From: a phage
Reading direction: 5' to 3' (one strand)
Length of the DNA stretch: 64,000 nt
NCBI GenBank assembly: GCA_026683435.1
Contig: GCA_026683435.1_4866.1
Part shown: piece after piece, positions 1-64,000 of the stretch
Numbering within the stretch: the first letter of the stretch is position 1
Layout: each line of letters opens with the position of its first letter
Translations under genes and position numbers: made by a program
The notes under the pieces: model-generated
Databases searched by the model: none
Told to the model about the DNA's origin: nothing
Seen by the model: the letters and a program-made list of their open reading frames with translations, nothing else

Positions 1-393
1 ATCGGCATCGATATCATCGTATAGTTTACCCTGACGGTTTAATACGTTCAGAATACGTTGCAGGGACTTGATACAGTTACCGCGTCCTGCGTTGATGCCG
101 AAGTCAAACATCCGGTCAGCTAGCAGGACATTCATTTTCATAATCTGGTCTAAGCGCATCCGCTGCCACCAGAGCTTGTTGTAAATGTCTAACGCGATTT
201 CTAAGCTCAGGTCACGCATATCCCCTTTATAGCCATATTCTCGCGCAGTGAGTTCAGTGACACCGCGGTTCGTTGCTTTGCCCAAATCTTTCGGGTTATT
301 AACGTAACCGGCTTCGATGTTTACTTTGGCACGAATAATGCCCTCTTTACTCCAACGATCGACCACGATAACCTCCTGAGTTGATAGGGTCAT
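1..393 (-). CDS. endolysin, GH108-type lysozyme catalytic domain (partial; 3' end lies beyond window start)
   Basis: ATG at 393-391, open to window edge (131 codons). Translation ...SKEGIIRAKVNIEAGYVNNPKDLGKATNRGVTELTAREYGY... fits the GH108 signature E-G-G-Y-V-x-D-P-x-D-P-G-G-x-T-x-x-G-I-T. Confidence 0.7.
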   Translation of the reverse strand, partial: MTLSTQEVIVVDRWSKEGIIRAKVNIEAGYVNNPKDLGKATNRGVTELTAREYGYKGDMRDLSLEIALDIYNKLWWQRMRLDQIMKMNVLLADRMFDFGINAGRGNCIKSLQRILNVLNRQGKLYDDIDAD

Positions 394-428
394 AAAAAGA
401 AAGCCTCTTCCCCGTGGGGAAGAGGGCA
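394..428 (-). terminator. rho-independent terminator after gene 472..2649
   Basis: Stem cctcttcccc / ggggaagagg with GTG loop; T-run on minus strand (plus-strand aaaaagaaag precedes the stem). Confidence 0.65.
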
Positions 429-471
429 TGGATTATCTTTAGGCTTTAAACCCGTCAAGTTCCTCGTTAAA

Positions 472-2649
472 TTACGATAACGGTATCGTTGGCCGCACCC
501 ACGGTTTAGGGGCAGATTTGGTATACGGATTACATTCCATCATTTTACCGAGATACGCATCGTAATACACGAAGCGATCGACGTAGAACTTCTCCACCGG
601 TGCACTACTGGTAGCCGATTTCACCCGGTTGCGTTCCACAGCGAGGCTAATCGCCCCGGTAGGTGCGGGTTTTAGCGTGAACATCACCGCGCGGTTGTAA
701 CGCCAAGTGTCGTGCACAATATCAAACTCCGATACACAGTGTGCCATGATACCAAACAATGTGGTGGCTGGTAAGTTGGCTACAGCATCGCCGTATGGTG
801 TTCCCACCAAACCGCCGGGTATGTTTTGCTTTTGGAACAGCGTACCTGAAATAATCGTACCTAAGAACTCCACAACTACAGGCTTGGTTGGGTCGGTGAC
901 TTTATCTATCCCATCCGCACTGGCCAATCGGTTGGCATCTAAATCTGCGAGGTAGTCGAGGAACTCTTGGTACTCGTTGGTGACATTCGGTTTCACCGTT
1001 CCGACGGATACCCAGTTGACGATACTTTTATTCCCACCGACGGCTTCGCCTGCCATCCCAGGGCGAGTCCATGACATCCCGTCTTCACGACCGTAGACAT
1101 AGATCGGCGAGCCGGTAGCCGGGGTGTTCCATTGCTCGAACGCTGTATATCGTCCCGGCTGGCCCCAATCCCCACCCGGACCGCCATAGTAGCGACTCTG
1201 GTAGCCGGTAAATTGTGCGACGACTAACTGAGTAGCACCGCCTTTGTCACGGGACCCAGCTAAGCCGTTACGGTTATTGGTGCCGCTGGGCACCACCGCG
1301 CCTGTCCCGAGTGGCGCACCACCAGCTCCACCGATCTTGGTGGTGCTAAACGCATAGTAGTCGCCCCCACCCCCACCTCCGGCGATGGTGCCGTAGTTTT
1401 CGATGGTGACTTTGCCACGGAAGGCATCGGTAATGTGGATTGCGTCAGCTCCGTCTGCTGATGTGTTCGCAGGCAGAGAATAGACCATACCCGAACCACC
1501 ACGACCAAGAATGGTTCCCCGGTTAACGAAGTTCCAAACCACCTCGCCAATTTGCGGCAATTCGTCGATAACGAACGTCGGTTTCAGGTTGCTGTCGCGA
1601 TAAACGAAAGCCCCCGCATCTACGGTCACGTTAACAAACAAACGCCCGCACGCCGCATGGTTGGTCAACGTCGTGGCCCAGTAGCTGTCCGAAACTTGCG
1701 ACGTAGTTGTGTAGTTCAGGTTAAGGGTTTGCTCGTTATCTTGATAGCGTGCCACATTCAACGTGGCACTGCCCATGACTTTGTACGAACCCTCCACGGG
1801 TGCCAATTGCACTTGTCTTGGCCACTCGCCTGTCAAGTTCTCTACAGGAGCAATTTCGTTTACATCAAAAACACTCCGAATGCCGAGTGTCTCGATGGCC
1901 AGAGCATCGTGCAGGCTACCGGTGAAATCATCCGGGACGTATGTGGTTTTGCCTGCATATGTCTCGAGTTTGTTACGTGAAAAGAACACATACTTCGTTC
2001 CAAACATCCCGCTCCCCGGTCTAGCGGTCAAAGCTACGACGCTGTTATACGCAGAGGTTTGGCCTATATCCTCCGGGGACATAGGGGAGCTGACATCGAC
2101 TTTATCAAGATCCACGATCCGTTTGGTTGCATTAGAGTAGAAGTTAATCCACTGCTGTTTATTCGCAGCCTTTAGCGTGAGAATGATGTTGGTAACAGTG
2201 TAGACGGTGTTGATATCCACGTCACCGTTTATCACATCTAGCGTTTGGCTGCCGTACCAGATAAGACTTGTCTGTTTCGTCTGGAACGTGATGCGCGCAG
2301 CATTGTTTGTCCAAGTGATAGGCAGGTCTTCAAAGTCGTCAGTTAAAAAGGTAATCCCTAGTAGAGTGTCTAAATGCGGCAACAGTTCGTGGATGGACGC
2401 ACAAGTGGGAATGGCATCCAACTTAACCTTGGCGAAATAATCAGCAATATTTTGCTTCGTGACTTGGGCCGTAATTTGACCGTAATTTGAATACCCCGGA
2501 CCCCCTGTCAGTGTGACGTCTAGGGTTTTTTCGTCACGATGCGCCACGGACACCAGGCGTACGTTAGCGGGGTCTACTGCTTTGGCGACCGCGTTTTTAC
2601 GGTTGAGCGACCGAATCACGGTCGCCACTAAATCAGGAGTGTAGGACAT
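472..2649 (-). CDS. N-module paralog family, 725 aa, glycine-rich; putative tail-fibre/virion protein
   Basis: ORF track 725 aa. N-terminal blocks (TLTGGPGYSNYGQIT...NIADYF; LLGITFLTDDF) shared with array paralogs; Gly tracts; C-terminal ...SAPKPWVRP resembles the end of the 2664..3983 product. Confidence 0.6.
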   Translation of the reverse strand: MSYTPDLVATVIRSLNRKNAVAKAVDPANVRLVSVAHRDEKTLDVTLTGGPGYSNYGQITAQVTKQNIADYFAKVKLDAIPTCASIHELLPHLDTLLGITFLTDDFEDLPITWTNNAARITFQTKQTSLIWYGSQTLDVINGDVDINTVYTVTNIILTLKAANKQQWINFYSNATKRIVDLDKVDVSSPMSPEDIGQTSAYNSVVALTARPGSGMFGTKYVFFSRNKLETYAGKTTYVPDDFTGSLHDALAIETLGIRSVFDVNEIAPVENLTGEWPRQVQLAPVEGSYKVMGSATLNVARYQDNEQTLNLNYTTTSQVSDSYWATTLTNHAACGRLFVNVTVDAGAFVYRDSNLKPTFVIDELPQIGEVVWNFVNRGTILGRGGSGMVYSLPANTSADGADAIHITDAFRGKVTIENYGTIAGGGGGGDYYAFSTTKIGGAGGAPLGTGAVVPSGTNNRNGLAGSRDKGGATQLVVAQFTGYQSRYYGGPGGDWGQPGRYTAFEQWNTPATGSPIYVYGREDGMSWTRPGMAGEAVGGNKSIVNWVSVGTVKPNVTNEYQEFLDYLADLDANRLASADGIDKVTDPTKPVVVEFLGTIISGTLFQKQNIPGGLVGTPYGDAVANLPATTLFGIMAHCVSEFDIVHDTWRYNRAVMFTLKPAPTGAISLAVERNRVKSATSSAPVEKFYVDRFVYYDAYLGKMMECNPYTKSAPKPWVRPTIPLS

Positions 2650-2663
2650 GGTGACACCTTAGT

Positions 2664-3983
2664 CTATAGCGGTGGATACCAAGGGACCGGGGCGGTTTTG
2701 CTATATGGACTGTAGACCATATAGCCGCCTTTGCTTGGGTCGTAATAGATGAAATAGTTACAGTAATTCGAGTAGAGGCTCGTCATTTGTTTGGATTGGT
2801 ATCCGTTACGGTATAGTCCCTGGTAAGTAGTAGCTGATGTCGTGGTGGTGTAAGCAGTGTGGTACAGTACCCGACGCCGGTTAGCAATACTTTCTTGGAA
2901 CATCTCTTCGGTCGGAAACGCGTGTTGCATCAGCCGTCGAATACTCCCGGTACAGTATCGAGTGCCATACGGGGAACCCGTTAAATCATCCGCCGTTTCA
3001 GGCGATTCTGCCCGAGTCAACACGTACTCGTTTTGATACAACGTGACGCTCATCGAATTTGGGCTGGTTTCCCGGAAACTCATGTAACGCGCATAACGTT
3101 CGACGTCCTCTTCCTGCGCCAAATAGGCCACGTTATTTTTCGGACCAAAGTGCAAGAAGAACGGACGACGGAGATTACCCATATCCTCAGGTGGCGTCAA
3201 CTTCACGCAGTAATTGTACTCCCCACGCATATCAGGGTCTAAGCCTGGGTTGTTATTGCGTGTAGCGACATACCCATAGAGGTCATACGGGTTATCAGTA
3301 GCAGCATTACCGATAGTGAACGGGATGCCCGACCATGCCGACAGCGCCGCGATGAACTGGGTCATGTACGAGTTACTGTTTAGTCGCAGCGGGGTACCCA
3401 TTGGAATATTGATTATCTGTTGGGTGTACATGCTCCAGTCGAGTCGATAGACCGTGCTGTAAACATCCATGGGTTCCCAAGCCCCGGTTTCGGTGGTGTG
3501 GTACAAGTCGGCAAAGCTGGGCTCTTCACGAATAAAGCTAATAGGAATGTGACCCGTGAATGCGGGGTTATCCGATTTAATCGCCACCGTCCGATCGCCC
3601 GTTGCCACAGTGATCATTGCAAACTGGCTGTCGGGATACGTTAAATCGTCAGCAGTAAGCACCAACCCACAAGCTGCGGAAATCCGGTCGATGATGTCGC
3701 GGTAGGACGTCGCCCGATAAGGTACTTTAACCGGTACGCTGACGCCTTTAAAATACTGCGAAAGGTTTAAGCGGTCGTAGTAGATGTCCATCTTACCGCT
3801 GTAACCACCACCCTGTAATCCGTTTACCACTATACGGCTGTTGCGGCCATCGCGCAAGGCATTGGTTAAAGGACCTTGTAATAACGCCACGTTTGTTGCG
3901 TTGAGTGGTTTCTTGAGCTGCGGGTTATCACGATTAATCTGATCCCAAACCAGCTGCATGACAGGTTTGTTATAGTTGATCAT
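2664..3983 (-). CDS. N-module paralog family (A-type), 439 aa; putative tail-fibre/receptor-binding-like protein
   Basis: N-terminus MINYNKPVMQLVWDQINRDNP...GRNSRIVVNGLQGGGYSGKMDIYYDRLNLSQYF...CGLVLTADDL matches the family module; ATG at 3983. Confidence 0.6.
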   Translation of the reverse strand: MINYNKPVMQLVWDQINRDNPQLKKPLNATNVALLQGPLTNALRDGRNSRIVVNGLQGGGYSGKMDIYYDRLNLSQYFKGVSVPVKVPYRATSYRDIIDRISAACGLVLTADDLTYPDSQFAMITVATGDRTVAIKSDNPAFTGHIPISFIREEPSFADLYHTTETGAWEPMDVYSTVYRLDWSMYTQQIINIPMGTPLRLNSNSYMTQFIAALSAWSGIPFTIGNAATDNPYDLYGYVATRNNNPGLDPDMRGEYNYCVKLTPPEDMGNLRRPFFLHFGPKNNVAYLAQEEDVERYARYMSFRETSPNSMSVTLYQNEYVLTRAESPETADDLTGSPYGTRYCTGSIRRLMQHAFPTEEMFQESIANRRRVLYHTAYTTTTSATTYQGLYRNGYQSKQMTSLYSNYCNYFIYYDPSKGGYMVYSPYSKTAPVPWYPPL

Positions 3984-3993
3984 TGCAACGTCC

Positions 3994-4030
3994 TAAAAAA
4001 AGAAAATAGGCCCTTCGGGGCCTATTTTTA
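3994..4030. terminator. hairpin terminator (TTCG loop) upstream of gene 2664..3983, A/T runs on both sides
   Basis: aataggccc-ttcg-gggcctatt flanked by aaaaaaagaaa and ttttt. Confidence 0.6.
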
Positions 4031-4034
4031 GCTG

Positions 4035-4637
4035 TTATGGTGAAGTACGCTATCCCTTTAACTCCAGCTGATTCGACCTGCGTGTTGGGGATTATCCCGC
4101 TGAATGAGCCGACACAACAGCTCAAGTGCAGTGGATGAGTAAAACCCCATATTAGCTCCTGTTAGCTAAGAACCAATTCGATAACGTGGACTACCGACGC
4201 GCTACTGTTCGAAGAGATGTACGATGGTGAGTCTGGATAAGTGGCGCGATAATACCACGTGTTGGCGTTGCCAGCGATTTGATAGGCGCGTCTACCGACT
4301 GTACACTGCTATCAGATAACCAAACACCGTATAAATCACGTAGAGCTGGGAGAAGATCCCGCACGGTCTTGGCCGTTTGTGGTACGTAGACGCGCGGAGC
4401 TATTTAAAATAGATCTGATAATGTTAAACGGTCGTAATAAACCGTGCACTCCCCAGAGAAACCTTTACCGGGTTTACCTACCAACGTAATTACCGTGTTA
4501 CGACCATTCTTAGTGGTCTCGGCAGGAATACCCCTCACCCCAATCGAATCAGCGCTGATTCTTCCTGCGAGTTCAGGGTTATCCCTTACAACCTGTTGGC
4601 AGAGCAGTTCCAGTTCGGGTGCGCTATACAATCCCAT
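4035..4637 (-). pseudogene. decayed array copy: intact 77-codon N-module fragment (4404..4637) followed by non-coding remnant
   Basis: Fragment MGLYSAPELELLCQQVVRDNP...VYYDRLTLSDLF is about 74% identical by eye (57/77) to the N-terminus of the 6550..7968 product; no ORF in 3984..4403; 4130..4400 keeps residual nucleotide similarity to the 3' end of gene 4649..5548. Confidence 0.55.
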
Positions 4638-4648
4638 GAAGTCTCCTG

Positions 4649-5548
4649 TTAAGGCAGAACGAGTTCAAGTACCGCAATAGAACGTATTGTATCGGTTTCG
4701 TATCTACCGTTCGACGGCGACTCTGGGTAAGGTGGACGGCTGTACCACTGATTGTAAATGTCAGACATAGTCGCAAAGAGTGCAGATTGCGGGGCAGTAG
4801 TCGAATCGGTTGGACCGACCGGAAGGTCGTCAAAGCGCGGCAACTGCCCACTGTAGTTGTACAGGCGCGCGAAAGTGTTAAACCACTCACCGTCGAGATA
4901 CAGCTCGGTCTTACCGCTTCTAACGTTAGTCGTCCAGAATCTGTAGTCGAACAAATACGGCAAACGCACCACGTATTCGTAACCGTTCTTCGCCACCGTG
5001 CGGCGTTGGTTACGTGCAGTGGCCCAGCTCGGTACAAATCCATTGCCATCCTGGCCGTACATCAGCCCCTGGTTATAAATGAACTGCGGGCTAGCGTATA
5101 TTATCGCGTTATCGGACATAAACAGAATACGGTTTTTGTAAATGAACTTATGCCAGGCACCAACGGCGGAACTGAACATATTCACCACGAGGCTGTTCAG
5201 TTCCGTGTTAGTGAATAACTCTGTTGGCGTTACTGTTCCAAAGTATCCAGCGTGCCAGTCGCCGTATAACAGCTTCTGGGGGCCAGGCCCGGTGTCTAAA
5301 AAGAACCCTTGGGCGGTAGGGGTGTTGAAGACACGCTCACCGTCTTTAACCGCAGCTATCCAATAACGGTAAGTGGTGTTGTTTTCCACAGCGTTGTCTT
5401 CGTACGATGTAGCGTCACCCGGAAGGGTTGCCAGAGGCGTTCCCGGTGCATTAACATCAATGGTGGCGTTGCCCGGCGTCTTGCGATAGATTTCGATGCT
5501 ATCGAGCGCCTGTGGCTTCCGTTGTGCAAAGTTTAATGTAATAGGCAT
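4649..5548 (-). CDS. array paralog B'-type (beta-sandwich-like N-terminus + shared core domain)
   Basis: Track ORF 4649..5584 starts at TTG; first ATG at 5548 (MPITLNF...) 2 nt after the upstream stop. Motifs IEIYRK...TYRYWIAAVKD, GPGPQKLL...GYFGTV, C-terminal ELVLP shared with 7982..8905. Confidence 0.6.
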   Translation of the reverse strand: MPITLNFAQRKPQALDSIEIYRKTPGNATIDVNAPGTPLATLPGDATSYEDNAVENNTTYRYWIAAVKDGERVFNTPTAQGFFLDTGPGPQKLLYGDWHAGYFGTVTPTELFTNTELNSLVVNMFSSAVGAWHKFIYKNRILFMSDNAIIYASPQFIYNQGLMYGQDGNGFVPSWATARNQRRTVAKNGYEYVVRLPYLFDYRFWTTNVRSGKTELYLDGEWFNTFARLYNYSGQLPRFDDLPVGPTDSTTAPQSALFATMSDIYNQWYSRPPYPESPSNGRYETDTIRSIAVLELVLP

Positions 5549-5550
5549 GA

Positions 5551-6537
5551 TTAATCCTCGATAAGCTCGATTACTGGAATCCAAACACCGCCCGCGGTCG
5601 CACCAGCGACATGTTGTATACGCTGGAGGTTATCCACGGTATCAGTGGAACCCGCCGCCGTTCCGCGCGTCAGCCCCAACTTACGGTCTGGGTCAAACTC
5701 CTGACAATGCGCCCCGCGGCCACTCACCGCCGATCCACTTCCGAATATGCTGGTGTTCGACCACTTTATCAGGGACATCACTTTTTTCTTTTCTGGGAAC
5801 CAGCTACTTATCCCATAGATGAGTCGGTTGTATTCGCTATCGGCAGTATACGGTGACGCGTCATGGAGTTTACCGTCCCACTGTGCATCGAGTGTCATGA
5901 CCGGGCTTTCACTGTCGAGTGTTAAACCGCGCAGCAGGCGCATCCGATAGCGGTCACCCAACCACGTAAACTCCCCAGCCTGGTCAACGTCAGGTAAATC
6001 ACCATGACCGCCTTCCGGACCAGGTCCCGCCACACCGTACAGCAAACCCGCGTTATAAATCGCATCACGGCTATACAGCGTGTTGCCGTTCACACGAAGA
6101 CCACTAAACAGATACAGAATTTTACCGTCTAGCTGGAACTTCATCAAGCCCGGCTTAACAGTTGGGTCGTATCCAGAAAGGGCCACAAACCCTGGCGGAT
6201 AATCAGCCGCGCTAGGCAATTCACCGTACGCCACATACCCGTAATACGCAAAGCGGTCATCACCGTACTGTGGAGCCACGATGCCGATACCGCGACGGTT
6301 CTGAATTAGAATTGATTTCTGCGGACTGAACAGTGTCCGACTTCCCACTGTCACGGTGGTCATGTAGTAATACGTTGTCCCCAGTATCGCTGTTCGGTCA
6401 GTATACTCAGTTTCCCCGTTAGTGAACGTTGCCAGGGGTTCAGGTAATGCCGTACGCACCAGAGGTTTGGTGTCGCGGTACAGCTTCACGGTCGAAGCCC
6501 CAGGGTTATTGTTCGTCCAACGAATTGTAAAAGCCAT
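5551..6537 (-). CDS. array paralog B-type
   Basis: 328 aa; MAFTIRWTNNNPG...VKLYRD...TYYYMTTVT; core motifs AIYNAGLLYGVAGPGPEGGHG, RMRLLRG; paralog of 8915..9913. Confidence 0.6.
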   Translation of the reverse strand: MAFTIRWTNNNPGASTVKLYRDTKPLVRTALPEPLATFTNGETEYTDRTAILGTTYYYMTTVTVGSRTLFSPQKSILIQNRRGIGIVAPQYGDDRFAYYGYVAYGELPSAADYPPGFVALSGYDPTVKPGLMKFQLDGKILYLFSGLRVNGNTLYSRDAIYNAGLLYGVAGPGPEGGHGDLPDVDQAGEFTWLGDRYRMRLLRGLTLDSESPVMTLDAQWDGKLHDASPYTADSEYNRLIYGISSWFPEKKKVMSLIKWSNTSIFGSGSAVSGRGAHCQEFDPDRKLGLTRGTAAGSTDTVDNLQRIQHVAGATAGGVWIPVIELIED

Positions 6538-6549
6538 TGTCGTTACCTC

Positions 6550-7968
6550 TTATTGGAATCCATCCAACTCACCGTTAGTATCGCCCAGAGTAATTTTTGA
6601 AGGTTGGGCGATTTGGTCAGTCGTGAGAATAATCGGTCTAATCTTAACGCTAGCCATGCCTGTTACCGCGACGGAATATGCACGTTCATCATTGTCCGTC
6701 GTGGCAAGCAGAGGACGTGGATTCGCTGCAGCGGAGGTTTCCGTAATAGGCACCACACGAAGCGATTCGTTTTGGTCGATGTCTGTCAGAGTAACCACGG
6801 ACGGTGCCCATGTCAGTTCTGCACCTTCGTCAATCAACGGCACAGGTTCATTGGCAACATCAAACATCTCCAGGATTGGCCAAAAGCCAGAAGAGGTGTG
6901 GATGTATGTGTATGAACGATAGCTCCCACTGATAGACTGGTAATACGCTTGGTCGGCACCGAACTGGTGTCGTAACCACACGTAATCCAGGAAGTTAGCA
7001 TCAGTCGTGCTAAGAGTTCCCCATTCCCCATATACGTTCACCGACCCCAATTTGCTGGTCAGTGACAGGATAGAGGTGATTGACGGCGGTTTACTCCAAT
7101 CAGGCGCGGCGGCGTTCTCGGTGTAATACGGGATAGACATTCTGAAATAATGCGTTCCTTCATCATCCCGTTTTACCATGTATTTCAACTGTTCAACATC
7201 GACAGGTGTGTAAGTCGACTTCGGGCGAGGTCCTGCGTCTCCGGAATCAAATATTGCACCCTTGTTGTACAGGTCTGCCCAGGTAACGTTGCAAATCGCA
7301 CGGGTCGGAACAAACACTACCGCCCCATTCAGAAAGAATTTGAGCCACTTGATAGCGTAGCGGTTAGGCCAGTTGGTGCCGTTATAGAGGGCATACACCA
7401 TTTCATCAGATGTGAATAACTCTTCCGCGCTTACCAACCCAAAGAATCCGTATAACTCATTACCGGCCATTAATCCTTTTGGCCCAGGACCCGATTTCGG
7501 ATACATCGCAATCGGTTCGTAAACATAGGTCATCTTGCATGACCCGGTATAACACAAGGAGTTAGCGTGCGCCGTCAGAGTTACAGTTTCCGGCGTAGCG
7601 TATTTCATTAATGCAACGTTTGGACTGGTGATGTCACTCGCGGTTAAGTTCAACCCGTTCAATTCATTGAACGCCGGTAACGCTTCCGCATGGGTTTGTG
7701 CGCTACGTGGAATACTCACCATATTCGGGCCAGACTTGAACAGACTGGCCAGATTCAACCGGTCGTAATATACCGTTATTTCCCCAGCAAATCCTTTACC
7801 GGGTTTTCCTACCAACGTAATCTGTGTGTTTCGTCCGTTAACGTTTTTCGCAACAGGAACACCCCTGACCCCAATGGAGTCAGCGGTGATTTTTCCTGCT
7901 AAACCGGGATTGTCACGCACAATTTGTTGGCAGAGCAGTTCCATTGAAGGTTCTGTATACAACCCCAT
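6550..7968 (-). CDS. array paralog A-type (N-module + core domain), 472 aa
   Basis: N-module MGLYTEPSMELLCQQIVRDNP...GRNTQITLVGKPGKGFAGEITVYYDRLNLASLF; core GPGPKGLMAGNELYGFFG; C-terminal NGELDGFQ shared with 9925..11337. Confidence 0.6.
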   Translation of the reverse strand: MGLYTEPSMELLCQQIVRDNPGLAGKITADSIGVRGVPVAKNVNGRNTQITLVGKPGKGFAGEITVYYDRLNLASLFKSGPNMVSIPRSAQTHAEALPAFNELNGLNLTASDITSPNVALMKYATPETVTLTAHANSLCYTGSCKMTYVYEPIAMYPKSGPGPKGLMAGNELYGFFGLVSAEELFTSDEMVYALYNGTNWPNRYAIKWLKFFLNGAVVFVPTRAICNVTWADLYNKGAIFDSGDAGPRPKSTYTPVDVEQLKYMVKRDDEGTHYFRMSIPYYTENAAAPDWSKPPSITSILSLTSKLGSVNVYGEWGTLSTTDANFLDYVWLRHQFGADQAYYQSISGSYRSYTYIHTSSGFWPILEMFDVANEPVPLIDEGAELTWAPSVVTLTDIDQNESLRVVPITETSAAANPRPLLATTDNDERAYSVAVTGMASVKIRPIILTTDQIAQPSKITLGDTNGELDGFQ

Positions 7969-7981
7969 GGTATTTACTCCA

Positions 7982-8905
7982 TTACGGTAAGACTAATTCA
8001 AAAGCAAAGAACATCGTGGCCGAGTTCCCGACACCTGAGGTGTTACTAATCCCCATAGGCGCATAACCGTACGCATAAGCGAAAATGTTGTTGCTCCATA
8101 AAGGAGCTAATGCAGCAGCACCTGTTTCGTTAGGCTGGTAAGTTGAACCTTGCGCCGGTATTGAATCGATGGCACCAAGACCAATAGGCGGGAACTGTGA
8201 ACCGACAGGATACAAACGGCCCATTGTGTTTCGCCATTCACCGTTGTTGTAATCCTGTCCTGAGAGTGCCGCGTCGTACGGGACTGCGTAAGGTAACCGG
8301 ATACGGTACGTACGACCATCCTTCGTGACCTTACAATCTTGTTTGGTCGCCGTGGCCCCCAGCGGAACAATACTTCCGTCATCATCGGTCCCGTACATCA
8401 TGCCGTACTGATACGCCATTTGTACCGAGTTGCTTTTCGAATGCATCGTCGCTGGGAAGAAGACAATTCGCCCACGGAAAATAAACTTGTGCCATTCCTG
8501 AGGGTCGTAAGTAAACATGTTTCCCTGCTGCGCGGTTAACATGAGTTTTAACTCGGCAGTATTAAAGAACTCGGTATTAGATACCGTACCGAAATAGCCT
8601 GACGCCCAATCGCCACGCAAAATAGTTTGTGGCCCCGGTCCAGTGTCCGGATAGAACCCTTGCGTAATCGGATTGCCGATAAGTCGTTCATTATCTTTCA
8701 CAGCAGCTACCCAGTAACGATAAGTTGTATTCTTCGTCAGGGTATCGATATTATCTACGAACTCTACCGCGCTACCGGATAAGGTGGCGTGGGGTGTACC
8801 TGGGTTGTAAACGTCGATTGTTGCGTTCCATCCTTCCTTGCGGTAGATTTCAATCGCGGTAAGACCTTTGCTGGCTTGGGACGGCCAGCTTAACCGTATA
8901 GTCAT
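7982..8905 (-). CDS. array paralog B'-type
   Basis: 307 aa; IEIYRKEGWNATIDVYNPGTP...TYRYWVAAVKD...GPGPQTILRGDWASGYFGTV; C-terminal FELVLP. Confidence 0.6.
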   Translation of the reverse strand: MTIRLSWPSQASKGLTAIEIYRKEGWNATIDVYNPGTPHATLSGSAVEFVDNIDTLTKNTTYRYWVAAVKDNERLIGNPITQGFYPDTGPGPQTILRGDWASGYFGTVSNTEFFNTAELKLMLTAQQGNMFTYDPQEWHKFIFRGRIVFFPATMHSKSNSVQMAYQYGMMYGTDDDGSIVPLGATATKQDCKVTKDGRTYRIRLPYAVPYDAALSGQDYNNGEWRNTMGRLYPVGSQFPPIGLGAIDSIPAQGSTYQPNETGAAALAPLWSNNIFAYAYGYAPMGISNTSGVGNSATMFFAFELVLP

Positions 8906-8914
8906 GACTGCCCC

Positions 8915-9913
8915 TTACTCGACCAGTTCAAAGATAGGGTAGTAGCGCCCTTTCGTGGTGGGTGATAAATAGTTTATACGCTGAATCGTGGATACGGGTG
9001 TTCCACCGGCATTGTTAAAAATACCACGATGGAGCACACGGTCTTCCGCGGTATCGTGTTCCATACAGAGAACACCACCGCCGAAATACTGTGCCAAGGT
9101 TCCCAAAGTACCCTGTCCCAGATAAGTATAACCGATTGTTGCCCAGTTAGCCCAACGCTGTTTCTTCGGCACCTCGTTAACCATCGTGTAAAGTAAATCG
9201 TTATACTCACACGGGTTGGTTAGAGAAGCGATTTCATCATGGGTTTTCCCATTATAGTCAGCTACGAAAGGATACGCAGGAGGCTCGCTAGACGTCGTCA
9301 GGCCGCGAGGAAGACGCATAATGTACGTATCCCCTTTGTGGACTATCTTAGCGTCTTGTGGAGTGGCCGGTAGCGTTCCATGGCCGTTCTCTGGGCCAGC
9401 ATCGCCCGTACCATAGACTAAACCAGCTTGATAGAGGGAAGCCCAGTCCACAGGCGTATTCGGGAACTGCGACGTGTTAGATAGCATGTAATAGATCTTC
9501 CCGTTTCGGGTAAATTTATACAACGCCACACGATCGGTTAGTAGGTTAGGGAACATCGCCAAAAATGCAGGTGGCATTTGCGACGGAAGCCACTGTTCGT
9601 CGTAAGGAACCGCACCCATAAACCCTAAACGGTCGTCACCGTTTAGAATAGTCATTGGGCCTATCCCGCGTTTTACCTCAACAGTATATTTCTGGCTAGA
9701 CGATGCCACTGTTTTACCGTTGGCGGTTACCGTCAGAAGGTAATAATAGGTTGCGCCTGGTGTGGCGGTGGTATCACGCCATTCTGTCTCGCCATTTGAG
9801 AGCGTTGCAATCGGTTCAGGCAAAGCGCCTGGTGTGATATCTTTAACATCACGGTAGATTTTTACTACCGTAGGGATTACGTTTGGATTTTTCCAACGCA
9901 AAGTAAAAGACAT
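8915..9913 (-). CDS. array paralog B-type
   Basis: 332 aa; MSFTLRWKNPN...VKIYRD...TYYYLLTVT; LYQAGLVYGTGDAGPENGHG; C-terminal PIFELVE. Confidence 0.6.
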   Translation of the reverse strand: MSFTLRWKNPNVIPTVVKIYRDVKDITPGALPEPIATLSNGETEWRDTTATPGATYYYLLTVTANGKTVASSSQKYTVEVKRGIGPMTILNGDDRLGFMGAVPYDEQWLPSQMPPAFLAMFPNLLTDRVALYKFTRNGKIYYMLSNTSQFPNTPVDWASLYQAGLVYGTGDAGPENGHGTLPATPQDAKIVHKGDTYIMRLPRGLTTSSEPPAYPFVADYNGKTHDEIASLTNPCEYNDLLYTMVNEVPKKQRWANWATIGYTYLGQGTLGTLAQYFGGGVLCMEHDTAEDRVLHRGIFNNAGGTPVSTIQRINYLSPTTKGRYYPIFELVE

Positions 9914-9924
9914 GGATGATACCT

Positions 9925-11337
9925 CTACTTAAAGCCGTCCAGTTCACCGTTAAGAGACGTTAACGTTGTCTTGTCGGGGGGAGTATACATTTCAGCGGTA
10001 GCCGCAATAGGTTGGAAGTCGACTGTCTTCGGCAGCATTAATGCAGGCGGATGCAGTGCGAAACTGTTTTCTGAAGTAACAACTACCGGTTCGAAATCGG
10101 TAGTATCTGGATTACCGAGCACCAACGGCTTGAGACTAAACGTGTTTTCTGCGGACACGCTGCACGGTTGGAGGCTGTAATCTACCGCGCCGTGGATATC
10201 TTCTAAGCCCAAGGTAACCGTGGACTTATCCACCAACTCTAGCACCGGGAACCAGTAGTAGTTGCCTGCGCTCGATGATTTTTCTAAGTTTGTCCAACTG
10301 GCTCCAGACAACGTCGCCATGCGATGATAGGCGACGTTGGTCTTCAGTGTATCTTTCAATAAACAGAACAGCGTCCAGTAACTGTTAATCGGTTTGTCCC
10401 ACGTTCCATTATACAGAAAGTTGAACATCTCAAACTCACTACCTGCTAACTCAGCGGCAGTTGGGGTGCCGCTGACGTATGGGTCTTTCCCGGCACTAGG
10501 TAGACGAACACGGAAGTAAAACCTTTTGTTGTCTGCGCCTGTAAAGCTAATGATGCGTCCCTGGTTAACGGGCGTCGCCGCAGGGTATTTACCATTATCA
10601 TCTGTTCCGTAAACGAGTCCGTTTGTATATAATGTATTCCAGGAGATGGAGCTAGCGACAGGACTGATCGGGAGGTAAATAACCCTACCCTGGTAAAAGA
10701 ACTTGTACCAACCTTCGGCACCAGAATGTACCGGTGGTAACGCACCGGCCGATATAGTGGCATTAAGAAGTTGAGAGTGTGTAAACAACTCTGCAATTGT
10801 GGTTGTTCCGAAATAACCCGCAATAGTGTTACCTTGCAGCAACGTTTTAGGGCCAGGTCCAGAATCGGGGTAAATTGCACCGCTCGGGACGGTATAACGT
10901 ATCGTTAAGCTGCCTGTAAACGCAGGGCAATTACCTGAGATATTTAATTTCAGCGTCTGCGGCGAAGCGCTCGGTTTAGGTAGACTTGCGTCAGGTAACT
11001 GCAAATCAGAAGCAACTAATGTAAGCCCCAATGCGTCGTTTATTGCAGGTAGCGCGTCTCGTACCGTTAAGACTGTATCTTTGATAGCCACAGTCGGCAC
11101 AAAATTAAATAAAGTGGCCAGGTTAATCCGGTCGTAGTACACGGTAACATTACCTTGTACACCTGTCCCTGGATACCCGGTGAAAACAGCTTTGGTGTTA
11201 CGTTGGTTTAACGTAACTGAAGTTGGGCCGCTGGTTAAAGCAGCGATAGCCGGCGTCAGCTTAACAACTAAATCAGGGTTATCCCGATTGACTTGGTCGT
11301 ATACAAGCAGTGCCGACTCCTTCGAGTAAAATAGCAT
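9925..11337 (-). CDS. array paralog A-type, 470 aa
   Basis: ATG at 11337; N-module ...NQRNTKAVFTGYPGTGVQGNVTVYYDRINLATLF; core DSGPGPKTLLQGNTIAGYFG, LYTNGLVYGTDDNG; C-terminal NGELDGFK. Confidence 0.6.
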   Translation of the reverse strand: MLFYSKESALLVYDQVNRDNPDLVVKLTPAIAALTSGPTSVTLNQRNTKAVFTGYPGTGVQGNVTVYYDRINLATLFNFVPTVAIKDTVLTVRDALPAINDALGLTLVASDLQLPDASLPKPSASPQTLKLNISGNCPAFTGSLTIRYTVPSGAIYPDSGPGPKTLLQGNTIAGYFGTTTIAELFTHSQLLNATISAGALPPVHSGAEGWYKFFYQGRVIYLPISPVASSISWNTLYTNGLVYGTDDNGKYPAATPVNQGRIISFTGADNKRFYFRVRLPSAGKDPYVSGTPTAAELAGSEFEMFNFLYNGTWDKPINSYWTLFCLLKDTLKTNVAYHRMATLSGASWTNLEKSSSAGNYYWFPVLELVDKSTVTLGLEDIHGAVDYSLQPCSVSAENTFSLKPLVLGNPDTTDFEPVVVTSENSFALHPPALMLPKTVDFQPIAATAEMYTPPDKTTLTSLNGELDGFK

Positions 11338-11352
11338 AGGGACTCCGCATCG

Positions 11353-11382
11353 CCAAAAGAGGGGGGGCTCCGAAGAGCCCCT
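11353..11382 (-). terminator. hairpin terminator after gene 11387..12214
   Basis: ggggctc-cgaa-gagcccc, G7 run in 5' arm; T-rich on minus strand. Confidence 0.55.
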
Positions 11383-11386
11383 ACAC

Positions 11387-12214
11387 TTAGCTGTTATAGT
11401 GGTAGTACGCCACGCCTTTCACGCCTTCCTCATCGATACCCGTTTGGACAACCACGCGGTCGTACGATTTGTTAGCGAACTGAGCGGTGGATGTCGGCAC
11501 ATCCTGAACGGTGTTACTGTTCAGTGGCCCCGCGTAGTTCGGAATACCCAGGTCATCCAACACCTTACGCAAACCAGCCCACTGCGGTAGGCCAGAAGCA
11601 TCTACTGTCAGTAGGTTTTTATACGCGGTAAAGTCAATACCGTACGTCAACAAATCAATACACTTCTTACCGAGAGACGGTGAAATAGGCTCTTGAATCG
11701 CATTCAAGACATCCGATTTCACCGAAGTGTCTAGTACCGGTAAACCACGGTTATAACGCAACGTCGCAGAACCGATATAAGCCGGAGATGTCGATAGCGC
11801 TACGATGTTCTGTGTATTGGTGTAATTTGGGGTATTGGGACCCGCCAGTGGGAGGTTATAGATATCGATTGCAGAGAAGTTTACTCCGTAAGTATCCAAG
11901 AGCACCGAAAAGGCTGAGTGGAGGTTGGGAGCGTCAAACGTGACGAACTGCGCCTGGACAGAAGGACCCCACGGCAATAACCGCGCTAAGTTCACACGGT
12001 CGTAGTAAACGGTGATTGCGTCTCGAAATCCAGAACCCTGAATACCGCGCAAGCGTGCCGACGTATTGCGGTTGTTGGAAGCTGCATTAACGGGAACCTG
12101 TGTCACTTTCTCCACGTAGCAGTTTGCCGGCGACGCTTTAATAGGTAGGTTTGGGTTATCCCGGTTAATGAGGTCAAAGACCAACTCGTTTGACGGCTTA
12201 GCATAGTTGATCAT
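11387..12214 (-). CDS. N-module paralog, 275 aa, C-terminal YYHYNS (C-type end motif)
   Basis: Track start 12217 is TTG; ATG at 12214, 4 nt after upstream stop. MINYAKPSNELVFDLINRDNP...NNRNTSARLRGIQGSGFRDAITVYYDRVNLARLL. Confidence 0.6.
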   Translation of the reverse strand: MINYAKPSNELVFDLINRDNPNLPIKASPANCYVEKVTQVPVNAASNNRNTSARLRGIQGSGFRDAITVYYDRVNLARLLPWGPSVQAQFVTFDAPNLHSAFSVLLDTYGVNFSAIDIYNLPLAGPNTPNYTNTQNIVALSTSPAYIGSATLRYNRGLPVLDTSVKSDVLNAIQEPISPSLGKKCIDLLTYGIDFTAYKNLLTVDASGLPQWAGLRKVLDDLGIPNYAGPLNSNTVQDVPTSTAQFANKSYDRVVVQTGIDEEGVKGVAYYHYNS

Positions 12215-12217
12215 CAA

Positions 12218-13105
12218 TTATACCTCGCTTGGATCGTCCAGATCGTTGAACTGGAGATACAACGTTCCGACGATGGTGGTACAGGTAACAGGCAGTTTCA
12301 ACACCAGCGCATACTTGTACTTCGCGTTTGTCGGCATTGCAACAGGGTCATTCAGACCAACGCTGATAACCTCCGCGCCCGCCAAACCGTAGGAAGCGGA
12401 AGTGGTCGCTACCCATGCAGTACCCGTGATATCTTTCAGCAGGTTAACCATATCCGTCAACGGCTGTCCAGACAGAATACCCGGCTTGTATGCCAGCAGA
12501 GCATCTCGGTACTTAGTGAAGTTGTACGGGTAGGAATAGACCTCTGCAATGACCGCAGTAACATTTTCGGAACCCATCTGACCGTTCGGGTATTTCAGAC
12601 CGGTCAGGACGTTAGTAGTGACCGCAGAGACTAACGACTCATCGCCTTTCACGACTTTAAATGTCGCCTGTCCAACCCAACCGATAGACTCTGGATGTGC
12701 AACAACACGCACAGTACCTTCGGTCTTATCACCGTTCCATTCGATATCTGCGTCCTGCAGGTCAGCTTCTTCCAGAACAAAACCGTAACGTTGGTTCAGT
12801 CCAGGAATGGCCGCATACAAGGTTTCGTTGGATGGGCCGATCGCCAACGTGTCACCAATCAACACTAACAAGTCTTCGACTTTCATGCGGTTGTAGAAGA
12901 CATTTTTCTTACCCGACCAGGTAGAGCCCGTTACCCCATCTGCCGTAATTTTAATTTGCGTGTTACGGTTAGTCAGCGTTTCCTTTTCCGTACCACGGAT
13001 GTCCTTTGGCGTGGACCAGATGATGTCAGTCATCTTAACAGCAAGCGAGTTCTGTGCGTTCACTGCTGCCAACAGGACGTCTTTAGAAGGTTGATAAATA
13101 GCCAT
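12218..13105 (-). CDS. N-module paralog C-type, 295 aa
   Basis: MAIYQPSKD...TNRNTQIKITADGVTGSTWSGKKNVFYNRMKVEDLL...RYGFVLEEADL; C-terminal LYLQFNDLDDPSEV. Confidence 0.6.
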   Translation of the reverse strand: MAIYQPSKDVLLAAVNAQNSLAVKMTDIIWSTPKDIRGTEKETLTNRNTQIKITADGVTGSTWSGKKNVFYNRMKVEDLLVLIGDTLAIGPSNETLYAAIPGLNQRYGFVLEEADLQDADIEWNGDKTEGTVRVVAHPESIGWVGQATFKVVKGDESLVSAVTTNVLTGLKYPNGQMGSENVTAVIAEVYSYPYNFTKYRDALLAYKPGILSGQPLTDMVNLLKDITGTAWVATTSASYGLAGAEVISVGLNDPVAMPTNAKYKYALVLKLPVTCTTIVGTLYLQFNDLDDPSEV

Positions 13106-13115
13106 TCGCTAATTC

Positions 13116-13955
13116 CTAGTTGTTGTAGTGCAACATACACTCGCCGATTACTTTCGGGTCGTTCTGAATGCCGGTAATCAGCAATACGTTATCGTACGCT
13201 TTATTGGCGGTCGCCAACTCACTCGTTTTGTAGCGGGTAATTGTGCAGTTCGTCGGATCAAACGACGGTACCCCACGTGCGACCAATGTGGCCATCAGAT
13301 TGGACGTGTAACCCAAATCAAAGTTACTTCCTACGTCCATTCGCCCGTTCTTAAACGAGGCCATAACCTGCACTTCATCGGTAAAGTCTTCCCCGTACGT
13401 CAAGAAGCCCATGTATTTCTTACCAGTGCTTGCTGCTGCAGGGTGGTTCAAAGCCAACAAGATGTCGTTTACCACGAGGTCTTCGAGGCTATTCTTACCC
13501 CGGATAGACATAAAGGTGATGCTGCCAGTGTATTGGATACAGCTAGCGTTAATACGCATCGTGTTGTTTACGTTCAGATAAACGTATTGTTCTGGGATAT
13601 CATCTGCAACCAGGTTTAATCCATAACGACCGTTCAGGTTCTGCGCAAACGCAGTACGTTTCGACTCCACGTTCAACCAACCGTAGGCATTCGGTGCAGT
13701 TACCTGAGGTGTCATGTTCTTAAATAAGTCGTTCAGCGACAAGCGCTTATAACGGAACGTTTGAGGACCGATATAACCACGACCTTGACGACCACGAATG
13801 ATAATCTCGGTGTTGGCACCGCTTGCTGTCGGTGTGATTGCTTTCGGCGTACCGATGATAGCATTGTCTAAACCCATCGGTAGAACAGCATCCGGGTTTT
13901 CGGCATTAATCGCATCGTACAGATATTGTCGCTGAGACAGACTATATAAAGCCAT
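13116..13955 (-). CDS. N-module paralog C-type, 279 aa
   Basis: Track start 13973 is TTG; ATG at 13955 with GAGGAGG 4 nt upstream (MALYSLSQRQ...). Module ...GRQGRGYIGPQTFRYKRLSLNDLF...RYGLNLVADDI; C-terminal MLHYNN. Confidence 0.65.
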   Translation of the reverse strand: MALYSLSQRQYLYDAINAENPDAVLPMGLDNAIIGTPKAITPTASGANTEIIIRGRQGRGYIGPQTFRYKRLSLNDLFKNMTPQVTAPNAYGWLNVESKRTAFAQNLNGRYGLNLVADDIPEQYVYLNVNNTMRINASCIQYTGSITFMSIRGKNSLEDLVVNDILLALNHPAAASTGKKYMGFLTYGEDFTDEVQVMASFKNGRMDVGSNFDLGYTSNLMATLVARGVPSFDPTNCTITRYKTSELATANKAYDNVLLITGIQNDPKVIGECMLHYNN

Positions 13956-13970
13956 AATAGCCTCCTCGGC

Positions 13971-14012
13971 CAAAAAAGAAAGGAGTAGCCAGGAGGAGGA
14001 TTTCCTCCTCCC
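13971..14012 (-). terminator. hairpin terminator after gene 14025..14936
   Basis: ggaggagg-attt-cctcctcc; minus-strand T-run (plus caaaaaagaaagg). Confidence 0.6.
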
Positions 14013-14024
14013 AGCGAGGCCTAA

Positions 14025-14936
14025 TTAGGCATTAAAGTGCAGGTACATGATACCCTGGAAGTTGGTGCACAGAGTGTCATCCAGCTGCAGCAGCAGAACC
14101 TGGTTGTAAGCAGTGTTTGCACCTTCAACCGGTTTCTTAGGTTCGTCGCCTGAAGCAGTGCCATCGTCAGTAGTAGAACCAACGTACAACACGTTAGCGC
14201 CTTTCAGGTTATAATCCGCAGGCTTATCAGATGCAACCCACAGTTCCGGCACAACTTTATTCAGCTCAACCGGGAATGCAGAGTCGCCAGCGATAACACC
14301 TTTCGCCTGTACTTTCAGGAATGCTGCGATTGCTGTGCAGTCTACACCGTAAGAGTAGATGTAACCCTGACCCTTCGCAGCGCTTGGACCATCTGGGTAA
14401 ACCAGGCCGTCGAGCTTGGTTTGTGTTACCACCAGACTCAGACGTTCACCAACCTGAGGCTTAGCACCGATTTTAACCGGGATGCTGCCCAGATAAGCGT
14501 AGCAGTCTTCTTTGAAAGTAATGACGTGGTCAACCGGTGCTGGGTCCGGATCGTTCGGGTTAGTCAGCGGCGGGTTGGTATTTTCCGGAATAGCCGCCGG
14601 AACGATATCGTCTTCGGTCAGCTTCAATCCGTATTGGGTGTTCAGGGTCGTCAGCAGGTCGGTGGTGGTTTTCGGCAGTTTAACGTCGAGGTATGCGGTT
14701 ACATTACGGAACAGCGCACTGCCTTCCAGGCGATTATAAGTCACGTCCTGAGTACCGATGTACCCGGAGTTCTTTTTCGCAGTCAGGGTCATGCTGGTAT
14801 TGCGATCGGCACCTTCATCGCTAATAGGGGTCGGTGTGCCGAGCGTTATTTTAGAAAGTTCCAGTTCTGCGTCTGGGTTTTTCTCATTAATAAAATCCAG
14901 AACCAGCTTATCGGACGTTTTGTTTAAAGGTTTCAT
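14025..14936 (-). CDS. N-module paralog C-type, 303 aa
   Basis: MKPLNKTSDKLVLDFINEKNP...ADRNTSMTLTAKKNSGYIGTQDVTYNRLEGSALF...QYGLKLTEDDIV; C-terminal MYLHFNA. Confidence 0.6.
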   Translation of the reverse strand: MKPLNKTSDKLVLDFINEKNPDAELELSKITLGTPTPISDEGADRNTSMTLTAKKNSGYIGTQDVTYNRLEGSALFRNVTAYLDVKLPKTTTDLLTTLNTQYGLKLTEDDIVPAAIPENTNPPLTNPNDPDPAPVDHVITFKEDCYAYLGSIPVKIGAKPQVGERLSLVVTQTKLDGLVYPDGPSAAKGQGYIYSYGVDCTAIAAFLKVQAKGVIAGDSAFPVELNKVVPELWVASDKPADYNLKGANVLYVGSTTDDGTASGDEPKKPVEGANTAYNQVLLLQLDDTLCTNFQGIMYLHFNA

Positions 14937-14957
14937 TCTTACTTCCTTTACTCAGGA

Positions 14958-15803
14958 TTAATCAGGGTCGTTGTAATGCAAATACAAACGCCCGCCAAAA
15001 TTCAGACAGTACAACGACAGCTCCACAATCAGCACGTTGTCGACTGCTGGGTTGGTTGGTAATTCCGCTTTGTTACGCCCGTTATAGACGACGACGGCTT
15101 CACGAAGGTTAAAGTCGATAGGGTTGCGGTACGTTGTCCAGTTATCACCGGTGACCGTTTTGAGAATCTGTGCCAGACGTTCTGTGGTTATCGCAGCACC
15201 TAGTCGTTGAAATTCCTCCGCGAAATTATCAAAGCGCCAGGGATACGAATAAACTGCACCTTGACCGACCTTGATGTTAAAATACGGATACTCGTAAGGC
15301 ATCACTGTTAACGGTTCGAAGTTTGCAGGAAGCAACGCATCGCCTGGTAACAGCTGTACCTGTTGTTGCCCTATCCAACCTAAAGAAGTGGGCGTGGCAA
15401 TCAGATCCACACGCCATGTCTTCCTGTCGATTTCGGTATTCACCACATCTGCAGGTTTAAGGCTGAGACCGTAATACTGGTTAATTAACCCGACCACGTC
15501 ATGCATCTGGTAAACAGCATCGAGACGTGCAGGAACACGTAGAGGTTGAATCCCGTCCGGATCGGTAAACATGTCTGCGAAGTCAACACGATCGTAGTAC
15601 ACGGTAGTGGCACCGATAGCATTAGCCGTGGCCAATGCCTGAATGCGCACCATCGCGTTGTGACCGTTAGCTTTTGCCAGGTCTTCGTCAGACGTCGGAA
15701 TCGCAGGGACACCAAAAACAACATCTTCGACTTTTAAATCGAGATTGTTTTCGACGTTAACTTCCGCGATAATAATCTTTTCAGCTGTGGCTAAAAGTGG
15801 CAT
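14958..15803 (-). CDS. N-module paralog C-type, 281 aa
   Basis: ...TTVYYDRVDFADMF...YYGLSLKPADVV; C-terminal LYLHYNDPD. Confidence 0.6.
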   Translation of the reverse strand: MPLLATAEKIIIAEVNVENNLDLKVEDVVFGVPAIPTSDEDLAKANGHNAMVRIQALATANAIGATTVYYDRVDFADMFTDPDGIQPLRVPARLDAVYQMHDVVGLINQYYGLSLKPADVVNTEIDRKTWRVDLIATPTSLGWIGQQQVQLLPGDALLPANFEPLTVMPYEYPYFNIKVGQGAVYSYPWRFDNFAEEFQRLGAAITTERLAQILKTVTGDNWTTYRNPIDFNLREAVVVYNGRNKAELPTNPAVDNVLIVELSLYCLNFGGRLYLHYNDPD

Positions 15804-15813
15804 GTCAAAATCC

Positions 15814-16656
15814 TTATATCGGGAGATAATGAAGGATGAGATTACCGGCGTAGTTGCTGTCCGCAGCTAGCTTGATAATCGCCACACGCTGATAATCGGG
15901 GTTGTAACTATCGTTCGGTGTGACTGAAGTTATCCCCATAAATCGTGCACCTTGGAGTGCAATTTGTTCAGGTTGCGCATTCGCCCCCGTCACATATGCA
16001 AACTTTAATGGCACCACTTCATTCAACAACTCAACATCCGCTGCAGTGATTGCACGGTTGTAAACCCAATCGGTGGTGAACTGTTTTTGCAGTTCAGTCC
16101 AATCGTAACCATACGCCACATACTCAGCCTGCGGTTTACTAGCAACCACGAACGGCGCGATAATTGCGCTGAGGTCAACATCCGTCACCACATCCGCCAA
16201 GTTCGGGAAGAACTTCGCAAAGCGTAAACGGAAACCACCTTGCCAGGCCAAGCAACCGGGCTTAATAGTCACATCGATTAACCAGCTTTCTCCCAAATCT
16301 TTTACTGACTGGTCAACGATATCGTCGGCAACTAAAGACAAGCCGTATTTCGCATTCAGAAACGGCAACAACTCAGAGAGTTTATTTACCGGGTCGGCAA
16401 CGACTACCGGTATTACGTTCCTGAACAGAATTTCCATTTCGATACGGTCGTATTCGAGCGTAACGTTGCCTTTGTAGCCCTTGCCGTTCAACCCGTATAA
16501 GAGCACACGCGTATTCCGGTCAGCGCCAGGCGTTTGGACAGACTCAGGGAAGCCAGTTGCAACCTGCTCCCATGTGAGTGGATTGGCCGTTAATCCGTTC
16601 TGTCGGTTAATAGCATCTAACAACATCTCTTTCGAGGGCTTATCGTAAATAGACAC
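15814..16656 (-). CDS. N-module paralog C-type, 280 aa
   Basis: MSIYDKPSKEMLLDAINRQNG...ADRNTRVLLYGLNGKGYKGNVTLEYDRIEMEILF...KYGLSLVADDIV; C-terminal LILHYLPI. Confidence 0.6.
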   Translation of the reverse strand: MSIYDKPSKEMLLDAINRQNGLTANPLTWEQVATGFPESVQTPGADRNTRVLLYGLNGKGYKGNVTLEYDRIEMEILFRNVIPVVVADPVNKLSELLPFLNAKYGLSLVADDIVDQSVKDLGESWLIDVTIKPGCLAWQGGFRLRFAKFFPNLADVVTDVDLSAIIAPFVVASKPQAEYVAYGYDWTELQKQFTTDWVYNRAITAADVELLNEVVPLKFAYVTGANAQPEQIALQGARFMGITSVTPNDSYNPDYQRVAIIKLAADSNYAGNLILHYLPI

Positions 16657-16666
16657 CTATACCCTC

Positions 16667-17464
16667 CTAGTTGTTAAAGTGTAGGTTGAGGCTGCCCTGG
16701 AAGTTCGTACATTTATCGGTCAGTTGCACTGACACGACTTTCGCGAACGCCGTATTTGCTCCCGGCAAGTCTGCAGGTACGCCGTCGAATACGACAGTGG
16801 CACCACGCAGGTTATACGGGGATGGGGTATCTTCAGCTACCCAAATCTCAGGAACACATTTGTTGAGTTCGATTGCCAACGCCGTGTCATCTACCTCGAT
16901 ACCGACCGCTAAGAGGCTCAGGAAACGAGAGATGTGGCTACAATCGATGTCACGCGAATAGATATACGCCTGACCCAACTGGATGTCCTGGTGATCCGGG
17001 TACAGAAGACCGCTCAACTCTGTATTGGTTACTACTTCTGCCAGAGGTGTAGCAGGTTTCAGCTCGATGACCGCTTGACTTCGCCACTCGTGGGAAGTTT
17101 CAACAGCAACGACTGTGTGCGTCTGTCCATCAATGGGGTTATCTTCGATATCCTCAGGTAAGATAGACAGATTAAAACGCTCGTTAATCGCCGCGAGTAA
17201 GTCGTGCGTGGTTTGCACGTCCTCGTCTCCAAAGGCAACATCGCCTGTAAGGTAGTCCTCTAATGGGCGACGATGGTAGTCCACAATCACTTGCGTACCT
17301 TCATCACCGCGCATCTTCGAGGTAAGGACTACCTCCGAATCACGACCGTCTACTGACACAACCTCCGGCAGTCCGATATCAACATCGTCAAAGGTAAGCG
17401 GTGGGCTTATCTTATTCTCTTCGTTGATGAGTTTTAGCAGATTCTGTTTTGAAGTAAAAGACAT
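16667..17464 (-). CDS. N-module paralog C-type (first gene of array), 265 aa
   Basis: MSFTSKQNLLKLINEENK...; C-terminal SLNLHFNN; divergent N-module. Confidence 0.55.
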   Translation of the reverse strand: MSFTSKQNLLKLINEENKISPPLTFDDVDIGLPEVVSVDGRDSEVVLTSKMRGDEGTQVIVDYHRRPLEDYLTGDVAFGDEDVQTTHDLLAAINERFNLSILPEDIEDNPIDGQTHTVVAVETSHEWRSQAVIELKPATPLAEVVTNTELSGLLYPDHQDIQLGQAYIYSRDIDCSHISRFLSLLAVGIEVDDTALAIELNKCVPEIWVAEDTPSPYNLRGATVVFDGVPADLPGANTAFAKVVSVQLTDKCTNFQGSLNLHFNN

Positions 17465-17565
17465 CGCGTTAACTCGAGTTAAGGGATTATTGAGGTCGTA
17501 AGATTTTTAGACCCCCTGCCAGCATATTAAAAGCGTAGTGCGTACCAGAATCCGAACAAGAGCAA

Positions 17566-17618
17566 ACAAAAAAAGAAAAGGAAACAAAAAAGAAGGGGAG
17601 CCGAAGCTCCCTTTTCTT
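17566..17618. terminator. hairpin terminator after gene 17643..17861; T-run also on plus side
   Basis: gggagc-cgaa-gctccc preceded by long A-rich tract and followed by ttttcttc. Confidence 0.6.
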
Positions 17619-17642
17619 CACGACTATATCCTCAATCGTCGA

Positions 17643-17861
17643 TTAACAGACCCACACAAGGCCGTTATTCTTTGGGCGGTCTTTAACACCGTAGGTTACT
17701 TCAACATTGTCAATCTTTTTTTCGTCGTCTTTCATTGTATTCATGAAAGCTTTGGCTTCTGCTGCAGACATTTTCAGCAGCAGGTCAATCATGTCGGGCT
17801 TACGTTTGGCTGCGGTTTCAACAACAGGTTTGATTTCAGATTTGGAGAACAGGTTGCGCAT
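17643..17861 (-). CDS. small hypothetical protein (72 aa)
   Basis: ORF with AAGGAA-type SD before ATG at 17861; lysine-rich. Confidence 0.45.
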   Translation of the reverse strand: MRNLFSKSEIKPVVETAAKRKPDMIDLLLKMSAAEAKAFMNTMKDDEKKIDNVEVTYGVKDRPKNNGLVWVC

Positions 17862-17922
17862 GGGATATTCCTTTTTTGTAGATTGCGGGTGAATTGGCGG
17901 GACTTTGCCCGCCGGGTTATTA

Positions 17923-18369
17923 TTAGTGTACTTCTTTTTCTAAACGCAGGCGATGCGTCGCTAAGGCAACCGCGCGGTTTTCGAATTCAAGACTGAATGG
18001 ACTGATTTGTGCCATGTATTTCTTTACAACATCGTCAGAGACAACTTGACGACGATAATCACGAATCATTTCAGCGAAGCTGCTAGTAGGAAGTTCGTCG
18101 TATTCGATTTCCATACCACGTCTATTGATGTAATACGAAGCAACCATGTCGTTAAACATTACGTCACCGGCTTCACCTAAAGGGAACTCGTCACGTGTGG
18201 GTTCCGTAGTCTGGAACGTGGCTTCTTTGGCGTTGGCGATAATCTCTTCGAAGTCCTCAGTAGTGAATTCGCTAGGGTCTTGTTTGTTGGCCGCCATCAC
18301 GATTAGGAAAGAAATCATAATCGGGTTTTTGCTAGCGTACTTAGTAAGTTCGTTATTCAGAATGTACAT
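17923..18369 (-). CDS. hypothetical protein (148 aa)
   Basis: ATG at 18369 preceded by AAGGAG; downstream of promoter-like element copy 1. Confidence 0.7.
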   Translation of the reverse strand: MYILNNELTKYASKNPIMISFLIVMAANKQDPSEFTTEDFEEIIANAKEATFQTTEPTRDEFPLGEAGDVMFNDMVASYYINRRGMEIEYDELPTSSFAEMIRDYRRQVVSDDVVKKYMAQISPFSLEFENRAVALATHRLRLEKEVH

Positions 18370-18370
18370 G

Positions 18371-18450
18371 TTAAAACTCCTTAAGATAATGGTCGATTAG
18401 ATAAGAGTTAATGGTTAACTCTCACCTAAGTAATATATATCTGAAAATAA
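18371..18450 (-). repeat. duplicated promoter-leader unit (copy 1 of 2; partner 37126..37205)
   Basis: About 80% identity by eye with small indels; both contain the core motif, a stem-loop (agagttaa...ttaactct) and an AAGGAG SD. Confidence 0.6.
18424..18448 (-). promoter_or_regulatory. conserved quasi-palindromic promoter/operator-like element, copy 1
   Basis: Plus-strand cacctaagtaatatatatctgaaaa; coding-strand core AGATATATATTACTTAGG contains a -10-like TATATT. Confidence 0.5.
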
Positions 18451-18465
18451 TTGTAATCGGACTAG

Positions 18466-18504
18466 ACAAAAAAAGAAGAAACCCTACTCCCGAAGGAGTA
18501 GGGT
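18466..18504 (-). terminator. hairpin terminator after gene 18541..18969
   Basis: ccctactcc-cgaa-ggagtaggg preceded (plus) by aaaaaaagaagaa. Confidence 0.7.
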
Positions 18505-18540
18505 ACTGCTTTATTCGCTACCCTTGGGATAAGCGTCATC

Positions 18541-18969
18541 CTAGTTGATGTGGAGTAGAGTGTCCTTCAACGCCTTCTGCTTTTCGTACGACTGACGACA
18601 CAAGGAAGTCAGCGTCGAATACGCCGTGCCGGTACGCACCGGTAATTCGCCACCCGCTTCGGTGGGTTCTGTACGAACAAAAGACCCTTCTTCAAACGGC
18701 GGCGCTGCGTGTGGGAAGTTCTTTTTCATGTATCGCTTATACCAGCCGGCTACAACACGGATAACTTTTGGCATCTGAGATCGTCGGTCACGTACTTTCT
18801 TCCCGTGCATCTGATTCATCTCGGAAGACATGCATAGCGAGGTGTACTGACTGAATCCGTCACTGACCCACTTACCGTCCTGGACCAGTAATTTCTTACC
18901 AACTGCTACAGCGATTCTCGGAGAGAAAATGACCGCACCATCTTTACGTTTCTTAGGCTTAAGCATCAT
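18541..18969 (-). CDS. hypothetical protein (142 aa), basic N-terminus
   Basis: MMLKPKKRKDG...; N-terminus resembles that of the next gene (MLKPRKQKR). Confidence 0.6.
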   Translation of the reverse strand: MMLKPKKRKDGAVIFSPRIAVAVGKKLLVQDGKWVSDGFSQYTSLCMSSEMNQMHGKKVRDRRSQMPKVIRVVAGWYKRYMKKNFPHAAPPFEEGSFVRTEPTEAGGELPVRTGTAYSTLTSLCRQSYEKQKALKDTLLHIN

Positions 18970-19762
18970 TATCGTCCTTGTATAGGGAGTCGTAAGGGCT
19001 GTTAGTGTTCATGTTAAATTCTTGTTCTACTTCAGGATGTTGTGAAAGGGAATCCAGAAAGATCGGTTGATATCCACCCTCTGTACGTTTCTTTATCATT
19101 TCAAGGAACGACTTTCCATCAGGAACATCAGGTGTTGATACTAACACCGTGTCAGAGACTGTCGGTAAACGCGTGCAGCCTTCAGTGTTCAGCTGTAGTA
19201 CCGCGTCTGGTGCGATGTGTCTGATGTTAGGAAACTTCAACGCGATCTCTTCCATCTTCGCTTTCAATGCATCACCGTTTAGCAGCGGTACAGTCGGCGT
19301 CATATAAGCGAACTCAACATCTCGATCGGCCACATAATCGCGTAAGTGTTTTCGGGCTGCTACTGTAGCAGAAACTTGCTCTTTATTAGCGTTTATGCCG
19401 ATGTCATTAAAGCGTTTTAGTTTGTCTAAGAAAACGCTAATGTTTTCCTTCGGCATAGGGCGTGGGAACTTACGCAGAAAATAAAGTTGTTCGCGGCCAG
19501 GCACCCAGCTGAGTACCCAGCACGCTTTTAGTGTACGGAAGATATCACGATAGGGTTTCTTCTCTTGAAAGAAATCCCCTTTTAACTGGCAACGGTCTTC
19601 AACCATTGCCTGGAGTTGGGTGGCTACGTTGGCCATTGCCGACCAGGTGATAAGACGACTACGGTGTTTACCCACGTAGAGACGTCCACCTGTAACACGA
19701 CGGGACTGTGGATGTACTATTTTGACAAACTGTAATCTTTTCTGTTTGCGTGGTTTTAACAT
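18959..19762 (-). CDS. hypothetical protein (267 aa)
   Basis: Track ORF extends to 19831; first ATG at 19762 (MLKPRKQKRLQ...) with AAGGAG SD. Confidence 0.6.
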   Translation of the reverse strand: MLKPRKQKRLQFVKIVHPQSRRVTGGRLYVGKHRSRLITWSAMANVATQLQAMVEDRCQLKGDFFQEKKPYRDIFRTLKACWVLSWVPGREQLYFLRKFPRPMPKENISVFLDKLKRFNDIGINANKEQVSATVAARKHLRDYVADRDVEFAYMTPTVPLLNGDALKAKMEEIALKFPNIRHIAPDAVLQLNTEGCTRLPTVSDTVLVSTPDVPDGKSFLEMIKKRTEGGYQPIFLDSLSQHPEVEQEFNMNTNSPYDSLYKDDNDA

Positions 19763-19839
19763 TTTAATACTCCTTATGGTCGTAACTAATTTGAAACTGT
19801 TGCTTTTAAGGATTAACGAACAGCCTGCCAACCTCTAAT

Positions 19840-20241
19840 TTACTCATCTTTTACCTCGAAACCGTGACTACGGAAATACTCGATGGCCGCAGAACGTTTA
19901 CCTACACAGGAGAGTTTTTCATAGAGCAACTCAAGGAGTGTTTTTGGTTCCCAACGTTGCTCTATGAAATAGATTAGGGCACCCAGGTTCCGTCCTAACA
20001 TCTTGTCACGCAGATCCGCATCTCGTCGGGCATCCCGTAGCTCATCTTCGAGTTTCCGGTTCTTAGACTGTTCCTCAGAAAGTAGTCGTGTAAGCTTACG
20101 GCGTTCTTCGAAAGATTCATCAAGATTTCTTTTCCACGCTTCTTTCGAAATTTCCAACTCAGTCTTTGATAGGCTGAGTTCCAATTCCAGTATTTCTAAT
20201 TGGCGACGCAACTGTTTTTTCTCCTGAAACAGGCCGAACAT
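19840..20241 (-). CDS. coiled-coil protein (133 aa)
   Basis: Track start 20256 is TTG; ATG at 20241 with AAGGAG SD; charged heptad-like sequence (LEILELELSLSKTELEISKEAWKRNLDESFEERRK). Confidence 0.6.
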   Translation of the reverse strand: MFGLFQEKKQLRRQLEILELELSLSKTELEISKEAWKRNLDESFEERRKLTRLLSEEQSKNRKLEDELRDARRDADLRDKMLGRNLGALIYFIEQRWEPKTLLELLYEKLSCVGKRSAAIEYFRSHGFEVKDE

Positions 20242-20306
20242 GTTTTCTCCTTGCAATAGCTCTATCGATTCTGTTACGAATTTCTGCTAACGTTAACGGT
20301 TCCCAC

Positions 20307-20627
20307 TTAAAATCCATTGCGACCTCCATGTGCGATGTATAACGCACATTTCGCATTGAGTGCTTCGATATTAGCGATAAGTATCATCACCCCGCCGAGT
20401 GTTCGTGGTACGCGAACTGCTTCGTACTCGCGACTTTGTGTACGGACACAATATTCATCGCCCAGGAACGCGATTTCGTAATACTCAGCACGTAACGGTA
20501 CAAATGACTGTAGCAACATATCTGCGGTTTGATAGTCGTCAGTCAGTTTCCCGCCCTCGAGTAAATATTTCTGAATCTCGTGAATAGTCAGTCCCCGTAA
20601 TGAAATAGACACCGGCTTCTCCTTCAT
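20307..20627 (-). CDS. hypothetical protein (106 aa)
   Basis: ORF track; start uncertain (overlaps upstream ORF). Confidence 0.5.
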   Translation of the reverse strand: MKEKPVSISLRGLTIHEIQKYLLEGGKLTDDYQTADMLLQSFVPLRAEYYEIAFLGDEYCVRTQSREYEAVRVPRTLGGVMILIANIEALNAKCALYIAHGGRNGF

Positions 20628-20970
20628 GGTCGATTAATAACAGTTCAGGTGGTACGTCGTAGTCGATGGGTGCGGACTCCTCCATCACGCTATACAATCG
20701 CTGATAGAACTCTCTGGAGGTTTCCAGGTGCCCTCTTGACACGTGTCTGACATGCGGTGTATTAGGATGATAAAACTCGCCGTAGGTTATCGCTAACTCG
20801 ACAAACCATAGACATAGTTCTCTTGGCCCGTATCGGTTATAAAACTTTATCACCCCAACATCAAACATCTTGTTGTAATGCGGTAAATCACGATAACGAA
20901 GTTTTAGTGTACCTACACCGATGCGTTGAAGCTCGATAGAGATAGCTACGTCTATGGTTAACATTATCAA
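20539..20970 (-). CDS. hypothetical protein (143 aa)
   Basis: ORF track; colinear with neighbours. Confidence 0.55.
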   Translation of the reverse strand: MIMLTIDVAISIELQRIGVGTLKLRYRDLPHYNKMFDVGVIKFYNRYGPRELCLWFVELAITYGEFYHPNTPHVRHVSRGHLETSREFYQRLYSVMEESAPIDYDVPPELLLIDHEGEAGVYFITGTDYSRDSEIFTRGRETD

Positions 20971-20987
20971 TTACCCTTATCTACCGA

Positions 20988-21371
20988 TCAGTTAAATCCG
21001 GTATATTCGTTGATGCTACCGTCCTTGATATACACGCCTGGCGTCAGTGCAACTTTACGTGGATCGTTATCAGCACGCTCGCCGTTACACTGAACGTTCC
21101 ACTCGTTGACTAAGCGCTCCATTTCGCGCGATGCATATAGGCGCACGTCTGTAACCAGCTCGCTGGCCTCACCCAGATGCGTTGCGTGAAGCACGCTATT
21201 CTCCAGGCCGTAGAGTTTAGCGAGCAGGATTTTGTTAAGTTCTAACGCTGCTTTTGCAACGAGCGCGTACCCTTGACGTTGTCCATCTATGTCTGCGTTC
21301 AGTAACGTCAGCTGATGATTTTTCATGTGCTCGATAGCCAGTGCTAAATCGGTGTTCGGTGGTGTTTCCAT
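20988..21371 (-). CDS. hypothetical protein (127 aa)
   Basis: ORF track; colinear with neighbours. Confidence 0.6.
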   Translation of the reverse strand: METPPNTDLALAIEHMKNHQLTLLNADIDGQRQGYALVAKAALELNKILLAKLYGLENSVLHATHLGEASELVTDVRLYASREMERLVNEWNVQCNGERADNDPRKVALTPGVYIKDGSINEYTGFN

Positions 21372-21691
21372 TAGTTTTTATCCTCACGTTTACTAAATTC
21401 TTCTAACATCTCGTCGTACGCACTCCTGGTATCTTTTAATCCCTGAACGGCCGCGTCATAGGCACGCCGCGCAGGGGACGTAAGATGGTAGTGCCCAATA
21501 CGTTCGATAATGTCGTGACAGCGACTTATGTGCGTGCAGAGCCTACTCGCATTAACGCCCAGTTCCGCGAGGTCGTGTCTTAACTGCAAGTTATCGGCCT
21601 GTACACGACGGTTAGCGGCAGCTAATTCTCGGTTTTCTTCGTACAGTTGTTTTTGTCGCTTGTTAATCAGCGCCAGTAACCAGTTCAACAT
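21371..21691 (-). CDS. hypothetical protein (106 aa), helical/coiled-coil
   Basis: ORF track; start/stop overlap with neighbours. Confidence 0.6.
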   Translation of the reverse strand: MLNWLLALINKRQKQLYEENRELAAANRRVQADNLQLRHDLAELGVNASRLCTHISRCHDIIERIGHYHLTSPARRAYDAAVQGLKDTRSAYDEMLEEFSKREDKN

Positions 21692-21701
21692 CCTGTCCCC
21701 C

Positions 21702-22220
21702 TTAACGCTTCAGATAGATAACGTTATGGTTTTCGTACTTCGCGTCTACCCAGGAAAATTCCCAGTAATGTCTCGGACGATCGGCGATTTTCATGTCCAG
21801 TTCCAGTATACCGTCTAAAGGTACCTGTCTGAGCACCTCTACGATGCTCTGCAGCTCGTTACGAGGCCGGTCGTGGATTAGCTCCAGATAACGCTCCAAA
21901 CGCGCAGGCGTCGCTACAGTGCGAATATGAGTACGTTTATCATCGTCGTGCAGGTAAAGGAAGTTTGGTGTGCGTGGAACGTACCAGTGCCAGGTACCGA
22001 TATACGGACCGGGCTGATAATCAGACAGTTGTTTGATTGCATTTAATACCGACGAACAACGGAAATACCAGATGTCCCATTCATCACGAGGGAACAGTTC
22101 CGCGACTTTCACTTTCAATGGGTCGATACTAATATCCCCCGCAGCCAATACTTCCGGGGCAACGCCCGATTCTAAAACGTTACGTTCCCGTTTGGTATAC
22201 AGGTTCATGATAATATTCAC
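21702..22220 (-). CDS. hypothetical protein (172 aa)
   Basis: ORF track. Confidence 0.6.
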   Translation of the reverse strand: MNIIMNLYTKRERNVLESGVAPEVLAAGDISIDPLKVKVAELFPRDEWDIWYFRCSSVLNAIKQLSDYQPGPYIGTWHWYVPRTPNFLYLHDDDKRTHIRTVATPARLERYLELIHDRPRNELQSIVEVLRQVPLDGILELDMKIADRPRHYWEFSWVDAKYENHNVIYLKR

Positions 22221-22247
22221 TTAATGCTCCTTAGGATTTAAAATAGC

Positions 22248-22583
22248 TTACTGTTTAGCCCAGTATTCGGCTAACGTTTGGTCACCTTTACCGATGCGAG
22301 CATGAATGCCCATTTTACGCAGCCGGTACAGTTCAAGGGACATGGTGTTTAGTTTGATAAGATTTACGTCCGTTGGGCTCTTAAGGCAATCGTCTAATAC
22401 ATTAACGAATTTATCCAGCGCCTCTTGCGGAACTTTGCCTTCTGGGTAGTCGTACAGTGTTATCACTTTAAAGGTGTAACCGTCGATATTCGACAACTGT
22501 TTTACAGCTTCACCGATATCACGATTTATCATTGGTGTCCTATTGAGACGCATTGGTCTGGCAACACGGATTACTCTACCCAT
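22248..22583 (-). CDS. hypothetical protein (111 aa)
   Basis: ORF track. Confidence 0.6.
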   Translation of the reverse strand: MGRVIRVARPMRLNRTPMINRDIGEAVKQLSNIDGYTFKVITLYDYPEGKVPQEALDKFVNVLDDCLKSPTDVNLIKLNTMSLELYRLRKMGIHARIGKGDQTLAEYWAKQ

Positions 22584-22908
22584 TGACCACCCCCAAATCG
22601 CTTACAGTGGATGCTGCGGGGACATCCAGGTTATTCATCCATAACGACAGCTTGTTCATCTTCGCCGCGGTTTCAGGACTAGGGTTATTGCGCAAGTCAC
22701 TTAAAGCCATCGCAAACTGGGTTGCCAGGATTTGACTGCCGTAGAAAGCACTGCGGCTTACTGGTAACGCTTCGAAGCGTGCATCGAAATTGTTTGCTTG
22801 GTTAAGTTCTTTAACAGTGCTCAGAATGGCTTCCTGCATTCGAAGTTCACCGTCGCCTTCAAGGTCAGTTGCCTGACGCAATACCGCAATGTGATAGACT
22901 TTAGACAT
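22576..22908 (-). CDS. hypothetical protein (110 aa)
   Basis: ATG at 22908 with AAGGAG SD; downstream of promoter-like element copy 2. Confidence 0.65.
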   Translation of the reverse strand: MSKVYHIAVLRQATDLEGDGELRMQEAILSTVKELNQANNFDARFEALPVSRSAFYGSQILATQFAMALSDLRNNPSPETAAKMNKLSLWMNNLDVPAASTVSDLGVVNG

Positions 22909-22967
22909 TTTAAGTGCTCCTTAATACATGACATAAGCTCTGATTGAAACGTAAATTTCAGAGGTTC

Positions 22968-22992
22968 ACTGAGATAATATCTATCTGAAATA
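22968..22992 (-). promoter_or_regulatory. promoter/operator-like element, copy 2
   Basis: Plus cactgagataatatctatctgaaat; leader stem ctctga...tcagag follows. Confidence 0.5.
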
Positions 22993-23031
22993 AAATAAAG
23001 GTTAGGTGGTACCTCGTAGAGGTACCACCTA
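22991..23031 (-). terminator. hairpin terminator after gene 23037..25196
   Basis: aggtggtacctc-gta-gaggtaccacct (12-bp stem) followed on minus strand by a T-rich run. Confidence 0.7.
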
Positions 23032-23036
23032 GACAC

Positions 23037-25196
23037 TTACTGATATATTTTGATTTGTGGGTAACTATAGCTATAGCTATCGCTATCAACATCCTGACCG
23101 ACAAACAAAATGCCTGTGTTAGAAAACGCCGCGCTGCAATACAATGTTAGCCCGGCGGGGTTAGAAATCGTATTACCGTAGTAGGCGCTGTAGCGCATGT
23201 ACTTACCGTCATTCTTCACAAACAGGCTGCCTAACGATCCAACCATTCCGAAGATCAAACAAGCACCATCGGGAGAAACACAGACATTGCCGTTCGGATA
23301 TCGAGTGGATGTTACACTATAATCAATTTCCGTGTAATCCAACTCACGTGTCGCCACCCAACCATCGGCGCGTTTTTCGAAGATGTTGTATTTGTGGGTT
23401 TCAAGGACGGATACCAGTATGACTGAAAAGTTCGAAGATGCTGCCACCTTCAACGTCGAGGCTTCTGCTAACCCTGGGATGTCTAGCTTAGCGGTTTCAA
23501 CATAGAGTCCTTCTGAACCTTTAGTTACGATATGAACAGATTTTCCATTGTGCTCTGAAAAAGCAACGCTGGTGCCATCGGCGGTCATCGCAATACTGTC
23601 GTACGAACCACACAGAGCACCAGAATCGTCGAAGTCAAACGTGAGCGTTTCGTAATTTGAAAACCCATCACTTTTTTGGTAAACAGCTATTTCGCGCGTA
23701 CCATTCCCAACGAACAGTGTCTCTCCGTCCGGGGTGAGTTTGACCAACTTACCGTTTACACCGGTGGCCGGGAGATTGGTAATTGCTGTTGGCGTCACTT
23801 TGCCCCACGGCATGTCGGCACTGTTGTCGTAAACCAGCACTGCGCCCTTCGTTGTTTCCCCAGTTATCGCGGAAGGAATCCCGACGACGAACAAATCGCC
23901 TGACTTGTTTATCGATACCGGACAACGCCCATCGGTTTCCGCATTTTCACCAGTATCAAAAGTTAGATCCATCAGAATGCTGGCATCGTGTCTATAGCCT
24001 GGGAAATCTTTTCTATATATAGAAATTGTAGTTGAACGCTTTGCAAGTGGAGTGGTAATCAGTACATTTGCATCGCTACTACAATCCAATTCTGCACCCA
24101 ACGAATAATTATTTTCCGAAGACACGTTCAACGACTGGAATTCATTCGATGGGTATACGTTTCGGCTTATCTTTATCCGATAAGGATCGGACCACTGTCC
24201 GACGGTGTCCTCACCACGATATCTGACGCGTAGCCAATAACTACTACCGTATTGAAGCACGTTATCCGGCAGAGTTATCGTTGTAAGGTTTCGCATATCG
24301 AACAATGAAGAGAATGGTAGGTTGCTACTAGGACTAAAATCTAACGTATCGCCATAGTTATAATAGAGTTTCCAATCTGTAGCAATATGCGTTTCCGTGC
24401 CTGAAGTTTCAAACGTCGATGTTTCTATCGTTAAACCTGACGGTCCGTTCACATCGGTTGGGGTTGGCGACACTATCGTCGGTTTTTGGATTGTGGTCTC
24501 TATTACCGAAAACATGGTTACTGACCAGTCACTATTAACCGTATCTGAGTGAAATTTAGCACGGGCGTAATACGTCTTGTTTCCTACCAGTGTGCCGGGT
24601 GGTAAAGTTAGAAATTTTTTAGCATCCTGAGATTCGAGCAATTGGTAAACCGTAGTGGAAAAATCTTCATTTTCAGACACTTCCCAACTCGTCGCTCTAT
24701 GAGGTGTTGTTTGAAACGGCCTTGCAGTGAAGCCATTGAGGATAAAATCCAGATCACTAGCTGAACTAGAACCGTAGTACGGGGAAATCCATGTAGGCGC
24801 GTCCACTACATTAGAGACCACCTCAATTTCATAGGTTTTGGTGATGCCGTTAGCAGAAACGGTCAGCGTAATAATTTGTCCTAACTGCCGAGGATCTTCG
24901 ATAAACAACGTATAGTTTAAACCTCCATAATGCCTGATTATTGCTTCAGGGCACGTTACCTGATAAACCGACGGTTCTTCATTACCGGCAATGTAAAAAA
25001 ACGTTTCCCTGCCTAGAATGCATTTTTTTTCATCTCCGTCGGAAAAGATTACAGTGAATGATGACTCTGCAGAAGCATCTGACAACGGTATCTTGTATTC
25101 GATTCCATCCTTACTAAATAAAACAACCCCACCCGTTTTATCCCCAGTAAATTCAGGCAGTTCGTGTAAACGTTTCTTTTTGACTACAGTTGCCAT
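23037..25196 (-). CDS. large structural-type protein (719 aa) with beta-sandwich-like and beta-propeller-like repeats; putative fibre/adhesin
   Basis: Repeated segments ending ...W(S/E)...Y (HRATSWEVSENEDFSTTVY, SSYWLRVRYRG...WSDPYRI); C-terminal repeats TADGTSVAF / SPDGACLIF; start overlaps the upstream N-module gene. Confidence 0.55.
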   Translation of the reverse strand: MATVVKKKRLHELPEFTGDKTGGVVLFSKDGIEYKIPLSDASAESSFTVIFSDGDEKKCILGRETFFYIAGNEEPSVYQVTCPEAIIRHYGGLNYTLFIEDPRQLGQIITLTVSANGITKTYEIEVVSNVVDAPTWISPYYGSSSASDLDFILNGFTARPFQTTPHRATSWEVSENEDFSTTVYQLLESQDAKKFLTLPPGTLVGNKTYYARAKFHSDTVNSDWSVTMFSVIETTIQKPTIVSPTPTDVNGPSGLTIETSTFETSGTETHIATDWKLYYNYGDTLDFSPSSNLPFSSLFDMRNLTTITLPDNVLQYGSSYWLRVRYRGEDTVGQWSDPYRIKISRNVYPSNEFQSLNVSSENNYSLGAELDCSSDANVLITTPLAKRSTTISIYRKDFPGYRHDASILMDLTFDTGENAETDGRCPVSINKSGDLFVVGIPSAITGETTKGAVLVYDNSADMPWGKVTPTAITNLPATGVNGKLVKLTPDGETLFVGNGTREIAVYQKSDGFSNYETLTFDFDDSGALCGSYDSIAMTADGTSVAFSEHNGKSVHIVTKGSEGLYVETAKLDIPGLAEASTLKVAASSNFSVILVSVLETHKYNIFEKRADGWVATRELDYTEIDYSVTSTRYPNGNVCVSPDGACLIFGMVGSLGSLFVKNDGKYMRYSAYYGNTISNPAGLTLYCSAAFSNTGILFVGQDVDSDSYSYSYPQIKIYQ

Positions 25197-25747
25197 TATA
25201 CATCGTCTCCGTAGGTTAACACTGCATCATCACCGATGCATAAAACAGTTTCTTCATCCAGACTTGCCACAGCTTCTTTTTCATTAAACGCCGTGAATGT
25301 AAAGGTAGCCGTCCAAGCCGGTGAATCGTCACTCATCGCTGCAATCAATGGCTCGTTTGTTGGTGTAATAACCCCTGTCGAGATGTCTTCACGTGACAAG
25401 TTTAAACCGCATAACTGGTTTACAACTGTCGCTAAATCAGCATAGGTGTCGCCGGGAGCTACAGTAACCAGTATCGGTCCTTGCGGGTCGATAATCTTAT
25501 TAGCGACTAGACGGTCGTAATAGACGGTAACCTTCTTGCCGTTAGGTTTACGTGCTTTCGCAATGTACGCTTGCGAGGTACGGGCACTTTCAACACCTAA
25601 GTCGATTGGCCCTACTCCGCTTATCACAATCTCGTCAGGCGATAATGACAAGCCGTTATCGTGATTAATCAACGCCACGACAAGCGCTTTCGACGAGAGT
25701 GTTAGGTCTGGCTGATAGCGGTCTGCCATTAACGCCTCCAGAAACAA
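25196..25747 (-). CDS. stand-alone N-module protein (183 aa)
   Basis: ...KVTVYYDRLVANKII...QLCGLNLSREDIS matches both N-module blocks; followed directly (overlapping start/stop) by the 719-aa gene. Confidence 0.6.
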   Translation of the reverse strand: MFLEALMADRYQPDLTLSSKALVVALINHDNGLSLSPDEIVISGVGPIDLGVESARTSQAYIAKARKPNGKKVTVYYDRLVANKIIDPQGPILVTVAPGDTYADLATVVNQLCGLNLSREDISTGVITPTNEPLIAAMSDDSPAWTATFTFTAFNEKEAVASLDEETVLCIGDDAVLTYGDDV

Positions 25748-25784
25748 AAAAATAAGCTACCACACATATGATCGTGTGGTAGCC
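25744..25784 (-). terminator. hairpin terminator after gene 25798..26193
   Basis: gctaccacac...gtgtggtagc with T-run on minus strand. Confidence 0.6.
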
Positions 25785-25797
25785 TACTCGTACGCTG

Positions 25798-26193
25798 TTA
25801 GTGCAGTGTAGCACTGTGCACAACAGTTAACCCGCGACGTTTGATCTCATCCGCGATGGATTGCAATAGCTTATCGTAACCCACCTTTACAAATTCAGGT
25901 AAGCCACGGTCAACCATCTCCATCTCGGTGATTTCTTCACGGAAAACTTGACAACAGCCTTCTAAATAACGTTTAGCTTCTGTCACGTCATCGACATACC
26001 GCGCATAACTCAGGGCGATCGCGTAACCTTCTGCAATAAACGCATACTTCATGAAGACTTCAGGGTCGAGTTCTTCAACTGCCACGTCTAGACGTGAAGC
26101 GGTCTGACGTACAGAGTTGCGTAATGATTCAGAAAACAGTGTAGTCGTAACCATATCCTGATTAGGAACGGTTTTAGGCATAATCAATTTCAC
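25798..26193 (-). CDS. hypothetical protein (131 aa)
   Basis: ORF track; last gene of the 27537..28022 operon. Confidence 0.6.
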   Translation of the reverse strand: MKLIMPKTVPNQDMVTTTLFSESLRNSVRQTASRLDVAVEELDPEVFMKYAFIAEGYAIALSYARYVDDVTEAKRYLEGCCQVFREEITEMEMVDRGLPEFVKVGYDKLLQSIADEIKRRGLTVVHSATLH

Positions 26194-26204
26194 GAGGACT
26201 CTCC

Positions 26205-26588
26205 TTACGATAACTCGCCCATGTAAATTACTTCATAACCGAACCACTCACCGATTTCAATAAGGTAAGAAACTAGCAAGTGGCGATGACAGAATTTCCC
26301 CGGTGGGCAATAGCACATTAGTACGACCTCGCCCTGGCGGAGAATCTCTATCAACTTATCAGTGTCTTCATCAAACAACCGACTAAGTTTCTGCAGGTAG
26401 CGTTTGGTATACGCAGCTTCTGCGTCGGGGCCTTTGTCAGACTTCTTGTAGTCCATCAGAAAGTCCCAGTCGGGTGCCAAATATTTCAGCCCCGACTTAA
26501 CCGTTATATCCAGCTTTGGCAAATTCCGTTTTTCAGCTATCCGCCACTTCGCCAGTTGGAGCGTCCACAGCTTTACTTGCTTTGGCAT
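26205..26588 (-). CDS. DUF488-family protein
   Basis: C-terminal LMCYCPPGKFCHRHLL and central KYLAPDWDFL...YTKRYLQKL fit the DUF488 pattern. Confidence 0.5.
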   Translation of the reverse strand: MPKQVKLWTLQLAKWRIAEKRNLPKLDITVKSGLKYLAPDWDFLMDYKKSDKGPDAEAAYTKRYLQKLSRLFDEDTDKLIEILRQGEVVLMCYCPPGKFCHRHLLVSYLIEIGEWFGYEVIYMGELS

Positions 26589-27540
26589 TTTTCGCTATCT
26601 CTTTTTCTTTCTCCTGAAGCGCTTTAAAATGTGGCGCATACGCGCACCACTCTTCCGCGGTAAACGATGTGATACATAACCGGTTAGTATCTTCACTTAC
26701 CGTAAAGGTCGTGTGGTTTCTTTCCGGGTCCTTAAAGTTAGCAAAAGCCGGTACGCCCAAACCCATAGCAGAAATAGCACTACCGAGAGCAGAACACCAT
26801 ACCCGTCTGTAAGCATCGTTGATTTTAATCTCCCATCCCACAGACGGTGTAATACCAAGACTACGATAATTCTGCGACTTTGCCGACGGATGGGCATAAA
26901 CGATGAGCACGTTATTCTCACGGTCTATCGCGAATTCGTAGTTGTTGTTGTTACTGACCTGTACCAACCTACGAATATCTTCCGGCAACTCCTGCCACAT
27001 TTCCAGTTTCTCTTTATCCCACGCAGGTGTTAGAAGCGGTGGAACGCGACCGGCATGATCTTGGAAATACATCAATTCGCTATAGAGGTTCTTTAAGCGA
27101 GCGTACTCGTCTAATGTCCAATCTCCCAGCTCTAGACTATTCTCCAACGCATCTAGCTTATTCCAACCAACAACTGCATAGGCGTGGTGCTGTTTGCGCG
27201 TAATACCACACATCAGTTTAGCGAGACCGTTAACAACATTGCCCTGCTGAACCAGAGGCGACCAGCCGTTAGCATATCCAGCGGTAACGACAGGCTGGAA
27301 GTTCTCTTCCCCGAGCACCGCCCATGTAACATGTTCGGTTTGTGCATGGTGTCTATCCATCAACCGTTCAACAATGGCCACGCTACAAAGAATTTCCATG
27401 AAGTTCGCGTTACCTCCATTCCACATGGAGAAATATGCAGGACGGACATGTCGCGCTTCATTGGCCGGTGCTTTGCACAACAGCTGATACATTATCCAGG
27501 TGGAATCCAACCCTGCTGAAAACGAAACAAGCTTTGTCAT
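26533..27540 (-). CDS. PP-loop superfamily ATP pyrophosphatase-like protein
   Basis: Track start 27609 is TTG; ATG at 27540 forms an ATGA overlap with the upstream stop. N-terminus MTKLVSFSAGLDSTW resembles the SGGxDS PP-loop. Confidence 0.4.
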   Translation of the reverse strand: MTKLVSFSAGLDSTWIMYQLLCKAPANEARHVRPAYFSMWNGGNANFMEILCSVAIVERLMDRHHAQTEHVTWAVLGEENFQPVVTAGYANGWSPLVQQGNVVNGLAKLMCGITRKQHHAYAVVGWNKLDALENSLELGDWTLDEYARLKNLYSELMYFQDHAGRVPPLLTPAWDKEKLEMWQELPEDIRRLVQVSNNNNYEFAIDRENNVLIVYAHPSAKSQNYRSLGITPSVGWEIKINDAYRRVWCSALGSAISAMGLGVPAFANFKDPERNHTTFTVSEDTNRLCITSFTAEEWCAYAPHFKALQEKEKEIAKNAKASKAVDAPTGEVADS

Positions 27541-28022
27541 TGTTTCACCGTATGTAGAAATTGATAACGTGGGGTTTCTTCTGCCACAACATCGAAAGAT
27601 GGGATGCAAACAATCTTCCCATATCCATCGAGTTCTATACGTGGAGAAATCGTGATGGTGCCTGCACGCATCACTTCAATCGCTAACGCTTTGAGTGGGC
27701 CGTGTGGTGTGAATTCACCGCGGAGTTGAAAGTAACCATCGACAACGCCATAGCAGACGTTCGATACATAACCGCAAACGCGTACGAGTTCAATACAACG
27801 TATCCGATCAATGGCGGCCTTTACTTCCCCGAACGATTGACACGGTTTAATCACAGGCGCGTCGAATTCACAGAAAACGTGTCCGCGACGTAATGCTAAC
27901 GATATCGTTTCGTCGGGACGGGCCGAGTCTTTAAATTCGTCGCACGGTATAGACAGTATCAGTCCACTCGCGGATGCCACGGTTTGTGCGGGTATTTCCT
28001 TAACCTCGGTTTGTAGTTTCAT
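27537..28022 (-). CDS. Cys-rich hypothetical protein (161 aa)
   Basis: ORF track; translationally coupled to the PP-loop gene. Confidence 0.55.
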   Translation of the reverse strand: MKLQTEVKEIPAQTVASASGLILSIPCDEFKDSARPDETISLALRRGHVFCEFDAPVIKPCQSFGEVKAAIDRIRCIELVRVCGYVSNVCYGVVDGYFQLRGEFTPHGPLKALAIEVMRAGTITISPRIELDGYGKIVCIPSFDVVAEETPRYQFLHTVKQ

Positions 28023-28112
28023 TTATTCACTCGATAATTAATGGGGTTAAAATCAAATCCATGTAACCTAGGGTTAATAGCGCCACTATCTCAATCGGCG
28101 TGAGGTTTTCCA

Positions 28113-28322
28113 TTATTTTTCCTCTTTCAATATCTCAGCAACCGCTTTGCGACACGCGTTCACAGCGTCAGGATAAGTGCTATTGTTCGGGTCTACTCGA
28201 TCAATACACATTCTGAACGTGCTGGTTGCGGTCTCTCGACGTTCTGCAGTGCGGGTACTGGTACTGACGGCGATATAAATACAGAACAACACAGCAGCTG
28301 CGATCGGCCAACGTAGATTCAT
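28113..28322 (-). CDS. small membrane protein (69 aa, one N-terminal TM helix)
   Basis: WPIAAAVLFCIYIAVS hydrophobic segment followed by a charged tail. Confidence 0.45.
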   Translation of the reverse strand: MNLRWPIAAAVLFCIYIAVSTSTRTAERRETATSTFRMCIDRVDPNNSTYPDAVNACRKAVAEILKEEK

Positions 28323-29020
28323 CAGTAATCCCCTGTTGCCCCTATCGCAGTCGCTACTTTACCGACGACCTCGTCAACCGGAAGTACCACCTCGTCTTTC
28401 TTGCTCACAATCTCTGGTACTTCTTTGACATGTTCAACGGTCACGTCAAACTTCCGAGTATAACCAACAAGTAACTTTGCCATATCTGCACGACTAACGA
28501 ACTGTTGTTCTTCCGACAGATGTAACGACGTATCAAGTAGTCCAGAATGCATGAAGTTTTCAATGAGTTGGTCTTCTTCCTCTTTGAAGTCGTACCGCTC
28601 GTTCGGGGCGGCCACAAATGCATAACCGAAATACTTCCCCTCTTCCTGTTCAGGGCGTAACGATTTAACTAACTCCTCAGCGTGTTCACAGAAGTCCGCC
28701 AAAGTATAATCGTCAAGTGTGGCAACTGCGGTTTCTGTTACAATTTCACCGGTGTCGAGTTCAGTGAGGTGCATCACCCAAAGATGCCATGGTCGCGGTT
28801 GGTCGAACAGCCCACCGACTAACATATCTGTGGCGATAGCACGAATGCGAGGACTTGCCGTAAAGTGAAAACCACGGCCCGCGTACGGCCCGAGGCGACG
28901 AATCGAACTGCCGATAAACGTGATACGATTCAGAGCGTTTTCAGCGACGGTGTGTGCCGTACGTTCTGTGGCAACTTTCGGGTTATACTTTTTGTTACGG
29001 GGTTTCTTTTGCTTAGCCAT
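28322..29020 (-). CDS. hypothetical protein with basic N-terminus (232 aa)
   Basis: Track ORF extends to 29149; ATG at 29020 (MAKQKKPRNKKYNPK...) avoids overlap with the upstream gene. Confidence 0.55.
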   Translation of the reverse strand: MAKQKKPRNKKYNPKVATERTAHTVAENALNRITFIGSSIRRLGPYAGRGFHFTASPRIRAIATDMLVGGLFDQPRPWHLWVMHLTELDTGEIVTETAVATLDDYTLADFCEHAEELVKSLRPEQEEGKYFGYAFVAAPNERYDFKEEEDQLIENFMHSGLLDTSLHLSEEQQFVSRADMAKLLVGYTRKFDVTVEHVKEVPEIVSKKDEVVLPVDEVVGKVATAIGATGDY

Positions 29021-29063
29021 GTTCTGATTCTCTTTGTGGGTTACATTAAATGTGGCGGTGATG

Positions 29064-29621
29064 TTAAAAATAGTCTTTCTTATTTTCGCTACGCGGGAAC
29101 TCAGCGAAGGGGACGGTTCCGTTTTCATCGAGCTTTGCAACCAGCTCACTGAATTTCATGAACGGTACAAAACGGTTATTGCCGGGGAACACCGAACAGA
29201 TTTTCTCAATGCGCTCAATCGTCCAGTTCCCGTTTTCAGGATCAAGGTCAGGGTTTAATGCGAGGTGCTCAATAAAGGTCGACAGCAGCGACGATTCTCT
29301 ATCTTCGGGAATCACCACTACGCGATGATGACTGTGGGTTGAAACCAAACGATAGTTCGGCCCCGCTAACTTGACGTCTAAGATTTCACCCCCTGCTCGA
29401 ATCAACGTACCGGCGTAAGTGATTTCTTCATGACGCAGGTTATCCTTACCCGTGTTCAGTACGTCCGTTAACATCCGTACGTTTTCCGTTGGGAACCACC
29501 AACCGTGTATGGTGAAGTGTTCTTCTGGGTTACTGGGCATGGGTAGGTTTAAGCCAACGTGGTTCGTGTTGACGTAAATCTGGTCGTCGATAATAACGCC
29601 TGAGATATAAACGTTATTCAT
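29064..29621 (-). CDS. hypothetical protein (185 aa)
   Basis: ORF track; ATGA-type overlap with upstream gene. Confidence 0.6.
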   Translation of the reverse strand: MNNVYISGVIIDDQIYVNTNHVGLNLPMPSNPEEHFTIHGWWFPTENVRMLTDVLNTGKDNLRHEEITYAGTLIRAGGEILDVKLAGPNYRLVSTHSHHRVVVIPEDRESSLLSTFIEHLALNPDLDPENGNWTIERIEKICSVFPGNNRFVPFMKFSELVAKLDENGTVPFAEFPRSENKKDYF

Positions 29622-30142
29622 TTACGCAAATCCTCTCTGTAAACCACGTCGCATTTACGACTGGTCATGGGGTCAATGTACGATACCAACTGAACGATGT
29701 TCTTCGGCTCCATCCCGCAAGCCCAACCACAGATTGCTAAATCCCCTCCGCTACCAAACCCAATAGGTGCACGCAAGTCCAGCTCATCAACCATCAGTAT
29801 TTTGTTGGGTTCTGGCATGTTGGTGTTCGGGTCTTCCAACGACATCATGGAGTTATGCAATTTAAAGGATTTGGTGCGGGTCATTATCAGCAACGTATCG
29901 AATGCAATGAACTGGTTGATAAATGCTTCCGCTGCTTCGCGTGCTTTACGCTTGCCAAATACGAAAGCGTAGACCGCCTTGTCGAGTTTTACACGTTGTT
30001 CGGTAGTTGGGTGGCTGGAACCAAAGAAATACGCTATACGGCCTTTTAAGACCTGTATTTTCGTATCATCAACAACCATTCCATTCAGCAACACTGCGCG
30101 GTCACCAACGAGGTAGTCTTGAGTGAATAATACCGTGGTCAC
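29618..30142 (-). CDS. HslV/proteasome-beta-like Ntn-hydrolase (tentative)
   Basis: GTG start with AAGGAGG SD; N-terminus M-TTVLFTQDYLVGDRAV (compare HslV TTIVSVRRNGHVVIAGDG) and PIGFGSGGDLAI (compare HslV IAIGSGG). Confidence 0.4.
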   Translation of the reverse strand: MTTVLFTQDYLVGDRAVLLNGMVVDDTKIQVLKGRIAYFFGSSHPTTEQRVKLDKAVYAFVFGKRKAREAAEAFINQFIAFDTLLIMTRTKSFKLHNSMMSLEDPNTNMPEPNKILMVDELDLRAPIGFGSGGDLAICGWACGMEPKNIVQLVSYIDPMTSRKCDVVYREDLRK

Positions 30143-30152
30143 GCGACCTCCT

Positions 30153-30194
30153 TAAAAAAGAAAAAAGACGTCCTACTCCCGAAGGAGTAGGACA
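30153..30194 (-). terminator. hairpin terminator after gene 30200..30544
   Basis: gtcctactcc-cgaa-ggagtaggac preceded (plus) by aaaaaagaaaaaag. Confidence 0.7.
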
Positions 30195-30199
30195 CCGAA

Positions 30200-30544
30200 T
30201 TAGAAGTGCTTACGGAAGATAGACTCGTTGCAGGTCTCCCCACGCGTCTTACCACGAGACACGGTGGTTTTGTTTGCAGCAGTTTTACCATCACCCACAG
30301 CGGTCTTCGCCAGCGGCAGACGTTCGCTTGCACCACGGAATGCGTAGTAGCGAATGTTTTCTGGGGCAGCGACATCGCCTTCGAACTGGAAGGTGATACC
30401 TTTACGCAGTGACTTGTAGGTGTAGCCTTTCAAGTCCAGCGTCTGCGGCAGTGCATTTTCATCGGCACCATGTTGGTAGTGGATAACCGTACCTACACGT
30501 TTGATGACGATATACATCTGCGCTGCTTTTGGTGCTTTGGCCAT
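30200..30544 (-). CDS. small, apparently highly expressed protein (114 aa), N-terminus MAKAPK
   Basis: ATG at 30544 with AAGGAG SD; strongly biased codon choice (ctg, cgt, ggt, aaa); own promoter-like element and terminator. Confidence 0.65.
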   Translation of the reverse strand: MAKAPKAAQMYIVIKRVGTVIHYQHGADENALPQTLDLKGYTYKSLRKGITFQFEGDVAAPENIRYYAFRGASERLPLAKTAVGDGKTAANKTTVSRGKTRGETCNESIFRKHF

Positions 30545-30592
30545 TCTCGATACTCCTTATAGATTAAAATGTGAGGGAGAAAACAATCTTCT

Positions 30593-30618
30593 CCCCTAGA
30601 TAACATCTATCTGAAAAG
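30593..30618 (-). promoter_or_regulatory. promoter/operator-like element, copy 3
   Basis: Plus cccctagataacatctatctgaaaag; leader stem gggagaa...ttctccc. Confidence 0.5.
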
Positions 30619-30625
30619 TAATGCG

Positions 30626-30952
30626 TTAGAGGCGGATTTGCAGCTGGATAGGATCGCTGTTTTCTCTGTGGGTATCAGGCCAGCAGAAAATACGATGATG
30701 TACGCGACTTATCTCAACCACTAACCCGATAGCGGGTACAAACAGGAACACGTTCAGCGGCATGGTGAAGTCAATCTTACTTTCAAGATTGGTGAAGTGG
30801 ACTTCTTTGTTATCCACCCCAATCACCTGTGCGTACACCTGCCGTGCTTCCGGCGGACACCCTAACGACTTCTGAAACGCAGACTGCATCCGAATGAGTA
30901 GCTCACTCGGCGACAGTTCATCGCGGACATCAATGAGGGATGGGCTCGACAT
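30626..30952 (-). CDS. hypothetical protein (108 aa)
   Basis: ORF track. Confidence 0.55.
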   Translation of the reverse strand: MSSPSLIDVRDELSPSELLIRMQSAFQKSLGCPPEARQVYAQVIGVDNKEVHFTNLESKIDFTMPLNVFLFVPAIGLVVEISRVHHRIFCWPDTHRENSDPIQLQIRL

Positions 30953-31244
30953 GGTGGTTGGTATCCAGTACGAAGGAGTTCTCGCCGGTCTTTTTCGCCA
31001 GCGCCCACATCCACTTGTCGGTGGACTTGTCGTGCCACGATGCTAACCACACGCCATCGACAATGCCTGCGGTGTCAACTTCCGGGTGGAACAGCATGTA
31101 TTCGTTTTCTTCCGCATCGAGGACAACGAACTGCCCTTCCTCCATACGGTCGAAGTTAGCGACACCAACGGTAATCGGTTCCGCATCGACAGAAAGGGTC
31201 ACTTCACGTTTTGGCAGGTCACGATGAATAGCACTTAACCACAT
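30930..31244 (-). CDS. hypothetical protein (104 aa)
   Basis: ORF track. Confidence 0.55.
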   Translation of the reverse strand: MWLSAIHRDLPKREVTLSVDAEPITVGVANFDRMEEGQFVVLDAEENEYMLFHPEVDTAGIVDGVWLASWHDKSTDKWMWALAKKTGENSFVLDTNHHVEPIPH

Positions 31245-31340
31245 TCTCTTAATTCCTCTTTACGTGGGTTGTTTCACATAAGTTAGTGGACTGATGTAAA
31301 TAAAAAGGGACCCCCTCACCCGTGGGCAAGGAGGCAAACC

Positions 31341-31835
31341 TTACAGTTGGTTTTCTTCGCGGTCGTCTGTCAGGACGGCTGCGCAGATAAAGCGCGCGAG
31401 TTTCAATTTCGCAGCCGCTGTCTCCTCTGCAGACGGATTCGGGTCAACCGGCGCAGCCAAATCAACATCTGCCAGCTCTTCCGCGTATTTCTCAGCAGCT
31501 TCATCGAAGCCTGCACGGATACCTGCCAGAAGGTCTTGTACTTCATCGCTTGGCACAGGACCATCGATAAGAATCTTCTGAGCATCTGATGGCTCTACAT
31601 CGGCAAAGTTCATTTCGTTCAACATGCCAATGCGTTCTGCGTTAGAGGTGATGAGTTGTGCCAACAGTTTTTCAAAACGGTTGATATACTCATCGTCCAA
31701 CGGTTGACCGGTCAGTAGCTCGTAGTAGCGGGCCATTAGTGTGTTCGCGTCGGCCCCTTCCTCATGACGCACGCCTAAATCAAAATCGTGCTGAGGGAGC
31801 TGACCTAATTCGATCATATCCATAGTTAACCTCAA
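31341..31835 (-). CDS. acidic hypothetical protein (164 aa)
   Basis: ORF track; D/E-rich. Confidence 0.6.
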   Translation of the reverse strand: MRLTMDMIELGQLPQHDFDLGVRHEEGADANTLMARYYELLTGQPLDDEYINRFEKLLAQLITSNAERIGMLNEMNFADVEPSDAQKILIDGPVPSDEVQDLLAGIRAGFDEAAEKYAEELADVDLAAPVDPNPSAEETAAAKLKLARFICAAVLTDDREENQL

Positions 31836-31863
31836 CGGTGTTTAAGGGTCATACAATGGCGAA

Positions 31864-32154
31864 TTACGCCGTTACCGGAACAGGGGTGATTAACAGCTCC
31901 CCTTCCACCTCACGTAACTGATAACCGTACATAACGTTGTAGGATTTAATGCCGTCGCGCTGTTTGGCTTTCGCGACGAGCTTTTCCAACACGCGACTAT
32001 GTGCACGAGTCATCTCTTCTTTCGAATAAACAACTTGGAGTACGTGCTGTTCGTCAATAACGGCACGGAACTGCATTACGTCGCCATCCTCAACGTTGTA
32101 AACGACTTCTTTAGACTTCGACACTGTACGATTAATTTGCATTATTTTCTCCAT
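31864..32154 (-). CDS. hypothetical protein (96 aa)
   Basis: ORF track. Confidence 0.55.
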   Translation of the reverse strand: MEKIMQINRTVSKSKEVVYNVEDGDVMQFRAVIDEQHVLQVVYSKEEMTRAHSRVLEKLVAKAKQRDGIKSYNVMYGYQLREVEGELLITPVPVTA

Positions 32155-32944
32155 TAGTAGTTTTCAGGGCACGTCCGTACACATAACTTTCGGGTAGCCA
32201 ACCGTTTTCTAATAACCACATTGCGGCTGGTCCCCCAGTATATTGGTGGTAAGTGTAAACTAATTCATCCCCCACCGGTAATTCAGACTGGATACAATGC
32301 ATCAACAGTCCGAACTCCTCTCGAGTTAGAGTAACCACCCCTTCTGCGGTAAACCATCCACCAATAACCCAGCGTTGTCCACGATGTGAGAGCACTGTCA
32401 ACTTGTAGCTATCAGCGTTTCGCCACGACATCAGCCTCCCACCCATGACAAGCGTTGAGTAGATTGAGCTTGTACCGTAAAGCATCCTAACCCAATCCAA
32501 GAACGCTTTCTTACTATCGAACAACGAACTGACATCCCCACAGAAATCCTCATCGTGGCTAGGCACCGATGAATTAATTTTGCGGTAGTTTATCGTTTCG
32601 CAACAAAAGCCCATGCGAGCATATTCGTCCCCTTCAGAACGAGTAAAATGCATCGCGTAGTTACGCCCAGCTGCACGAAGTAAGGAATCCGCAAGCGAGG
32701 TTAACTGGGCGTCTAAAGCACGAACCATATTGATAACTTCTAACATGTATCCGTGGTCCAGACAGAGCACGATCGCATCAGGCGCAACTGTGTCCCGACT
32801 GAAAACTTCAAAGATTCGGTAGTAAAGACGACGTTCATCTTGTAACGTGGAAGGATCGATATCATTTAACAACGATAACGCTTTACGGTCTTCCAACCAC
32901 GTTCGGTCCAGAATCCTCTCCGTGCGTTCGATAACTCTCAGCAT
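32132..32944 (-). CDS. hypothetical protein (270 aa)
   Basis: ORF track. Confidence 0.6.
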   Translation of the reverse strand: MLRVIERTERILDRTWLEDRKALSLLNDIDPSTLQDERRLYYRIFEVFSRDTVAPDAIVLCLDHGYMLEVINMVRALDAQLTSLADSLLRAAGRNYAMHFTRSEGDEYARMGFCCETINYRKINSSVPSHDEDFCGDVSSLFDSKKAFLDWVRMLYGTSSIYSTLVMGGRLMSWRNADSYKLTVLSHRGQRWVIGGWFTAEGVVTLTREEFGLLMHCIQSELPVGDELVYTYHQYTGGPAAMWLLENGWLPESYVYGRALKTTNGENNAN

Positions 32945-32953
32945 ATTCTCTCC

Positions 32954-33757
32954 TTACGCAAGGGTGTAGTGATGCGTGATTACACGATACTCTAACCCAT
33001 CGATAGAAGGAAACTCGTGCTCTATCGCAACACCCATGTTGACCTTCTTACCTTTCTGTCCCGCCAAATGCAAAATGGCGTGGTAGTGTTTTAGAAACTC
33101 TACCGAGTAGGCAATCGGGTCAAAAGTTTGGCAGCAGAATTGCTCAGTAATGATGCTCTTCGGGAACTCCTTATAAAGCATTAATGAAAACGGTTTCTGA
33201 CCGTGCAACCCCACGAACGCAGAGACAAAACCATTTGCTAATTCACCCAACATCTCACGCGTTCCTGCGTCTTTTAGCGTAGGTCGCATTAGATAGCAAA
33301 CATCTTGGGTTTGTTCTAATGACAATGTCTCCAACGGGACAACCGATGGGTCTGACGTAAAACCGTATTTCGGACTGACAGTAATCTCCACACGCTTCGT
33401 TACAGCTTCGAACCCCAGACGTTGGTACAATGCCGCATGTTCGGTGTCATGCGGAAAACAGGTAATATCAAGCATCTGCACTTCCAGGAGTCGCGTTAAA
33501 CGCTTCCACTCGTGGAACAGGGGCTCGGAAAGCACGTGCAACTCGTAGATGTAGTAAACAATACCTGAACGACATCCACGAAAATACATTTGCGCACGAC
33601 CGCTATTGCTCAACACTAACCAATGATCGTCTTCTTGGTCTGCGACGGGTCGCAAATCTTGAATCCGTTCACGGAGTTGCCCCAAGGTGGTCAATCGACC
33701 ACTAAACTCTACGGTCAGGTCATTTTTGTCCATACCGTATAGATTAAATAGTTGCAT
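32954..33757 (-). CDS. hypothetical protein (267 aa), possible GNAT-like N-terminal half
   Basis: ...TEHAALYQRLGFEAV resembles a GNAT C-terminal motif; weak. Confidence 0.5.
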   Translation of the reverse strand: MQLFNLYGMDKNDLTVEFSGRLTTLGQLRERIQDLRPVADQEDDHWLVLSNSGRAQMYFRGCRSGIVYYIYELHVLSEPLFHEWKRLTRLLEVQMLDITCFPHDTEHAALYQRLGFEAVTKRVEITVSPKYGFTSDPSVVPLETLSLEQTQDVCYLMRPTLKDAGTREMLGELANGFVSAFVGLHGQKPFSLMLYKEFPKSIITEQFCCQTFDPIAYSVEFLKHYHAILHLAGQKGKKVNMGVAIEHEFPSIDGLEYRVITHHYTLA

Positions 33758-33766
33758 GTTGGTACC

Positions 33767-34585
33767 TTATAAGGTGCCGATTAGCTCTGTCACCGCTTTA
33801 CGTTTATTCGCATCCGCAGACATATATCGACCTACTTGAACTTCGCGCCAAGTAAAGCCGTAATAAATATCGCGTGTGAGTAACGTATCTGCGTTTGACA
33901 GAACGATCTTATTGCCATCGGCAGCTTGTTGTTTTAAAAGTTTCGCTAACTCGCGGTGGTCAGCTTGTGAAAATTCCTTGCTGTGATACTGCGCATGTTT
34001 AGCCGTATCCGAAAGTGGGATGTATGGCGGGTCAGCGTATATCACTGCGTTAGATGGGCACTTATTTAAGATGTCGCGGAAGTCGGCGCAGAGCAGCTCG
34101 ACGTTGGTTTCCGAACAACGTTTCGCCCACGCCAGAATTTCCTCTTCAGGGAAATAGACACCGTTCGGATGTTGACCATAAGGCACGTTAAACCCACCCG
34201 ACTGATTGTATCTGCACAAGCCGTTGTAACCATGACGTGTAAGATACAGGAACATCGCAGCGCGCTGGAGATTAGGTTTCCCCGTGGTTGTCTCGCTGTT
34301 AAATTCCTCGCGTCGTTTCATGTACAGACCGCGGTCCGTCCCATTTGCAAAGAGCGCCTTTGCTTCCAGTATCAACGCCTCCGGACGATCGCGCGCCATG
34401 GTCAATAACTCGATTAAGTCCGGGTTCGTGTCGCCGAGAATATAGTTCGGGTATTTAGTGTTTAAAAACACTGACCCTGCACCCACAAACGGTTCAACGA
34501 AATACTCAGCATCTGGAAGCACCTGTAGCAGCTCGGGAAGTACGCGACTCTTACCACCCATCCATTTTAAAATTGGTCTTATCAC
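33767..34585 (-). CDS. dam: DNA adenine methyltransferase (Dam-type, GATC-specific family)
   Basis: KWMGGKSRVLPEL...VEPFVGAGSVFLNT...YILGDTNPDLIEL and IYADPPYIPLS (DPPY motif) closely match E. coli Dam blocks. Confidence 0.9.
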   Translation of the reverse strand: MIRPILKWMGGKSRVLPELLQVLPDAEYFVEPFVGAGSVFLNTKYPNYILGDTNPDLIELLTMARDRPEALILEAKALFANGTDRGLYMKRREEFNSETTTGKPNLQRAAMFLYLTRHGYNGLCRYNQSGGFNVPYGQHPNGVYFPEEEILAWAKRCSETNVELLCADFRDILNKCPSNAVIYADPPYIPLSDTAKHAQYHSKEFSQADHRELAKLLKQQAADGNKIVLSNADTLLTRDIYYGFTWREVQVGRYMSADANKRKAVTELIGTL

Positions 34586-34591
34586 CCGTTA

Positions 34592-35620
34592 TCATCCTCT
34601 CATGCCAGATTGAAACATATCACTGATAGTCAGCCTGGTTGTAGTCTCCACCGGAATGCTAGGTTCTTCTTTCAGCACTCGATCGGCGCGGTTCCCATTC
34701 ACCCGTTTCCAGCTAATAAGTTCAGGATCGCGTTTCAACGTTAGTGTACGCAGTACCTGCTTGCAACGTAAGATGTTACCGTACAGGTGATTTGCTGGAT
34801 TATTATCAGCAGCTGTTTCAATATAGACTTGGTCGGAATGACGTTGTGCGAAATCGAACAGCGCGCCCATTAGCCGGCGACCAATGCCACGTTTACGATG
34901 CGTAGGTGCAACCGTCAAGCCAGAGAGTTCAACGACGCCTGGCGCGACCAAACGCATTTGGGCAATGCCGACGATATCACGACCGTCTCGCCAAATCGCG
35001 GTTTCCACATTAGCGTGCTGAATTCTTGCTATCACGGTTTCTGCCAAAGGACCAATGTGTGTATAATAGCCACGAATGTCATACCCCAGTTCCTCGCAAA
35101 TTGCACCACTGACCAGATTCAGGATAACGTCTTTGTCGTCCTTGGAAAGTTCTGCGTATGCGTCACCAGAAATAATCTTGATTTCCGATGCAGTTATTAC
35201 TTTATCAAACAGTTTAGAATGACATGCCCAGACGATATCTGAAAGAACAAACCCTTTTTCGACCAGTTTTTGTTCAACATCGCCAGTAGGTGCCGGGCAC
35301 GACATATATTCGAAGCCTGTGTGGTCGAGCACAAGGGCTAAACCAACTTTATCGAATGCCCCAGGTACAAACTCCTCAAAATAGTGACAGGTTAGTGTAG
35401 GGTCACCGTGTCGATAGGTGGCCACTAAATAACCCTCCCAGGTTTCTCTATTCCGTACCACGTAAACAGAATAAGTCTCGTCCTTTAGAAACTCTTTTAG
35501 GCGGCGTGCTCGTACAGTATCGCTACCGACGTTATTTTGGAACTCGGCAGAGCGAATGCTGCTGCGGAACAATTTAGCCACAGTTTTCATTGTAATGCCC
35601 TCAAAAGGTAATGCTGTCAC
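34592..35620 (-). CDS. two-domain protein with C-terminal GNAT acetyltransferase domain
   Basis: GNAT motif A LTVAPTHRKRGIGRRLMGALFDFAQ; start may be GTG at 35620 or ATG at 35590. Confidence 0.65.
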   Translation of the reverse strand: MTALPFEGITMKTVAKLFRSSIRSAEFQNNVGSDTVRARRLKEFLKDETYSVYVVRNRETWEGYLVATYRHGDPTLTCHYFEEFVPGAFDKVGLALVLDHTGFEYMSCPAPTGDVEQKLVEKGFVLSDIVWACHSKLFDKVITASEIKIISGDAYAELSKDDKDVILNLVSGAICEELGYDIRGYYTHIGPLAETVIARIQHANVETAIWRDGRDIVGIAQMRLVAPGVVELSGLTVAPTHRKRGIGRRLMGALFDFAQRHSDQVYIETAADNNPANHLYGNILRCKQVLRTLTLKRDPELISWKRVNGNRADRVLKEEPSIPVETTTRLTISDMFQSGMRG

Positions 35621-35640
35621 AACATGAGGATAATGCGTAA

Positions 35641-35677
35641 AAAGACAAAAAATTAAGGGGTCCGAAGACCCCTTAAT
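35641..35677 (-). terminator. hairpin terminator after gene 35680..36336
   Basis: ttaaggggtc-cgaa-gaccccttaa preceded (plus) by aaaaagacaaaaaa. Confidence 0.7.
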
Positions 35678-35679
35678 GA

Positions 35680-36336
35680 TTACAGTTCAGGTTTGGAGAC
35701 AAGCGCCGTCCAAGTTTCAGAATGTTTGATACTGACGTGCGCCAAGCGATTCACCATGAACGCAAATTTGTCCATATGCTTCTGCACTTCGTTATCAGTC
35801 AGATTACCAGCGATAACTTTACCGTCTTTGGTCAGCACGATATAACCGTGGTTGTTGTCTACAGTAGTAAACGCCACGTCAATCGTAACTGGGTACAGTT
35901 TCACCAGCGTCGGCAGAATATGACCAACACGATCCGCCATACCCGCAAGCTGACCACAAAGGTCGGCTTTATCCTGCATGAACAAACGCAACATCGCTAC
36001 TGCAAACACCGGATAGATGTTTTCGATTTGCGTGTCGTAACGAGACAGACCGATAACTTCATCACCACGGGTTAGCACCATGTTGTTCAGATGCGCGCCT
36101 TTATAGATGGTAAAGCGTACGTCGCTACCAAGGTTAACCGCAACGATTTCCTGACCAAGGTCAATCGGATATTCGCGCTCGATGTGAATTGTTTTCAGAC
36201 GTTCACTGATTGGTACAATTACATCCGGTTTAGGAATGGTAGGTGGGCGTGGAGATTCGGTAGTACGCGTTTTTGTGGCTTTAATCGCGTTGCTTGCCGT
36301 TGAATCTTTTGCTACAGTTTTAGGGGCCTTCGCCAT
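35680..36336 (-). CDS. hypothetical protein (218 aa), N-terminus MAKAPK
   Basis: Track ORF extends to 36414; ATG at 36336 with AAGGAG SD. Confidence 0.6.
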   Translation of the reverse strand: MAKAPKTVAKDSTASNAIKATKTRTTESPRPPTIPKPDVIVPISERLKTIHIEREYPIDLGQEIVAVNLGSDVRFTIYKGAHLNNMVLTRGDEVIGLSRYDTQIENIYPVFAVAMLRLFMQDKADLCGQLAGMADRVGHILPTLVKLYPVTIDVAFTTVDNNHGYIVLTKDGKVIAGNLTDNEVQKHMDKFAFMVNRLAHVSIKHSETWTALVSKPEL

Positions 36337-36358
36337 GATATACTCCTTAAGGGTTATA

Positions 36359-36748
36359 TTAGTTATCCCAGAAAGCTGCTTCTGGAAAGTCGTGTTCAAA
36401 TGCCCGACGGTCATTCTCTACACGGTTTAAATGTGTCGGTAAAGACACACAGTTATTACAGATACAAAGTTCTTTATCCCCTTGACTGGGGTCAAAGTCG
36501 TGCCATTTCCACTCAACAGTATCCCGTTTCGGGAAGGTACCTTTGCAATCGTCGCAGACCACTTCTTCAGCTGCAATTTCAGCCTGCAGTTTTTCCCAGC
36601 AGTCTTCGCACATGTAATACGTTTCGCGGCCCCATGGGTCGCACTCTGCCGTATAGCGCGGGGCTATAGAGCCCACTTTAAGATGTTTACATCGATCATC
36701 CTCTTCCGTCATCACGCGACGGGTGATACCATTTACAAACCAATTCAT
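36359..36748 (-). CDS. Cys-rich zinc-ribbon protein (129 aa)
   Basis: Multiple CxxC pairs (CEDCW, CDDCKG, CICNNC). Confidence 0.55.
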   Translation of the reverse strand: MNWFVNGITRRVMTEEDDRCKHLKVGSIAPRYTAECDPWGRETYYMCEDCWEKLQAEIAAEEVVCDDCKGTFPKRDTVEWKWHDFDPSQGDKELCICNNCVSLPTHLNRVENDRRAFEHDFPEAAFWDN

Positions 36749-36759
36749 ATGTTTGCTCC

Positions 36760-37125
36760 CTACATTACTGCAGAAGGTTTACGTGCCATGACTTTGAGTC
36801 CTGTTTCTCGTACCCGGATAGGACAGTTATTCATGTAGTCGGTGCAGGATTCAATTTTGAAGCTATGGCGGCATTTGCCGTTGATGGAACGGTAAACGAT
36901 TTCGTAATTCAGGCGCAGTGTATCGGCAACACGCATCAGAGTTTCGATAGTCACGGCTTTCTCGCGTTCATTTTTAATCGCAGAGATTTGTGACGGTGAG
37001 CAGCCTACCAACAATGCAATGTCTTTCTGCGTAACATCCTTCGCAGTGACACGAGTAATAATGTAAGAGAGACGAACCAGAAATGCTTTCTTTGCCAACA
37101 CAACGGTTTGATGTTTAAAACGCAT
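36760..37125 (-). CDS. XRE-type helix-turn-helix DNA-binding protein
   Basis: TQKDIALLVGCSPSQISAIKNEREKAVTIETLMRVADTL fits the Cro/C1 HTH pattern; ATG at 37125 with AAGGAG SD, directly downstream of element copy 4. Confidence 0.7.
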   Translation of the reverse strand: MRFKHQTVVLAKKAFLVRLSYIITRVTAKDVTQKDIALLVGCSPSQISAIKNEREKAVTIETLMRVADTLRLNYEIVYRSINGKCRHSFKIESCTDYMNNCPIRVRETGLKVMARKPSAVM

Positions 37126-37205
37126 TAGAATACTCCTTTAGATTAATAGTCGATTAGAGAGTTTAGTAGTAACTCTCACCTAAGTAATATATATCTGAAA
37201 TTTAG
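37126..37205 (-). repeat. duplicated promoter-leader unit (copy 2 of 2; partner 18371..18450)
   Basis: Shares core motif, stem-loop (gagagtt...aactctc) and SD with the 18.4-kb copy. Confidence 0.6.
37177..37201 (-). promoter_or_regulatory. promoter/operator-like element, copy 4
   Basis: Plus cacctaagtaatatatatctgaaa (identical core to copy 1). Confidence 0.5.
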
Positions 37206-37243
37206 TGGAGTGGAAGCAAAAAGCATAAGACTGTTCTGATCTG

Positions 37244-37283
37244 TAAAAAAAGACAATACCCTCTTACCCGAAGGTAAGAGGGG
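37244..37283 (-). terminator. hairpin terminator after gene 37289..37912
   Basis: ccctcttacc-cgaa-ggtaagaggg preceded (plus) by aaaaaaagacaa. Confidence 0.7.
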
Positions 37284-37288
37284 TACAA

Positions 37289-37912
37289 CTAACCTGCCAG
37301 AATACGTTCAACGATACGCGCGGCTTGTAACGCTATATCGTCGTCAGCCGTAACACGCATCAGCGGGAACTTATCGCCGCCATCTGTGGTGATGTGGAAA
37401 GCAAAACGGTAATGGTCGCGTAAGGCGTCCCAATCGGTCTGTGAGCGCAGATACTTCGCTGTCAGTACCTCATCATCCCAGTTCTTACCTTGTGCCTCTA
37501 CGCGCTTCTTAAAGCGTTCTGTGGCGGTTTCGTAAGATACATCGGTTGCCACGTAAAGCTTTGGTGCGTTAATGTGGTCTAATACCCGCGAACGGAAAAC
37601 TTCCCCTTTACCATCGACGCCCTGGTAGACAATAGTCGATTGACAAAAACGGTCAAAAATAACGACATCGTGCTCTGGTACAACGAGGTCCATCGTGTAT
37701 TGGAAATCCAGACACATCGCTTTAGCAATGCGTTCGTTAGAAGCGTGCTGGATAACCAGAGAACGTGCACTAATACCGGCTTCAGTGGTATTCGTCGGGT
37801 GATTGACGATGATGACATTAACGCCAGCGGAGCGCAACATCGCTTGAATCATTTTCGCGAGTGTTGATTTGCCAGAAAAATCTGGACCATCCAGCGCCAC
37901 TGAGTTTAACAT
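37289..37912 (-). CDS. tmk: thymidylate (dTMP) kinase-like P-loop kinase
   Basis: Walker A DGPDFSGKST; DRFCQSTIVYQG matches the Tmk DR...ST.AYQG block; track start 37954 is GTG, first ATG at 37912. Confidence 0.65.
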   Translation of the reverse strand: MLNSVALDGPDFSGKSTLAKMIQAMLRSAGVNVIIVNHPTNTTEAGISARSLVIQHASNERIAKAMCLDFQYTMDLVVPEHDVVIFDRFCQSTIVYQGVDGKGEVFRSRVLDHINAPKLYVATDVSYETATERFKKRVEAQGKNWDDEVLTAKYLRSQTDWDALRDHYRFAFHITTDGGDKFPLMRVTADDDIALQAARIVERILAG

Positions 37913-37973
37913 TTTATTCTTCCCCAAAAGTTTAATTAATTGTAGTGGTGTCACAATATAGCGAGCATACGTA

Positions 37974-38009
37974 AAGAAAAAAAATAATAGGCACTCCGAA
38001 GAGTGCCTA
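37974..38009 (-). terminator. hairpin terminator after gene 38016..38780
   Basis: aggcactc-cgaa-gagtgcct preceded (plus) by an A-run. Confidence 0.7.
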
Positions 38010-38015
38010 GCTTAC

Positions 38016-38780
38016 TTAGAAGTCAACTCGCGTTTTCGATTTTTCCTCAATGCCTTCTGGCCATGAATCAATCCACGCTTGCAGCACCGCAGCTACACGG
38101 GGCTCAGCTAAGAACCTCTTCAATAACGGCCATGACTGGAGAGGATATAAAAACTTCAACGAAACTTGACCTGGGTCAAACTCATTCCGAACAGTAAACG
38201 GTAAACGGAAATCATAAGTTACCTGAACAACTGGCTCACTGAAAGGCTGGCCAAAGAAACTCAGGTTCCGAGTTACCGAAAGGACATGCCCTGCAAACTC
38301 ACCCCGAATCAGTTCGCTGCTCTTAACGGAGACAAACGAATAACCGTCGGTGTTCGGCTTACGCAGTCGTTCGGTTTTCATCACGTTAGCGAAGAAGTTA
38401 TCAATCACTTCTTCGACCAATACGTAATTCAGACACTCCCCACGCAACGCCTCGAGATTGTGTTGAGACCATGCATCCCATAGCGCCGGTTTTCTGGCAA
38501 TCAGCTTAAAGAACAGACGTGCAGAAACCGCCCGGAGTTCGCCGAGCATTTTCTTGGTCAGTTCAGTTTGATCCCAACTGGGGGCACAAAAGATTGTCCT
38601 TCCGCCGGAACCTACTAAGGTGGCACCGGTCACGCTGTTAATCAGTTTGTGACTTAACATGTGCGGAATACCTTTTGCCGTCAGGTCATTTTCGTCATAC
38701 GTGAATACGTAGCGATACTGACCATCTGCGGTAGGTACGGAAAGCCATTCTTTGGTTGCTGCTTTATTGAGTTTTGACAT
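38016..38780 (-). CDS. hypothetical protein (254 aa)
   Basis: ORF track; own promoter-like element (copy 5) and terminator. Confidence 0.6.
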   Translation of the reverse strand: MSKLNKAATKEWLSVPTADGQYRYVFTYDENDLTAKGIPHMLSHKLINSVTGATLVGSGGRTIFCAPSWDQTELTKKMLGELRAVSARLFFKLIARKPALWDAWSQHNLEALRGECLNYVLVEEVIDNFFANVMKTERLRKPNTDGYSFVSVKSSELIRGEFAGHVLSVTRNLSFFGQPFSEPVVQVTYDFRLPFTVRNEFDPGQVSLKFLYPLQSWPLLKRFLAEPRVAAVLQAWIDSWPEGIEEKSKTRVDF

Positions 38781-38876
38781 TTTGTTTACTCGCTTTTAAG
38801 TTTAAGTTGGTGAGTTTTAACCGACTCACAACGGCTTCTAGCATATGCTAAGGATGAAACGTAATTTTTGCACGTC

Positions 38877-38904
38877 TCCCTAAGATAACATCTATCCAAA
38901 AAAG
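38877..38904 (-). promoter_or_regulatory. promoter/operator-like element, copy 5
   Basis: Plus tccctaagataacatctatccaaaaaag. Confidence 0.45.
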
Positions 38905-38936
38905 AATAGAGTCGACCCACTCCCGAAGGAGTGGGT
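38898..38936 (-). terminator. hairpin terminator after gene 38942..39541
   Basis: cccactcc-cgaa-ggagtggg preceded (plus) by aaaaaagaatag. Confidence 0.7.
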
Positions 38937-38941
38937 ATAAC

Positions 38942-39541
38942 TCACTGATGATCAACTGTCGGTTCAGACCACTCTGGGACTGGCGGAAGCTTAATATCAG
39001 CTGCATACTCTGAAGGTACTGCAAGTGTGGTAAAGCCTCGACATGCTAAATAGTGCTGCATTCGTGCTGCCTGGTTTGGTGTATCAGTAATCACCAAATG
39101 GGTCTTACGCATAAGTGCGAGTACCGCCTGTCCTTCTTGCGGTGTAGGTGTACGTGGATGCTTACTGATAATGCTCATTAACCAGTCACGTGCAATACCG
39201 CCTACATTACAACTGGCCTCACGCAAATCAACCACACCTTCTCCCTCACCGACCACCTGTTTCGTGGAGTTAGGATAAAAGCGATACGGTGCACGACGAC
39301 GCTTACGACGTACTTCTGAAATAGCACGCCCGAGTATCATCTGTGCATGTTTAACGCTACAGCCTTCCACCGGTCTACGCATGTTCGTTACTAAACAGGC
39401 AATCTCTAGTACCTTACCGATTTGATAACGACGCTTAAAGCCATGACGACTTATGTCTACGTATTCTGGAAGATTGCCGTTTTTATTGATGTTTGCAACC
39501 GTAATCAAAAACAGCGAATCGAGAATCATCTCAGACATCAC
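38942..39541 (-). CDS. hypothetical protein (199 aa)
   Basis: ORF track. Confidence 0.6.
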   Translation of the reverse strand: MMSEMILDSLFLITVANINKNGNLPEYVDISRHGFKRRYQIGKVLEIACLVTNMRRPVEGCSVKHAQMILGRAISEVRRKRRRAPYRFYPNSTKQVVGEGEGVVDLREASCNVGGIARDWLMSIISKHPRTPTPQEGQAVLALMRKTHLVITDTPNQAARMQHYLACRGFTTLAVPSEYAADIKLPPVPEWSEPTVDHQ

Positions 39542-39550
39542 AGTCTCCCC

Positions 39551-39922
39551 TTAAAACCCCGCAACGACTGCAGCCATAAAGTCATGGACGACTTTACGTT
39601 GTTCTGCAAGCGGGTAGCCAAATTTAGTAATGTCGTGCATCCACCGAACTCGGTGGGTCCGACCATCGTGACTGAATGTGGAGCGCAGTACCAGGAAATA
39701 ATCCGCACTGACTCGAAAATGTAACGAGCAGCTGCCATGTTTGGCTCGCACGGTCAACTGAATACGCTTTACACCGCCGCCTAAATACTTAGCGTCGATG
39801 TCGACCTGGTCAACCTCCGGCACAGCCCGTAAGGCTTGCGCGACGTCTTCCAGGTCCCCGTTCTTGCTCACATTAGCGCCATGGAGCGCTGCGGTACAGA
39901 GTTGAAGCTCTCGATAGAACAT
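39551..39922 (-). CDS. hypothetical protein (123 aa)
   Basis: ORF track; overlaps next ORF by about 55 nt, start uncertain. Confidence 0.5.
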   Translation of the reverse strand: MFYRELQLCTAALHGANVSKNGDLEDVAQALRAVPEVDQVDIDAKYLGGGVKRIQLTVRAKHGSCSLHFRVSADYFLVLRSTFSHDGRTHRVRWMHDITKFGYPLAEQRKVVHDFMAAVVAGF

Positions 39923-40476
39923 CCTTCTAGTCTCCTGTCCCTCCCATAGTTCAAGGGATTTTTATAATACCAATCTTCATGCACAGGAGTCACGCGGATA
40001 TACCGGCTGTAAAACAACAAGTATTTGTAAAAGGTATCAATACTGACGTCTTTGTCCACTGATAAAAAGTAGTTTAAAGACGGGTCGTCTGGGAACGACA
40101 CAAAGATACCGGTGAAGTGCGCATCGGAATAGGGGCCATTAAACGGCGTCACTTCACACTTCAGGCAAGGTAAGCCAACCTGAAACGCGTTCTGTCCTGT
40201 CCAGTAGATTCCACGTGTGGTTGCATCGCGTGTTTTCCCATCGGGACGACAAACGATCCCTGCCATAAAACTGGAGCGTTGACTTGGGTCAGCCGCATTT
40301 AAGAACCGGATTATTCTGTCTACTGAAAAATATTTTAACGTGCCGGGCGGTAATTGCCAGAACTGTCCCATCGCACGTACCACCTTCCAACCAGGGCGAT
40401 TTCTTGCCCCGAAACGCTTTACACAAAAAGTATATCGCGAGCCAGTCTGATGTGGCACGCTGCGGACAGCCACCAT
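39868..40476 (-). CDS. hypothetical protein (202 aa)
   Basis: ORF track. Confidence 0.55.
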   Translation of the reverse strand: MVAVRSVPHQTGSRYTFCVKRFGARNRPGWKVVRAMGQFWQLPPGTLKYFSVDRIIRFLNAADPSQRSSFMAGIVCRPDGKTRDATTRGIYWTGQNAFQVGLPCLKCEVTPFNGPYSDAHFTGIFVSFPDDPSLNYFLSVDKDVSIDTFYKYLLFYSRYIRVTPVHEDWYYKNPLNYGRDRRLEGCSIESFNSVPQRSMALM

Positions 40477-40477
40477 G

Positions 40478-40954
40478 TTAAAGCTCCTTTACCATATCCT
40501 GGTATTCAGTTCGAAAACCGAAACGTTCATAAAACGCAATAGCACGGTCATTATTACCGAGCACGTTAAGCTGCATCCATGCGCAGCCTTTTGATTTGCC
40601 GTAATTTTCTACGGCTTCAATTAACTCATGACCGACGCCTTGAGAGCGAACTGATTCATCTACAAAAAAGTTATATACCCAGAGGAAACGTTGTCCCTTT
40701 TTGGTGTAGCCGAAGGTGATGAAACCAACAGCCACACCACGGTCATCAACGGCGCAAGCGCACAGCGTACCTTCACCCCAAACCTCCTCCAGTTTTGAGA
40801 TTTGATTAAACCCTTCACGACCGTTTAAGTCGGCGAGTTTTATTTTCTGATCGTCGTATAACTTGTTGTGTAGTCCTAACAAGTCGGCGTAGTATTTCTT
40901 TCCATACGGGGAGTTGGGCTTGGTGACAAAAACGATTTTCATCACACCCTCCAA
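40478..40954 (-). CDS. GNAT-family N-acetyltransferase (tandem paralog 1)
   Basis: Motif A RSQGVGHELIEAVENYGKSKGCAWMQLNVLGNNDRAIAFYERFGF; N-terminus MKIVFVTKPNSPYGKKY parallels the neighbouring paralog. Confidence 0.75.
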   Translation of the reverse strand: MEGVMKIVFVTKPNSPYGKKYYADLLGLHNKLYDDQKIKLADLNGREGFNQISKLEEVWGEGTLCACAVDDRGVAVGFITFGYTKKGQRFLWVYNFFVDESVRSQGVGHELIEAVENYGKSKGCAWMQLNVLGNNDRAIAFYERFGFRTEYQDMVKEL

Positions 40955-41436
40955 TACATCTGGTAAGCACCTACCTTAAAGCCAGCTTTGTCGTAGAGCG
41001 ACTTCGCGGCAGCGTTACCGGCGTTCACGGACAGGTGAACAACTGTACACCCTTTTTCCGTTGCGGATTTCTTTACCGCATCCATCAACGCGGTGCCGTA
41101 ACCTTTACCACGTGCGCTGCTGCTAACGACCAGTGAGGATACCGACATCATCGTCACACCCTCTTCAGTCATCGTGCGGTATTGCGCAAAGCCATACAAG
41201 ACACCGTCGTCCACGACCGCCAGTAAACGACCCCGGAAGCGCTCGGCTAACGATTTAGCCGGCGTAAAACGGACATTAATACCCGTCTCTTTTCGATAGC
41301 TTTCTATTTCGCTTTTGTCCAGCTCGTTATAAAGCGCGAGGATATCTGTGGAATATTTCCTGCCGTTAGCCGTGTCTGGCCCCACTATGGTAATAATCTT
41401 CATCAGTTCACCTCGGCCAGCGATTGCTTCGTCCAC
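40942..41436 (-). CDS. GNAT-family N-acetyltransferase (tandem paralog 2)
   Basis: SARGKGYGTALMDAVKKSATEKGCTVVHLSVNAGNAAAKSLYDKAGF; N-terminus MKIITIVGPDTANGRKY. Confidence 0.75.
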   Translation of the reverse strand: MDEAIAGRGELMKIITIVGPDTANGRKYSTDILALYNELDKSEIESYRKETGINVRFTPAKSLAERFRGRLLAVVDDGVLYGFAQYRTMTEEGVTMMSVSSLVVSSSARGKGYGTALMDAVKKSATEKGCTVVHLSVNAGNAAAKSLYDKAGFKVGAYQMYWRV

Positions 41437-42536
41437 TCCATTAGACCCTCCGCCACGCGTACCAGTGCCGTGGTGAATGCGTCTTCCATTGCCATTGCAT
41501 TGCGATAGCGCAGAGTAGCTTCCTTCAGCTCAGCCCCTTCCAGGTTCTTAAGCTCGGACTTCATCGCTTCCACTTCTTCGTAAATGCCGGTGTAACCCAC
41601 AACACGGTTCTTTGTTCCACGTGCAGCAATAGATTTGATAAGTGCTTCCACAGCCTCTATTGCTTTCCCACACTGATGCATATCCAGCGACTTAATGGTT
41701 TCACCATACTCACCGTCACGCGCAATTGCCCAACTGACCTTACCACTATGGTGCTCAACCACAACGATATTTCCAGGGACAGGAAAAGCTTCCACCTTTT
41801 TAAAGGGATCGATGATGCCAAGCAACCCAGCAGCACGCTTAACTGCCCAGTTCGTGGACTTGCTGATTTGTTTTAAGCCCGGCCCTTCGAATGCTTTGCT
41901 TTTCTTCAGAGCAGTGCGTGTGTAAACCGTGTACTTTTGCACGACGCCTTCGTACGCATTTGTTTGTTTAGAAAACTTAACACACGCTTCAAAATCGGGT
42001 CGATCTTCAAAGCAAATTTTAGACGTCCAGCTACTCGTGTGAACGTCGACCGCAGCGAGTGTTTTGTGGTCATCTAACAGCGACATTCGCGTTTTAAGCT
42101 TATTGAGCTTACGTTCCATGAAAGCAGCTTTCGAAGTTATTTCTTTCAAACGGTCGGCTTGTTCTTTCGCTAGCGCTTCCGCGAAATCGTAAAAGCGTAA
42201 TGCGAGCTTTTTCGAGAGTTTACCCGCGCCCTTTGCGGTTGCACCTAGTCCGGCACCCACTAACTTTCCAGTACCTTTAACAGCTTTCGCAGTAATGCGC
42301 CCTGCTGCGCGATGGATGCCAGCCCGCGGGTCAGTATCAGTCATAAACTGAGCACGCTCCATCGCTTCGCGCGATTCACGAGCAACCAACATATCTTCAC
42401 CGTCGTCGGTTAAGCACCAACGCTGACGAATCGCGCAAACCGCAGGGAAGTCGGGCTTAACTCCCAGACCTTCGAGTGCGACCAGGCGATCGTAGTCGTC
42501 AGTCAGGACTTCTAAATCTAAATCGAGCGTCGACAT
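41403..42536 (-). CDS. hypothetical protein (377 aa)
   Basis: ORF track. Confidence 0.6.
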   Translation of the reverse strand: MSTLDLDLEVLTDDYDRLVALEGLGVKPDFPAVCAIRQRWCLTDDGEDMLVARESREAMERAQFMTDTDPRAGIHRAAGRITAKAVKGTGKLVGAGLGATAKGAGKLSKKLALRFYDFAEALAKEQADRLKEITSKAAFMERKLNKLKTRMSLLDDHKTLAAVDVHTSSWTSKICFEDRPDFEACVKFSKQTNAYEGVVQKYTVYTRTALKKSKAFEGPGLKQISKSTNWAVKRAAGLLGIIDPFKKVEAFPVPGNIVVVEHHSGKVSWAIARDGEYGETIKSLDMHQCGKAIEAVEALIKSIAARGTKNRVVGYTGIYEEVEAMKSELKNLEGAELKEATLRYRNAMAMEDAFTTALVRVAEGLMEWTKQSLAEVN

Positions 42537-42546
42537 CCCCTGCTCC

Positions 42547-42819
42547 TTACATCTGCGTCAAAGTATAGTAGTAGTTGCGATGTGGCCATCGAACACACAA
42601 GGCAAATATCTCTCCCGTATCCGGCGTGGTGTAAACTGTCTGAATTGGGTCATTTTCTTGTGGTGCGACTTTCGAATCAAAACCGTGGCGTTCCAGGTAA
42701 TCGAAGAACTCATCCTCGGAGCCTGGGAACAAGCGAAGGCTAGTCACCTTCTTAATCGGTTTTGACGGCGTAGGGAAGAATGCTTCCCACAAACGACGAG
42801 CTAAACTGGTAGTTTGCAT
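42547..42819 (-). CDS. hypothetical protein (90 aa)
   Basis: ORF track. Confidence 0.5.
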   Translation of the reverse strand: MQTTSLARRLWEAFFPTPSKPIKKVTSLRLFPGSEDEFFDYLERHGFDSKVAPQENDPIQTVYTTPDTGEIFALCVRWPHRNYYYTLTQM

Positions 42820-42849
42820 AATAGCGACCTCTGATTAAAGGCAACGTGG

Positions 42850-43449
42850 TCATAATAAGCACAAGCTCTCAAGCCACAGATGTCCTTCAAGCGCATGGTG
42901 GTAACAAGGAATACCACACTGCTTAGCGTATTTCACGCCCATGGCAGTACCGCCGGTCGGATTACCTTGTTTATCTAAAGGCGCAGAGTAATAAACTGCG
43001 TCTACAGGCGTTGCTAAATCATCGCCCATAATTATATTCAGATTACGGCCATGAAGCGCCCAGGCGAACTCCTGGAGCTTTTCTGGCGCGGGATGAAGCT
43101 TACCTACTATCTCACGATAGCGGTCATCCTGAGGGATTACACGGAACTCTACGTTGGGATTCTGTTTCTTGAGCCAGAGCTTTTTCTCATCGGGTAGGTA
43201 ACAAATGAACTCATCATCCCACGCCACTTTCTTGCCGGTATCTTGGTCTATTGTATTCGCCCACTGTCGGGCAAATCGGAATTGCAATTGGTCTGGACCA
43301 CACCAGCAGCCGCCAGAAGAAAAATGAATCGTGTAATCTTTGGCGTGCAGCGCATTAAACCCACGTAACAATCGCATGTACATTTCAGACATGGTATCTT
43401 CATCAGTCTTCCGAGAACCGATTACCGCAATTTTATAAATCTTTTTCAT
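42850..43449 (-). CDS. DprA/SLOG-like Rossmann-fold protein (tentative)
   Basis: IAVIGSRKT...FSSGGCWCGPDQ resembles the DprA/SLOG GSR...SGG.G.D pattern. Confidence 0.35.
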   Translation of the reverse strand: MKKIYKIAVIGSRKTDEDTMSEMYMRLLRGFNALHAKDYTIHFSSGGCWCGPDQLQFRFARQWANTIDQDTGKKVAWDDEFICYLPDEKKLWLKKQNPNVEFRVIPQDDRYREIVGKLHPAPEKLQEFAWALHGRNLNIIMGDDLATPVDAVYYSAPLDKQGNPTGGTAMGVKYAKQCGIPCYHHALEGHLWLESLCLL

Positions 43450-43484
43450 GGACTTACCTCCTATACGGAGTGGACGATTCGTAA

Positions 43485-43527
43485 GAAAAAAATAAATACC
43501 TACCCTCGCTAAACGGGCGAGGGTAGT
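43485..43527 (-). terminator. hairpin terminator after gene 43531..44148
   Basis: taccctcgc...gcgagggta preceded (plus) by aaaaaaataaat. Confidence 0.6.
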
Positions 43528-43530
43528 GTC

Positions 43531-44148
43531 TTAAACAAACTCACGATAACGAAAACCGTTAAGCTTCGTGATAGTCACTTCTTCTAACAGCTTACGCCCC
43601 CAGAAACCAGCCAAGTCGTATTCCAGACCAGGCAGCGTTGTCTTGGTTAAGTCTTGGCCGATATGGTACGGTAGCGTAATGCGTGTGCGCGATTCGTAAA
43701 CAAATGATTCACATTCATAGACGAGGACGTATCGATCAGTCGGGATGTCGTACTCTACGTGGCATTGCGCGGGGTTTTCCCACGCCTTACTTACAACGAT
43801 GCCGCGTTCTGCACACGCCGATTCAAAACTGACCATTGCAGGTTCAGACCATACGCGCAAATCGGCCGGTTTACCTTTCGACAAATCAAACCATGTGAGA
43901 TGTTCAGGCTTCAACGTGATTATATCATTTAAGCTCAATTTGCGGTAACGCACAACCACATAGTCATCTGGCTTACTCTTATTAGTCAGCAAAGCACTTA
44001 CACGACCGTCCGGTTCCGGTGGACCATAACTCTCCACTCGGATACGTTCTGTGGTCAGGGGCGTATAAACGGTTTCAGCATTAAAAGCATTGACTAAATC
44101 GAGCAAGGTTTGACTATGATGGTGGTTAAAGTCAATAACAAAAGACAT
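43531..44148 (-). CDS. stand-alone N-module-like protein (205 aa; weaker match)
   Basis: ...DYVVVRYRKLSLNDIITL resembles module block 1; own terminator. Confidence 0.5.
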   Translation of the reverse strand: MSFVIDFNHHHSQTLLDLVNAFNAETVYTPLTTERIRVESYGPPEPDGRVSALLTNKSKPDDYVVVRYRKLSLNDIITLKPEHLTWFDLSKGKPADLRVWSEPAMVSFESACAERGIVVSKAWENPAQCHVEYDIPTDRYVLVYECESFVYESRTRITLPYHIGQDLTKTTLPGLEYDLAGFWGRKLLEEVTITKLNGFRYREFV

Positions 44149-44195
44149 GCCTCGCTCCTGGTATTTGATTAAGGGGGGTCATAATACTTCACAGG

Positions 44196-44231
44196 AAAAT
44201 AATAAACAGTATAGGGGCCGAAGCCCCTATA
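44196..44231 (-). terminator. hairpin terminator after gene 44240..44629
   Basis: ataggggc-cgaa-gcccctat preceded (plus) by aataataaacag. Confidence 0.65.
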
Positions 44232-44239
44232 CGCTGTGT

Positions 44240-44629
44240 TTAATAATCGTACAAAGGATACCGTGCGGAAATTTCTTTACCTACCCAAAAAGTTAACTGG
44301 TGGGTATTAACGCTGCGGTGTGTTCGTACTGACGGGACAATTGTCGCTTTAACTTTCGGCGAACACGTACCGGCATCTATTGGCTGGTACGTCTTGCGCT
44401 TTGTGTTAACGAGATAAAAGCCACCGCCCGGACACAGTTCAGAACGCCCGTAGTTGACCACGGCAAACTCACCCTTCTCCACTGTCACGACTGGTTCATC
44501 TTTGTCGCTAAATTTTACAGGTGCGTCAGTTTCCCACATCGGTTTATACTGCGGGAAGTCCTGAATGGTAAAGGCGTTTACTGGCGCAGTAACGCAGACT
44601 ATAAACACAGCTAATACAGCACGCATCAT
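44240..44629 (-). CDS. secreted/periplasmic protein with cleavable signal peptide (129 aa)
   Basis: MMRAVLAVFIVCVTAPVNA|FT: basic n-region, hydrophobic core, A-x-A-like cleavage site. Confidence 0.6.
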   Translation of the reverse strand: MMRAVLAVFIVCVTAPVNAFTIQDFPQYKPMWETDAPVKFSDKDEPVVTVEKGEFAVVNYGRSELCPGGGFYLVNTKRKTYQPIDAGTCSPKVKATIVPSVRTHRSVNTHQLTFWVGKEISARYPLYDY

Positions 44630-44631
44630 AT

Positions 44632-45108
44632 CTAGTCCTCTTCCAGATAGGGTAGAAGCCAGTCCATTTTCTCCAAACGGTGAATCATGTTGCGAGTGTT
44701 TGGCGATACCTGTAGGGCATCATGGAACTGTTTTTTGAAGTGATGCCAGTGATAAGAGAAAGGTTTTGTTGGATAGCCCGCTTCCTTGAGAACTTCTTCC
44801 CACTCCAACCTCTGGATAAGGTGCTCGTCGACCAAAACCTCAACTAAAGCCTTCCAGGCACTCCGACGAAAATGCCGGGACAACCGACGTTTTAAATCGG
44901 CATAACTTTTTCTTTTACTGGACCGTATTGCTGGTGATGTCTTACTGTGATGAAAAGAACGTCTCGTAAGATTCAGAATCTTAACAGGAGTGCCCCTAAG
45001 CGAACTGTCTGCAATATTCAGTTCATGCTGAGGAACAAGCTCCACACGGCGGATGACGTTTATACGGGTTCCATCCGTATCTCGTGTTTCGTAAGCAACA
45101 CGTATCAT
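44632..45108 (-). CDS. basic hypothetical protein (158 aa)
   Basis: ORF track; R/K-rich. Confidence 0.55.
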   Translation of the reverse strand: MIRVAYETRDTDGTRINVIRRVELVPQHELNIADSSLRGTPVKILNLTRRSFHHSKTSPAIRSSKRKSYADLKRRLSRHFRRSAWKALVEVLVDEHLIQRLEWEEVLKEAGYPTKPFSYHWHHFKKQFHDALQVSPNTRNMIHRLEKMDWLLPYLEED

Positions 45109-45125
45109 TATACACTCTCGCTCGT

Positions 45126-45611
45126 TTAGACGAAATGACCTTCTGCCATCGAAAGAAAAATGGGAACGCTTTCAGCGTAATGAGTTAAAAACTTTTCCTC
45201 CGGTGGCGTGTGTGACGAAATAACATTGTAGTTCGTCATACGAAAATACCGTTGGCCGTCAGCAGCAATATACCATCGGTCAATCTGGAAGCCTTGTTGG
45301 TGAAAGAATCCTAGCGCGGGAATGTTGGTCGGGTGAACACGACAGCTGATGTGTTTACGATCGGAGTTCTGCTGAAGATACTTAAGCATAAATCTGCCGA
45401 CACCGCCCCGCCGCGATTCTTCGGGCACTACCATATAGACCAAATGGCCAGGTTCCCATGCCATGATTCCCCGCACGATATCATCCTCAACAAACATCGT
45501 GAGTTTAATAGGCTCCTCGCGGATACTGTTTAAGTCGCGCACCCATTCAACCAGTTCAGGATAAACATTCGCGGGAATCTTATCCTCGACCACATTAATA
45601 ACAAGCATCAC
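45126..45611 (-). CDS. GNAT-family N-acetyltransferase
   Basis: Motif A VVPEESRRGGVGRFMLKYLQQ and ...ALGFFHQQGF. Confidence 0.65.
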   Translation of the reverse strand: MMLVINVVEDKIPANVYPELVEWVRDLNSIREEPIKLTMFVEDDIVRGIMAWEPGHLVYMVVPEESRRGGVGRFMLKYLQQNSDRKHISCRVHPTNIPALGFFHQQGFQIDRWYIAADGQRYFRMTNYNVISSHTPPEEKFLTHYAESVPIFLSMAEGHFV

Positions 45612-46246
45612 TTCTCTCCACTAAGCAGGTATCTGGCTTCTGCCAATGACAGGGACGGTTTTAACAGCATGTGTAGCGGCAGGATTGTTGAACGGTGAAA
45701 CTGTGCCGGTGTTTTTGCCAGGTGTTCCAGATAGCGATTGACCGACATTTCTTGCCAATCGATAGTAGGACGAACCCAACTTATCTGTAACCATTTCCCC
45801 AATGAGACGTCACGCTTACCGCGTGGCATAATTATACTTAACTTGTACCCGTGGTCAAACTGACGCGGCGGATGGCCTGGCTCCCAAGGAACTTCGGGAC
45901 CTAACGCATCTGCAAGAAACCCTTCTTTAATTAACACATTTCTGACGGCAGCGAATATCCGTCCACGTTGCGCGGTGATCTCTTTGACGTGTGCCATGGC
46001 ATTTAGTTTACGTTTGGTAATTGCAGCGGAAAGCGCGCTGACAAACTGCCCTTCAACATACGGGGCGTTTAAGCAGCTACGAAACGGCACTACGTAAAAC
46101 GCCTCCCACAATACTTCTTCGACTGCCGCCAATAACAACGCTTCTTTCTCAGCTGCAGTAAAATCCACAGACAGCATTTTGGTAAACGAACCTAATATAG
46201 CGCTAAACGGTAGTAGTACAGACCGTTGACGAAATTGTAATTGCAT
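45608..46246 (-). CDS. hypothetical protein (212 aa)
   Basis: ORF track; ATGA-type overlap with downstream GNAT gene. Confidence 0.6.
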   Translation of the reverse strand: MQLQFRQRSVLLPFSAILGSFTKMLSVDFTAAEKEALLLAAVEEVLWEAFYVVPFRSCLNAPYVEGQFVSALSAAITKRKLNAMAHVKEITAQRGRIFAAVRNVLIKEGFLADALGPEVPWEPGHPPRQFDHGYKLSIIMPRGKRDVSLGKWLQISWVRPTIDWQEMSVNRYLEHLAKTPAQFHRSTILPLHMLLKPSLSLAEARYLLSGEK

Positions 46247-46295
46247 TTTTATATTCCTTTTGGGCCGTGCTTACACAGTAATTTACGTAGACGTA

Positions 46296-46339
46296 ATAAA
46301 AAAATAAGAAGCCTCTTCTCCAGGAGGAGAAGAGGGCTT
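46296..46339 (-). terminator. hairpin terminator after gene 46342..46914
   Basis: agcctcttctcc-agga-ggagaagagggct (12-bp stem) preceded (plus) by aaaaaaataagaa. Confidence 0.7.
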
Positions 46340-46341
46340 AA

Positions 46342-46914
46342 TTACACTTTAGGTGCGGTAGTCTGTTGCTTCGCGTTGCTCTTATTCAGCTTGTATTCAA
46401 CAACCTTGGCACCAATGGCCATCGAATTGTAAGCAAGTGTCTTAATCGGCCATGTAAAGAACACGGCCTGAGCAAACAAAGGTAAGAGCGCCACAATCAG
46501 CACATCCGTTAACTCCTGTGGATAATGTAGGTGCGTGTCCCAGGCCATCGCGCCAGTAATCACCACAGTGGTCAGCACCAACAAAACGATAAGGACTTTC
46601 TGCGGACCTTTCAAATTTGGCCACAGGGTCAATAACGTTTCTTTGGCGAGCTTTTCATCCATGCTTTCTACGGCGGCTTTTGCTTGCGATTCAAACGTTT
46701 TCGCCATGTTCCCTACCTGCTCAAGGATGAGGGGGCGTAAAGAAGTAAGAATCACGTTAGCAGGTTTAGTGACATCAATTTCAACATCACTTCCCAAAGC
46801 GGTCTGGGCGGCTGTTTTTAGTCGGTTACTCTCTTCCAGGCTTAATTTATTGGTGCCCGCCTGGATAAGAACATCCAACACATCCGTCGAGGCTTCTTGC
46901 AAAGACTGCGACAT
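46342..46914 (-). CDS. membrane protein with two C-terminal TM helices (190 aa)
   Basis: Hydrophobic segments VLIVLLVLTTVVITGAMAW and VLIVALLPLFAQAVFFTWPI. Confidence 0.55.
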   Translation of the reverse strand: MSQSLQEASTDVLDVLIQAGTNKLSLEESNRLKTAAQTALGSDVEIDVTKPANVILTSLRPLILEQVGNMAKTFESQAKAAVESMDEKLAKETLLTLWPNLKGPQKVLIVLLVLTTVVITGAMAWDTHLHYPQELTDVLIVALLPLFAQAVFFTWPIKTLAYNSMAIGAKVVEYKLNKSNAKQQTTAPKV

Positions 46915-46916
46915 CG

Positions 46917-47567
46917 CTATTTCCTCCGGCGTCTTCCTTTCCGCTTACCGGCCTTAGCTTTAGGAACTTTAACCTTGGGCGGAAGAAGACTATTTAGGTT
47001 TAATAAGTTGACCCTGACGAAGATATTGCCCACCGCCACGGCATCGATACTGTGTTCATCCAATACCGATAAGTCGCACCGGGTATGGTTCGCGTAGAGT
47101 TTGGTCACCGCTTGTTGCATATGCGATTTATCTGTACCCTTTGCTTCCACACCAACGTACGACTTCACAATAATAGGATTAAACCCATGGAGATATTTTT
47201 CGGGAAACACGTCCCAAAGCGTTCGCCGCAACATCAGTTGCAACTCCACCCCAGATTCGTACGCTGAGAGCTTAGCTCTTCGCATGAACGGTGTTTCGGT
47301 AGCGACAAAAGTCGGCCTTGCCAGTTTTAAAAACTCACGAAAGCGTTCTTCTAATTCTACCAAACGCGCATCGCGTTTCCCTACGCACTCACCAAAAGAG
47401 CCATTGTGCGTAGGGTCCGCAACATGAGCCGTGCCCGCCCAGACAACTTCACCTTGAGGTTGGCCAAATTCCCAGTCGATAACCGCCATCCCAAGATGGG
47501 CAGTACCGGGGTCAACAGCCGCAATCCTCACCATACTGTCGGGTAACCTCGGCTCAGGAATCAGCAT
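46917..47567 (-). CDS. RuvC-like Holliday-junction resolvase with polybasic C-terminal tail
   Basis: IAAVDPGTAHLGMAVID (compare RuvC IGIDPGSRVTGYGV); ...ATETPF...; C-terminal DEHSIDAVAVG; tail KAKAGKRKGRRRRK. Confidence 0.55.
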   Translation of the reverse strand: MLIPEPRLPDSMVRIAAVDPGTAHLGMAVIDWEFGQPQGEVVWAGTAHVADPTHNGSFGECVGKRDARLVELEERFREFLKLARPTFVATETPFMRRAKLSAYESGVELQLMLRRTLWDVFPEKYLHGFNPIIVKSYVGVEAKGTDKSHMQQAVTKLYANHTRCDLSVLDEHSIDAVAVGNIFVRVNLLNLNSLLPPKVKVPKAKAGKRKGRRRRK

Positions 47568-48454
47568 CAGTTAGCTGTCCCTAAGAACCACGGTGCCGGC
47601 TGGCCGATACGGATGGTCAGTGACAGACGATCGTTGGTCTGTGCCAGGTTAGTGAACAGGGAGATGTAGTACAACGCCTGCACACCGATAGCTTCGTCGT
47701 AGCTGAACTGTGAACCGGTAGCCGACTCACCCGTTTCAGGGGTATCAACGCCAGAGCACAGCGCAATTTCAGAGATAATCGAACTGCGTGGCGTACCACG
47801 TAGAATCGCCGTCACGTTCATGTATTCCTGAACATCAAACTCAGTCCATGGAATCACCAGGTCTGCGCCCGATTCAACATAACGACCGTCGGGGATCTCT
47901 ACAGTGCCGTCATCGTCGTAATCGTAGTCTGGGAGTTCTTTCGGTACCGGGTTCAGTTCCGCATCGGTATAGACGAAATCTTTGACGGTTTCAACACCGT
48001 TTTCGCGAGTGATATCCAGGTCAGTGGTCTTCACTGCGCGCATGTCGATACGTTTCAGATAATACGCCCAGTAATCCCGCGCGCCGATAGTTTCACGAGT
48101 ACGGAAAGCGTACTGTTTACGTTGCTCATCAGACAAGTCATTATCCAACGTACGCAGTACCAATGGAACGCGCGAGAACATCCCTGACGCAATCGGGGAT
48201 TTCGCGACGGGAACAACGTCTGCCACAACATCAGACTGATCAACGATGTGACCACGGTTACCCACGCACATGTATCCTAAATGCGGACGTGTAGCGCCAT
48301 CGGGAACTTTCGAGGTCATGAGTTTATAAAACTCGTTCATCGTGGATTTCTGTGGGTACTGCACGTCAGCACCTGTCAATAACGCGGTCGTAAGTCGCAT
48401 CGCGTTAAGAGTCACTGTTGACAGTTTACCATCGTAAACTTTGGTGTTAGCCAT
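47567..48454 (-). CDS. structural-type hypothetical protein (295 aa), biased codon usage
   Basis: ORF track; preceded by a stand-alone N-module gene. Confidence 0.6.
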   Translation of the reverse strand: MANTKVYDGKLSTVTLNAMRLTTALLTGADVQYPQKSTMNEFYKLMTSKVPDGATRPHLGYMCVGNRGHIVDQSDVVADVVPVAKSPIASGMFSRVPLVLRTLDNDLSDEQRKQYAFRTRETIGARDYWAYYLKRIDMRAVKTTDLDITRENGVETVKDFVYTDAELNPVPKELPDYDYDDDGTVEIPDGRYVESGADLVIPWTEFDVQEYMNVTAILRGTPRSSIISEIALCSGVDTPETGESATGSQFSYDEAIGVQALYYISLFTNLAQTNDRLSLTIRIGQPAPWFLGTAN

Positions 48455-48974
48455 TTAAAAATTCTCCTGGGCGAAACCCGTCGAGTGCCCGTTTAGTTAC
48501 CAGCTGCGCCAGCTTACGGGGAGTTGGGTCAACAAAAGTAATCGCAATCGTGCCTTTGAAAGATAGATGGTGCGGGATTAAGCGCGCCTCATACGATTCC
48601 ATTTCTGGGGTAATCGGTTCAACCATGATATCGTAGGTGTCAAGCTGGAGACCCAGCTCATCGACAATATACGGAACTAATTCATGGCTCCACTCCGTTG
48701 CACCCTTCGGGACTTCAACCGTTACGCCTCTAAGTAACTTGTTTAAATCCGCGCGAGTCAGGTAAAACTCTTGGGTGCCGTGTACCCCGTTTACAAAGCG
48801 CGCTGCAACTTTAGACTCCACGCCTTTAGCGCGTCGCTCTGCTCGTGTCAGTGGCCACACCCCACGTGGGTTAAACTCGTAGTTATTTTCACTATACGAT
48901 AACTTAAAAACGTAATTGATTCTCTCAACCAGAATCTGTTTCGGGGTTTTTGATAAATCTATACGGTATCCCAT
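48447..48974 (-). CDS. stand-alone N-module protein (175 aa)
   Basis: ...TQEFYLTRADLNKLL...VDELGLQLDTYDI matches both module blocks. Confidence 0.55.
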   Translation of the reverse strand: MGYRIDLSKTPKQILVERINYVFKLSYSENNYEFNPRGVWPLTRAERRAKGVESKVAARFVNGVHGTQEFYLTRADLNKLLRGVTVEVPKGATEWSHELVPYIVDELGLQLDTYDIMVEPITPEMESYEARLIPHHLSFKGTIAITFVDPTPRKLAQLVTKRALDGFRPGEFLNG

Positions 48975-48981
48975 AAGTCTC

Positions 48982-51165
48982 TCACTTTGGTAATTGGTCT
49001 AGCCGGAAGCCATCCATGTCACGGTCGGCCACGCGCTCGGCAAGCGTCCACTCCTCAAATGACGTCCGCACACGGATAATATCAATAGGCGGCTGTACCA
49101 TATCGACCACAACATCCTGCTCGACCTTCACGCGGATACCAGGGTAGACATTCATCCGCAACTTAATACGTTGCGGGATTGCCATTTCCTTTATCACGGG
49201 AGCGACAGGGATGGGCTTATCCGTCGTCATGAATGAACTACGGCTCACACGCTGCACGTCTGTCAGAGGGTAAATGATATTTGTTGTATCGGCAGCCTCT
49301 GCGAGAATATCATCCAGAATCGGGATGACTGGGTCGGTGACATCGTAGGTGTCAGAACCCATACGTGCGGCAAAATGGACAGTATACGACGAGAGTTTCG
49401 TCATTAACCGCACCATCGCGCGTTGTATTTCAGCTTGTGAGACAGACGCACGTGTTTCCAGATTAGTGGCCACGTTTAAAGCGTCGGTGGCGATGTCCTG
49501 CCAGGTTTCCGCAGAGACTAACTCGTAATCAAAACCAAACGTTTTGAAGAACTCGTCGTAATCGCGGTAAGGTAGGTCAAGATCGCACTTATAGTCACGG
49601 TAGTGGTAGGTAAACAACATTGTGCCGGCAGCACGGTCGGCTAGCTTGTGTCGATTATACGAGTAACGGTAACGACGACGCTTCTGCACCATGATTTCGC
49701 TGATTTCATCGTACAACTCATCTGCAGACGTCAAATTACCGATAACTTCATGATGTGTGTCCGTGTAGTAGTTAATCAACGCATTAAAACGGCCGGGCCA
49801 TGAGCTTGGCAGATGCTGCTCCATCTCATCAAAACCAACCCAGCGTTTGATTAGCACACCAAACACGTTCCACACCGGGATCTTATCCAGTGCTACACCC
49901 GAATAACCTTTGAAGCTCGCATACAAGAACAGTGCCAGCAGCTCTTTTGAAGTGAGCTTTAGCGTATCCCCGTTCGTTGGGTTAAGAATTTCGTGGTAAA
50001 TCTTGTACTGTCCACGTGCCACGATATGCATCCACTCGTTGAACAAGCCATGCATAAATTCCCAACGTTCGATGGCCTCTGGGTCAATCGCCGTTACCTC
50101 AACTAACTTCGTTGGCAGGTTCGGATACTGCGTCAAGCTCAAACGCCGATCGAGGTCTTCCTGATAGTCAGGTTCGTGCACTGGGTTATTGTACGCCAGA
50201 TTGATTTCTTTCTGGATGATGTCAGTTGTGCTAACAATGTCCAGGTCACGGCCCGAGTCACGTTCAGTATAGTTAAGCGATGACTGGTAGCCGATCGGGA
50301 GTGGTGTCAGGTCATCATCACTGCCCGTCGTCGGGTCGTGAATCTGCTGGGCGACCTTATATCCAACAGCAGGCATACCCCAACCCGTCAGCAGGGTGTC
50401 AATCATCCAGGTAAAGATTTCTTCCTTACCAGAGTTACGTTCCCAGTAACGGATATTGCGATACAGTGTGAATTTCTGCTTGAGGGTCAGGTACGGCATG
50501 AACTCGTGCAGTTCTTGGTGTGAAGCCAAGAACTCGGTCACGTAGTAGGAGTGCGTTTCGGTCGTAAACTGTAACCGTTTGCGGATGTACATGATAAGCC
50601 CCGGCCACACCGGGTACTGTTGCATGTAAAAGGCCAGTACGAAACAGTCGTTGTGAACTTTCCAGCCATCGGCCATGAAACGCACATGTGCTGCACGAAT
50701 AAAGTTCTCAATATGTGTAATTAACGACGTCTCCTGCGGTTCAACTAAAGCAGGATCGTAATACAAAATTGAGCAGTCATCGACACGTATCGCATATGCA
50801 ATATCAATCGGATTGAAAGTACCGCGAATATATACTGCGTAGTCCGGATACTCGGCGATTAAGTCGTCGATATACTCCGGGTTAGAACGATATACGTTTG
50901 AGGTCTTTTTATGACGGGAGAGGTTCTGCGTCGTTAACTCTATCTGCTCTTGCGTGTCGAGTGACGTAATGTATATCGGCTTGTCGATTGCATGTCGTTT
51001 ACCTGCTAAGTGTAGGTAATACCGCCACGTCTCACGGTTCTCGGAAACGAAACCGCCGTTTTTGGTTATTGCCAGGTTCATCTGTTGTGCGATGCTCTCT
51101 GATTTGACAATCAGGGATTTCGCTAACTGGATAGCCTGGTCACGAAAAATGTTAAATCTCTGCAT
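48982..51165 (-). CDS. large hypothetical protein (about 728 aa)
   Basis: Track start 51177 is TTG; ATG at 51165 (MQRFNIF...); no nucleotide-binding motif seen. Confidence 0.7.
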   Translation of the reverse strand: MQRFNIFRDQAIQLAKSLIVKSESIAQQMNLAITKNGGFVSENRETWRYYLHLAGKRHAIDKPIYITSLDTQEQIELTTQNLSRHKKTSNVYRSNPEYIDDLIAEYPDYAVYIRGTFNPIDIAYAIRVDDCSILYYDPALVEPQETSLITHIENFIRAAHVRFMADGWKVHNDCFVLAFYMQQYPVWPGLIMYIRKRLQFTTETHSYYVTEFLASHQELHEFMPYLTLKQKFTLYRNIRYWERNSGKEEIFTWMIDTLLTGWGMPAVGYKVAQQIHDPTTGSDDDLTPLPIGYQSSLNYTERDSGRDLDIVSTTDIIQKEINLAYNNPVHEPDYQEDLDRRLSLTQYPNLPTKLVEVTAIDPEAIERWEFMHGLFNEWMHIVARGQYKIYHEILNPTNGDTLKLTSKELLALFLYASFKGYSGVALDKIPVWNVFGVLIKRWVGFDEMEQHLPSSWPGRFNALINYYTDTHHEVIGNLTSADELYDEISEIMVQKRRRYRYSYNRHKLADRAAGTMLFTYHYRDYKCDLDLPYRDYDEFFKTFGFDYELVSAETWQDIATDALNVATNLETRASVSQAEIQRAMVRLMTKLSSYTVHFAARMGSDTYDVTDPVIPILDDILAEAADTTNIIYPLTDVQRVSRSSFMTTDKPIPVAPVIKEMAIPQRIKLRMNVYPGIRVKVEQDVVVDMVQPPIDIIRVRTSFEEWTLAERVADRDMDGFRLDQLPK

Positions 51166-51176
51166 CGGAGACCCCA

Positions 51177-53921
51177 ATGGAAGATATTAGTAAATTAACG
51201 GGCGACCCCGCGGTAGCTGCCATACTGCGTAAGTCCACGAGCCCGTCGGCTCAGCAGCAACGCGGTAAGCGTGAAGATGGCGGTGTTACACCAACCCGTA
51301 CAGAACTCACGGGCATTGCGAGTAGCCGCATTCGCACCGTTAAAAATGCCGAACGTATCTTTGATGCGCTCCCTGAGTTAGAGGTCATTGTTACCATCGC
51401 GACCTCCTCGCTCCTGTCCACAAAAGATTTGATTAACACCACGCTGATTTACGACAACGTGGCTGATATCCCGATCGACCTGCGTCAGCAGTTATTGGAA
51501 CCTGTGCGTGAATTCCATGACCACACGCGTCAGTTACCCAACAAACTGTATCAGTGGATTTACGATGCACTGAAATCCAAAGGCGCGAGCCCGGTGTTGC
51601 TGATTTCAGATACCGGATTCGATGAACTCTTCGGCTTAAAGCCGTCTGTTGCAACCGAATCGTTGCGCCGTAGCCAATCCGACTTCTTTGAACGTCAGTT
51701 GGGTATCCTGGGCAAGATTGGCGGTGAAAACAAACCGAAGGTTGGTGTAGAAAGTATTCTGGGTCGTGCACGTGGAGCTGACAAGCCCACCAAGCCACAA
51801 ACCATTAAACTTAACTTTGCAGCAGCCCCTAACAGTCCGTTTAAAGCAGACGGTATGTTAGCTTCCCTGGATATCGTTATCACCGACAACCCGCGTATTA
51901 CCCTGCTACCAGAGGCTTATCGCCGTGTGGCACAGGAGAATGCTCGCACCGGCCTGTTCGGTCAGTTAGAGCAGTACGCATATGAACAACCTTCTACGCC
52001 GACAGGTGCGTCAGCGTATAACGCTGACCAGTTCACAGACAGCGAACAAGAGAAGGCAAAACTCGGTTTAATCAACATCGGCGACCTCAACGAAGCGTAC
52101 CAGAAAACGCCTGAGCAAAAGCTTTACGGCGAAGTACCGAAGATGAGTTTCTCCGATGCCAACAAAATCGAATACACGGAACGATTACTGCCAGCAGAGT
52201 CCACACTCCCACTCGTTATCGGTGACGATGTTCGTAACCCCATAGGTTATCTGGCCATCGTTGACGAAATGGGTAACTTCATTAACTCGCGTTCCACACT
52301 TTACGGTGATGCGAACTTCATGAACTACCTGAACAACGACGGTATGGTGGATTCAACAATCAACCGTGCAAATCTGGGGATGGGCAACACAACCCGAATC
52401 ACACCAGACATTGCTAACCGCTTAACAGCGCGTTATGGTGAGATTGCTGAAGACCAGCTAACCAAAGCTCTGGGTGAGGCGTTGGGTGGTGCTGAGATTA
52501 GCATGACAGTAACCGAAACGTTCAGCCGTATCATGTTAGCACGCCATCTGGCAAAACGCCACACGCAGGTTATCTATATTCCTGCGGAAAACCTTTGCTA
52601 CTTCGCCACAGACTTTGATGAAGACGGCATCGGTGTGTCTATTACCGAACGTTCGTTCGTTATCTCTACTGTCCGTATGGCGCTGCTGTTCGCTACCATG
52701 AACTCTGCGGTGTTAAACTCTGCCCGTCACATGCAGTACGACATTGAGTTGGCACCAGACGACATGAACGGTCAGAAAACAATTGACCAGCTGAAAACAG
52801 ACATCATGAACTCCTATAACCGTCGTCAACCGATGTGGGGGGACATGAACGACACCTGGGCAATGACGACAAACGCAGGTATTGCGTTTAACGTTATTGG
52901 TAACGACTACTACGGTAGTACCAAAGTGTCTGTGTCGGATACTACGCCGGATTATAAATACCCGGATAAGGATTTCGACGAAGGTCTGTTACGTCGCACT
53001 TGTCACATCGCTGGCGTTGACCCCGACCTGGTAATGACCCCCGAGAACATCGAATTCGCTTCACAGATTTTCTCTAAATCGTTACTGGTCACCCAGCAGG
53101 TTGTTAAGAAGCAAGAGATTCTCTCTAAGCCGCTGACACGTTACGTAGTTAATGGGATGTTGGCCTCTCCGTCGTTGCAATCAGCGATGATTAAAATCAT
53201 TGCAGAGTACATCAACGCTAACGGTAATGGGATGACTACTGACCAGATTACGAAAAAGGTCTCTGAGTACCTGGCTGCGTTTATCAACGGTATGAAAGTA
53301 ACCTTACCACCGCCAGACACCTCTGCAGCAGCTTCGCAGATGGAGCTGTTCGATAAACGTACGGAGTTCTTTGAGAAGCTGGCTGATCTGGTTGTAACGG
53401 ATGACATTGCTGCGCAACTCCAGCAAGAAGGCATCACGATGGACCCGAACGATCTGAAGACGATGATCAAGTCCTTCTATACGCGCAACTGGCTGCGTAA
53501 ACAAGGCATTGAAACCGACTTCTTCGATCTGGTTTACGACGATGATTCTCGTCAGGACAACATCACCATGATGACTGATGAAGCGATGGCTGCTTCGAAA
53601 ACGCTGATTCAATTGGCGAAACGTTTTACAGGTCGTCTGGAAACGTTGGCGAAAAATGCTGACCTTGACCCTAACGAATCTGCTGGCGGATTCAGCGGTG
53701 GTTTTGATGCGGGCGGTGACACCGGTGGCGGCGAGGGAGATCTCGGTGGTGGAGGTGACGATGATTTAGACCTCGATTTCGATACGGATAACGGAACCGA
53801 CGGGGATAGTACAGGGGAAACGACTGAGTCGACCGAAACCACGGAAACAACTACCGAGGGAACGGAAGGCACAGAAGGTGGTGAAGGAACTACCGACGAC
53901 AACCCAGACAACGTCCTCTAA
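51177..53921 (+). CDS. 914-aa protein with acidic low-complexity C-terminal tail; candidate portal protein (speculative)
   Basis: ATG at 51177 with GGAG SD; C-terminus DLDLDFDTDNGTDGDSTGETTESTETTETTTEGTEGTEGGEGTTDDNPDNVL; one of only two plus-strand genes. Confidence 0.65.
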   Translation: MEDISKLTGDPAVAAILRKSTSPSAQQQRGKREDGGVTPTRTELTGIASSRIRTVKNAERIFDALPELEVIVTIATSSLLSTKDLINTTLIYDNVADIPIDLRQQLLEPVREFHDHTRQLPNKLYQWIYDALKSKGASPVLLISDTGFDELFGLKPSVATESLRRSQSDFFERQLGILGKIGGENKPKVGVESILGRARGADKPTKPQTIKLNFAAAPNSPFKADGMLASLDIVITDNPRITLLPEAYRRVAQENARTGLFGQLEQYAYEQPSTPTGASAYNADQFTDSEQEKAKLGLINIGDLNEAYQKTPEQKLYGEVPKMSFSDANKIEYTERLLPAESTLPLVIGDDVRNPIGYLAIVDEMGNFINSRSTLYGDANFMNYLNNDGMVDSTINRANLGMGNTTRITPDIANRLTARYGEIAEDQLTKALGEALGGAEISMTVTETFSRIMLARHLAKRHTQVIYIPAENLCYFATDFDEDGIGVSITERSFVISTVRMALLFATMNSAVLNSARHMQYDIELAPDDMNGQKTIDQLKTDIMNSYNRRQPMWGDMNDTWAMTTNAGIAFNVIGNDYYGSTKVSVSDTTPDYKYPDKDFDEGLLRRTCHIAGVDPDLVMTPENIEFASQIFSKSLLVTQQVVKKQEILSKPLTRYVVNGMLASPSLQSAMIKIIAEYINANGNGMTTDQITKKVSEYLAAFINGMKVTLPPPDTSAAASQMELFDKRTEFFEKLADLVVTDDIAAQLQQEGITMDPNDLKTMIKSFYTRNWLRKQGIETDFFDLVYDDDSRQDNITMMTDEAMAASKTLIQLAKRFTGRLETLAKNADLDPNESAGGFSGGFDAGGDTGGGEGDLGGGGDDDLDLDFDTDNGTDGDSTGETTESTETTETTTEGTEGTEGGEGTTDDNPDNVL

Positions 53922-53922
53922 A

Positions 53923-53986
53923 CAAAAAAAAGAAAAAGAAATAAGGTTTACCTCTCCCTTCGGGGAGAGGTACCTTTTCTTTTTTA
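53923..53986. terminator. bidirectional hairpin terminator between convergent genes
   Basis: acctctccc-ttcg-gggagaggt flanked by an A-run upstream and ttttcttttttaat downstream. Confidence 0.75.
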
Positions 53987-54286
53987 ATCTTCTGTAGCAG
54001 CTTTGGGTTTATTAACCAGTTCGTCGAGCATGATACCAATCGCCAGAGGGTCGTTCTGGAAAGGTTCTAGCTTTTCCAATACCTTTGTATCCTTTGCTGC
54101 TTTTAACGCCTTCAGGAGGCCTTTACGGGCGTTATAGAAGATTTGCCAGCGACGTCCATGACTGATCGCTGTTTTGGCTTTGTGGAAGTCGGCTAAGAAA
54201 GCTTCAGTCGCTTTGTTTTCAGGTAACTCAAAGCGAAAACGCACACTACGCTCAAAATCCATATTGACAACAATGAACTTTACCAT
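53984..54286 (-). CDS. hypothetical protein (100 aa)
   Basis: ORF track. Confidence 0.6.
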   Translation of the reverse strand: MVKFIVVNMDFERSVRFRFELPENKATEAFLADFHKAKTAISHGRRWQIFYNARKGLLKALKAAKDTKVLEKLEPFQNDPLAIGIMLDELVNKPKAATED

Positions 54287-54320
54287 GCTCGAACCTCATT
54301 ATAGAGCTACTCTATAATAA

Positions 54321-54605
54321 TTACGCCAGCGTAATGTGGTACTTATCAATGTCAGGGAATCGCTCTTTGATCATCCCGCAGAACATATCCAACACCGGAT
54401 CAGTTTTTGCGGCCTTCTCCATCTCAGGAAAAACACTACGCAGTGGCACGCCAGGGTTCTGCCCTGCCGTTTTCTTAAGCTCTTCTTTATACTTTGCCAA
54501 CAGAGATTTAACCCCTGTTGTCTTCGGGAAGCCACACCCTGCGACCCCATCGTTTTCAAAATAGATTACTGCTTCAACACTAGACATTTTAATACTCCTT
54601 TTCAT
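54321..54605 (-). CDS. hypothetical protein (94 aa)
   Basis: ORF track. Confidence 0.6.
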   Translation of the reverse strand: MKRSIKMSSVEAVIYFENDGVAGCGFPKTTGVKSLLAKYKEELKKTAGQNPGVPLRSVFPEMEKAAKTDPVLDMFCGMIKERFPDIDKYHITLA

Positions 54606-54610
54606 GATAG

Positions 54611-54646
54611 AATAAAAAATAATAATAGGAGACCCGAAGGTCTCCG
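54611..54646 (-). terminator. hairpin terminator after gene 54653..56323
   Basis: ggagacc-cgaa-ggtctcc preceded (plus) by aaaaaataataatag. Confidence 0.65.
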
Positions 54647-54652
54647 TATTAC

Positions 54653-56323
54653 TTAGTACAACACTGGTGCAGTTTTCTCACCATTGCTCAGAAGCAGGTA
54701 GGTGCGCTGCGGCAGCTGCATTAACACAATTGCATGTGGCACGTTTTCCTGTACTGCTTCGTAGATAGACACAACCGGGTCTGCGGTATTGCCCAGAGAC
54801 GCTACCGTAACTACGTCGTGTTTATCAACAGAATGGTACATGCCTGGAATCACGATGGTGAACTGGCTCTGAATCAGGTTAACCACCTTGCCAGAATCGC
54901 TCAGCTTGATAGTCAGTTTGCGCAGAGAGTTCGCTACCATCAGGAACAGGTCACGGAACCAGTCTTCATATTCACTTACGCCGTTGTCGCCAGCGGTTGC
55001 AGTGAACAGATCTTTTACGAAGAAATCAATATCGCTGATCTTCCGTTCGAAATCGATAGCTTTGAACTTCGGCACATCTTTACCGCGCTTAGTGCCCAGC
55101 GACAGCGCGTTGTGTACCAGGAAAGTGATATTCGCCAGGTACGCATTAGCAAAGCGAGAAATCTCACTGATAACCACTTCTGCTTCACTGCTGTTCGCAA
55201 TCGCATATTCGTGCAGTTCTTTCGTGTTCTTACGCAGTTCATCGATCGTACGCTTCACCTTAGCCATGATAGTTTCAACATCTTCTACCAACGCCAAGTT
55301 GTCGAGATCGGATTTCAGTGCGTCGTGCTTAGCAACAAATTGTTTCATACGCTCGCACATATCAGTGTTAACACCGACCAGATACGCGCGATAACTATCC
55401 CGTGCACGCACAATCAGGTCAGCCCCGTCGTAGAAAACAACCTCTTCATTACCGTTAAAGATATCTTGCAACGGTGTAGCCCAATCACGCGTTTCCGCGT
55501 AAACAGATTGCTTAATGCGACTGTTAGCTTCCTTCGCTGGAATCGACATTTTAAGCTCGGGGGTTTTCAGCTCGTGAAGTGCGTAGTCTTCCATCAAATC
55601 AATCTCCTGCAGAATGTTGTTAATTGGGCCATTGATAGTGTCCTTCTCGGTTTCTTCTGTTGCGCCGAGTGGGGAAAGCACTGGGTTATTAACTGTAGCA
55701 TTAGACACCGGCATTGGTTGTACAGGCACCGGTGCTGGTTCAGGCCGGGGCTGTTGTGCTGGGGCTACTTGCGCCGGTTGCGGGTTCAGAATAGGATCAT
55801 TGACCAGGTTAAGACCTTCACCGCCAGCAATCACGGTTAGTGCCGCATCTGTGTTACCAATCTTAACACCACCAGATGGCGCAGAAGACATGGTCAGGCC
55901 ATCAGTAACACGAACACCGCCAGAACTGTTACCGCCCAGTAACCCACCTGCGTTGCTACCACCACCTAAACCACCACTGCCACCCAAACCGCCAGACTGC
56001 TGAGAACGAATTTCGGCAAGAATCTTACCGACTTGTTCCCAAGCATTAACCAGTTTGGTGTGACGATCGTCGTTGTACGCGTCGCCTGCGTTATGCACCT
56101 GCTGATAGGCAGCTGCTTTATACGCATCGACCGCATATGCGATAACCTGTGCTTCACTACCCCCTTTGGATGCTGCCCATGCCGCAACATACGTCGCAAT
56201 CTTTAACGCCTGATCTGGCGGAATGCTACGGCTGCGCATCACATTATTCAGCTGCGACAGTACCGCGTCCTGATCGAGGTGTTTAACGATGACGTTTTTG
56301 ATTTGTTCAACAGTAATGCTCAT
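54653..56323 (-). CDS. structural-type protein (556 aa) with Gly-rich linker
   Basis: QQSGGLGGSGGLGGGSNAGGLLGGNSSGG linker, then Pro/Ala/Gln-rich stretch. Confidence 0.7.
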   Translation of the reverse strand: MSITVEQIKNVIVKHLDQDAVLSQLNNVMRSRSIPPDQALKIATYVAAWAASKGGSEAQVIAYAVDAYKAAAYQQVHNAGDAYNDDRHTKLVNAWEQVGKILAEIRSQQSGGLGGSGGLGGGSNAGGLLGGNSSGGVRVTDGLTMSSAPSGGVKIGNTDAALTVIAGGEGLNLVNDPILNPQPAQVAPAQQPRPEPAPVPVQPMPVSNATVNNPVLSPLGATEETEKDTINGPINNILQEIDLMEDYALHELKTPELKMSIPAKEANSRIKQSVYAETRDWATPLQDIFNGNEEVVFYDGADLIVRARDSYRAYLVGVNTDMCERMKQFVAKHDALKSDLDNLALVEDVETIMAKVKRTIDELRKNTKELHEYAIANSSEAEVVISEISRFANAYLANITFLVHNALSLGTKRGKDVPKFKAIDFERKISDIDFFVKDLFTATAGDNGVSEYEDWFRDLFLMVANSLRKLTIKLSDSGKVVNLIQSQFTIVIPGMYHSVDKHDVVTVASLGNTADPVVSIYEAVQENVPHAIVLMQLPQRTYLLLSNGEKTAPVLY

Positions 56324-56354
56324 TGTAAATAATACTCCTTAAGAGATGTAATAA

Positions 56355-58133
56355 TTAGCGGCCGATTTTAGCAATGTCTTCTTCGGTCGGTCTGATGTAC
56401 GGGTCCAGTTTAGGATTCCGCATCATTACCAAACTTGGGTTGGTCTTCATGTACGGGTTGAGGATGTTTGCCTTAAACGGTGCCGACTTAGGAATATAGT
56501 AGACGTTACCGCATTCCAGATGCGACGCAGATGCGTGCTTAGTACGGTCGTTCAAGTTAACGGTCTTGCCTCCTTTCTTCGAACGCTTAGCATCGGTTTC
56601 GGTTTGACCGATGGCGTGCGTAGACACTGCCAATACCATTGATTCTGTAGAGGCATTGAAGAAACTGATACCGCCGTTGCTCGTAATGGTGCGCATCACC
56701 AGATTGAGCACGATCTGTTTGTTCAGTGCGTCTCGAATAGACTTCGCCGCTGTCTCTGGAGTCCGATGTTCCAGCTGCCCCAGTTTCCAACGTATTTTCG
56801 AGATCGTTGTGGTAAAGCCGCGTTGACCCAACAGTAAATAATCGGTTACCGTGAGACGTTTTCCGTACATAGACGGAATATCATCTTGTTTGGTAAGACG
56901 AGTACGCACCATCAGCTGCGTGGTGTACCAGAGGAAATCAAACATATCCAAATCATCAGGGATGGACGGATCGTTTGCCATCAGCTCACCACGGAAGGTG
57001 CTGTTGACATAGCGTTCGCATTCCTGGAAGTGGCTGTCCATACTGCGACTCAGTTCGATATCCGAGGGCTTCAGTCCGCGAATACTACGACCCAACACTT
57101 CGCGCCAGGAGGCTGCAGAGTTGAGGTTCGCAATATCTTCGTCCATTGCCATTTCGTTAATCTGTGTAAACAGCCCCGGCAGTGTTGGTGCACGACCGTT
57201 CTTACTGTTCTGTTTACCTGCGTAGTAGTGCGCTGCTTTGAAGAACGCAGCAGTCGCTACCAGCAACAGATGTTCATTCTGATCCCAACGCCCTGCATCG
57301 GTGTTAGGCATATCTTCACGTTTAACCAACAGTACGTACTGGATGGTCTTCGCGAGTTGTGGCTCACCGGACTGAATCACCACATACTTCGTTAAGTCCA
57401 CATCACGTACTTTAATCGCTGGCCAAATCGCCACATCAACACCCGCATAACGCTTCACAGCTTGTTTAAAGCCGTAGCGCCCGAAGAGCCAATACATCAA
57501 CGGCTTCTCATCGGTGTCGTGTCCAATCTGTCCGGTTGAGACAAACAGATTCGATGTACCTGGCAAGAACAGCTGCTCAGGGCGACCATTCACCAGAATC
57601 TTCGTTGGTTTCTTACAGAACTTGATAGACACCTTGCGGGTGAAGTCAAAGTTAATAAAGATACCACCGTGCTCACGACAAATACCAGGTTGGTGGATTA
57701 CAGGTGCTACGTGGTACGTTGTACCGTAGTAGTTCATTAAGCCGCCACGACGAATAAACGGCAGGCTCATTGGTCGTTGCACCGGGCGAGGATCGCCTGG
57801 AACTCGGAACGAGGCCATTACCATATACGTGTCAGTGGATGAGATGTTAATAATTGACCGGCCACGATTGTTTCGTGAATTGTTATCCGACTTCGATAAC
57901 TTAAAGATAAAAGCTTCAAACGGGGACATCTGACGGCAGCCTAACACCGTTAACCCTTCTGGTAATTTCGGGTTATCGATTTCATCATACGTCAACTCAC
58001 GACGTAGAATGGTTGCCACACGATCATGTATCCCGTCTTTAGCTTGTGTGTACCCAACTCCTTCTGCAATTGCACGATTAAAAGGCACTATTTCGCCTGC
58101 CTCTTTAATCTTCCTAATCGCATCTTTAAACAC
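56355..58133 (-). CDS. large hypothetical protein (592 aa)
   Basis: ORF track; no recognisable motif. Confidence 0.7.
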   Translation of the reverse strand: MFKDAIRKIKEAGEIVPFNRAIAEGVGYTQAKDGIHDRVATILRRELTYDEIDNPKLPEGLTVLGCRQMSPFEAFIFKLSKSDNNSRNNRGRSIINISSTDTYMVMASFRVPGDPRPVQRPMSLPFIRRGGLMNYYGTTYHVAPVIHQPGICREHGGIFINFDFTRKVSIKFCKKPTKILVNGRPEQLFLPGTSNLFVSTGQIGHDTDEKPLMYWLFGRYGFKQAVKRYAGVDVAIWPAIKVRDVDLTKYVVIQSGEPQLAKTIQYVLLVKREDMPNTDAGRWDQNEHLLLVATAAFFKAAHYYAGKQNSKNGRAPTLPGLFTQINEMAMDEDIANLNSAASWREVLGRSIRGLKPSDIELSRSMDSHFQECERYVNSTFRGELMANDPSIPDDLDMFDFLWYTTQLMVRTRLTKQDDIPSMYGKRLTVTDYLLLGQRGFTTTISKIRWKLGQLEHRTPETAAKSIRDALNKQIVLNLVMRTITSNGGISFFNASTESMVLAVSTHAIGQTETDAKRSKKGGKTVNLNDRTKHASASHLECGNVYYIPKSAPFKANILNPYMKTNPSLVMMRNPKLDPYIRPTEEDIAKIGR

Positions 58134-58144
58134 ACCGGCCTCCC

Positions 58145-59149
58145 TCAGAGAATCATCCCAACGAGTGCTACCCCTGCAGCCAAATACGCGGGAATGGATT
58201 TCAAGAACTCCGAGCTATCTTTTCGCTGATAAGCTCGGGACTCGTATTGGTCTTTACGAACATCGGAACGCAACTTAAGCTCATTCGTCTGGATTGTGTT
58301 AAGGGTGTTAATCCTCTCCTTCTCTAGCGCCAGATTATTAAGTTGTGTACGATAATCGAGGTCTTGCCGATTCTTTTTCTCATCGAGATCTTGCAACTTG
58401 GCCTGATACGTGGCTTCCAGCTTCGCACGAACATCTCGCAACTCTGGAATGTTATCGAGCCACCGATAACGCCTCGCTTCATCTTCAGATGCAAACGCCC
58501 GGAACGGGGACATCGGGTCATCGAAAGAGTACATTATCATCTTACCCCCTTCGACGCACTCCGCACCACCGATTACCATGTAAATACCCTCGTCGTAATA
58601 CTTCGATCGAATCGGTTCGACTTCCAACATCGTTGTATAGAACCTCAGCCACTTTAAAGGTGCTGGGTCTTCGTACTTCTGTACAACTACCACGCCCAAG
58701 GCAAATTCTTTACGATCCCCTCCTGGCTTACCAATGACCTCAGAATCGAGTTTTACTGGTTGGGTAGAGAAAGCCATTCCTAGCTTCTTCAACACCACCA
58801 AGTCGCCTCGCATTAACGCACCGATATCATCAACTACATACATCAGCGTTGTTTCGCCGTTCGTAGTTAATTCCTTACATATCTGCGCATACTGCTTTGG
58901 CGAATGTGCGTCGCGCAAACCAGATAGGTTAGCACCGTTCGCAAACACCGTATAGGTCACGTAAATAACAATCCCAAATTCCGCCGCTGTGGTGGACGAC
59001 GGGGCTAAAACAAAATGCCCGCCACTGAGTTCAGTGACGTATATGGGAAACCCGGTATTATTTTCGTACGTGATAGTCTTCGACACGGCACCACGGTGCA
59101 TGGGCCGCTGGGTTAGCGTTGGCTGAACGTCTAAATCATAACGGTTCAT
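58145..59149 (-). CDS. coiled-coil protein with C-terminal transmembrane anchor (334 aa)
   Basis: Track start 59173 is TTG; ATG at 59149 (MNRYDL...); C-terminal IPAYLAAGVALVGMIL. Confidence 0.65.
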   Translation of the reverse strand: MNRYDLDVQPTLTQRPMHRGAVSKTITYENNTGFPIYVTELSGGHFVLAPSSTTAAEFGIVIYVTYTVFANGANLSGLRDAHSPKQYAQICKELTTNGETTLMYVVDDIGALMRGDLVVLKKLGMAFSTQPVKLDSEVIGKPGGDRKEFALGVVVVQKYEDPAPLKWLRFYTTMLEVEPIRSKYYDEGIYMVIGGAECVEGGKMIMYSFDDPMSPFRAFASEDEARRYRWLDNIPELRDVRAKLEATYQAKLQDLDEKKNRQDLDYRTQLNNLALEKERINTLNTIQTNELKLRSDVRKDQYESRAYQRKDSSEFLKSIPAYLAAGVALVGMIL

Positions 59150-59183
59150 TGAACATCCCAGTAATAATACCAAAAGAATTATT

Positions 59184-59209
59184 CACGTAGATAATATCTA
59201 TCTCAGATT
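59184..59209 (-). promoter_or_regulatory. promoter/operator-like element, copy 6
   Basis: Plus cacgtagataatatctatctcagatt, about 40 nt upstream of ATG 59149. Confidence 0.5.
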
Positions 59210-59262
59210 ACTTTGGGCACGGGTTCATACCCAGTGCCCTTAACGTAAAAAACTTTAGGGTA

Positions 59263-59346
59263 TCAAACGTGGTGACCGTTCGCCATAGAACCGCGCCCAT
59301 CAAACATCGGTGCAACTAGTCTTGATCTCTCTAAATTGACTTCCAT
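59263..59346 (-). CDS. possible 27-codon small ORF between two promoter-like elements
   Basis: ATG at 59346 with AAGGAG SD; MEVNLERSRLVAPMFDGRGSMANGHHV. Confidence 0.3.
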   Translation of the reverse strand: MEVNLERSRLVAPMFDGRGSMANGHHV

Positions 59347-59380
59347 TACTGTCTCCTTAAGTTAAAACCGAATGACTCTC

Positions 59381-59406
59381 TCCCTAAGATAATATCTATC
59401 TATAAA
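59381..59406 (-). promoter_or_regulatory. promoter/operator-like element, copy 7
   Basis: Plus tccctaagataatatctatctataaa, just downstream (minus sense) of the terminator. Confidence 0.5.
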
Positions 59407-59410
59407 TTTT

Positions 59411-59451
59411 TAGAAAAAAAGAAAAAGCTTACTCCCCGAAGGGAGTAAGCT
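59411..59451 (-). terminator. hairpin terminator after gene 59482..61782
   Basis: gcttactccc-cgaa-gggagtaagc preceded (plus) by aaaaaaagaaaaa. Confidence 0.75.
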
Positions 59452-59481
59452 AATCTTAGGCAACGTAATCCTTACGGATTA

Positions 59482-61782
59482 TTAGCCGCCAGCGCCTTCA
59501 CCGCCAGTACCTGGCTGGGTAGCGCCGCCGCCAACATCACCCGCATTACCGCCATTAGTACCGCCAGTACCGTTGGAAGTAGTAGTGACGTTGAACGCCA
59601 GTTTCTCTTCCACGAACTTGGTGATACCTTTAATCCAGATCAGACCAGTGATCGGGCAGTGGCAGATGTGTGCGTTACGAGGCTGTACTGCCAGCTCTTT
59701 GCTGGTAGCGCCGTTACGCTGGATGTTGATGTTGGTTACCATGATCGGAGACCAGAAGTGGTTACCCCAGTTCAGAACACAGTAAGAACCATCATCAGCG
59801 GTTGGAACTTTCAGAACCCACTGCAGGCGGCGAGTCCAGCTGCCGTCAGCTTCGTTCTTCACACGCCAGCGGTCATCGTTGGTGGTGATAACTTCGTACT
59901 CGTAGCGATCGCCCAGCAGACGCTGGTCACCCTGAACCAGCAGCAGCATTGCAGCAGTCGGTTCGTCAGTTGCGATAACAACTTTCGGCAGTGCGTTCGG
60001 ATCCGCGGTCAGCAGGCGCAGAGCCGGCATGAAACGAGAATCCTGGATAGCACGAGTTACCTGGTCGCCGATACGCTGTACCAGACCCTGACGGGCGTTG
60101 ATGAGCGCATCTTTGGTATCCAGAGACTGGATCACTTTGTCCACTTCGTAGTCGCTTTCGCTGTACCACGGAGCAACCCAGTGACGGCCCAGGCCGCGGA
60201 TAGCAGGTTTGTCCCACGGAGTGATCATGGACGCAGCTGCGTTCTTAACCGCTTCGGTGTAAGACAGAGTCTGAGTGATAGCCAGCATTTCGTTACGGAT
60301 GTTAACCGCAGAAACGAGGTCGTCCAGACGTTCGGTGTCGTCGTATTCAACGCCAACCGGAGATTTGGTCATGATCGGAGAACCGTACTGCAGTTTGTAG
60401 TTCTCTTGTTCCCAAATCGGGTCGAGCAGAAGACCCTGGGTTCTCCGGTTCTCGTTGGTACGAGTACCGTCGAAGCGCCAGCCCAGCAGCTCCAGTTTCA
60501 GGTTGTCGATGATCACTTTACCGGTGCCGCTTTCGATATCAACAGCAGTACCAGTTGCGTCGTACAGACCTTCGATTTCCAGAGACGGTGCAGTCACGTC
60601 AACACGACCAGAGAACTGACCGTTGGTGAACAGAGACATGCTGATGTTCATGGAATAACGAATGGTGTAATCGTTCTGTGCCAGAGCGGCCAGTGCCGGG
60701 ATTTCAGCACCTTTCCAGTCCAGAGACTTGGCGTTCAGGGAGAACACAGTGCGACGGAACTGCAGGACCAGCTCACGGCCATCACCTTCAGGAGGACGCT
60801 GGAAGGTAGCGAACTGCATGTCGCGTACGTTCAGTTTGATCAGCGCACCATCTTTCGCTTCTTCAGTCGGCTTACGCACAGACAGCAGCAGGCTACCCAG
60901 CGCTGCACCCGGTGCGATTTCGTCGGTTTCATCGTAACCTTCCTGCACGATACCTGGATGGGCAGACAGCTGGAACAGATTCAGACGACGTTCAGAGAAG
61001 CTCAGGTAGTTGGTCGGATACGCCGGCACACGACCCAGCTGAACGTTTTCGTTTTCGATGATGTCTTCGGATACGAAGAACTTCGCGTTCTCACCGGTTT
61101 CCATCACGTAAGGTACGATACGGATAGCATCGTCCTGCAGGACTTTGTGGTTAGACAGCGCGTTATGCAGCGGCTGACGGTTGTCTTCAACCACGTCTTT
61201 GGTCAGCAGGGCGTTCAGGATACCACGAGTTACAGTAGTAACTTTGGTACGAACGGTGATGCCGACGTCGTTGGTGTCCACAGTGATGGTCGGGAACAGG
61301 GTTTCTGCAAACTTGGATTGAGTTTCCAGAGCACGCACGTTCAGCGTCCAGGTCAGACCCAGGTTTTTGTCCAGGTCTTTGTTGGTGTAGTATTCGGTTG
61401 CGACCAGCGGAGTTTTACCGTAGTCAGCAGCCAGAGATGCTGCACCAGAAATAGCGATCGGCATGTAGCTGGCATATTCCGGCTTCGCGCTCTCAGCAGC
61501 AACACGGGTCATGAAGTCGTCTTCGTGACCGGCAGCAGCCAGAATCATCGCAGAAGCAACCTGAGCAGCGTGGCTCATGGTTTTGCCAGGGTTTACAGCT
61601 TCGTAGTGCTGCTGAGCAGTGTCACGCAGGTTGGTGAAGCCGGCAGCATTTTTACGTACAGATTCGCCAACGGCTACGGTTTGCCATACGTCATTAGCGG
61701 AAGAGCCTGCCTTGGCAGCAGCGACCAGAGCATTGCCCTGCTGAACCAGCTGGTCCAGACTAGCGATACGGGTATCTTTCAT
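59482..61782 (-). CDS. abundant structural protein, 766 aa; candidate major capsid protein of a large phage (speculative)
   Basis: Strongly optimised codon usage (ctg, cgt, ggt, acc, gaa); Gly-rich C-terminal tail; strong terminator; a capsid protein of this size would suggest a jumbo phage. Confidence 0.7.
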   Translation of the reverse strand: MKDTRIASLDQLVQQGNALVAAAKAGSSANDVWQTVAVGESVRKNAAGFTNLRDTAQQHYEAVNPGKTMSHAAQVASAMILAAAGHEDDFMTRVAAESAKPEYASYMPIAISGAASLAADYGKTPLVATEYYTNKDLDKNLGLTWTLNVRALETQSKFAETLFPTITVDTNDVGITVRTKVTTVTRGILNALLTKDVVEDNRQPLHNALSNHKVLQDDAIRIVPYVMETGENAKFFVSEDIIENENVQLGRVPAYPTNYLSFSERRLNLFQLSAHPGIVQEGYDETDEIAPGAALGSLLLSVRKPTEEAKDGALIKLNVRDMQFATFQRPPEGDGRELVLQFRRTVFSLNAKSLDWKGAEIPALAALAQNDYTIRYSMNISMSLFTNGQFSGRVDVTAPSLEIEGLYDATGTAVDIESGTGKVIIDNLKLELLGWRFDGTRTNENRRTQGLLLDPIWEQENYKLQYGSPIMTKSPVGVEYDDTERLDDLVSAVNIRNEMLAITQTLSYTEAVKNAAASMITPWDKPAIRGLGRHWVAPWYSESDYEVDKVIQSLDTKDALINARQGLVQRIGDQVTRAIQDSRFMPALRLLTADPNALPKVVIATDEPTAAMLLLVQGDQRLLGDRYEYEVITTNDDRWRVKNEADGSWTRRLQWVLKVPTADDGSYCVLNWGNHFWSPIMVTNINIQRNGATSKELAVQPRNAHICHCPITGLIWIKGITKFVEEKLAFNVTTTSNGTGGTNGGNAGDVGGGATQPGTGGEGAGG

Positions 61783-61794
61783 TTCAAGTTTACC

Positions 61795-62319
61795 TTATTT
61801 AGATAAATGACATGCGTACAACTGCGTCAGCACTTCGTGCGCAGCAAACTGCGTCGACGTACTGAACGTATCATCCACGACACGAGTCTTGGGACGCATA
61901 TATTTAAAAAGTTCTGCGCAGAACATCTTTTTCGCAGCGTGGTCTTCACTTAAAGAAAAACCCGGTCCGGATTTAGCTTCTGCAAAAGACGCCACAACAA
62001 CATCGCCACGTTGTGAGAACACCCAACGTAAACGACCGTCGAATGATTCCCCATATAAATCAGCAAGGGTTTCATTCGTACCTTTCTCAACCAGGTTTAA
62101 GACCTGGTCATAATAAAGAGTCGGAAGTGCAGGTGGTGCCATAATCGATTTATAAATCGAAATAGGGTCACTCACTGGCAGTATGATGGAACTAAAGCCC
62201 GACGAGCAGTCATATAACCAGTTAAAGAAGCTTGCTTGGAGTTCCTCCAACTTTTTAACGCCAGCCCCTTTATCTATGTTAGATTGAACTTCCCACGGTG
62301 GACTAAAACGAATTTGCAT
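61795..62319 (-). CDS. hypothetical protein (about 174 aa)
   Basis: Track ORF extends to 62373; first ATG at 62319 (MQIRFSPPWEV...). Confidence 0.55.
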   Translation of the reverse strand: MQIRFSPPWEVQSNIDKGAGVKKLEELQASFFNWLYDCSSGFSSIILPVSDPISIYKSIMAPPALPTLYYDQVLNLVEKGTNETLADLYGESFDGRLRWVFSQRGDVVVASFAEAKSGPGFSLSEDHAAKKMFCAELFKYMRPKTRVVDDTFSTSTQFAAHEVLTQLYACHLSK

Positions 62320-62333
62320 TTTAAGGATGCTCC

Positions 62334-63896
62334 ATGAATAGTAAAATGATGTTGATAACCGCCTTAGCCGCACTGTATACAGAATCTATGCTGACGGACC
62401 CTAGCAAGGATCATGATGTCATAAGAAAAGTTCTGATGCAGATCAAGCTTCCGGAATATGCGGAAGATGGCGAAGAGCGCTTTGCACTCATCGAGATCAA
62501 GGACATTATCACATCTATCATAGACGGCGGCATGGAATACGACCACGCGAGCGTTATGAAGCGCTTGAAGCTGGCCACCACTCAAGTACGTCCTCTATAC
62601 GATACGATTACCAAATTCCTCGAAGACGATTTGCCCGAGGAAGAAGACAAACGTACCGAGCATCTTAATCGACAACTGTCTCAATATTATTTCCAATTAC
62701 GTCAATGTTTACAGAGCGTCGAACTCAAAACAAAAATGGGTCGCGCGTTTGGAGCATTGAATGGAACTGAGACACGTGTTGATCTGAACACCGCAGTGCT
62801 CGAACTCAAAGAGGCGCTATCTACGTTCGGTGAACGCTCTCATAATAAGATTCCATCATTGGTCGGTGAGCTGGTTACAGATAATCGGGCTCCGTTTGTT
62901 AAAGTGTTCGACTCGATTAACAAGAAAGCTGCAGGTAATGGTTTGCAGACGGGCTGGAAAGCCATTAACCAAATGCTCGGTTGTAACAAAGGGATTACCG
63001 AAGAACTGTGGCTAATGCCAGCGTTACCTTTTAACTGTAAGTCTTTGTTCAGTCTCTTGCTGAGCCTATCGATTCCTATCTTCAACACGCCTGAGAAAGT
63101 AATGGCGGATGTGAAGGGCACACTGCAACCAATTATTCTTGACTTGAGTTTAGAAAACGAACTCGACGTTAACTTAGCTTACGGCTATCAAGCACTGTAC
63201 GGTCATTTTGAAGGACAAGTTCCACAGATGACCATTTCACAGGATGCAACCGCTGAAGAGAAGTTAGCACACACAACAGCAATGTCTGATTACCTCTGTG
63301 GTAAGATTCGCGCAAACGGTTGGGACTACGTTTTCCAAAAGCACACCAACTCCGATTTTAAAGTGCACTACATCAACGACCTTATTCTCGACTTACGTCG
63401 TCGTGGTTATCATGTTGTTGGCATTCGCGCAGACTACTTAGGCACAATCAGCAAAGCAGGACACGGCAACGGTATTGCCGGGAGTGATATCAAAGAAATT
63501 TATCGTATTGCTCGTAACATTCAAGTGGTACGCAACCGTGGGTTCTTAATTGCCCCACACCAGATTTCCCCAGAAGGTAAGCGCTTAAAAGCGTTAGACC
63601 CGGTAGGCTTCTGTAAGAACTTACCTGGTCGTGGTCTTTACGATAGTTGTTCGAGCCTTGATAACGAGGCCGATGGTGAAATGTATTTTAACAAGCGTGT
63701 GGTCAACGGCCATAGCTTCTTAGAAGTTCAACGCGGTAAACACCGCACCATTATCGATACTAAAGAATCTTATCACTACACAGTGATACCTTTCCAGGAT
63801 GTTGGCATCCTGCCATGGGATTGTGATAAAGAAGAAACCGTAACAGCGTCGTCTATCAACTTCTTCACCGGTGGAATGGGTGATGATTTGTTCTAA
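62334..63896 (+). CDS. hypothetical protein (520 aa), plus strand
   Basis: ATG at 62334 with AAGGA SD; head-to-head with 61795..62319. Confidence 0.7.
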   Translation: MNSKMMLITALAALYTESMLTDPSKDHDVIRKVLMQIKLPEYAEDGEERFALIEIKDIITSIIDGGMEYDHASVMKRLKLATTQVRPLYDTITKFLEDDLPEEEDKRTEHLNRQLSQYYFQLRQCLQSVELKTKMGRAFGALNGTETRVDLNTAVLELKEALSTFGERSHNKIPSLVGELVTDNRAPFVKVFDSINKKAAGNGLQTGWKAINQMLGCNKGITEELWLMPALPFNCKSLFSLLLSLSIPIFNTPEKVMADVKGTLQPIILDLSLENELDVNLAYGYQALYGHFEGQVPQMTISQDATAEEKLAHTTAMSDYLCGKIRANGWDYVFQKHTNSDFKVHYINDLILDLRRRGYHVVGIRADYLGTISKAGHGNGIAGSDIKEIYRIARNIQVVRNRGFLIAPHQISPEGKRLKALDPVGFCKNLPGRGLYDSCSSLDNEADGEMYFNKRVVNGHSFLEVQRGKHRTIIDTKESYHYTVIPFQDVGILPWDCDKEETVTASSINFFTGGMGDDLF

Positions 63897-63902
63897 CGAA
63901 CA

Positions 63903-63925
63903 CTGGGGAGCTTAGGCTCCCCTAC
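63903..63925 (+). terminator. possible stem-loop/terminator after plus-strand gene
   Basis: ggggagc-ttag-gctcccc; weak T-run, low confidence. Confidence 0.4.
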
Positions 63926-64000
63926 GGGCAGTTTATGCGTCCTGCCAAGATCAAAAAAAAATACGACGAACTATTTATATGCATGGAATTACCCGAGTGT

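Follow-up and report, generated by a model that had tools for sequence, protein, structure and literature searches.

The seven copies of a directional sequence element found in the window (the whole 64,000-nt stretch of phage DNA analyzed here) are very likely early promoters of a jumbo phage that resembles SPN3US and is related to phiKZ, and they are probably read by a virion RNA polymerase (vRNAP), which the phage injects along with its DNA. The finding is correct but ordinary, as phiKZ-type phages are already known to have elements of this kind. At 98% identity, the window matches SPN3US-like jumbo phages, whose taxonomy (genus Seoulvirus, family Chimalliviridae) places them among the relatives of phiKZ. 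Phages of this type have a virion-packaged multisubunit RNAP: the SPN3US virion carries a packaged five-subunit vRNAP (PMC5694885), and split RNAP β/β′ genes are listed in the SPN3US annotation. The vRNAP genes lie outside the window.

All seven copies proposed by the first-pass annotation exist. There are exactly seven in the window, all intergenic and all on the minus (coding) strand (Table 1). A search of the window for AGATAGATRTTATCT with at most two mismatches gave five matches, all on the minus strand, where 0.18 were expected; the copies at 18424 and 37177 represent the variant AGATATATATTACTT. A 43-nt position weight matrix (PWM) was trained on the sites of the SPN3US genome and applied to the window, in which the seven sites scored 30.3–49.9 bits. 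The next-best match in the window (12.7 bits) is a reverse-complement echo of one palindromic copy, and none of 20 dinucleotide shuffles gave a score above 16.6 bits. The positions first given for the copies lie at most 1 nt from the invariant G that closes each element on its 3′ side, and the 15-bp core is found 5–19 nt upstream of this G. The distance to the start codon had been put at 40–90 nt, which is roughly right: it measures 35–98 nt from the G and 47–110 nt from the center of the core. A stem-loop opens five of the seven leaders at +1, and AAGGAG is found in front of five start codons.

Table 1. Positions of the probable promoter copies and associated features in the window
Feature	Coordinates	Strand	Invariant G (predicted +1)	PWM score (bits)	Remarks
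Copy 1	59373..59415	(-)	59382	48.6	Class A, AGATAGATATTATCT; drives the 27-aa remnant ORF
Copy 2	59175..59217	(-)	59184	45.2	Class A; heads an operon with an nvRNAP subunit gene
Copy 3	38869..38911	(-)	38878	37.2	Class A, GGATAGATGTTATCT; single-gene unit ending at terminator 38009-37988
Copy 4	37168..37210	(-)	37177	49.9	Class B, TATATTAC; heads the HTH-gene unit, which ends at terminator 35677-35652
Copy 5	30584..30626	(-)	30593	30.3	Class A, GATGTTAT; single-gene unit ending at terminator 30196-30167
Copy 6	22958..23000	(-)	22967	40.1	Class A; about ten small genes, ending at terminator 18504-18481
Copy 7	18414..18456	(-)	18423	47.7	Class B, TATATTAC; unit ends at terminator 17611-17596
Major-capsid-gene terminator (intrinsic)	59426..59451	(-)			11-bp stem and T run; insulates copy 1
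27-aa ORF	59263..59346	(-)			Between the tandem copies; remnant of a 232-aa gene intact in phage SPFM4
nvRNAP subunit gene (homologue of phiKZ gp123)	56355..58133	(-)			Second gene behind copy 2; phmmer vs PDB: 7ogp_E PHIKZ123, E=3e-20
Bidirectional terminator	53949..53972	(-)			End of the 59184 early operon; terminator scan
Leader box AATCGACTATTA	37144..37155	(-)			18 nt upstream of ATG
Cro/C1-type HTH protein gene	36760..37125	(-)			First gene behind copy 4; Pfam HTH_3, E=2e-7
Leader box AATCGACCATTA	18387..18398	(-)			
TTACG-N14-TATG	59226..59248	(-)			Candidate middle/late promoter; terminal G 42 nt upstream of the early +1 at 59184
TTACG-N14-TATG	38842..38864	(-)			Within the leader of copy 3
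TTACG-N14-TATG	22932..22954	(-)			Within the leader of copy 6
TTACG-N14-TGTG	46274..46296	(-)			After terminator 46335-46312
TTACG-N14-TGTG	37952..37974	(-)			After terminator 38009-37988, upstream of the thymidylate kinase gene
TTACG-N14-TGTG	35618..35640	(-)			After terminator 35677-35652, upstream of the GNAT gene

The element spans about 40 nt and is directional, running from T-32 and A-29 through TTTC and AGATA(G/T)ATATTA(T/C)CT to six further bases and the invariant G. The -30 block (T-32, the invariant A-29, and A-28) is A-rich in the SPN3US sites, and the -20 block consists of TTTC (-23 to -20) and AGATA. The -10 block reads A-13, T-12, A, T-10, T, A-8, and T or C at -7, with the invariant G six bases on. 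A-29, A-13, T-12, T-10, A-8, and G+1 are present in 23/23 SPN3US sites. The sites share an AT-rich core of some 10 nt (TATATTAC or ATATTAT), highly conserved, and additional blocks near -20 (T-rich) and -30. The form TATATTAC was found in two of the seven window sites, as first reported, and both belong to class B (37177 and 18423); in SPN3US it occurs in 7/23. Two thirds of the sites have G at -14 together with T at -7 (AGATAGATATTATCT), a combination that creates the quasi-palindrome. Class B sites share their whole homologous 5′ UTR and so are not independent observations. Hairpins start at +1 to +3 in 10 of the 23 predicted SPN3US transcripts, compared with 2.8 ± 1.6 in shuffles and 1–5 at shifted offsets.

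The complete SPN3US genome contains 23 sites at ≥32 bits, and its next-best match scores 12.7. All 23 lie on the plus (main coding) strand. Coding sequence takes up 93.6% of this genome, and 22 of the sites are intergenic (P about 1e-25); the remaining site (25212) is inside a gene. CR5 has 19 sites, again all on the plus strand, some of them ahead of its genes for the nonvirion polymerase (nvRNAP). Every one of the 23 SPN3US, 19 CR5, and 7 window sites points to the downstream gene. Sites occupy syntenic positions in CR5, Huxley, phiEaH2, and Wellington, where the surrounding intergenic DNA is not alignable. The distribution agrees with that of phiKZ-like early promoters, some 20–40 co-oriented copies per genome, placed ahead of non-structural early operons that include the nvRNAP genes.

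The phiKZ early consensus given in the first-pass annotation, TATATTAC, is correct (PMC7058600, Table 2). phiKZ has 28–32 early sites with this consensus, attributed to the virion RNAP and found in front of early operons, those with the nvRNAP genes among them (PMC8244752, PMC11512511, PMC13282480), and the early promoters of both phiKZ and 201phi2-1 are conserved at -10, -20, and -30 (PMC11512511, PMC8244752). The present element resembles those of phiKZ in its AT-rich core near -10, its conservation at -20 and -30, and its abundance (about 20–30 copies per genome), but differs in that most sites carry AGATAGATATTATCT (G at -14, T at -7) rather than TATATTAC. In contrast to 201phi2-1, where several nvRNAP genes are not so placed (PMC11512511), all five are within two genes of a site. 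The consensus agrees with the published early-promoter strings of OBP (BSHAWWWWWTTTYARRYAKATATTATYWWADTG) at 33/33 positions and of N1M2 (TBYAWWWWWTTTCARRYAKATATTATYWAAGTGWA) at 34/35 (PMC7058600). These promoters, from a Pseudomonas and a Klebsiella phage, respectively, are bioinformatic predictions only, and the host, genus, and gene sets differ. Early promoters of the Bacillus phage AR9 were mapped by dRNA-seq as ATATATTAT-N6-G, also written AAATATATATTAT-(6N)-G, with G as +1 (PMC5312081). The 38 mapped AR9 promoters have the same bases at -19, -17 to -15, and -13 to -7 as well as G at +1, so that the register is shared, although AR9 has uracil-containing DNA, falls outside the Chimalliviridae, and carries A at -18 in place of G. 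The relatedness of the phages, the match to OBP and N1M2, and the AR9 register uphold the original main reading, a phage promoter related to the phiKZ early consensus.

Many phages use strong sigma-70 early promoters, and the -10 block looks like a sigma-70 -10 element: a TATTAT-like hexamer is located at -12 to -7 with the G 7 nt downstream, A-11 and T-7 are both kept in 12/23 sites, and a TTnnAA-like block is present upstream. Recognition by the Salmonella/E. coli holoenzyme with TATTAT as the -10 hexamer is nevertheless very unlikely. In none of the seven sites did a sigma-70 scan align its -10 hexamer with the TATTAT/TATTAC core; the few overlapping minus-strand matches (59206-59178, over a site, and 22934-22907, over a leader) are in another register, and sigma-70-like sites overall fall below shuffle expectation. 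The upstream block would leave a spacer of 15 bp, and no TTGACA-like -35 hexamer was found 16–18 bp upstream of a TATAAT-like core. A-11 or T-7, the most critical bases for sigma-70, is missing from 11/23 sites (G at -11 or C at -7), whereas bases outside the hexamer, at -13 and -29, are invariant. The same motif is found in phages of Pseudomonas, Klebsiella, Erwinia, and Bacillus (PMC7058600, PMC5312081), and early transcription in phiKZ and AR9 is rifampicin-resistant and independent of protein synthesis (PMC7598289, PMC13282480, PMC5312081).

Homologues of the phiKZ nvRNAP subunits were identified with the chains of PDB 7OGP (PHIKZ055, 068, 071, 074, and 123) as references. All five rank first or second among the genes that follow a site (hypergeometric P=5.6e-5), and the five vRNAP genes rank 9th to 24th. 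None of the 40 genes at ranks 1 and 2 has a structural annotation, compared with 50/224 elsewhere (P=1.3e-4). The promoter units are short, terminator-ended, and made up of non-structural genes. As the phage encodes two polymerases, the element could in principle be a promoter of the nvRNAP and hence middle or late rather than early. We consider this highly improbable, because an enzyme with all five of its subunit genes behind the element cannot make its own first copy and because structural genes are absent downstream. Furthermore, the phiKZ middle and late promoters that have been defined by experiment carry other motifs, TACT at -22 and TATG where transcription starts (PMC8244752, PMC7598289), and a separate motif of this kind is present in the SPN3US-like genome.

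The copies were initially described as usually following a terminator. Terminator-like hairpins flagged by the scan lie directly upstream of four (59451-59426, 37282-37259, 23031-23003, and 18504-18481) and a fifth is visible upstream of the copy at 38877; site 30593 adjoins the preceding gene without a terminator, and at 59184 the hairpin has no T run. Copy 1 comes directly after the terminator of the major capsid gene, a position at which it is conserved in four other genera as well; the terminator itself is kept across genera with compensatory changes. The gene behind 30593 is an allele with 35% identity among relatives. The AATCGACTATTA leader box also occurs 16–19 nt upstream of the start codons of eight SPN3US genes.

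The arms AGATA...TATCT were originally presented as inverted repeats. They are perfect in 8/23 SPN3US sites and imperfect in the other 15, and 18 of the 19 CR5 sites are not perfect; the dyad results incidentally from the -20 and -10 blocks and is not required. An inverted repeat could extrude as a DNA hairpin for recognition by a virion polymerase, as in phage N4, which likewise injects its polymerase, and class A copies could form a 5-bp stem with a 5-nt loop. This fold is marginal (-1.4 to -1.5 kcal/mol), class B folds at 0 kcal/mol, and the dyad is imperfect in most sites; neither class forms a stable DNA hairpin at the promoter. The multisubunit vRNAP of jumbo phages is, moreover, unrelated to the N4 polymerase (PMC7598289), and an N4-type promoter can be practically dismissed.

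The dyad was also considered as an operator, in which AGATA-N5-TATCT would be bound by the dimeric HTH protein to repress or activate the downstream genes, including its own. The HTH gene is directly behind a copy, the core is a 5+5 dyad in the eight SPN3US sites, and CR5, which has no HTH homologue, has perfect dyads in only 1/19. As the primary function this alternative, raised by the first-pass annotation, is unsupported and seems very doubtful. The invariant bases A-29, A-13, T-12, T-10, A-8, and G+1 are asymmetric about the dyad center, and each site in SPN3US, CR5, and the window is oriented towards the downstream gene. The imperfect dyads include all seven class B sites, among them the one before the HTH gene itself, and dyad symmetry is not what the sites conserve. 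Nor does the element co-occur with the regulator gene across genomes: CR5 keeps its 19 elements in the absence of an HTH homologue (tblastn best E=2.9), with the left "arm" retained and no complementary right arm, and OBP shares the consensus (PMC7058600), yet no HTH homologue was found in the Cronobacter or Pseudomonas phage records searched. It is conceivable, though improbable, that in Seoulvirus-type phages the perfect dyad of class A was co-opted as an operator of the early HTH protein, which might then tune or shut off the vRNAP at class A promoters, the ones that head nvRNAP operons among them, while class B (TATATTAC) would escape. The one hint of this is the difference in perfect dyads between SPN3US, with the HTH gene, and CR5, without it. 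Such co-option, if true, would add a repressor layer to early control in a phage family whose regulation has been ascribed to two polymerases and compartmentalization.

For the vRNAP promoters that we favor, we infer by homology both the start site at the invariant G and the early timing. Judging from the family, the capsid-packaged multisubunit vRNAP, injected with the DNA, would bind the element and initiate at the invariant G, requiring neither a host sigma factor nor new protein synthesis; no in vitro reconstitution of vRNAP promoter recognition has been reported for phiKZ-like phages (PMC5312081). The units carry the genes for all nvRNAP subunits, and it is the nvRNAP that later transcribes the middle and late genes. 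Upstream terminators shield the units from transcription of neighboring structural genes and, speculatively, the +1 hairpin of about half of the predicted transcripts may stabilize their 5′ ends.

A gene deletion accounts for the tandem pair at 59381/59184. The N terminus of the 27-aa ORF (MEVNLERSRLVAPMFDGRG) aligns with MVINLEKSRLVAPMFDGRG of SPFM4, in which the 232-aa gene is present; in the window this gene is deleted. As in the "promoter early stem-loop" (PeSL) cassettes of T4-type phages, a terminator stem-loop and an early promoter flank small, variable early genes, and relatives differ in the genes that they have between conserved promoter copies, as with the 232-aa gene and the allele behind 30593. 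The T4 promoters are read by the host polymerase.

A second bipartite motif, TTACG-N14-TRTG, was also found. It may represent a candidate class of middle promoter, and its positions in the window are given in Table 1.

Between positions 36000 and 60000 the window shares 98% identity with Escherichia phage vB_EcoM_EC001 and 97% with Salmonella phage SPN3US (genus Seoulvirus, family Chimalliviridae), members of a group of jumbo phages related to phiKZ that have two multisubunit RNA polymerases each. Genome-wide counts are based on the complete SPN3US genome and its annotation. The first-pass annotation had described seven copies of a quasi-palindromic promoter- or operator-like element in the window, and all seven were recovered by mismatch search and by scanning with a position weight matrix (PWM, width 43 nt), which was also applied to SPN3US and relatives. 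With at most two mismatches allowed, AGATAGATRTTATCT has five occurrences, all of them on the minus strand (0.18 expected), and the two other sites are the variant AGATATATATTACTT. The PWM returned exactly seven sites at 30–50 bits; the next-best match (12.7 bits) is one of the palindromic copies read as its reverse complement, and the maximum in dinucleotide shuffles of the window was 16.6 bits. The coordinates originally assigned to the copies are the 3' ends of the elements and lie no more than 1 nt from an invariant G, from which positions are counted here (+1). Start codons follow this G by 35–98 nt, in rough agreement with the 40–90 nt first proposed. The copies were said usually to come right after a terminator; a scan finds one at 4/7, and a further terminator-like hairpin was seen by eye upstream of 38877. 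A leader stem-loop, as described earlier, opens five of the seven leaders, and two copies do carry TATATTAC.

The PWM identified 23 sites in SPN3US at 32–49 bits, with none further above 12.7. All are on the plus strand, which holds 231/264 genes, and 22 have intergenic cores, where coding sequence takes up 93.6% of the genome (P about 1e-25). Together they define an asymmetric element that far exceeds the 15-bp dyad in length. The -30 block consists of T-32, an invariant A-29 and an A-rich stretch; the -20 block comprises TTTC at -23 to -20 and AGATA at -19 to -15. Position -14 is G or T, A-13, T-12, T-10 and A-8 are invariant, -7 is T or C, and the invariant G lies six bases 3' of ATTAY. Positions -14 and -7 covary (G/T, n=15; T/C, n=6; mixed, n=2; Fisher P=5e-4), which defines class A (G-14/T-7) and class B, the TATATTAC-bearing variant (T-14/C-7). 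Distinct functional classes were considered, but syntenic sites change class between genera, so that A and B are probably variants of the promoter that can stand in for one another and that spread along with their leaders; the covariation probably reflects shared ancestry of a promoter-plus-leader cassette. One 36.9-bit copy (SPN3US 25212–25254, outside the window) lies within the PHIKZ068-like coding region, 261 nt upstream of the next gene, and may be an internal early promoter.

Very probably the element is an early promoter, and one of an already known kind. TATATTAC, given in the first-pass annotation as the early-promoter consensus of phiKZ-like jumbo phages, is indeed listed for phiKZ (PMC7058600, Table 2). 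The same table lists predicted early promoters of OBP and N1M2, with which the SPN3US consensus agrees at 33/33 and 34/35 positions, respectively; the N1M2 paper was the sole match when the full-text literature was searched for the motif strings. The AR9 paper gives 38 full-length early-promoter sequences mapped by dRNA-seq. When the SPN3US invariant G is set as +1, the AR9 promoters have identical bases at -19, -17, -16, -15 and -13 to -7, and G is the mapped start in 35/38. This shared register is the strongest support available for taking the invariant G as +1. In phiKZ and 201phi2-1, early promoters are described as having conservation at -10, -20 and -30 and a stretch rich in T upstream of -19 (PMC11512511, PMC8244752), and this -10/-20/-30 architecture is that of the SPN3US-type element. 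According to a review, bioinformatics can locate an early-promoter motif in every jumbo phage that encodes an RNAP, and the motif is assigned to the vRNAP, the polymerase packaged in the virion and injected (PMC7598289). By homology, the vRNAP would recognize the SPN3US-type element, and transcripts would start at the invariant G early in infection. The consensus matches, the register and the gene context support the main reading put forward initially, a phage promoter of phiKZ early type. Elements of this class were described before, with consensi for OBP and N1M2 that scarcely differ from the one in SPN3US, and the finding therefore brings nothing biologically new in kind.

The dyad had alternatively been proposed as an operator for the protein encoded at 36760–37125 (minus), the first gene behind the 37177 copy. 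This is confirmed as a Cro/C1-type HTH protein, but the invariant bases of the element are asymmetric, every site is oriented and the dyad is usually imperfect, with perfect 5-bp arms at 8/23 SPN3US sites and at none of the seven class B sites. Furthermore, CR5 keeps the element (perfect dyad in 1/19) without an HTH homologue (best E=2.9). The operator proposal is not supported as the primary function, and it is improbable that the perfect dyads serve secondarily as operators in this lineage. Resemblance of the -10 block to TATAAT could indicate a sigma-70 promoter, but a sigma-70 scan of the window put a -10 hexamer on the core of 0/7 sites, the few minus-strand matches overlapping a site or leader are in another register, and A-11 or T-7 is absent in 11/23 SPN3US sites; this reading was rejected. 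Over window 17001–64000, sigma-70-like matches fell below shuffles (18 vs 24.4; 20 vs 27.9; 6 vs 8.0). An N4-type hairpin promoter was also rejected, the DNA fold being negligible (at best -1.4 kcal/mol) and lacking at class B sites. A promoter for a T7-like single-subunit RNAP, to whose +1 region in T7 the TAGGGAGA end bears a resemblance, was discarded: the motif is one of the phiKZ family, and no T7-like RNAP is annotated in SPN3US.

In phiKZ, 28 early promoters are fired by the vRNAP, leading to expression of the subunits of the nvRNAP, the second, non-virion RNA polymerase (PMC13282480). Behind the 59184 site, the second gene (window ORF 56355–58133) matches the PHIKZ123 subunit in the solved nvRNAP structure (E=3e-20), and the SPN3US homologues of PHIKZ055, 068, 071 and 074 each come first or second after a site (P=5.6e-5 for all five nvRNAP homologues at rank 1–2). 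The five vRNAP genes of SPN3US rank 9th to 24th. Structural annotation is found for 0/40 genes at rank 1–2 vs 50/224 others (P=1.3e-4). That the element is a promoter for the nvRNAP is excluded logically, because the nvRNAP genes themselves depend on it. The nvRNAP genes of 201phi2-1 are reported to be less tidily placed, whereas in the SPN3US lineage every subunit lies directly behind an early promoter. In the window the sites head units that run to a terminator, and early cassettes are therefore interspersed between structural genes. Terminator-like hairpins in window 17001–64000 exceed shuffles (34 vs 19.5; 24 vs 17.7; 12 vs 7.2), many with TTCG loops. A PDB sequence search, made to see whether the gene behind the tandem SPN3US sites 15600/15693 encodes the nucleus-shell protein, gave no match. 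For SPN3US-like jumbo phages of Salmonella and E. coli, the sites provide a clean map of early units (window, 7; SPN3US genome, 23) with predicted +1s, which is useful for annotation, phage engineering and the design of in vitro vRNAP assays.

Table. Coordinates of early sites (PWM sites, given as the invariant G, the predicted +1), the units they head, second-motif matches and leader boxes.
Feature	Sequence	Position	Terminator ending unit	Strand
Early site	window	59382		minus
Early site	window	59184	53972-53949	minus
Early site	window	38878	38009-37988	minus
Early site	window	37177	35677-35652	minus
Early site	window	30593	30196-30167	minus
Early site	window	22967	18504-18481	minus
Early site	window	18423	17611-17596	minus
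Second motif	window	59226-59248		minus
Second motif	window	46274-46296		minus
Second motif	window	38842-38864		minus
Second motif	window	37952-37974		minus
Second motif	window	35618-35640		minus
Second motif	window	22932-22954		minus
Leader box AATCGACYATTA	window	37144-37155		minus
Leader box AATCGACYATTA	window	18387-18398		minus
Leader box AATCGACYATTA	SPN3US	57146
Leader box AATCGACYATTA	SPN3US	65455
Leader box AATCGACYATTA	SPN3US	94280
Leader box AATCGACYATTA	SPN3US	114030
Leader box AATCGACYATTA	SPN3US	167592
Leader box AATCGACYATTA	SPN3US	223318
Leader box AATCGACYATTA	SPN3US	224197

PWM scans located coding-strand sites at syntenic places in CR5, Huxley, phiEaH2 and Wellington, from four other genera; these places include the region after the major capsid gene and that ahead of the nvRNAP operon. 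In an alignment of the post-capsid intergenic region, the terminator and the motif alone are preserved, the former with compensatory changes and the latter with its +1 G kept. In the complete CR5 genome the count is 19, every site being on the plus strand, and sites again precede the nvRNAP genes.

Hairpins of at least 5 bp begin at +1 to +3 in 10/23 predicted SPN3US transcripts (shuffles, 2.8 ± 1.6; shifted windows, 1–5). The leader stem-loop is therefore confirmed and tied to the predicted start. Class B sites have their entire 5' UTR in common, including the box AATCGACYATTA 16–19 nt upstream of ATG, which is possibly a translation or RNA-processing signal. The box stands immediately 5' of the AAGGAG Shine-Dalgarno sequence and is found too between genes within early operons; phiEaH2 carries the variant ATTCGACCATTA. 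An Rfam search of the window returned no family. In phage SPFM4 the first promoter of the tandem pair drives an intact 232-aa gene between the two copies. The window lacks ~600 bp here (59203–59387) and retains a 27-aa N-terminal remnant ORF (59263–59346); because SPFM4 has the intact gene and the window a remnant, the 59381/59184 pair is the product of a deletion. The protein encoded behind 30593 (30200–30544, minus) shares only 35% identity with the SPN3US counterpart; elsewhere the genomes are 97–98% identical. Divergence sets in immediately past the promoter core, suggesting that cassettes are exchanged at promoter boundaries.

At three early sites of the window, the leader or upstream region contains TTACG-N14-TATG, a motif separate from the early element. 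SPN3US contains 26 exact matches to TTACG-N14-T[AG]TG (22 on the plus strand, 4 on the minus strand), and other spacers from 8 to 20 give 0–3 per strand. Nineteen matches are intergenic (P=8e-18). In those that immediately precede a gene, the final G is 24–77 nt upstream of the start codon. The genes behind them belong to nucleotide and DNA metabolism, among them genes for thymidylate kinase, GNAT, SMC-like and exoribonuclease proteins. Where upstream regions lack the early motif, k-mer enrichment yielded terminator and Shine-Dalgarno features and TTTTACG, and nothing else. The spacer test gave no clear signal in CR5 and the 40-kb loci of three Erwinia phages. In phiKZ, TACT is reported near -22 for middle promoters and T-3 A T G+1 for late ones (PMC8244752, PMC7598289), and the second motif unites these features. 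It is a candidate nvRNAP promoter class, perhaps middle. A 2020 review states that middle-promoter prediction from sequence fails for RNAP-encoding jumbo phages; so sharply spaced a motif could let sequence predict middle promoters in the SPN3US lineage. Its pairing with 3/7 window early sites suggests dual promoters there.

Follow-up and report, generated by a model that had tools for sequence, protein, structure and literature searches.

Receptor-binding proteins set the host range of phages and are engineered for therapy and diagnostics, and the swapping of fibre genes is an ordinary route by which phages change what they bind. To our knowledge, the receptor-binding proteins of SPN3US-like jumbo phages are undefined. 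Gp45 of Staphylococcus phage phi11 is reportedly a trimeric siphophage baseplate protein with a five-bladed propeller platform that binds GlcNAc on teichoic acid, and by this description we take it to be unrelated, in sequence and context, to the predicted 719-aa fibre described here. What the two share is the use of a beta-propeller in a receptor-binding protein, which for Gp45 is described in PMC4901313. The fibres of the jumbo myophage phiKZ have N-terminal anchoring regions in common, and the 7-bladed propeller of gp131 is placed so that it can attach to the host (PMC13250141). The design of gp131 and its paralogs gp132-135 (PDB 4GBF) is that of the 719-aa protein, an N-terminal baseplate-anchoring region followed by a C-terminal seven-bladed propeller, although gp131 has a large N-terminal domain where the 719-aa protein has an anchor of ~42 aa and FN3 spacers. 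We considered gp131 as a homologue and rejected it, because the 719-aa protein has no detectable sequence similarity to any PDB chain, gp131C included; the likeness is in fold and design only. The predicted fibre may thus be called analogous to gp131, without detectable homology. SPN3US has gp131-like proteins of its own, which form a separate family (paralog family C, gp168-170).

The receptor of SPN3US is the flagella (PMC11428620). Its proteins gp123 (SPN3US_0123; 156 aa; PHROG 9017 'tail fiber protein') and gp124 (1005 aa; PHROG 2871 'tail protein') are encoded straight after gp122. Mass spectrometry of wild-type and tailless particles revealed that both are tail proteins: gp123 gave 55 PSMs in the wild type and 0 in tailless particles, and gp124 gave 530 and about 20, respectively (PMC10052503 Table S2). 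Both were also detected without a 'Head' flag in another study (PMC5694885 Suppl. Table 1). The DNA analysed here (the window, 64,000 nucleotides) belongs to an SPN3US-like jumbo phage (Seoulvirus) with ~96-98% nucleotide identity. Jumbo phage of the window type has turned up repeatedly in the sequencing of Salmonella and E. coli isolates.

In the slot straight after the gp122-like gene, the window has a single ORF at 23037..25196 (stop codon included), which starts with ATG and encodes 719 aa; this and all other features described below are on the minus strand. The ORF is as the initial annotation had placed it, and so is the overlap of its start with the upstream gene: the two genes share 1 nt in the sequence TAATG (..GTA TAATG GCA..), in which the A at 25196 is common to the TAA stop and the ATG start. 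The start of SPN3US gp123 overlaps gp122 by the same 1 nt. An identical 719-aa protein is deposited at NCBI (HCX4564293.1), and all 74 members of its cluster come from bacterial isolate or metagenome assemblies, none from phage isolates. Another jumbo-phage lineage has full-length homologues (P0002, L012) that are 38-39% identical, which indicates that the ORF is a real gene. Pfam, PHROG and NCBIfam scans assigned no family at threshold, and the PHROG profile search gave none at E <= 0.01, the 'tail fiber protein' families PHROG 9017 and 7760 included. Word-seeded protein searches did not reach beyond the cluster of the protein itself, except for a few FG-GAP_2 proteins when a profile was the seed; its relatives were found by exhaustive HMMER search. 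With tblastn against 50,697 phage genomes, it was matched by its anchor only, in Erwinia phage Asesino. Neither a signal peptide nor a lipobox is evident at its N-terminus (MATVVKKKRLHEL...), and the protein has none of the trimeric coiled or beta-helical features that mark classical fibres.

Comparison with SPN3US revealed how the slot differs. In blastn searches against the loci of SPN3US, SPFM4 and phage 1252, homology stops at 23000 and restarts at 25159, and the flanks are 96-98% identical to SPN3US. Thus, 23001..25158 is a clean cassette swap that replaces gp123 and gp124, which occupy 3489 bp in SPN3US, so that one Ig/FN3/propeller protein stands where SPN3US has two proteins. gp124 has no match anywhere within the window, and the cassette is unmatched in complete E. 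coli genomes. The GC content of the cassette is 0.449, compared with 0.483 for the window, which places it in the lowest 3% of equal-sized windows. As had been noted earlier, an intrinsic terminator lies directly downstream of the ORF. This hairpin (23003..23031), which ends the two-gene unit, has a 13-bp stem followed by a T-run, begins 6 nt past the stop codon, and has a folding energy of -24.3 kcal/mol (z = -5.8), a stability reached by 0 of 200 shuffled sequences. In SPN3US the stem of the hairpin differs, but the T-tract after it is the same, which marks the T-tract as the swap junction. Another terminator-like hairpin upstream of the gp122-like gene (25750..25789), with a 17-bp stem and a T-run, marks the start of the two-gene unit.

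What remains of gp123 is its N-terminus. Residues 1-42 of the 719-aa protein (MATVVKKKRLHELPEFTGDKTGGVVLFSKDGIEYKIPLSDAS; 25071..25196) are the anchor. It is 65% identical to SPN3US gp123 over aa 1-40 and fully identical over aa 1-13, and the similarity ends at aa ~42. gp123 scores 208 bits to the PHROG tail fiber family, whereas the 719-aa protein has no PHROG match at E <= 0.01; this short anchor is all that the two share. The consensus of the anchor (~42 aa) is M-A-x-x-V-x-K-K-R-x-H-E-L ... L-x-S-K-D-x-x-E-Y-K, and an alignment of six proteins has ten invariant columns, including K7, R9, H11, E12, L13, L26, S28, E33 and Y34. An HMM of the anchor, to which the 719-aa protein scores 83 bits, detected 16 ORFs in 8 sequences (the window and seven related loci), and the bodies of these ORFs are of four kinds. 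Besides the 719-aa protein, those that carry the anchor are gp123, Asesino gp140, proteins of 207 aa and proteins of 1306-1519 aa; the anchored protein of ~1300-1500 aa in the related jumbo phage L005 has Pfam Phage_fiber_2 and Collar domains. In the AF2 monomer model the anchor has pLDDT below 50 at aa 1-21 and mean values of 56 at aa 21-30 and 55 at aa 31-40.

The upstream ORF spans 25196..25747, but translation probably begins at the ATG at 25729, which gives a gene of 177 aa (25196..25729; phrog_2935), as in SPN3US gp122. The two proteins are identical at 175 of 177 residues. The upstream gene had been described as an N-module gene. It does match DUF7941 (PF25613) with 65.6 bits, above the cut-off of 27, though only over the N-terminal half (positions 3-162 of the 276 in the profile), but it belongs to a distinct gp122-like subfamily, whose members score 195-307 bits among themselves and at most 38 bits to the paralogs of the DUF7941 array. 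The C-terminal tail of the gp122-like proteins has the conserved motif 'VLxIGDDxVLT'. In all eight sequences examined (the window, SPN3US, Asesino, L005, L010, L012, L013 and L015), the anchored gene or group of genes is directly preceded by a gp122-like gene. Sequence comparison therefore defines the gp122-like gene as a subfamily distinct from the array paralogs and specifically linked to anchor-bearing fibre genes. The counterpart of the DUF7941 array in SPN3US is paralog family B, whose members were assigned to the head by proteomics (PMC5694885). The earlier description of the ORF as a fibre lying far from the main array needs correcting, because the array paralogs are head proteins in SPN3US (PMC5694885) and the fibre is consequently not an outlying member of a fibre array. 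For the same reason, and because the gp122-like gene forms its own subfamily, the idea that array and fibre make up one fibre system was rejected. The gp122-like protein might serve as an adaptor or chaperone for the fibre. This role is uncertain, because SPN3US gp122 was classed as 'Non-virion' (22 vs 0 PSMs; PMC10052503 Table S2).

Downstream of the anchor, the protein is built of beta-rich domains. A small Ig-like beta-sandwich domain, D1 (aa ~46-127; 24816..25061), is all-beta in the AF2 model with pLDDT of 62-86 and aligns with equivalent domains of P0002, P0132 and P0090. It is a hot-spot of substitutions within the cluster, as eight of the 35 variable sites fall in aa 55-89. Two tandem FN3/Ig-like domains follow (aa 130-232 and 235-345; 24162..24809), recognised by phmmer, self-identity and Foldseek. 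They are 27% identical to each other (E 0.002), and this agrees with the repeated beta-sandwich-like segments noticed initially, which are Ig/FN3 in the fold prediction. phmmer with the 719-aa protein gave 361 matches, most of them to aa ~130-340, and proteins matched by aa 130-340 carry up to 17 PF25788 Ig_Rha78A_N repeats, with E values down to 1e-68. The 719-aa protein itself scores 12.1 bits to PF25788, with a cut-off of 27.4. In Foldseek, the FN3-like pair matches the FN3 arrays of titin and NCAM.

The C-terminal part (aa ~350-719; 23040..24149) is a seven-bladed beta-propeller of a divergent FG-GAP/integrin-alpha type. Propeller-like repeats had been noticed here, and seven copies of the motif are found (CSSDANVLITT, INKSGDLFVVG, LTPDGETLFVG, MTADGTSVAFS, AASSNFSVILVS, VSPDGACLIFG and AAFSNTGILFVG), which lie at aa 372, 429, 487, 537, 585, 640 and 689 and fold as a 7-bladed propeller in the AF2 model. 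hhalign against FG-GAP_2 propellers gave a probability of 97.4% and an E value of 1.3e-11 over 324 aligned columns across all blades. phmmer with the C-terminal domain alone matched P0125, P0143 and P0132, and a profile including proteins of the P0132/P0090/P0125 type matched integrin alpha propellers in the PDB. These FG-GAP_2 (PF14312) proteins of uncultivated phage (P0132, P0090, P0125) have the same order of fibre N-terminus, FN3-like domains and 7-bladed propeller, but the FG and GAP consensus residues of FG-GAP_2/integrin-alpha-type propellers are largely degenerate in the 719-aa protein, and identity is ~20-23%. Pfam PF14312 is not listed for the protein even at E <= 1, and a PDB sequence search with only the propeller yielded no meaningful match. 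Remote relatives that combine PTR or FN3 with FG-GAP_2 occur in phage-like contexts, and one contig has four tandem paralogs. A literature search on FG-GAP phage fibres returned nothing on topic. The best-matching folds are ligand-binding scaffolds (G-beta/WD40, integrin alpha), and a binding surface is the role that we infer for the propeller. The best Foldseek E-value belongs to the 7-bladed propellers of YbhE/6-phosphogluconolactonase (1ri6, 6nau), and the best BFVD match is a 'BNR repeat domain protein'.

At the junction of anchor and body, codons E56-K57-K58 form an A8 homopolymer (25023..25030) that is length-polymorphic in public assemblies. Seen directly in DNA, the tract is A8 in the window and in L006 and A9 in L008, where the gene is split into ORFs of 63 and 665 aa. 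Alleles with A7, A9 and A10 were deduced from anchor-only ORFs of 60, 63 and 61 aa, respectively, on about 25 contigs. The tract is the only homopolymer of at least 8 nt inside an ORF of at least 150 aa in the window; homopolymers are not enriched across the window as a whole (4 tracts of at least 8 nt vs 4.7 expected). These differences may be natural length alleles or sequencing error. As the tract lies in coding sequence and both in-frame and out-of-frame lengths occur in natural samples, it can be called a candidate phase-variable locus. Hypermutable poly-G tracts are known in the receptor-binding genes of Campylobacter phages. There, too, a homopolymer in a fibre gene coexists in in-frame and out-of-frame length alleles; the Campylobacter phage tracts are poly-G, whereas the tract here is poly-A, lies in an enterobacterial jumbo phage and is a candidate switch only. 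Because out-of-frame alleles are common in public assemblies, this suggests that the fibre may be dispensable.

We consider it probable that the 719-aa protein is a receptor-binding fibre that is attached to the tail and has the propeller as its binding tip; it is possibly an accessory receptor-binding protein. The initial annotation had proposed an adhesin or fibre and named structure prediction beforehand as a check, and the prediction gave Ig/FN3 domains and a 7-bladed propeller rather than a specific enzyme family. The proposal is further supported by the anchor in common with the tail protein gp123 and with the 1300-1500-aa fibres of related jumbo phages (Phage_fiber_2 and Collar in L005). 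Its 38-39% homologue is encoded in a tail-fibre cluster, together with genes for a Caudo_TAP assembly protein and a DUF4376/phrog_10508 'tail fiber protein'. The protein is presumably located on the tail, the location measured for gp123 of SPN3US. A tail-attached enzyme is unlikely. Its propeller would be catalytic (of lyase, lactonase, esterase or glycosidase type) and would degrade or modify a surface polymer in the role of the replaced gp124. gp124-type proteins carry a 'glycosyl hydrolase' label in Proteus phage 7 and MET_P1_082_240, the lactonase propellers and the BNR repeat protein head the structural matches, and the phiKZ atlas calls the propeller fold of gp131 'frequently associated with enzymatic activity' (PMC13250141). 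However, the profile homology is to FG-GAP_2/integrin-type propellers, that is, binding modules, and Pfam and NCBIfam detect no enzyme family in the 719-aa protein. The hydrolase label is unverified, since SPN3US gp124 has no Pfam family and its PDB sequence search was empty.

It is also improbable that the protein is a dispensable Hoc-like decoration or adhesin on the capsid, neck or sheath, which would adhere weakly to mucus, biofilm or cell debris and would not determine infection. An architecture rich in Ig/FN3 is typical of decoration proteins, the upstream partner contains the N-terminal half of DUF7941, a family with head-protein paralogs in SPN3US, and the frequent frameshift alleles that disconnect anchor and body fit dispensability. 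Against these points, gp123, which has this anchor too, gave 0 PSMs in tailless heads and is thus tail-located, gp122 is likewise absent from heads, the gp122-like subfamily stands clearly apart from the head paralogs, and the anchor is also present on the fibres of 1300-1500 aa, the one in L005 with Phage_fiber_2 and Collar domains. The origin of all 74 cluster members from bacterial isolate or metagenome assemblies, together with the 'Non-virion' call for gp122 in SPN3US, would fit a non-virion protein that is secreted or cell-associated during infection or carriage, for example in superinfection exclusion or masking of the host surface. We regard this as very unlikely, because the protein has the anchor of a proven tail protein in exactly the slot of that protein, has no evident signal peptide or lipobox, and lies in tail-fibre gene neighbourhoods in other lineages.

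If the protein is a receptor-binding fibre, its first ~42 residues would act as a conserved 'plug' that fixes it to the tail or baseplate, together with, or helped by, the gp122-like protein, whose gene is translationally coupled to that of the fibre. The Ig-like domain and the two FN3-like domains would serve as a short spacer, and the seven-bladed FG-GAP-type propeller, as the distal module, would bind a structure on the host surface. The gene was gained by cassette exchange, with recombination at the T-tract of the terminator and inside the 5' end that codes for the anchor. This exchange replaced the gp123-gp124 tail module of SPN3US and presumably altered what the phage binds. A broader reading, which we hold as doubtful, joins two propositions: that the gp122-like protein and the 42-aa anchor are a general socket and plug for exchanging unrelated fibre bodies in enterobacterial jumbo phages, and that the A8 tract is a hypermutable on/off switch of fibre display in the window lineage. 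The bodies so exchanged may include those of 156 aa, 207 aa, 1300-1500 aa (Phage_fiber_2/Collar) and 710/719 aa (FN3-propeller), and the socket may derive from a head-protein paralog family.

The combination of Ig/FN3 domains and an FG-GAP-type propeller is an uncharacterised fibre architecture; it was found in two Salmonella-associated jumbo-phage lineages, and a search of 50,697 deposited phage genomes found it in none. The locus is a natural exchange point, with a conserved 42-aa plug, a conserved partner of the gp122-like type and a terminator T-tract at which recombination took place, and these three features make it a testable site for host-range swapping in the SPN3US-like group. Should the poly-A tract prove to be a true switch, this enterobacterial jumbo phage would offer a case of phase-variable fibre display.

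The gene for the 719-aa protein (ORF 23037..25196, minus strand) begins with ATG and overlaps the preceding ORF 25196..25747 by one base, in the sequence TAATG. The product of this preceding ORF matches PF25613 (DUF7941) in Pfam at 65.6 bits with the N-terminal half only (profile positions 3-162 of 276), and also matches phrog_2935 in PHROG. Counted from the ATG at 25729 it has 177 aa, equal in length to its SPN3US orthologue, gp122. A terminator hairpin with a 13-bp stem and a T-run lies at 23031..23003 on the minus strand, 6 nt past the stop of the 719-aa gene (-24.3 kcal/mol, z = -5.8; 0/200 shuffles fold as well). A second terminator-like hairpin is located at 25789..25750 on the minus strand, ahead of the gp122-like gene. 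Because the two hairpins flank the pair, the gp122-like and 719-aa genes form a terminator-bracketed unit. The initial annotation had described a stand-alone N-module gene beside the 719-aa ORF, the overlap of the two genes and a terminator directly downstream, and all of these were found.

The flanks of the window are 96-98% identical to SPN3US, SPFM phages and others, which by sequence identifies it as an SPN3US-like jumbo phage (Seoulvirus). SPN3US homology breaks off at 23000 and restarts at 25159, 13 codons into the 719-aa ORF. We inspected the annotation of SPN3US and three relatives (SPFM4, phage 1252 and Erwinia phage Asesino); two genes fill this slot in these phages, and the single 719-aa gene fills it in the window. 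In SPN3US they are gp123 and gp124, of 156 and 1005 aa, with the annotations 'tail fiber protein' (PHROG 9017) and 'tail protein' (PHROG 2871), respectively. No match to gp124 was found in the whole 64-kb window, and gp123 matches it solely via its first 40 residues, at 65% identity. The neighbours are nearly constant, since gp122 is identical at 175/177 positions and gp125 at 104/110. The terminator stem differs between the window and SPN3US cassettes and the T-tract is common to both, which places the 3' swap junction at the T-tract. At 0.449, the GC content of the cassette is below the 0.483 of the window and ranks among the lowest 3% of windows of its size, which agrees with acquisition from another source. 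Separately, around 27537..27576 the window lacks about 337 bp present in SPN3US (locus L001, 8384..8720), with a 110-aa hypothetical gene (RefSeq ACQ60_gp148), and Salmonella phage 1252 has a 1761-nt gene further along instead (locus L003, 9306..11066). This variable spot is near a 161-aa ORF labelled 'head maturation protease' by RefSeq, unlike the SPN3US literature, in which the prohead protease is gp245. A DUF488-like gene (26205..26588, minus strand) overlaps a 358-aa gene (region 26205..27609) with a weak QueC-like match (phrog_1550, E 0.003).

The 719-aa protein matched no family above threshold in Pfam, PHROG or NCBIfam, and a word-seeded protein search returned solely its own 98%-identical cluster. 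Exhaustive HMMER search revealed 361 relatives, among which one, P0002 (710 aa, 39% identity), is a full-length homologue. Residues ~130-340 are matched by hundreds of proteins with up to 17 Ig_Rha78A_N/FN3-like repeats, and three related proteins (P0132, P0090 and P0125) run from a fibre N-terminus through FN3-like domains to an FG-GAP_2 propeller. A C-terminal-domain profile, built from the window protein and the related P0001 and P0002, aligned with FG-GAP_2 propellers over 324 columns (97.4% probability, E 1.3e-11), and a blade motif occurs seven times at a spacing of 48-58 residues. The protein is divided into an N-terminal anchor (residues 1-42), an Ig-like domain D1 (46-127), two FN3-like domains (130-232 and 235-345) and a seven-bladed propeller (350-719). 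The repeated beta-sandwich-like segments noticed earlier correspond to the FN3-like domains, which are 27% identical to each other, and the C-terminal propeller-like repeats to the seven blades. Within the cluster, 8/35 variable sites are packed into residues 55-89 of D1 (35 residues; 24930..25034), and about 15 are spread across 360 residues of the propeller.

A profile HMM covering residues 1-42 matched exactly 16 ORFs in the window and seven related loci. The carriers are the 719-aa protein, SPN3US gp123, Asesino gp140, 170-aa gp123-like and 207-aa proteins, the 710-aa homologues, and 1306-1519-aa proteins, one of which has Pfam Phage_fiber_2 and Collar domains. Alignment of six anchors showed ten invariant positions. 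A gp122-like gene lies directly 5' of the anchored gene or gene group in the window and in all seven related loci, two of which have two such pairs. The gp122-like proteins match each other at 195-307 bits, versus just 17-38 bits for the DUF7941 array paralogs of the window. Their C-termini (25196..25260 in the window) carry a conserved acidic motif, ..VLCIGDDAVLTYGDD / ..VLMIGDDGVLTIEGDDD / ..LIVTADNRVLTFGGQ, which sits past the DUF7941 N-half and is common to the proteins of the window, SPN3US, Asesino and the metagenomic lineage. The anchor might contact the gp122-like protein at this motif. Related 200-225-kb jumbo-phage contigs each have two or three anchor-bearing fibre genes and at most two gp122-like genes. 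The loci L012 (1191..10703), L015 (2733..10716) and L010 (7472..16027), with anchored genes of 170, 207, 710 and 1437-1519 aa, indicate a multi-fibre set on one attachment motif.

An A8 tract (25023..25030, minus strand) is located exactly at the anchor/body junction, in codons 56-58 (E56-K58), and is the sole homopolymer of at least 8 nt inside any window ORF of at least 150 aa. It is in frame in the window. In a related locus (L008, 1501-1529) the tract is A9 and breaks the gene in two, leaving a 63-aa ORF for the anchor and a 665-aa ORF, which has a separate ATG, for the body. Anchor-only ORFs of 60, 63 and 61 aa end in ..DEKNAF, ..DEKKMHSRQ and ..DEKKNAF; read from these ends, they imply putative A7, A9 and A10 alleles, respectively. 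Out-of-frame alleles together account for about 25 contigs in public assemblies. A T7 tract (24995..25001, minus strand; codons ~F66-F67), 22 nt downstream of A8, has a T6 variant in a single public sequence (P0176), where the truncated ORF has 79 aa. The length variation of A8 could be a slippage on/off switch or sequencing error.

By published proteomics, the two SPN3US proteins encoded in the swapped slot are tail-located: PSM counts for wild-type versus tailless particles were 55 versus 0 for gp123 and 530 versus about 20 for gp124 (PMC10052503 Table S2), and both are virion proteins without the 'Head' flag (PMC5694885 Suppl. Table 1). The main DUF7941 array of the window (6550..17464, minus strand; 276-472-aa proteins) corresponds to SPN3US paralog family B, a family detected in tailless particles and assigned to the head, possibly as ejection proteins (PMC5694885). 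Thus, the idea that this main array is a fibre array does not hold. Those authors placed gp122 in family B only tentatively, and the protein was undetected in 2017 (PMC5694885); the 2023 data, with 22 PSMs from wild-type particles and none from heads, class it as 'Non-virion' (PMC10052503 Table S2). Such counts would suit a tail-associated adaptor present in few copies, or an assembly factor, more readily than a component of the head. The 38-39% homologue adjoins a long fibre gene, a Caudo_TAP assembly gene and a DUF4376/phrog_10508 gene. Remote relatives (PTR or FN3 with FG-GAP_2) sit on phage-like contigs, one with endolysin and PAAR genes and another with four tandem paralogs. In the metagenomic contig L018 (1..9670), the four paralogs (739+, 820, 813 and 889 aa) each have PTR and an FG-GAP_2 propeller, and this is probably an array of propeller-tipped fibres of an uncultivated phage.

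The anchor common to the tail protein gp123, the gp122-like pairing and the tail-fibre neighbourhoods of the homologue support the proposal of an adhesin or fibre, specifically a tail fibre acquired by cassette exchange that carries the anchor and is tipped by an FG-GAP-type propeller. The propeller might instead be a tail-borne enzyme, given that certain propellers of enzymes share the fold and that gp124 is at times labelled hydrolase; however, homology was detected to FG-GAP propellers of the binding type and to no enzyme family, and we consider this unlikely. About equally unlikely is a dispensable decoration or adhesin, which the Ig-rich architecture and the frequent frameshift alleles would suit, but the anchor is that of a tail protein absent from heads. 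That the 719-aa product is a non-virion protein seems very improbable.

The exact 719-aa protein is HCX4564293.1, on a 239,441-bp contig of an E. coli assembly. The 74 members of its cluster lie largely on contigs of ~240 kb assembled from isolates of Salmonella Enteritidis, Virchow and Saintpaul. The 710-aa homologue has a cluster of 33 members, drawn from metagenomes and from assemblies of Salmonella isolates, with contigs reaching ~225-228 kb; its carriers are a second jumbo-phage lineage. Serovars with either lineage are Enteritidis, Virchow, Saintpaul, Braenderup and Kedougou. Both lineages occur on long contigs, several near genome length, in Salmonella and E. coli isolate assemblies. 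Neither is among deposited phage genomes, the body of the 719-aa protein being present in 0/50,697, and complete E. coli genomes gave no cassette match. This suggests that the phages were co-sequenced with their hosts, e.g. through pseudolysogeny, a carrier state or contamination.

As a tail fibre, the 719-aa protein would be fixed to the tail periphery by its 42-aa plug, with the gp122-like protein assisting; a spacer of Ig and FN3 domains would follow, and the propeller would bind a host surface structure. Flagella are the receptor of SPN3US (PMC11428620). The nearest functional analogue is phiKZ, in which fibre paralogs have common N-terminal anchoring regions and gp131 has a seven-bladed propeller placed for first cell contact (PMC13250141). 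Sequence similarity of the 719-aa protein to gp131 or any PDB chain is undetectable, and therefore this likeness is analogy, not family membership. The proposed 719-aa fibre would belong to the already known modular phage receptor-binding proteins, and the parts best worth pursuing are a possible socket-and-plug mode of attachment and a possible switch at the poly-A tract.

Follow-up and report, generated by a model that had tools for sequence, protein, structure and literature searches.

Closest described systems

QueC-family PP-loop enzymes have recently been shown to work beyond queuosine precursors, with deazaguanine being conjugated to proteins in bacterial immunity. In QueC itself, Y35 and R99 are essential, and an aromatic residue is required at position 131 of the YPDC motif (PMC13329287). 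Cap9, the QueC-like ligase of type IV CBASS, is a minimal enzyme of about 185 residues that keeps the Y/FxQ(x)5E, RN, and YxDC elements together with a Cys4 zinc site, and its gene adjoins a CD-NTase gene. QatC lacks the canonical QueC motifs, yet deazaguanine has been proposed as its substrate. DUF488 proteins have reportedly been placed in the rhodanese-phosphatase superfamily by Burroughs and Aravind in 2023. Knockdown of one phage representative, phiKZ gp151, increases PFU about 10-fold and perturbs transcription.

The window (the whole stretch of phage DNA that was analyzed, 64,000 nucleotides in length) carries a string of four genes on its minus strand that touches on these systems (Table 1). 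With a probability of roughly 0.6, the string is a composite and not one machine. It would combine a remodeled QueC-like PP-loop enzyme (gene 2), an independent DUF488 protein (gene 3), an inactive protease paralogue (gene 1), and a clade-specific protein (gene 4).

Table 1. Positions of the four genes and associated features in the window.
Feature	Position	Strand	Description
Gene 1	27537..28022	-	probable truncated S80/T4 gp21-type prohead protease paralogue; 161 aa; SPN3US gp117 orthologue
Gene 2	26533..27540	-	divergent QueC-like PP-loop ATP pyrophosphatase; 335 aa from ATG; SPN3US_0119 orthologue
Gene 2, C-terminal domain (residues 186-335)	26536..26985	-	β-sheet and long C-terminal helix
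Gene 3	26205..26588	-	predicted DUF488-N3a enzyme ('active' subclade); 127 aa; orthologue of SPN3US_0120 and phiKZ gp151
Gene 4	25798..26193	-	small protein without assigned function; 131 aa; SPN3US_0121 orthologue
Intrinsic-terminator-like hairpin closing the gene string	25750..25789	-	stem, loop, T-run
Methyltransferase gene	33767..34585		D12-class N6-adenine methyltransferase

Organization of the gene string

The four ORFs are real genes. Each protein belongs to a PHROG family (E 1e-46 to 1e-136), annotated orthologues of all four are found in SPN3US and its relatives, and the dN/dS ratio against SPN3US is about 0.13-0.15 for genes 2-4. No ratio is given for gene 1 because it differs from SPN3US at only two sites, both of them non-synonymous. 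A sequence-only reading of the window had described a tight unit ending at a terminator, and the junctions agree with it. Genes 1 and 2 share an ATGA stop/start overlap, gene 3 starts 56 nt within gene 2, and gene 4 uses a GTG start located 7 nt downstream of AAGGAG. The hairpin 3' of gene 4 consists of 17 pairs (6 GC) and a 6-nt loop and is followed by a T-run tail (TTTTGTTTCT). The ATGA coupling is not universal, as genes 1 and 2 are separated by an additional 110-aa gene in SPN3US. A search of the minus strand directly upstream of gene 1 gave neither a terminator nor a sigma-70-like promoter, and the transcription unit may therefore reach further upstream. The string is probably co-transcribed and belongs to an SPN3US-like (phiKZ-type) Salmonella jumbo phage. 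A Dam gene had also been reported for this phage, which corresponds to the D12-class enzyme in Table 1.

Gene 3 and its linkage to the PP-loop gene

The assignment of gene 3 to DUF488 holds, with matches to Pfam DUF488-N3a (PF22751, E 7e-12, 46.1 bits at a cut-off of 27) and PF04343 (28.3 bits at a cut-off of 22.2). Residues 92-103 read CYCPPGKFCHRH, and the pattern C92-x-C94-x2-G97-x-F99-C100-H101-R102 is invariant in seven orthologues from the SPN3US-like, Erwinia, phiKZ, and Noxifer lineages. phiKZ gp151 is 39% identical to gene 3 and shares the invariant CxCxxGxFCHR motif but, unlike gene 3, comes after the UvsX-like gp152; a PP-loop homologue of gene 2 was not detectable in Pseudomonas phages. 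Judging by its sequence, gene 3 is an independently acting DUF488-N3a enzyme that has an intact predicted catalytic motif and is conserved across phiKZ-like phages. It is better studied alone than as part of a cluster, and its phiKZ orthologue shows the knockdown phenotype mentioned above.

The PP-loop and DUF488 genes had been read as one functional module that should co-occur in phage genomes. Both identities stand, and within the SPN3US/Erwinia clade the order PP-loop then DUF488 is kept. The overlapping arrangement persists even between phages whose PP-loop proteins are only 32-34% identical, which would fit a degree of functional coupling within this clade. The unity of the module is weakened, however, because the clade is collinear across the entire neighborhood and because the pair is split in some members, with 2.6-2.8 kb of other genes lying between the two in the loci L009 and L017. 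The survey outside the clade covered phiKZ, Noxifer, pEa_SNUABM_37, AhC3_1, and eight metagenomic loci, and here the pair dissolves. In phiKZ and Noxifer, the DUF488 gene adjoins a UvsX-like gene; the PP-loop homologues in pEa_SNUABM_37, AhC3_1, and the metagenomic jumbo phages have unrelated neighbors and no adjacent DUF488. A general PP-loop/DUF488 module was dropped on this basis. The two genes are neighbors by descent and not a proven two-part modification machine.

The same observations bear on a two-enzyme thiolation or base-modification module, in which the PP-loop protein would adenylate a tRNA or DNA base and the Cys-bearing DUF488 protein would deliver sulfur or process the intermediate. 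A PP-loop domain that works with a rhodanese domain is found in ThiI. Such a module is unlikely here, considering that DUF488 is far more common in phage records than the PP-loop protein (290 versus 68) and pairs with a UvsX-like gene elsewhere, that the distant PP-loop homologues have no DUF488 neighbor, and that the pair is interrupted in L009 and L017. Gene 2 itself also argues against it. Neither alignment of the family (12 and 41 sequences) contains an invariant or near-invariant cysteine, unlike the chemistry of ThiI, MnmA, TtuA, NcsA, and LarE, and gene 2 gave no sign of an RNA-binding domain, THUMP included. In comparison to ThiI, TilS, TtuA, and NcsA, gene 2 is devoid of THUMP, TilS-type, and Fe-S/Zn modules and conserves no catalytic cysteine.

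Other candidate linkages were considered. A hidden PP-loop in phiKZ gp152 was rejected, since this protein has no match to the family HMMs and shares 62% identity with the Noxifer 'UvsX'. The idea of a small conserved partner downstream was likewise dropped; the genes of about 127-131 aa located 3' of several distant homologues are mutually unrelated and resemble neither DUF488 nor gene 4. The thymidylate-kinase linkage of the PP-loop gene is restricted to one lineage. Common ancestry of the 'protease ... PP-loop' blocks of the L014 lineage and SPN3US could not be demonstrated, with only the protease and the thymidylate kinase matching.

Fold and ATP-binding elements of gene 2

Gene 2 starts with MTKLVSFSAGLDST and is composed of a PP-loop domain (approximately residues 1-185) and a family-specific C-terminal domain (186-335). 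The phosphate loop is formed by S8-A9-G10-L11-D12-S13-T14, of which all 12 aligned sequences carry G10, L11, D12, S13, and T14; distant relatives carry (F/T)SGGLDST at this position. In alignments, the loop is in register with those of TilS, QueC, and Cap9, and the Rossmann-like α/β/α fold superimposes on solved PP-loop enzymes, which confirms the earlier PP-loop call in both motif and fold. The profile evidence is divided. The gene 2 protein itself has no significant Pfam, NCBIfam, or PDB sequence match, but the family profile matches Cap9 (PDB 9nto_B, 1.8e-5), and 9 and 4 of 41 relatives match QueC and ATP_bind_3, respectively, at E<=0.01. The kinship becomes visible only through family profiles and structure. 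Gene 2 is a true, very divergent member of the PP-loop superfamily and belongs to its QueC-like branch. All members found are from phage genomes or phage-like contigs.

The ATP-binding elements of gene 2 are intact and comprise S-A-G-L-D-S, E49, and T171-P172...K178...W182. The last element corresponds to the TPL...K165...W block of QueC, and its P172 and K178 are invariant in 41/41 sequences. The C-terminal domain has invariant K221, Y225, G229, I230, and W236 residues; no known fold and no PDB neighbor was found for it.

Activity of gene 2 is not guaranteed, because the first glycine of SGGxDS is replaced by alanine in the SPN3US clade and the aspartate by glutamate in several distant members. 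Along with the loss of all QueC substrate residues and the failure of the protein to reach any Pfam model, these substitutions speak for a PP-loop domain that has lost catalysis and serves a structural or regulatory role. Such a pseudoenzyme is nevertheless improbable: G10, S13, Q98, G125, P172, K178, and K221 do not vary among 41 family sequences down to 14-20% identity, the TPL...K165...W block is kept, and the gene is under purifying selection (dN/dS 0.126 versus SPN3US). Moreover, active enzymes elsewhere in the PP-loop superfamily tolerate variation at the second loop position.

Comparison of gene 2 with QueC, Cap9, and QatC

The signature elements and essential residues of QueC were taken as published (PMC13329287) and mapped onto gene 2 by hhalign. 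Four of the six signature elements fail, and residues found to be essential by mutagenesis are among these. In the YxQxHxxE motif, Y35 is replaced by M39 (F in the Erwinia clade), Q37 by N41, and H39 by G43, leaving only E42 as the invariant E49. VPxRN aligns with V97-Q98-Q99-G100-N101, where the essential R99 is replaced by G100, which is invariant in the 12-sequence alignment; the neighboring Q98 is invariant in all 41 sequences. YPDC aligns with G139-D140-W141-T142 at a low-confidence loop (pLDDT<50, residues 132-140), and no YPDC-like motif is conserved in the gene 2 family. The C(x)8CxxCxxC zinc site is absent, with the QueC alignment stopping at residue 171. Compared to QueC (PF06508; PDB 3bl5 and 2pg3), gene 2 has a 150-residue domain in place of the C-terminal lid. 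Compared to Cap9, it is phage-encoded and longer (335 aa), lacks the arginine, YxDC, and the zinc cysteines, and carries the additional C-terminal domain. A precedent is QatC, in which the QueC scaffold and the ATP loop are likewise kept, every substrate motif is remodeled, and terminal extensions are present. QatC differs by its variant zinc motif, its own motif set, and its QatA/B/D partners, whereas the gene 2 family has neither conserved cysteines nor such neighbors. Since QatC lost the QueC motifs and still has a proposed deazaguanine substrate, the motif loss in gene 2 is not a strict exclusion of deazaguanine.

A rival reading is a counter-defense enzyme that acts against type IV CBASS or QatABCD by depleting or diverting 7-carboxy-7-deazaguanine, by mimicking Cap9/QatC, or by conjugating a nucleobase to a protein. 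The prospect is slim. The Cap9/QueC catalytic signature and zinc site are missing, and the PADLOC models, including QatC/Cap9, give no match even at E<=1 to the gene 2 protein and four relatives. The neighborhood offers no partner or target candidate either; its genes are phage genes, and no CD-NTase/Cap10 or QatA/B/D partners were found among them. In about 223 kb inspected of the 240-kb SPN3US record, no FolE, QueD, QueE, Tgt, or DpdA is annotated, and both radical SAM proteins of SPN3US match SPASM peptide maturases instead of QueE, for which reason a phage-encoded 7-deazaguanine pathway was dropped.

An ordinary QueC that makes preQ0 for 7-deazaguanine in phage DNA, as suggested by the automatic name 7-cyano-7-deazaguanine synthase that one member in JGI and several structural relatives in BFVD carry, is very improbable in view of the failed signature, the missing zinc-binding cysteines, and the missing pathway genes. 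These relatives fail the QueC signature, and their annotation is hereby corrected.

Proposed reaction of gene 2

As part of a composite string, gene 2 would be a jumbo-phage-specific, strongly remodeled QueC-like PP-loop ATP pyrophosphatase. It would bind ATP and adenylate its substrate at a carboxylate or carbonyl oxygen, releasing pyrophosphate; AMP would then be displaced from the adenylated substrate by a nitrogen nucleophile. The substrate pocket may be completed by Q98, Q99, G100, N101, W126, D130, and E133, to which the new C-terminal domain would add K221 and Y225. The loss of the QueC pocket (Y35, R99, YPDC, and the zinc lid) together with the family-specific residues points to a substrate other than 7-carboxy-7-deazaguanine bound as in QueC. 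Most likely, it would be a nucleobase-like or nucleotide-pool molecule.

The role in nucleic-acid modification or anti-defense that had been suggested for the cluster is possible. More speculatively, gene 2 might represent a phage-side remodeling of QueC, either as a ligase that uses ATP to link a nucleobase-like carboxylate with a protein or nucleotide as new acceptor or as an enzyme that drains the 7-carboxy-7-deazaguanine of type IV CBASS/QatABCD. If so, its chemistry would be new and its function counter-defense, with a C-terminal domain of a kind not seen before forming the substrate site. The lineage has kept the ATP machinery, discarded the zinc lid and the known substrate residues, and added a domain of no known fold. 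This makes it a concrete candidate for an as yet undescribed adenylation chemistry between phage and host. The hypothesis is testable in SPN3US, where genetics are already established.

Genes 4 and 1

Gene 4 encodes a small protein specific to its clade. It matches phrog_17719 (E 1e-69), has no Pfam, NCBIfam, or PADLOC match, and is unrelated to phiKZ gp150. It occurs only in the close SPN3US group (L001/L002) and is absent from the Erwinia-phage and metagenomic loci.

Gene 1 had been described as a Cys-rich protein, which turned out to be a matter of composition (7 cysteines in 161 aa). Only C51 and C83 are conserved and no CxxC was found, so that a Cys-cluster or metal-binding reading was abandoned. 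The protein matches phrog_7478 'head maturation protease' (E 8e-48), scores below the cut-off for Pfam Peptidase_S80 (15.2 versus 23.4 bits), and is weakly similar to gp245 and one metagenomic S80 protease in pairwise comparisons. It is 98.8% identical to SPN3US gp117, a diverged protease paralogue with a published HMM-HMM match to gp245 (E 3e-17), in the analysis of which the catalytic histidine was left unaligned (PMC5694885). Gene 1 has a published paralogy with SPN3US gp245/phiKZ gp175 (MEROPS S80), but is shorter than the 267-aa protease, with the C-terminal part gone. Unlike in these proteases, the His-Ser-Asp triad is not conserved across gene 1 homologues: D144 is invariant, whereas S126 is replaced by Ala and H48 by Gln/Leu in the L017/L009 homologues. 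From its sequence, gene 1 is probably a truncated, non-catalytic prohead-protease paralogue, and the label 'head maturation protease' is corrected accordingly.

Organization of the gene string

The window is assigned by sequence to a Seoulvirus-type (SPN3US-like) Salmonella jumbo phage, with 96-98% identity to SPN3US, SPLA5c, and SEGD1 over the 4.2 kb around the gene string. The four minus-strand reading frames proposed in the sequence-only reading are all present at the coordinates given there, and a terminator-like hairpin stands at the end of the unit, where that reading placed a terminator. A strong PHROG family is found for each of the four proteins.

Features of the gene string and its surroundings in the window
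Feature	Coordinates	Strand	Remark
Gene 1	27537..28022	-	SPN3US_0117 orthologue
Gene 2	26533..27540	-	SPN3US_0119 orthologue
Gene 3	26205..26588	-	SPN3US_0120 orthologue
Gene 4	25798..26193	-	SPN3US_0121 orthologue
Hairpin, 17 pairs + T-run	25789..25750	-	directly after gene 4
HslV-like peptidase gene	29618-30142		1.6 kb upstream of the string
D12-class methyltransferase and GNAT protein genes	33767-35620		adjacent
Thymidylate kinase gene	37289-37954		10 kb from gene 2

Read directly from the sequence, genes 1 and 2 join in an ATGA stop/start overlap and genes 2 and 3 overlap by 56 nt. The GTG start of gene 4 is preceded at 7 nt by the Shine-Dalgarno sequence AAGGAG. Beyond the terminator, the next downstream gene encodes a DUF7941 virion structural protein. 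A scan of the minus strand for terminators and sigma-70-like promoters found neither in the interval from gene 1 to its upstream neighbours. As phiKZ-type phages transcribe with their own RNA polymerases, transcription of the string may begin farther upstream than gene 1. Relative to SPN3US, dN/dS is ∼0.13-0.15 for genes 2-4; gene 1 shows two differences, both non-synonymous, and no ratio is possible. Matches to gene 4 (131 aa) are confined to the close SPN3US group.

The ATGA coupling of genes 1 and 2 holds in the window but is not universal, as an extra gene lies between them in SPN3US. This gene, SPN3US_0118 (110 aa; L001:8392-8724 in our SPN3US locus), is missing in the window (27537-27540) and in SPLA5c. 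A published proposal takes it for the missing C-terminal half of a protease; an inserted gene for a putative secreted protein fits better, given the signal-peptide-like N-terminus of its product (MKKVLVLLGALVAPMVAHAADKP).

Gene 1 is a diverged protease paralogue

The label “Cys-rich protein” does not hold for gene 1 in a functional sense: only two of its seven cysteines (C51 and C83) are conserved, and it contains no CxxC motif. Its PHROG family is phrog_7478, “head maturation protease” (E 8e-48), and a weak match links it to Pfam Peptidase_S80 (15.2 bits, under the 23.4 cut-off). Its kind is known and published: a 2017 study reported SPN3US gp117 to be a paralogue of the true prohead protease gp245, extremely diverged and truncated at the C-terminus, in which Ser126 and Asp144 align to the catalytic serine and aspartate and no histidine is aligned (PMC5694885). 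In two more distant homologues (loci L009 and L017), Asp144 is retained, Ser126 is replaced by alanine, and His48 by glutamine or leucine. Without a conserved triad, the paralogue family is probably non-catalytic.

Gene 2 is a PP-loop enzyme distinct from QueC

The gene 2 protein alone has no significant match in Pfam, NCBIfam, or PDB sequences. Its family is small (17 clusters among 5.8 billion sequences; 48 representatives at E<=1e-3 among 1.84 billion), and all members whose genomic context was inspected come from jumbo-phage genomes or large phage-like contigs. The PP-loop inference made from the sequence proved correct. The segment G10-L11-D12-S13-T14-W15 is invariant in 12 full-length members, distant members carry the canonical PP-loop AFSGGLDST, the AlphaFold2 model is confident (pLDDT 83, pTM 0.85), and a profile from 41 family sequences finds Cap9 (E 1.8e-5) and QueC (E 2.5e-3) by sequence. 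Pfam QueC is matched by 9 of 41 relatives and ATP_bind_3 by 4, and hhalign aligns the family to Escherichia coli QueC over 163 columns with 92.8% probability. Gene 2 thus appears to encode a genuine, highly divergent PP-loop enzyme, whose closest branch is QueC-like.

The QueC signature defined by mutagenesis (PMC13329287) was checked on the hhalign alignment. Gene 2 shares with QueC the PP-loop (S-A-G-L-D-S), E42 (as E49), and the TPL...K165...W block (T171-P172...K178...W182), of which P172 and K178 are invariant in 41/41 sequences. In contrast, Y35 is replaced by M39 (phenylalanine in the Erwinia clade), H39 by G43, and the essential R99 by G100 within Q98-Q99-G100-N101, whose Q98 is invariant in all 41. 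YPDC and the Zn-binding cysteine cluster are wholly lost, and no cysteine is conserved across the family. By this signature, gene 2 is not a QueC. Full-length structural relatives occur in the jumbo phages Wellington, Miami, RSF1, YC, and Noxifer, some auto-named “7-cyano-7-deazaguanine synthase”. Gene 2 represents a new, uncharacterised QueC-like PP-loop lineage, at times mis-annotated as QueC, that is seen on phage genomes and phage-like contigs alone, lacks the Zn lid, and carries a C-terminal domain without known fold.

Gene 2 DNA is 94.1% identical to SPN3US (39 synonymous and 20 non-synonymous differences), against 99.2-99.6% for the three flanking genes, and its protein is 99.7% identical to the counterpart in Escherichia phage EC001. 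This sharp local mosaic (26533-27540) suggests recombination between co-circulating SPN3US-like phages. Several SPFM phage records (LR535901-LR535917) align to the region solely in numerous short fragments (40 or more in the extreme), with fragmented, low-coverage PP-loop orthologues. The pattern points to assemblies rich in frameshifts, not to true loss of the gene.

Gene 3 and its association with the PP-loop gene

The DUF488 call for gene 3 is borne out by Pfam PF22751 (“active DUF488-N3 subclade”; 46 bits, cut-off 27), and its sequence marks it as a bona fide DUF488-N3a protein. Its C92-x-C94-x2-G-x-F-C100-H-R102 motif does not vary between SPN3US-like phages, phiKZ gp151, and Noxifer. Gene 3 also matches the PADLOC models PDC-M45C (E 4e-5) and PDC-M19A (E 1e-3), both for candidate defence components; DUF488-like domains therefore serve bacterial defence as well as phages. 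DUF488 presumably belongs to the rhodanese-phosphatase superfamily. The related DUF4326 is a member that is predicted to process ribose-linked phosphates (PMC9503650). When phiKZ gp151 was knocked down by antisense, the number of plaque-forming units rose about tenfold and phage transcription at 30 min changed strongly (PMC12571901). Gene 3 is no new type of gene: it belongs to an established Pfam family, whose phiKZ member has a phenotype. In Erwinia phage Kwan (KX397369.1, 116943-117311), a DUF488 match ∼2.8 kb from the PP-loop homologue lies under a “putative GIY-YIG catalytic domain protein” feature, which must reflect a fused gene or else a wrong annotation.

By tblastn, the PP-loop protein is found in 68 phage records (SPN3US-like and Erwinia jumbo phages, with distant matches in pEa_SNUABM_37/48 and Aeromonas AhC3_1) and DUF488 in 290, from phiKZ-like phages of Pseudomonas, Vibrio, Serratia, Klebsiella, and Erwinia. 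That the two form a coupled modification module is unlikely. In its favor, the SPN3US/Erwinia clade keeps the PP-loop to DUF488 order at identities of 32-34% and 45-50%, respectively, and the genes overlap in ChrisDB and Caitlin. They are separated by 2.6-2.8 kb in L009 and L017, the 2.8-kb insertion of the latter containing an AAA+ gene (Pfam AAA_2; L017:6425-8143). The clade is collinear over the entire neighbourhood, so the adjacency is inherited, not independently recurrent. Co-occurrence thus holds in related genomes but does not extend to a conserved unit across phages. In phiKZ (L010:2485-4695) and Noxifer (L020:5145-7784), DUF488 (gp151) is the middle gene of a conserved trio, following UvsX-like gp152 (62% identical between the two phages) and preceding a gp150-like gene, which hints at a DUF488 link to recombination or DNA metabolism. 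Gp152 does not match PP-loop HMMs, and no gp152-like gene is detectable in the 64-kb window.

Distant PP-loop homologues in pEa_SNUABM_37, AhC3_1, and two further loci (L024, L025) have unrelated neighbours. In one metagenomic phiKZ-like lineage (L014:5001-6897, L016, L018, L019), the homologue (347-379 aa) runs 8 nt into a thymidylate kinase gene at its start in L014, L016, and L019 (9-nt gap in L018) and lies ∼3 kb downstream of an authentic full-length S80 prohead protease. In the window, by contrast, it follows the truncated protease paralogue, far from thymidylate kinase.

Proposed function

We favor, at a probability of about 0.6, a composite picture, with a PP-loop adenylating enzyme that binds its substrate otherwise than QueC, and DUF488 most likely acting on its own. 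Following the chemistry common to PP-loop enzymes, gene 2 would bind ATP-Mg, and a substrate carboxylate or carbonyl oxygen would attack the α-phosphate, yielding an acyl- or enol-adenylate and PPi. A nitrogen (less likely sulfur) nucleophile would then displace AMP. The remodelled pocket suggests the different substrate binding. As to the substrate class, the sole contextual hint that does not depend on SPN3US synteny, the translational overlap with thymidylate kinase in one lineage, weakly favors the nucleotide pool.

Counter-defence against deazaguanine-dependent immunity is improbable. The finding in 2025-2026 that Cap9 and QatC deazaguanylate proteins adds to the interest of gene 2, but nothing here ties it to that chemistry, and the PADLOC QatC/Cap9 models do not match it. 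A deazaguanine substrate is unlikely but conceivable, since pocket remodelling can coexist with deazaguanine chemistry in QatC (PMC13329287). A pseudoenzyme, which the lost QueC residues would allow, is about equally improbable, as the PP-loop fold and ATP-binding elements are retained under purifying selection. Ordinary QueC function is very remote despite the shared blocks: none of FolE, QueD, QueE, Tgt, or DpdA is annotated in ∼223 kb of SPN3US annotation, and both SPN3US radical SAM genes are SPASM peptide-maturase-like.

Other genes

The two radical SAM genes form an adjacent pair outside the window (NC_027402.1, 140024-142139; L022:7025-9140), unusual in a jumbo phage as a RiPP-like maturase pair. 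The larger protein resembles SPASM-domain peptide maturases of the CXXX-repeat/PapB type, with matches at E 1e-32 to 3e-36 that stay under the family cut-offs. As the sequence-only reading held, the phage encodes Dam, a D12-class N6-adenine DNA methyltransferase (Dam-like, E 1e-53). Directly behind it comes a 342-aa protein that ends in a GNAT acetyltransferase part and lacks any Pfam match over its first ∼200 residues. In the region of the string, hslU is annotated in one related Salmonella phage record, and with the HslV-like and AAA+ genes these phages may encode a split HslUV-like protease.
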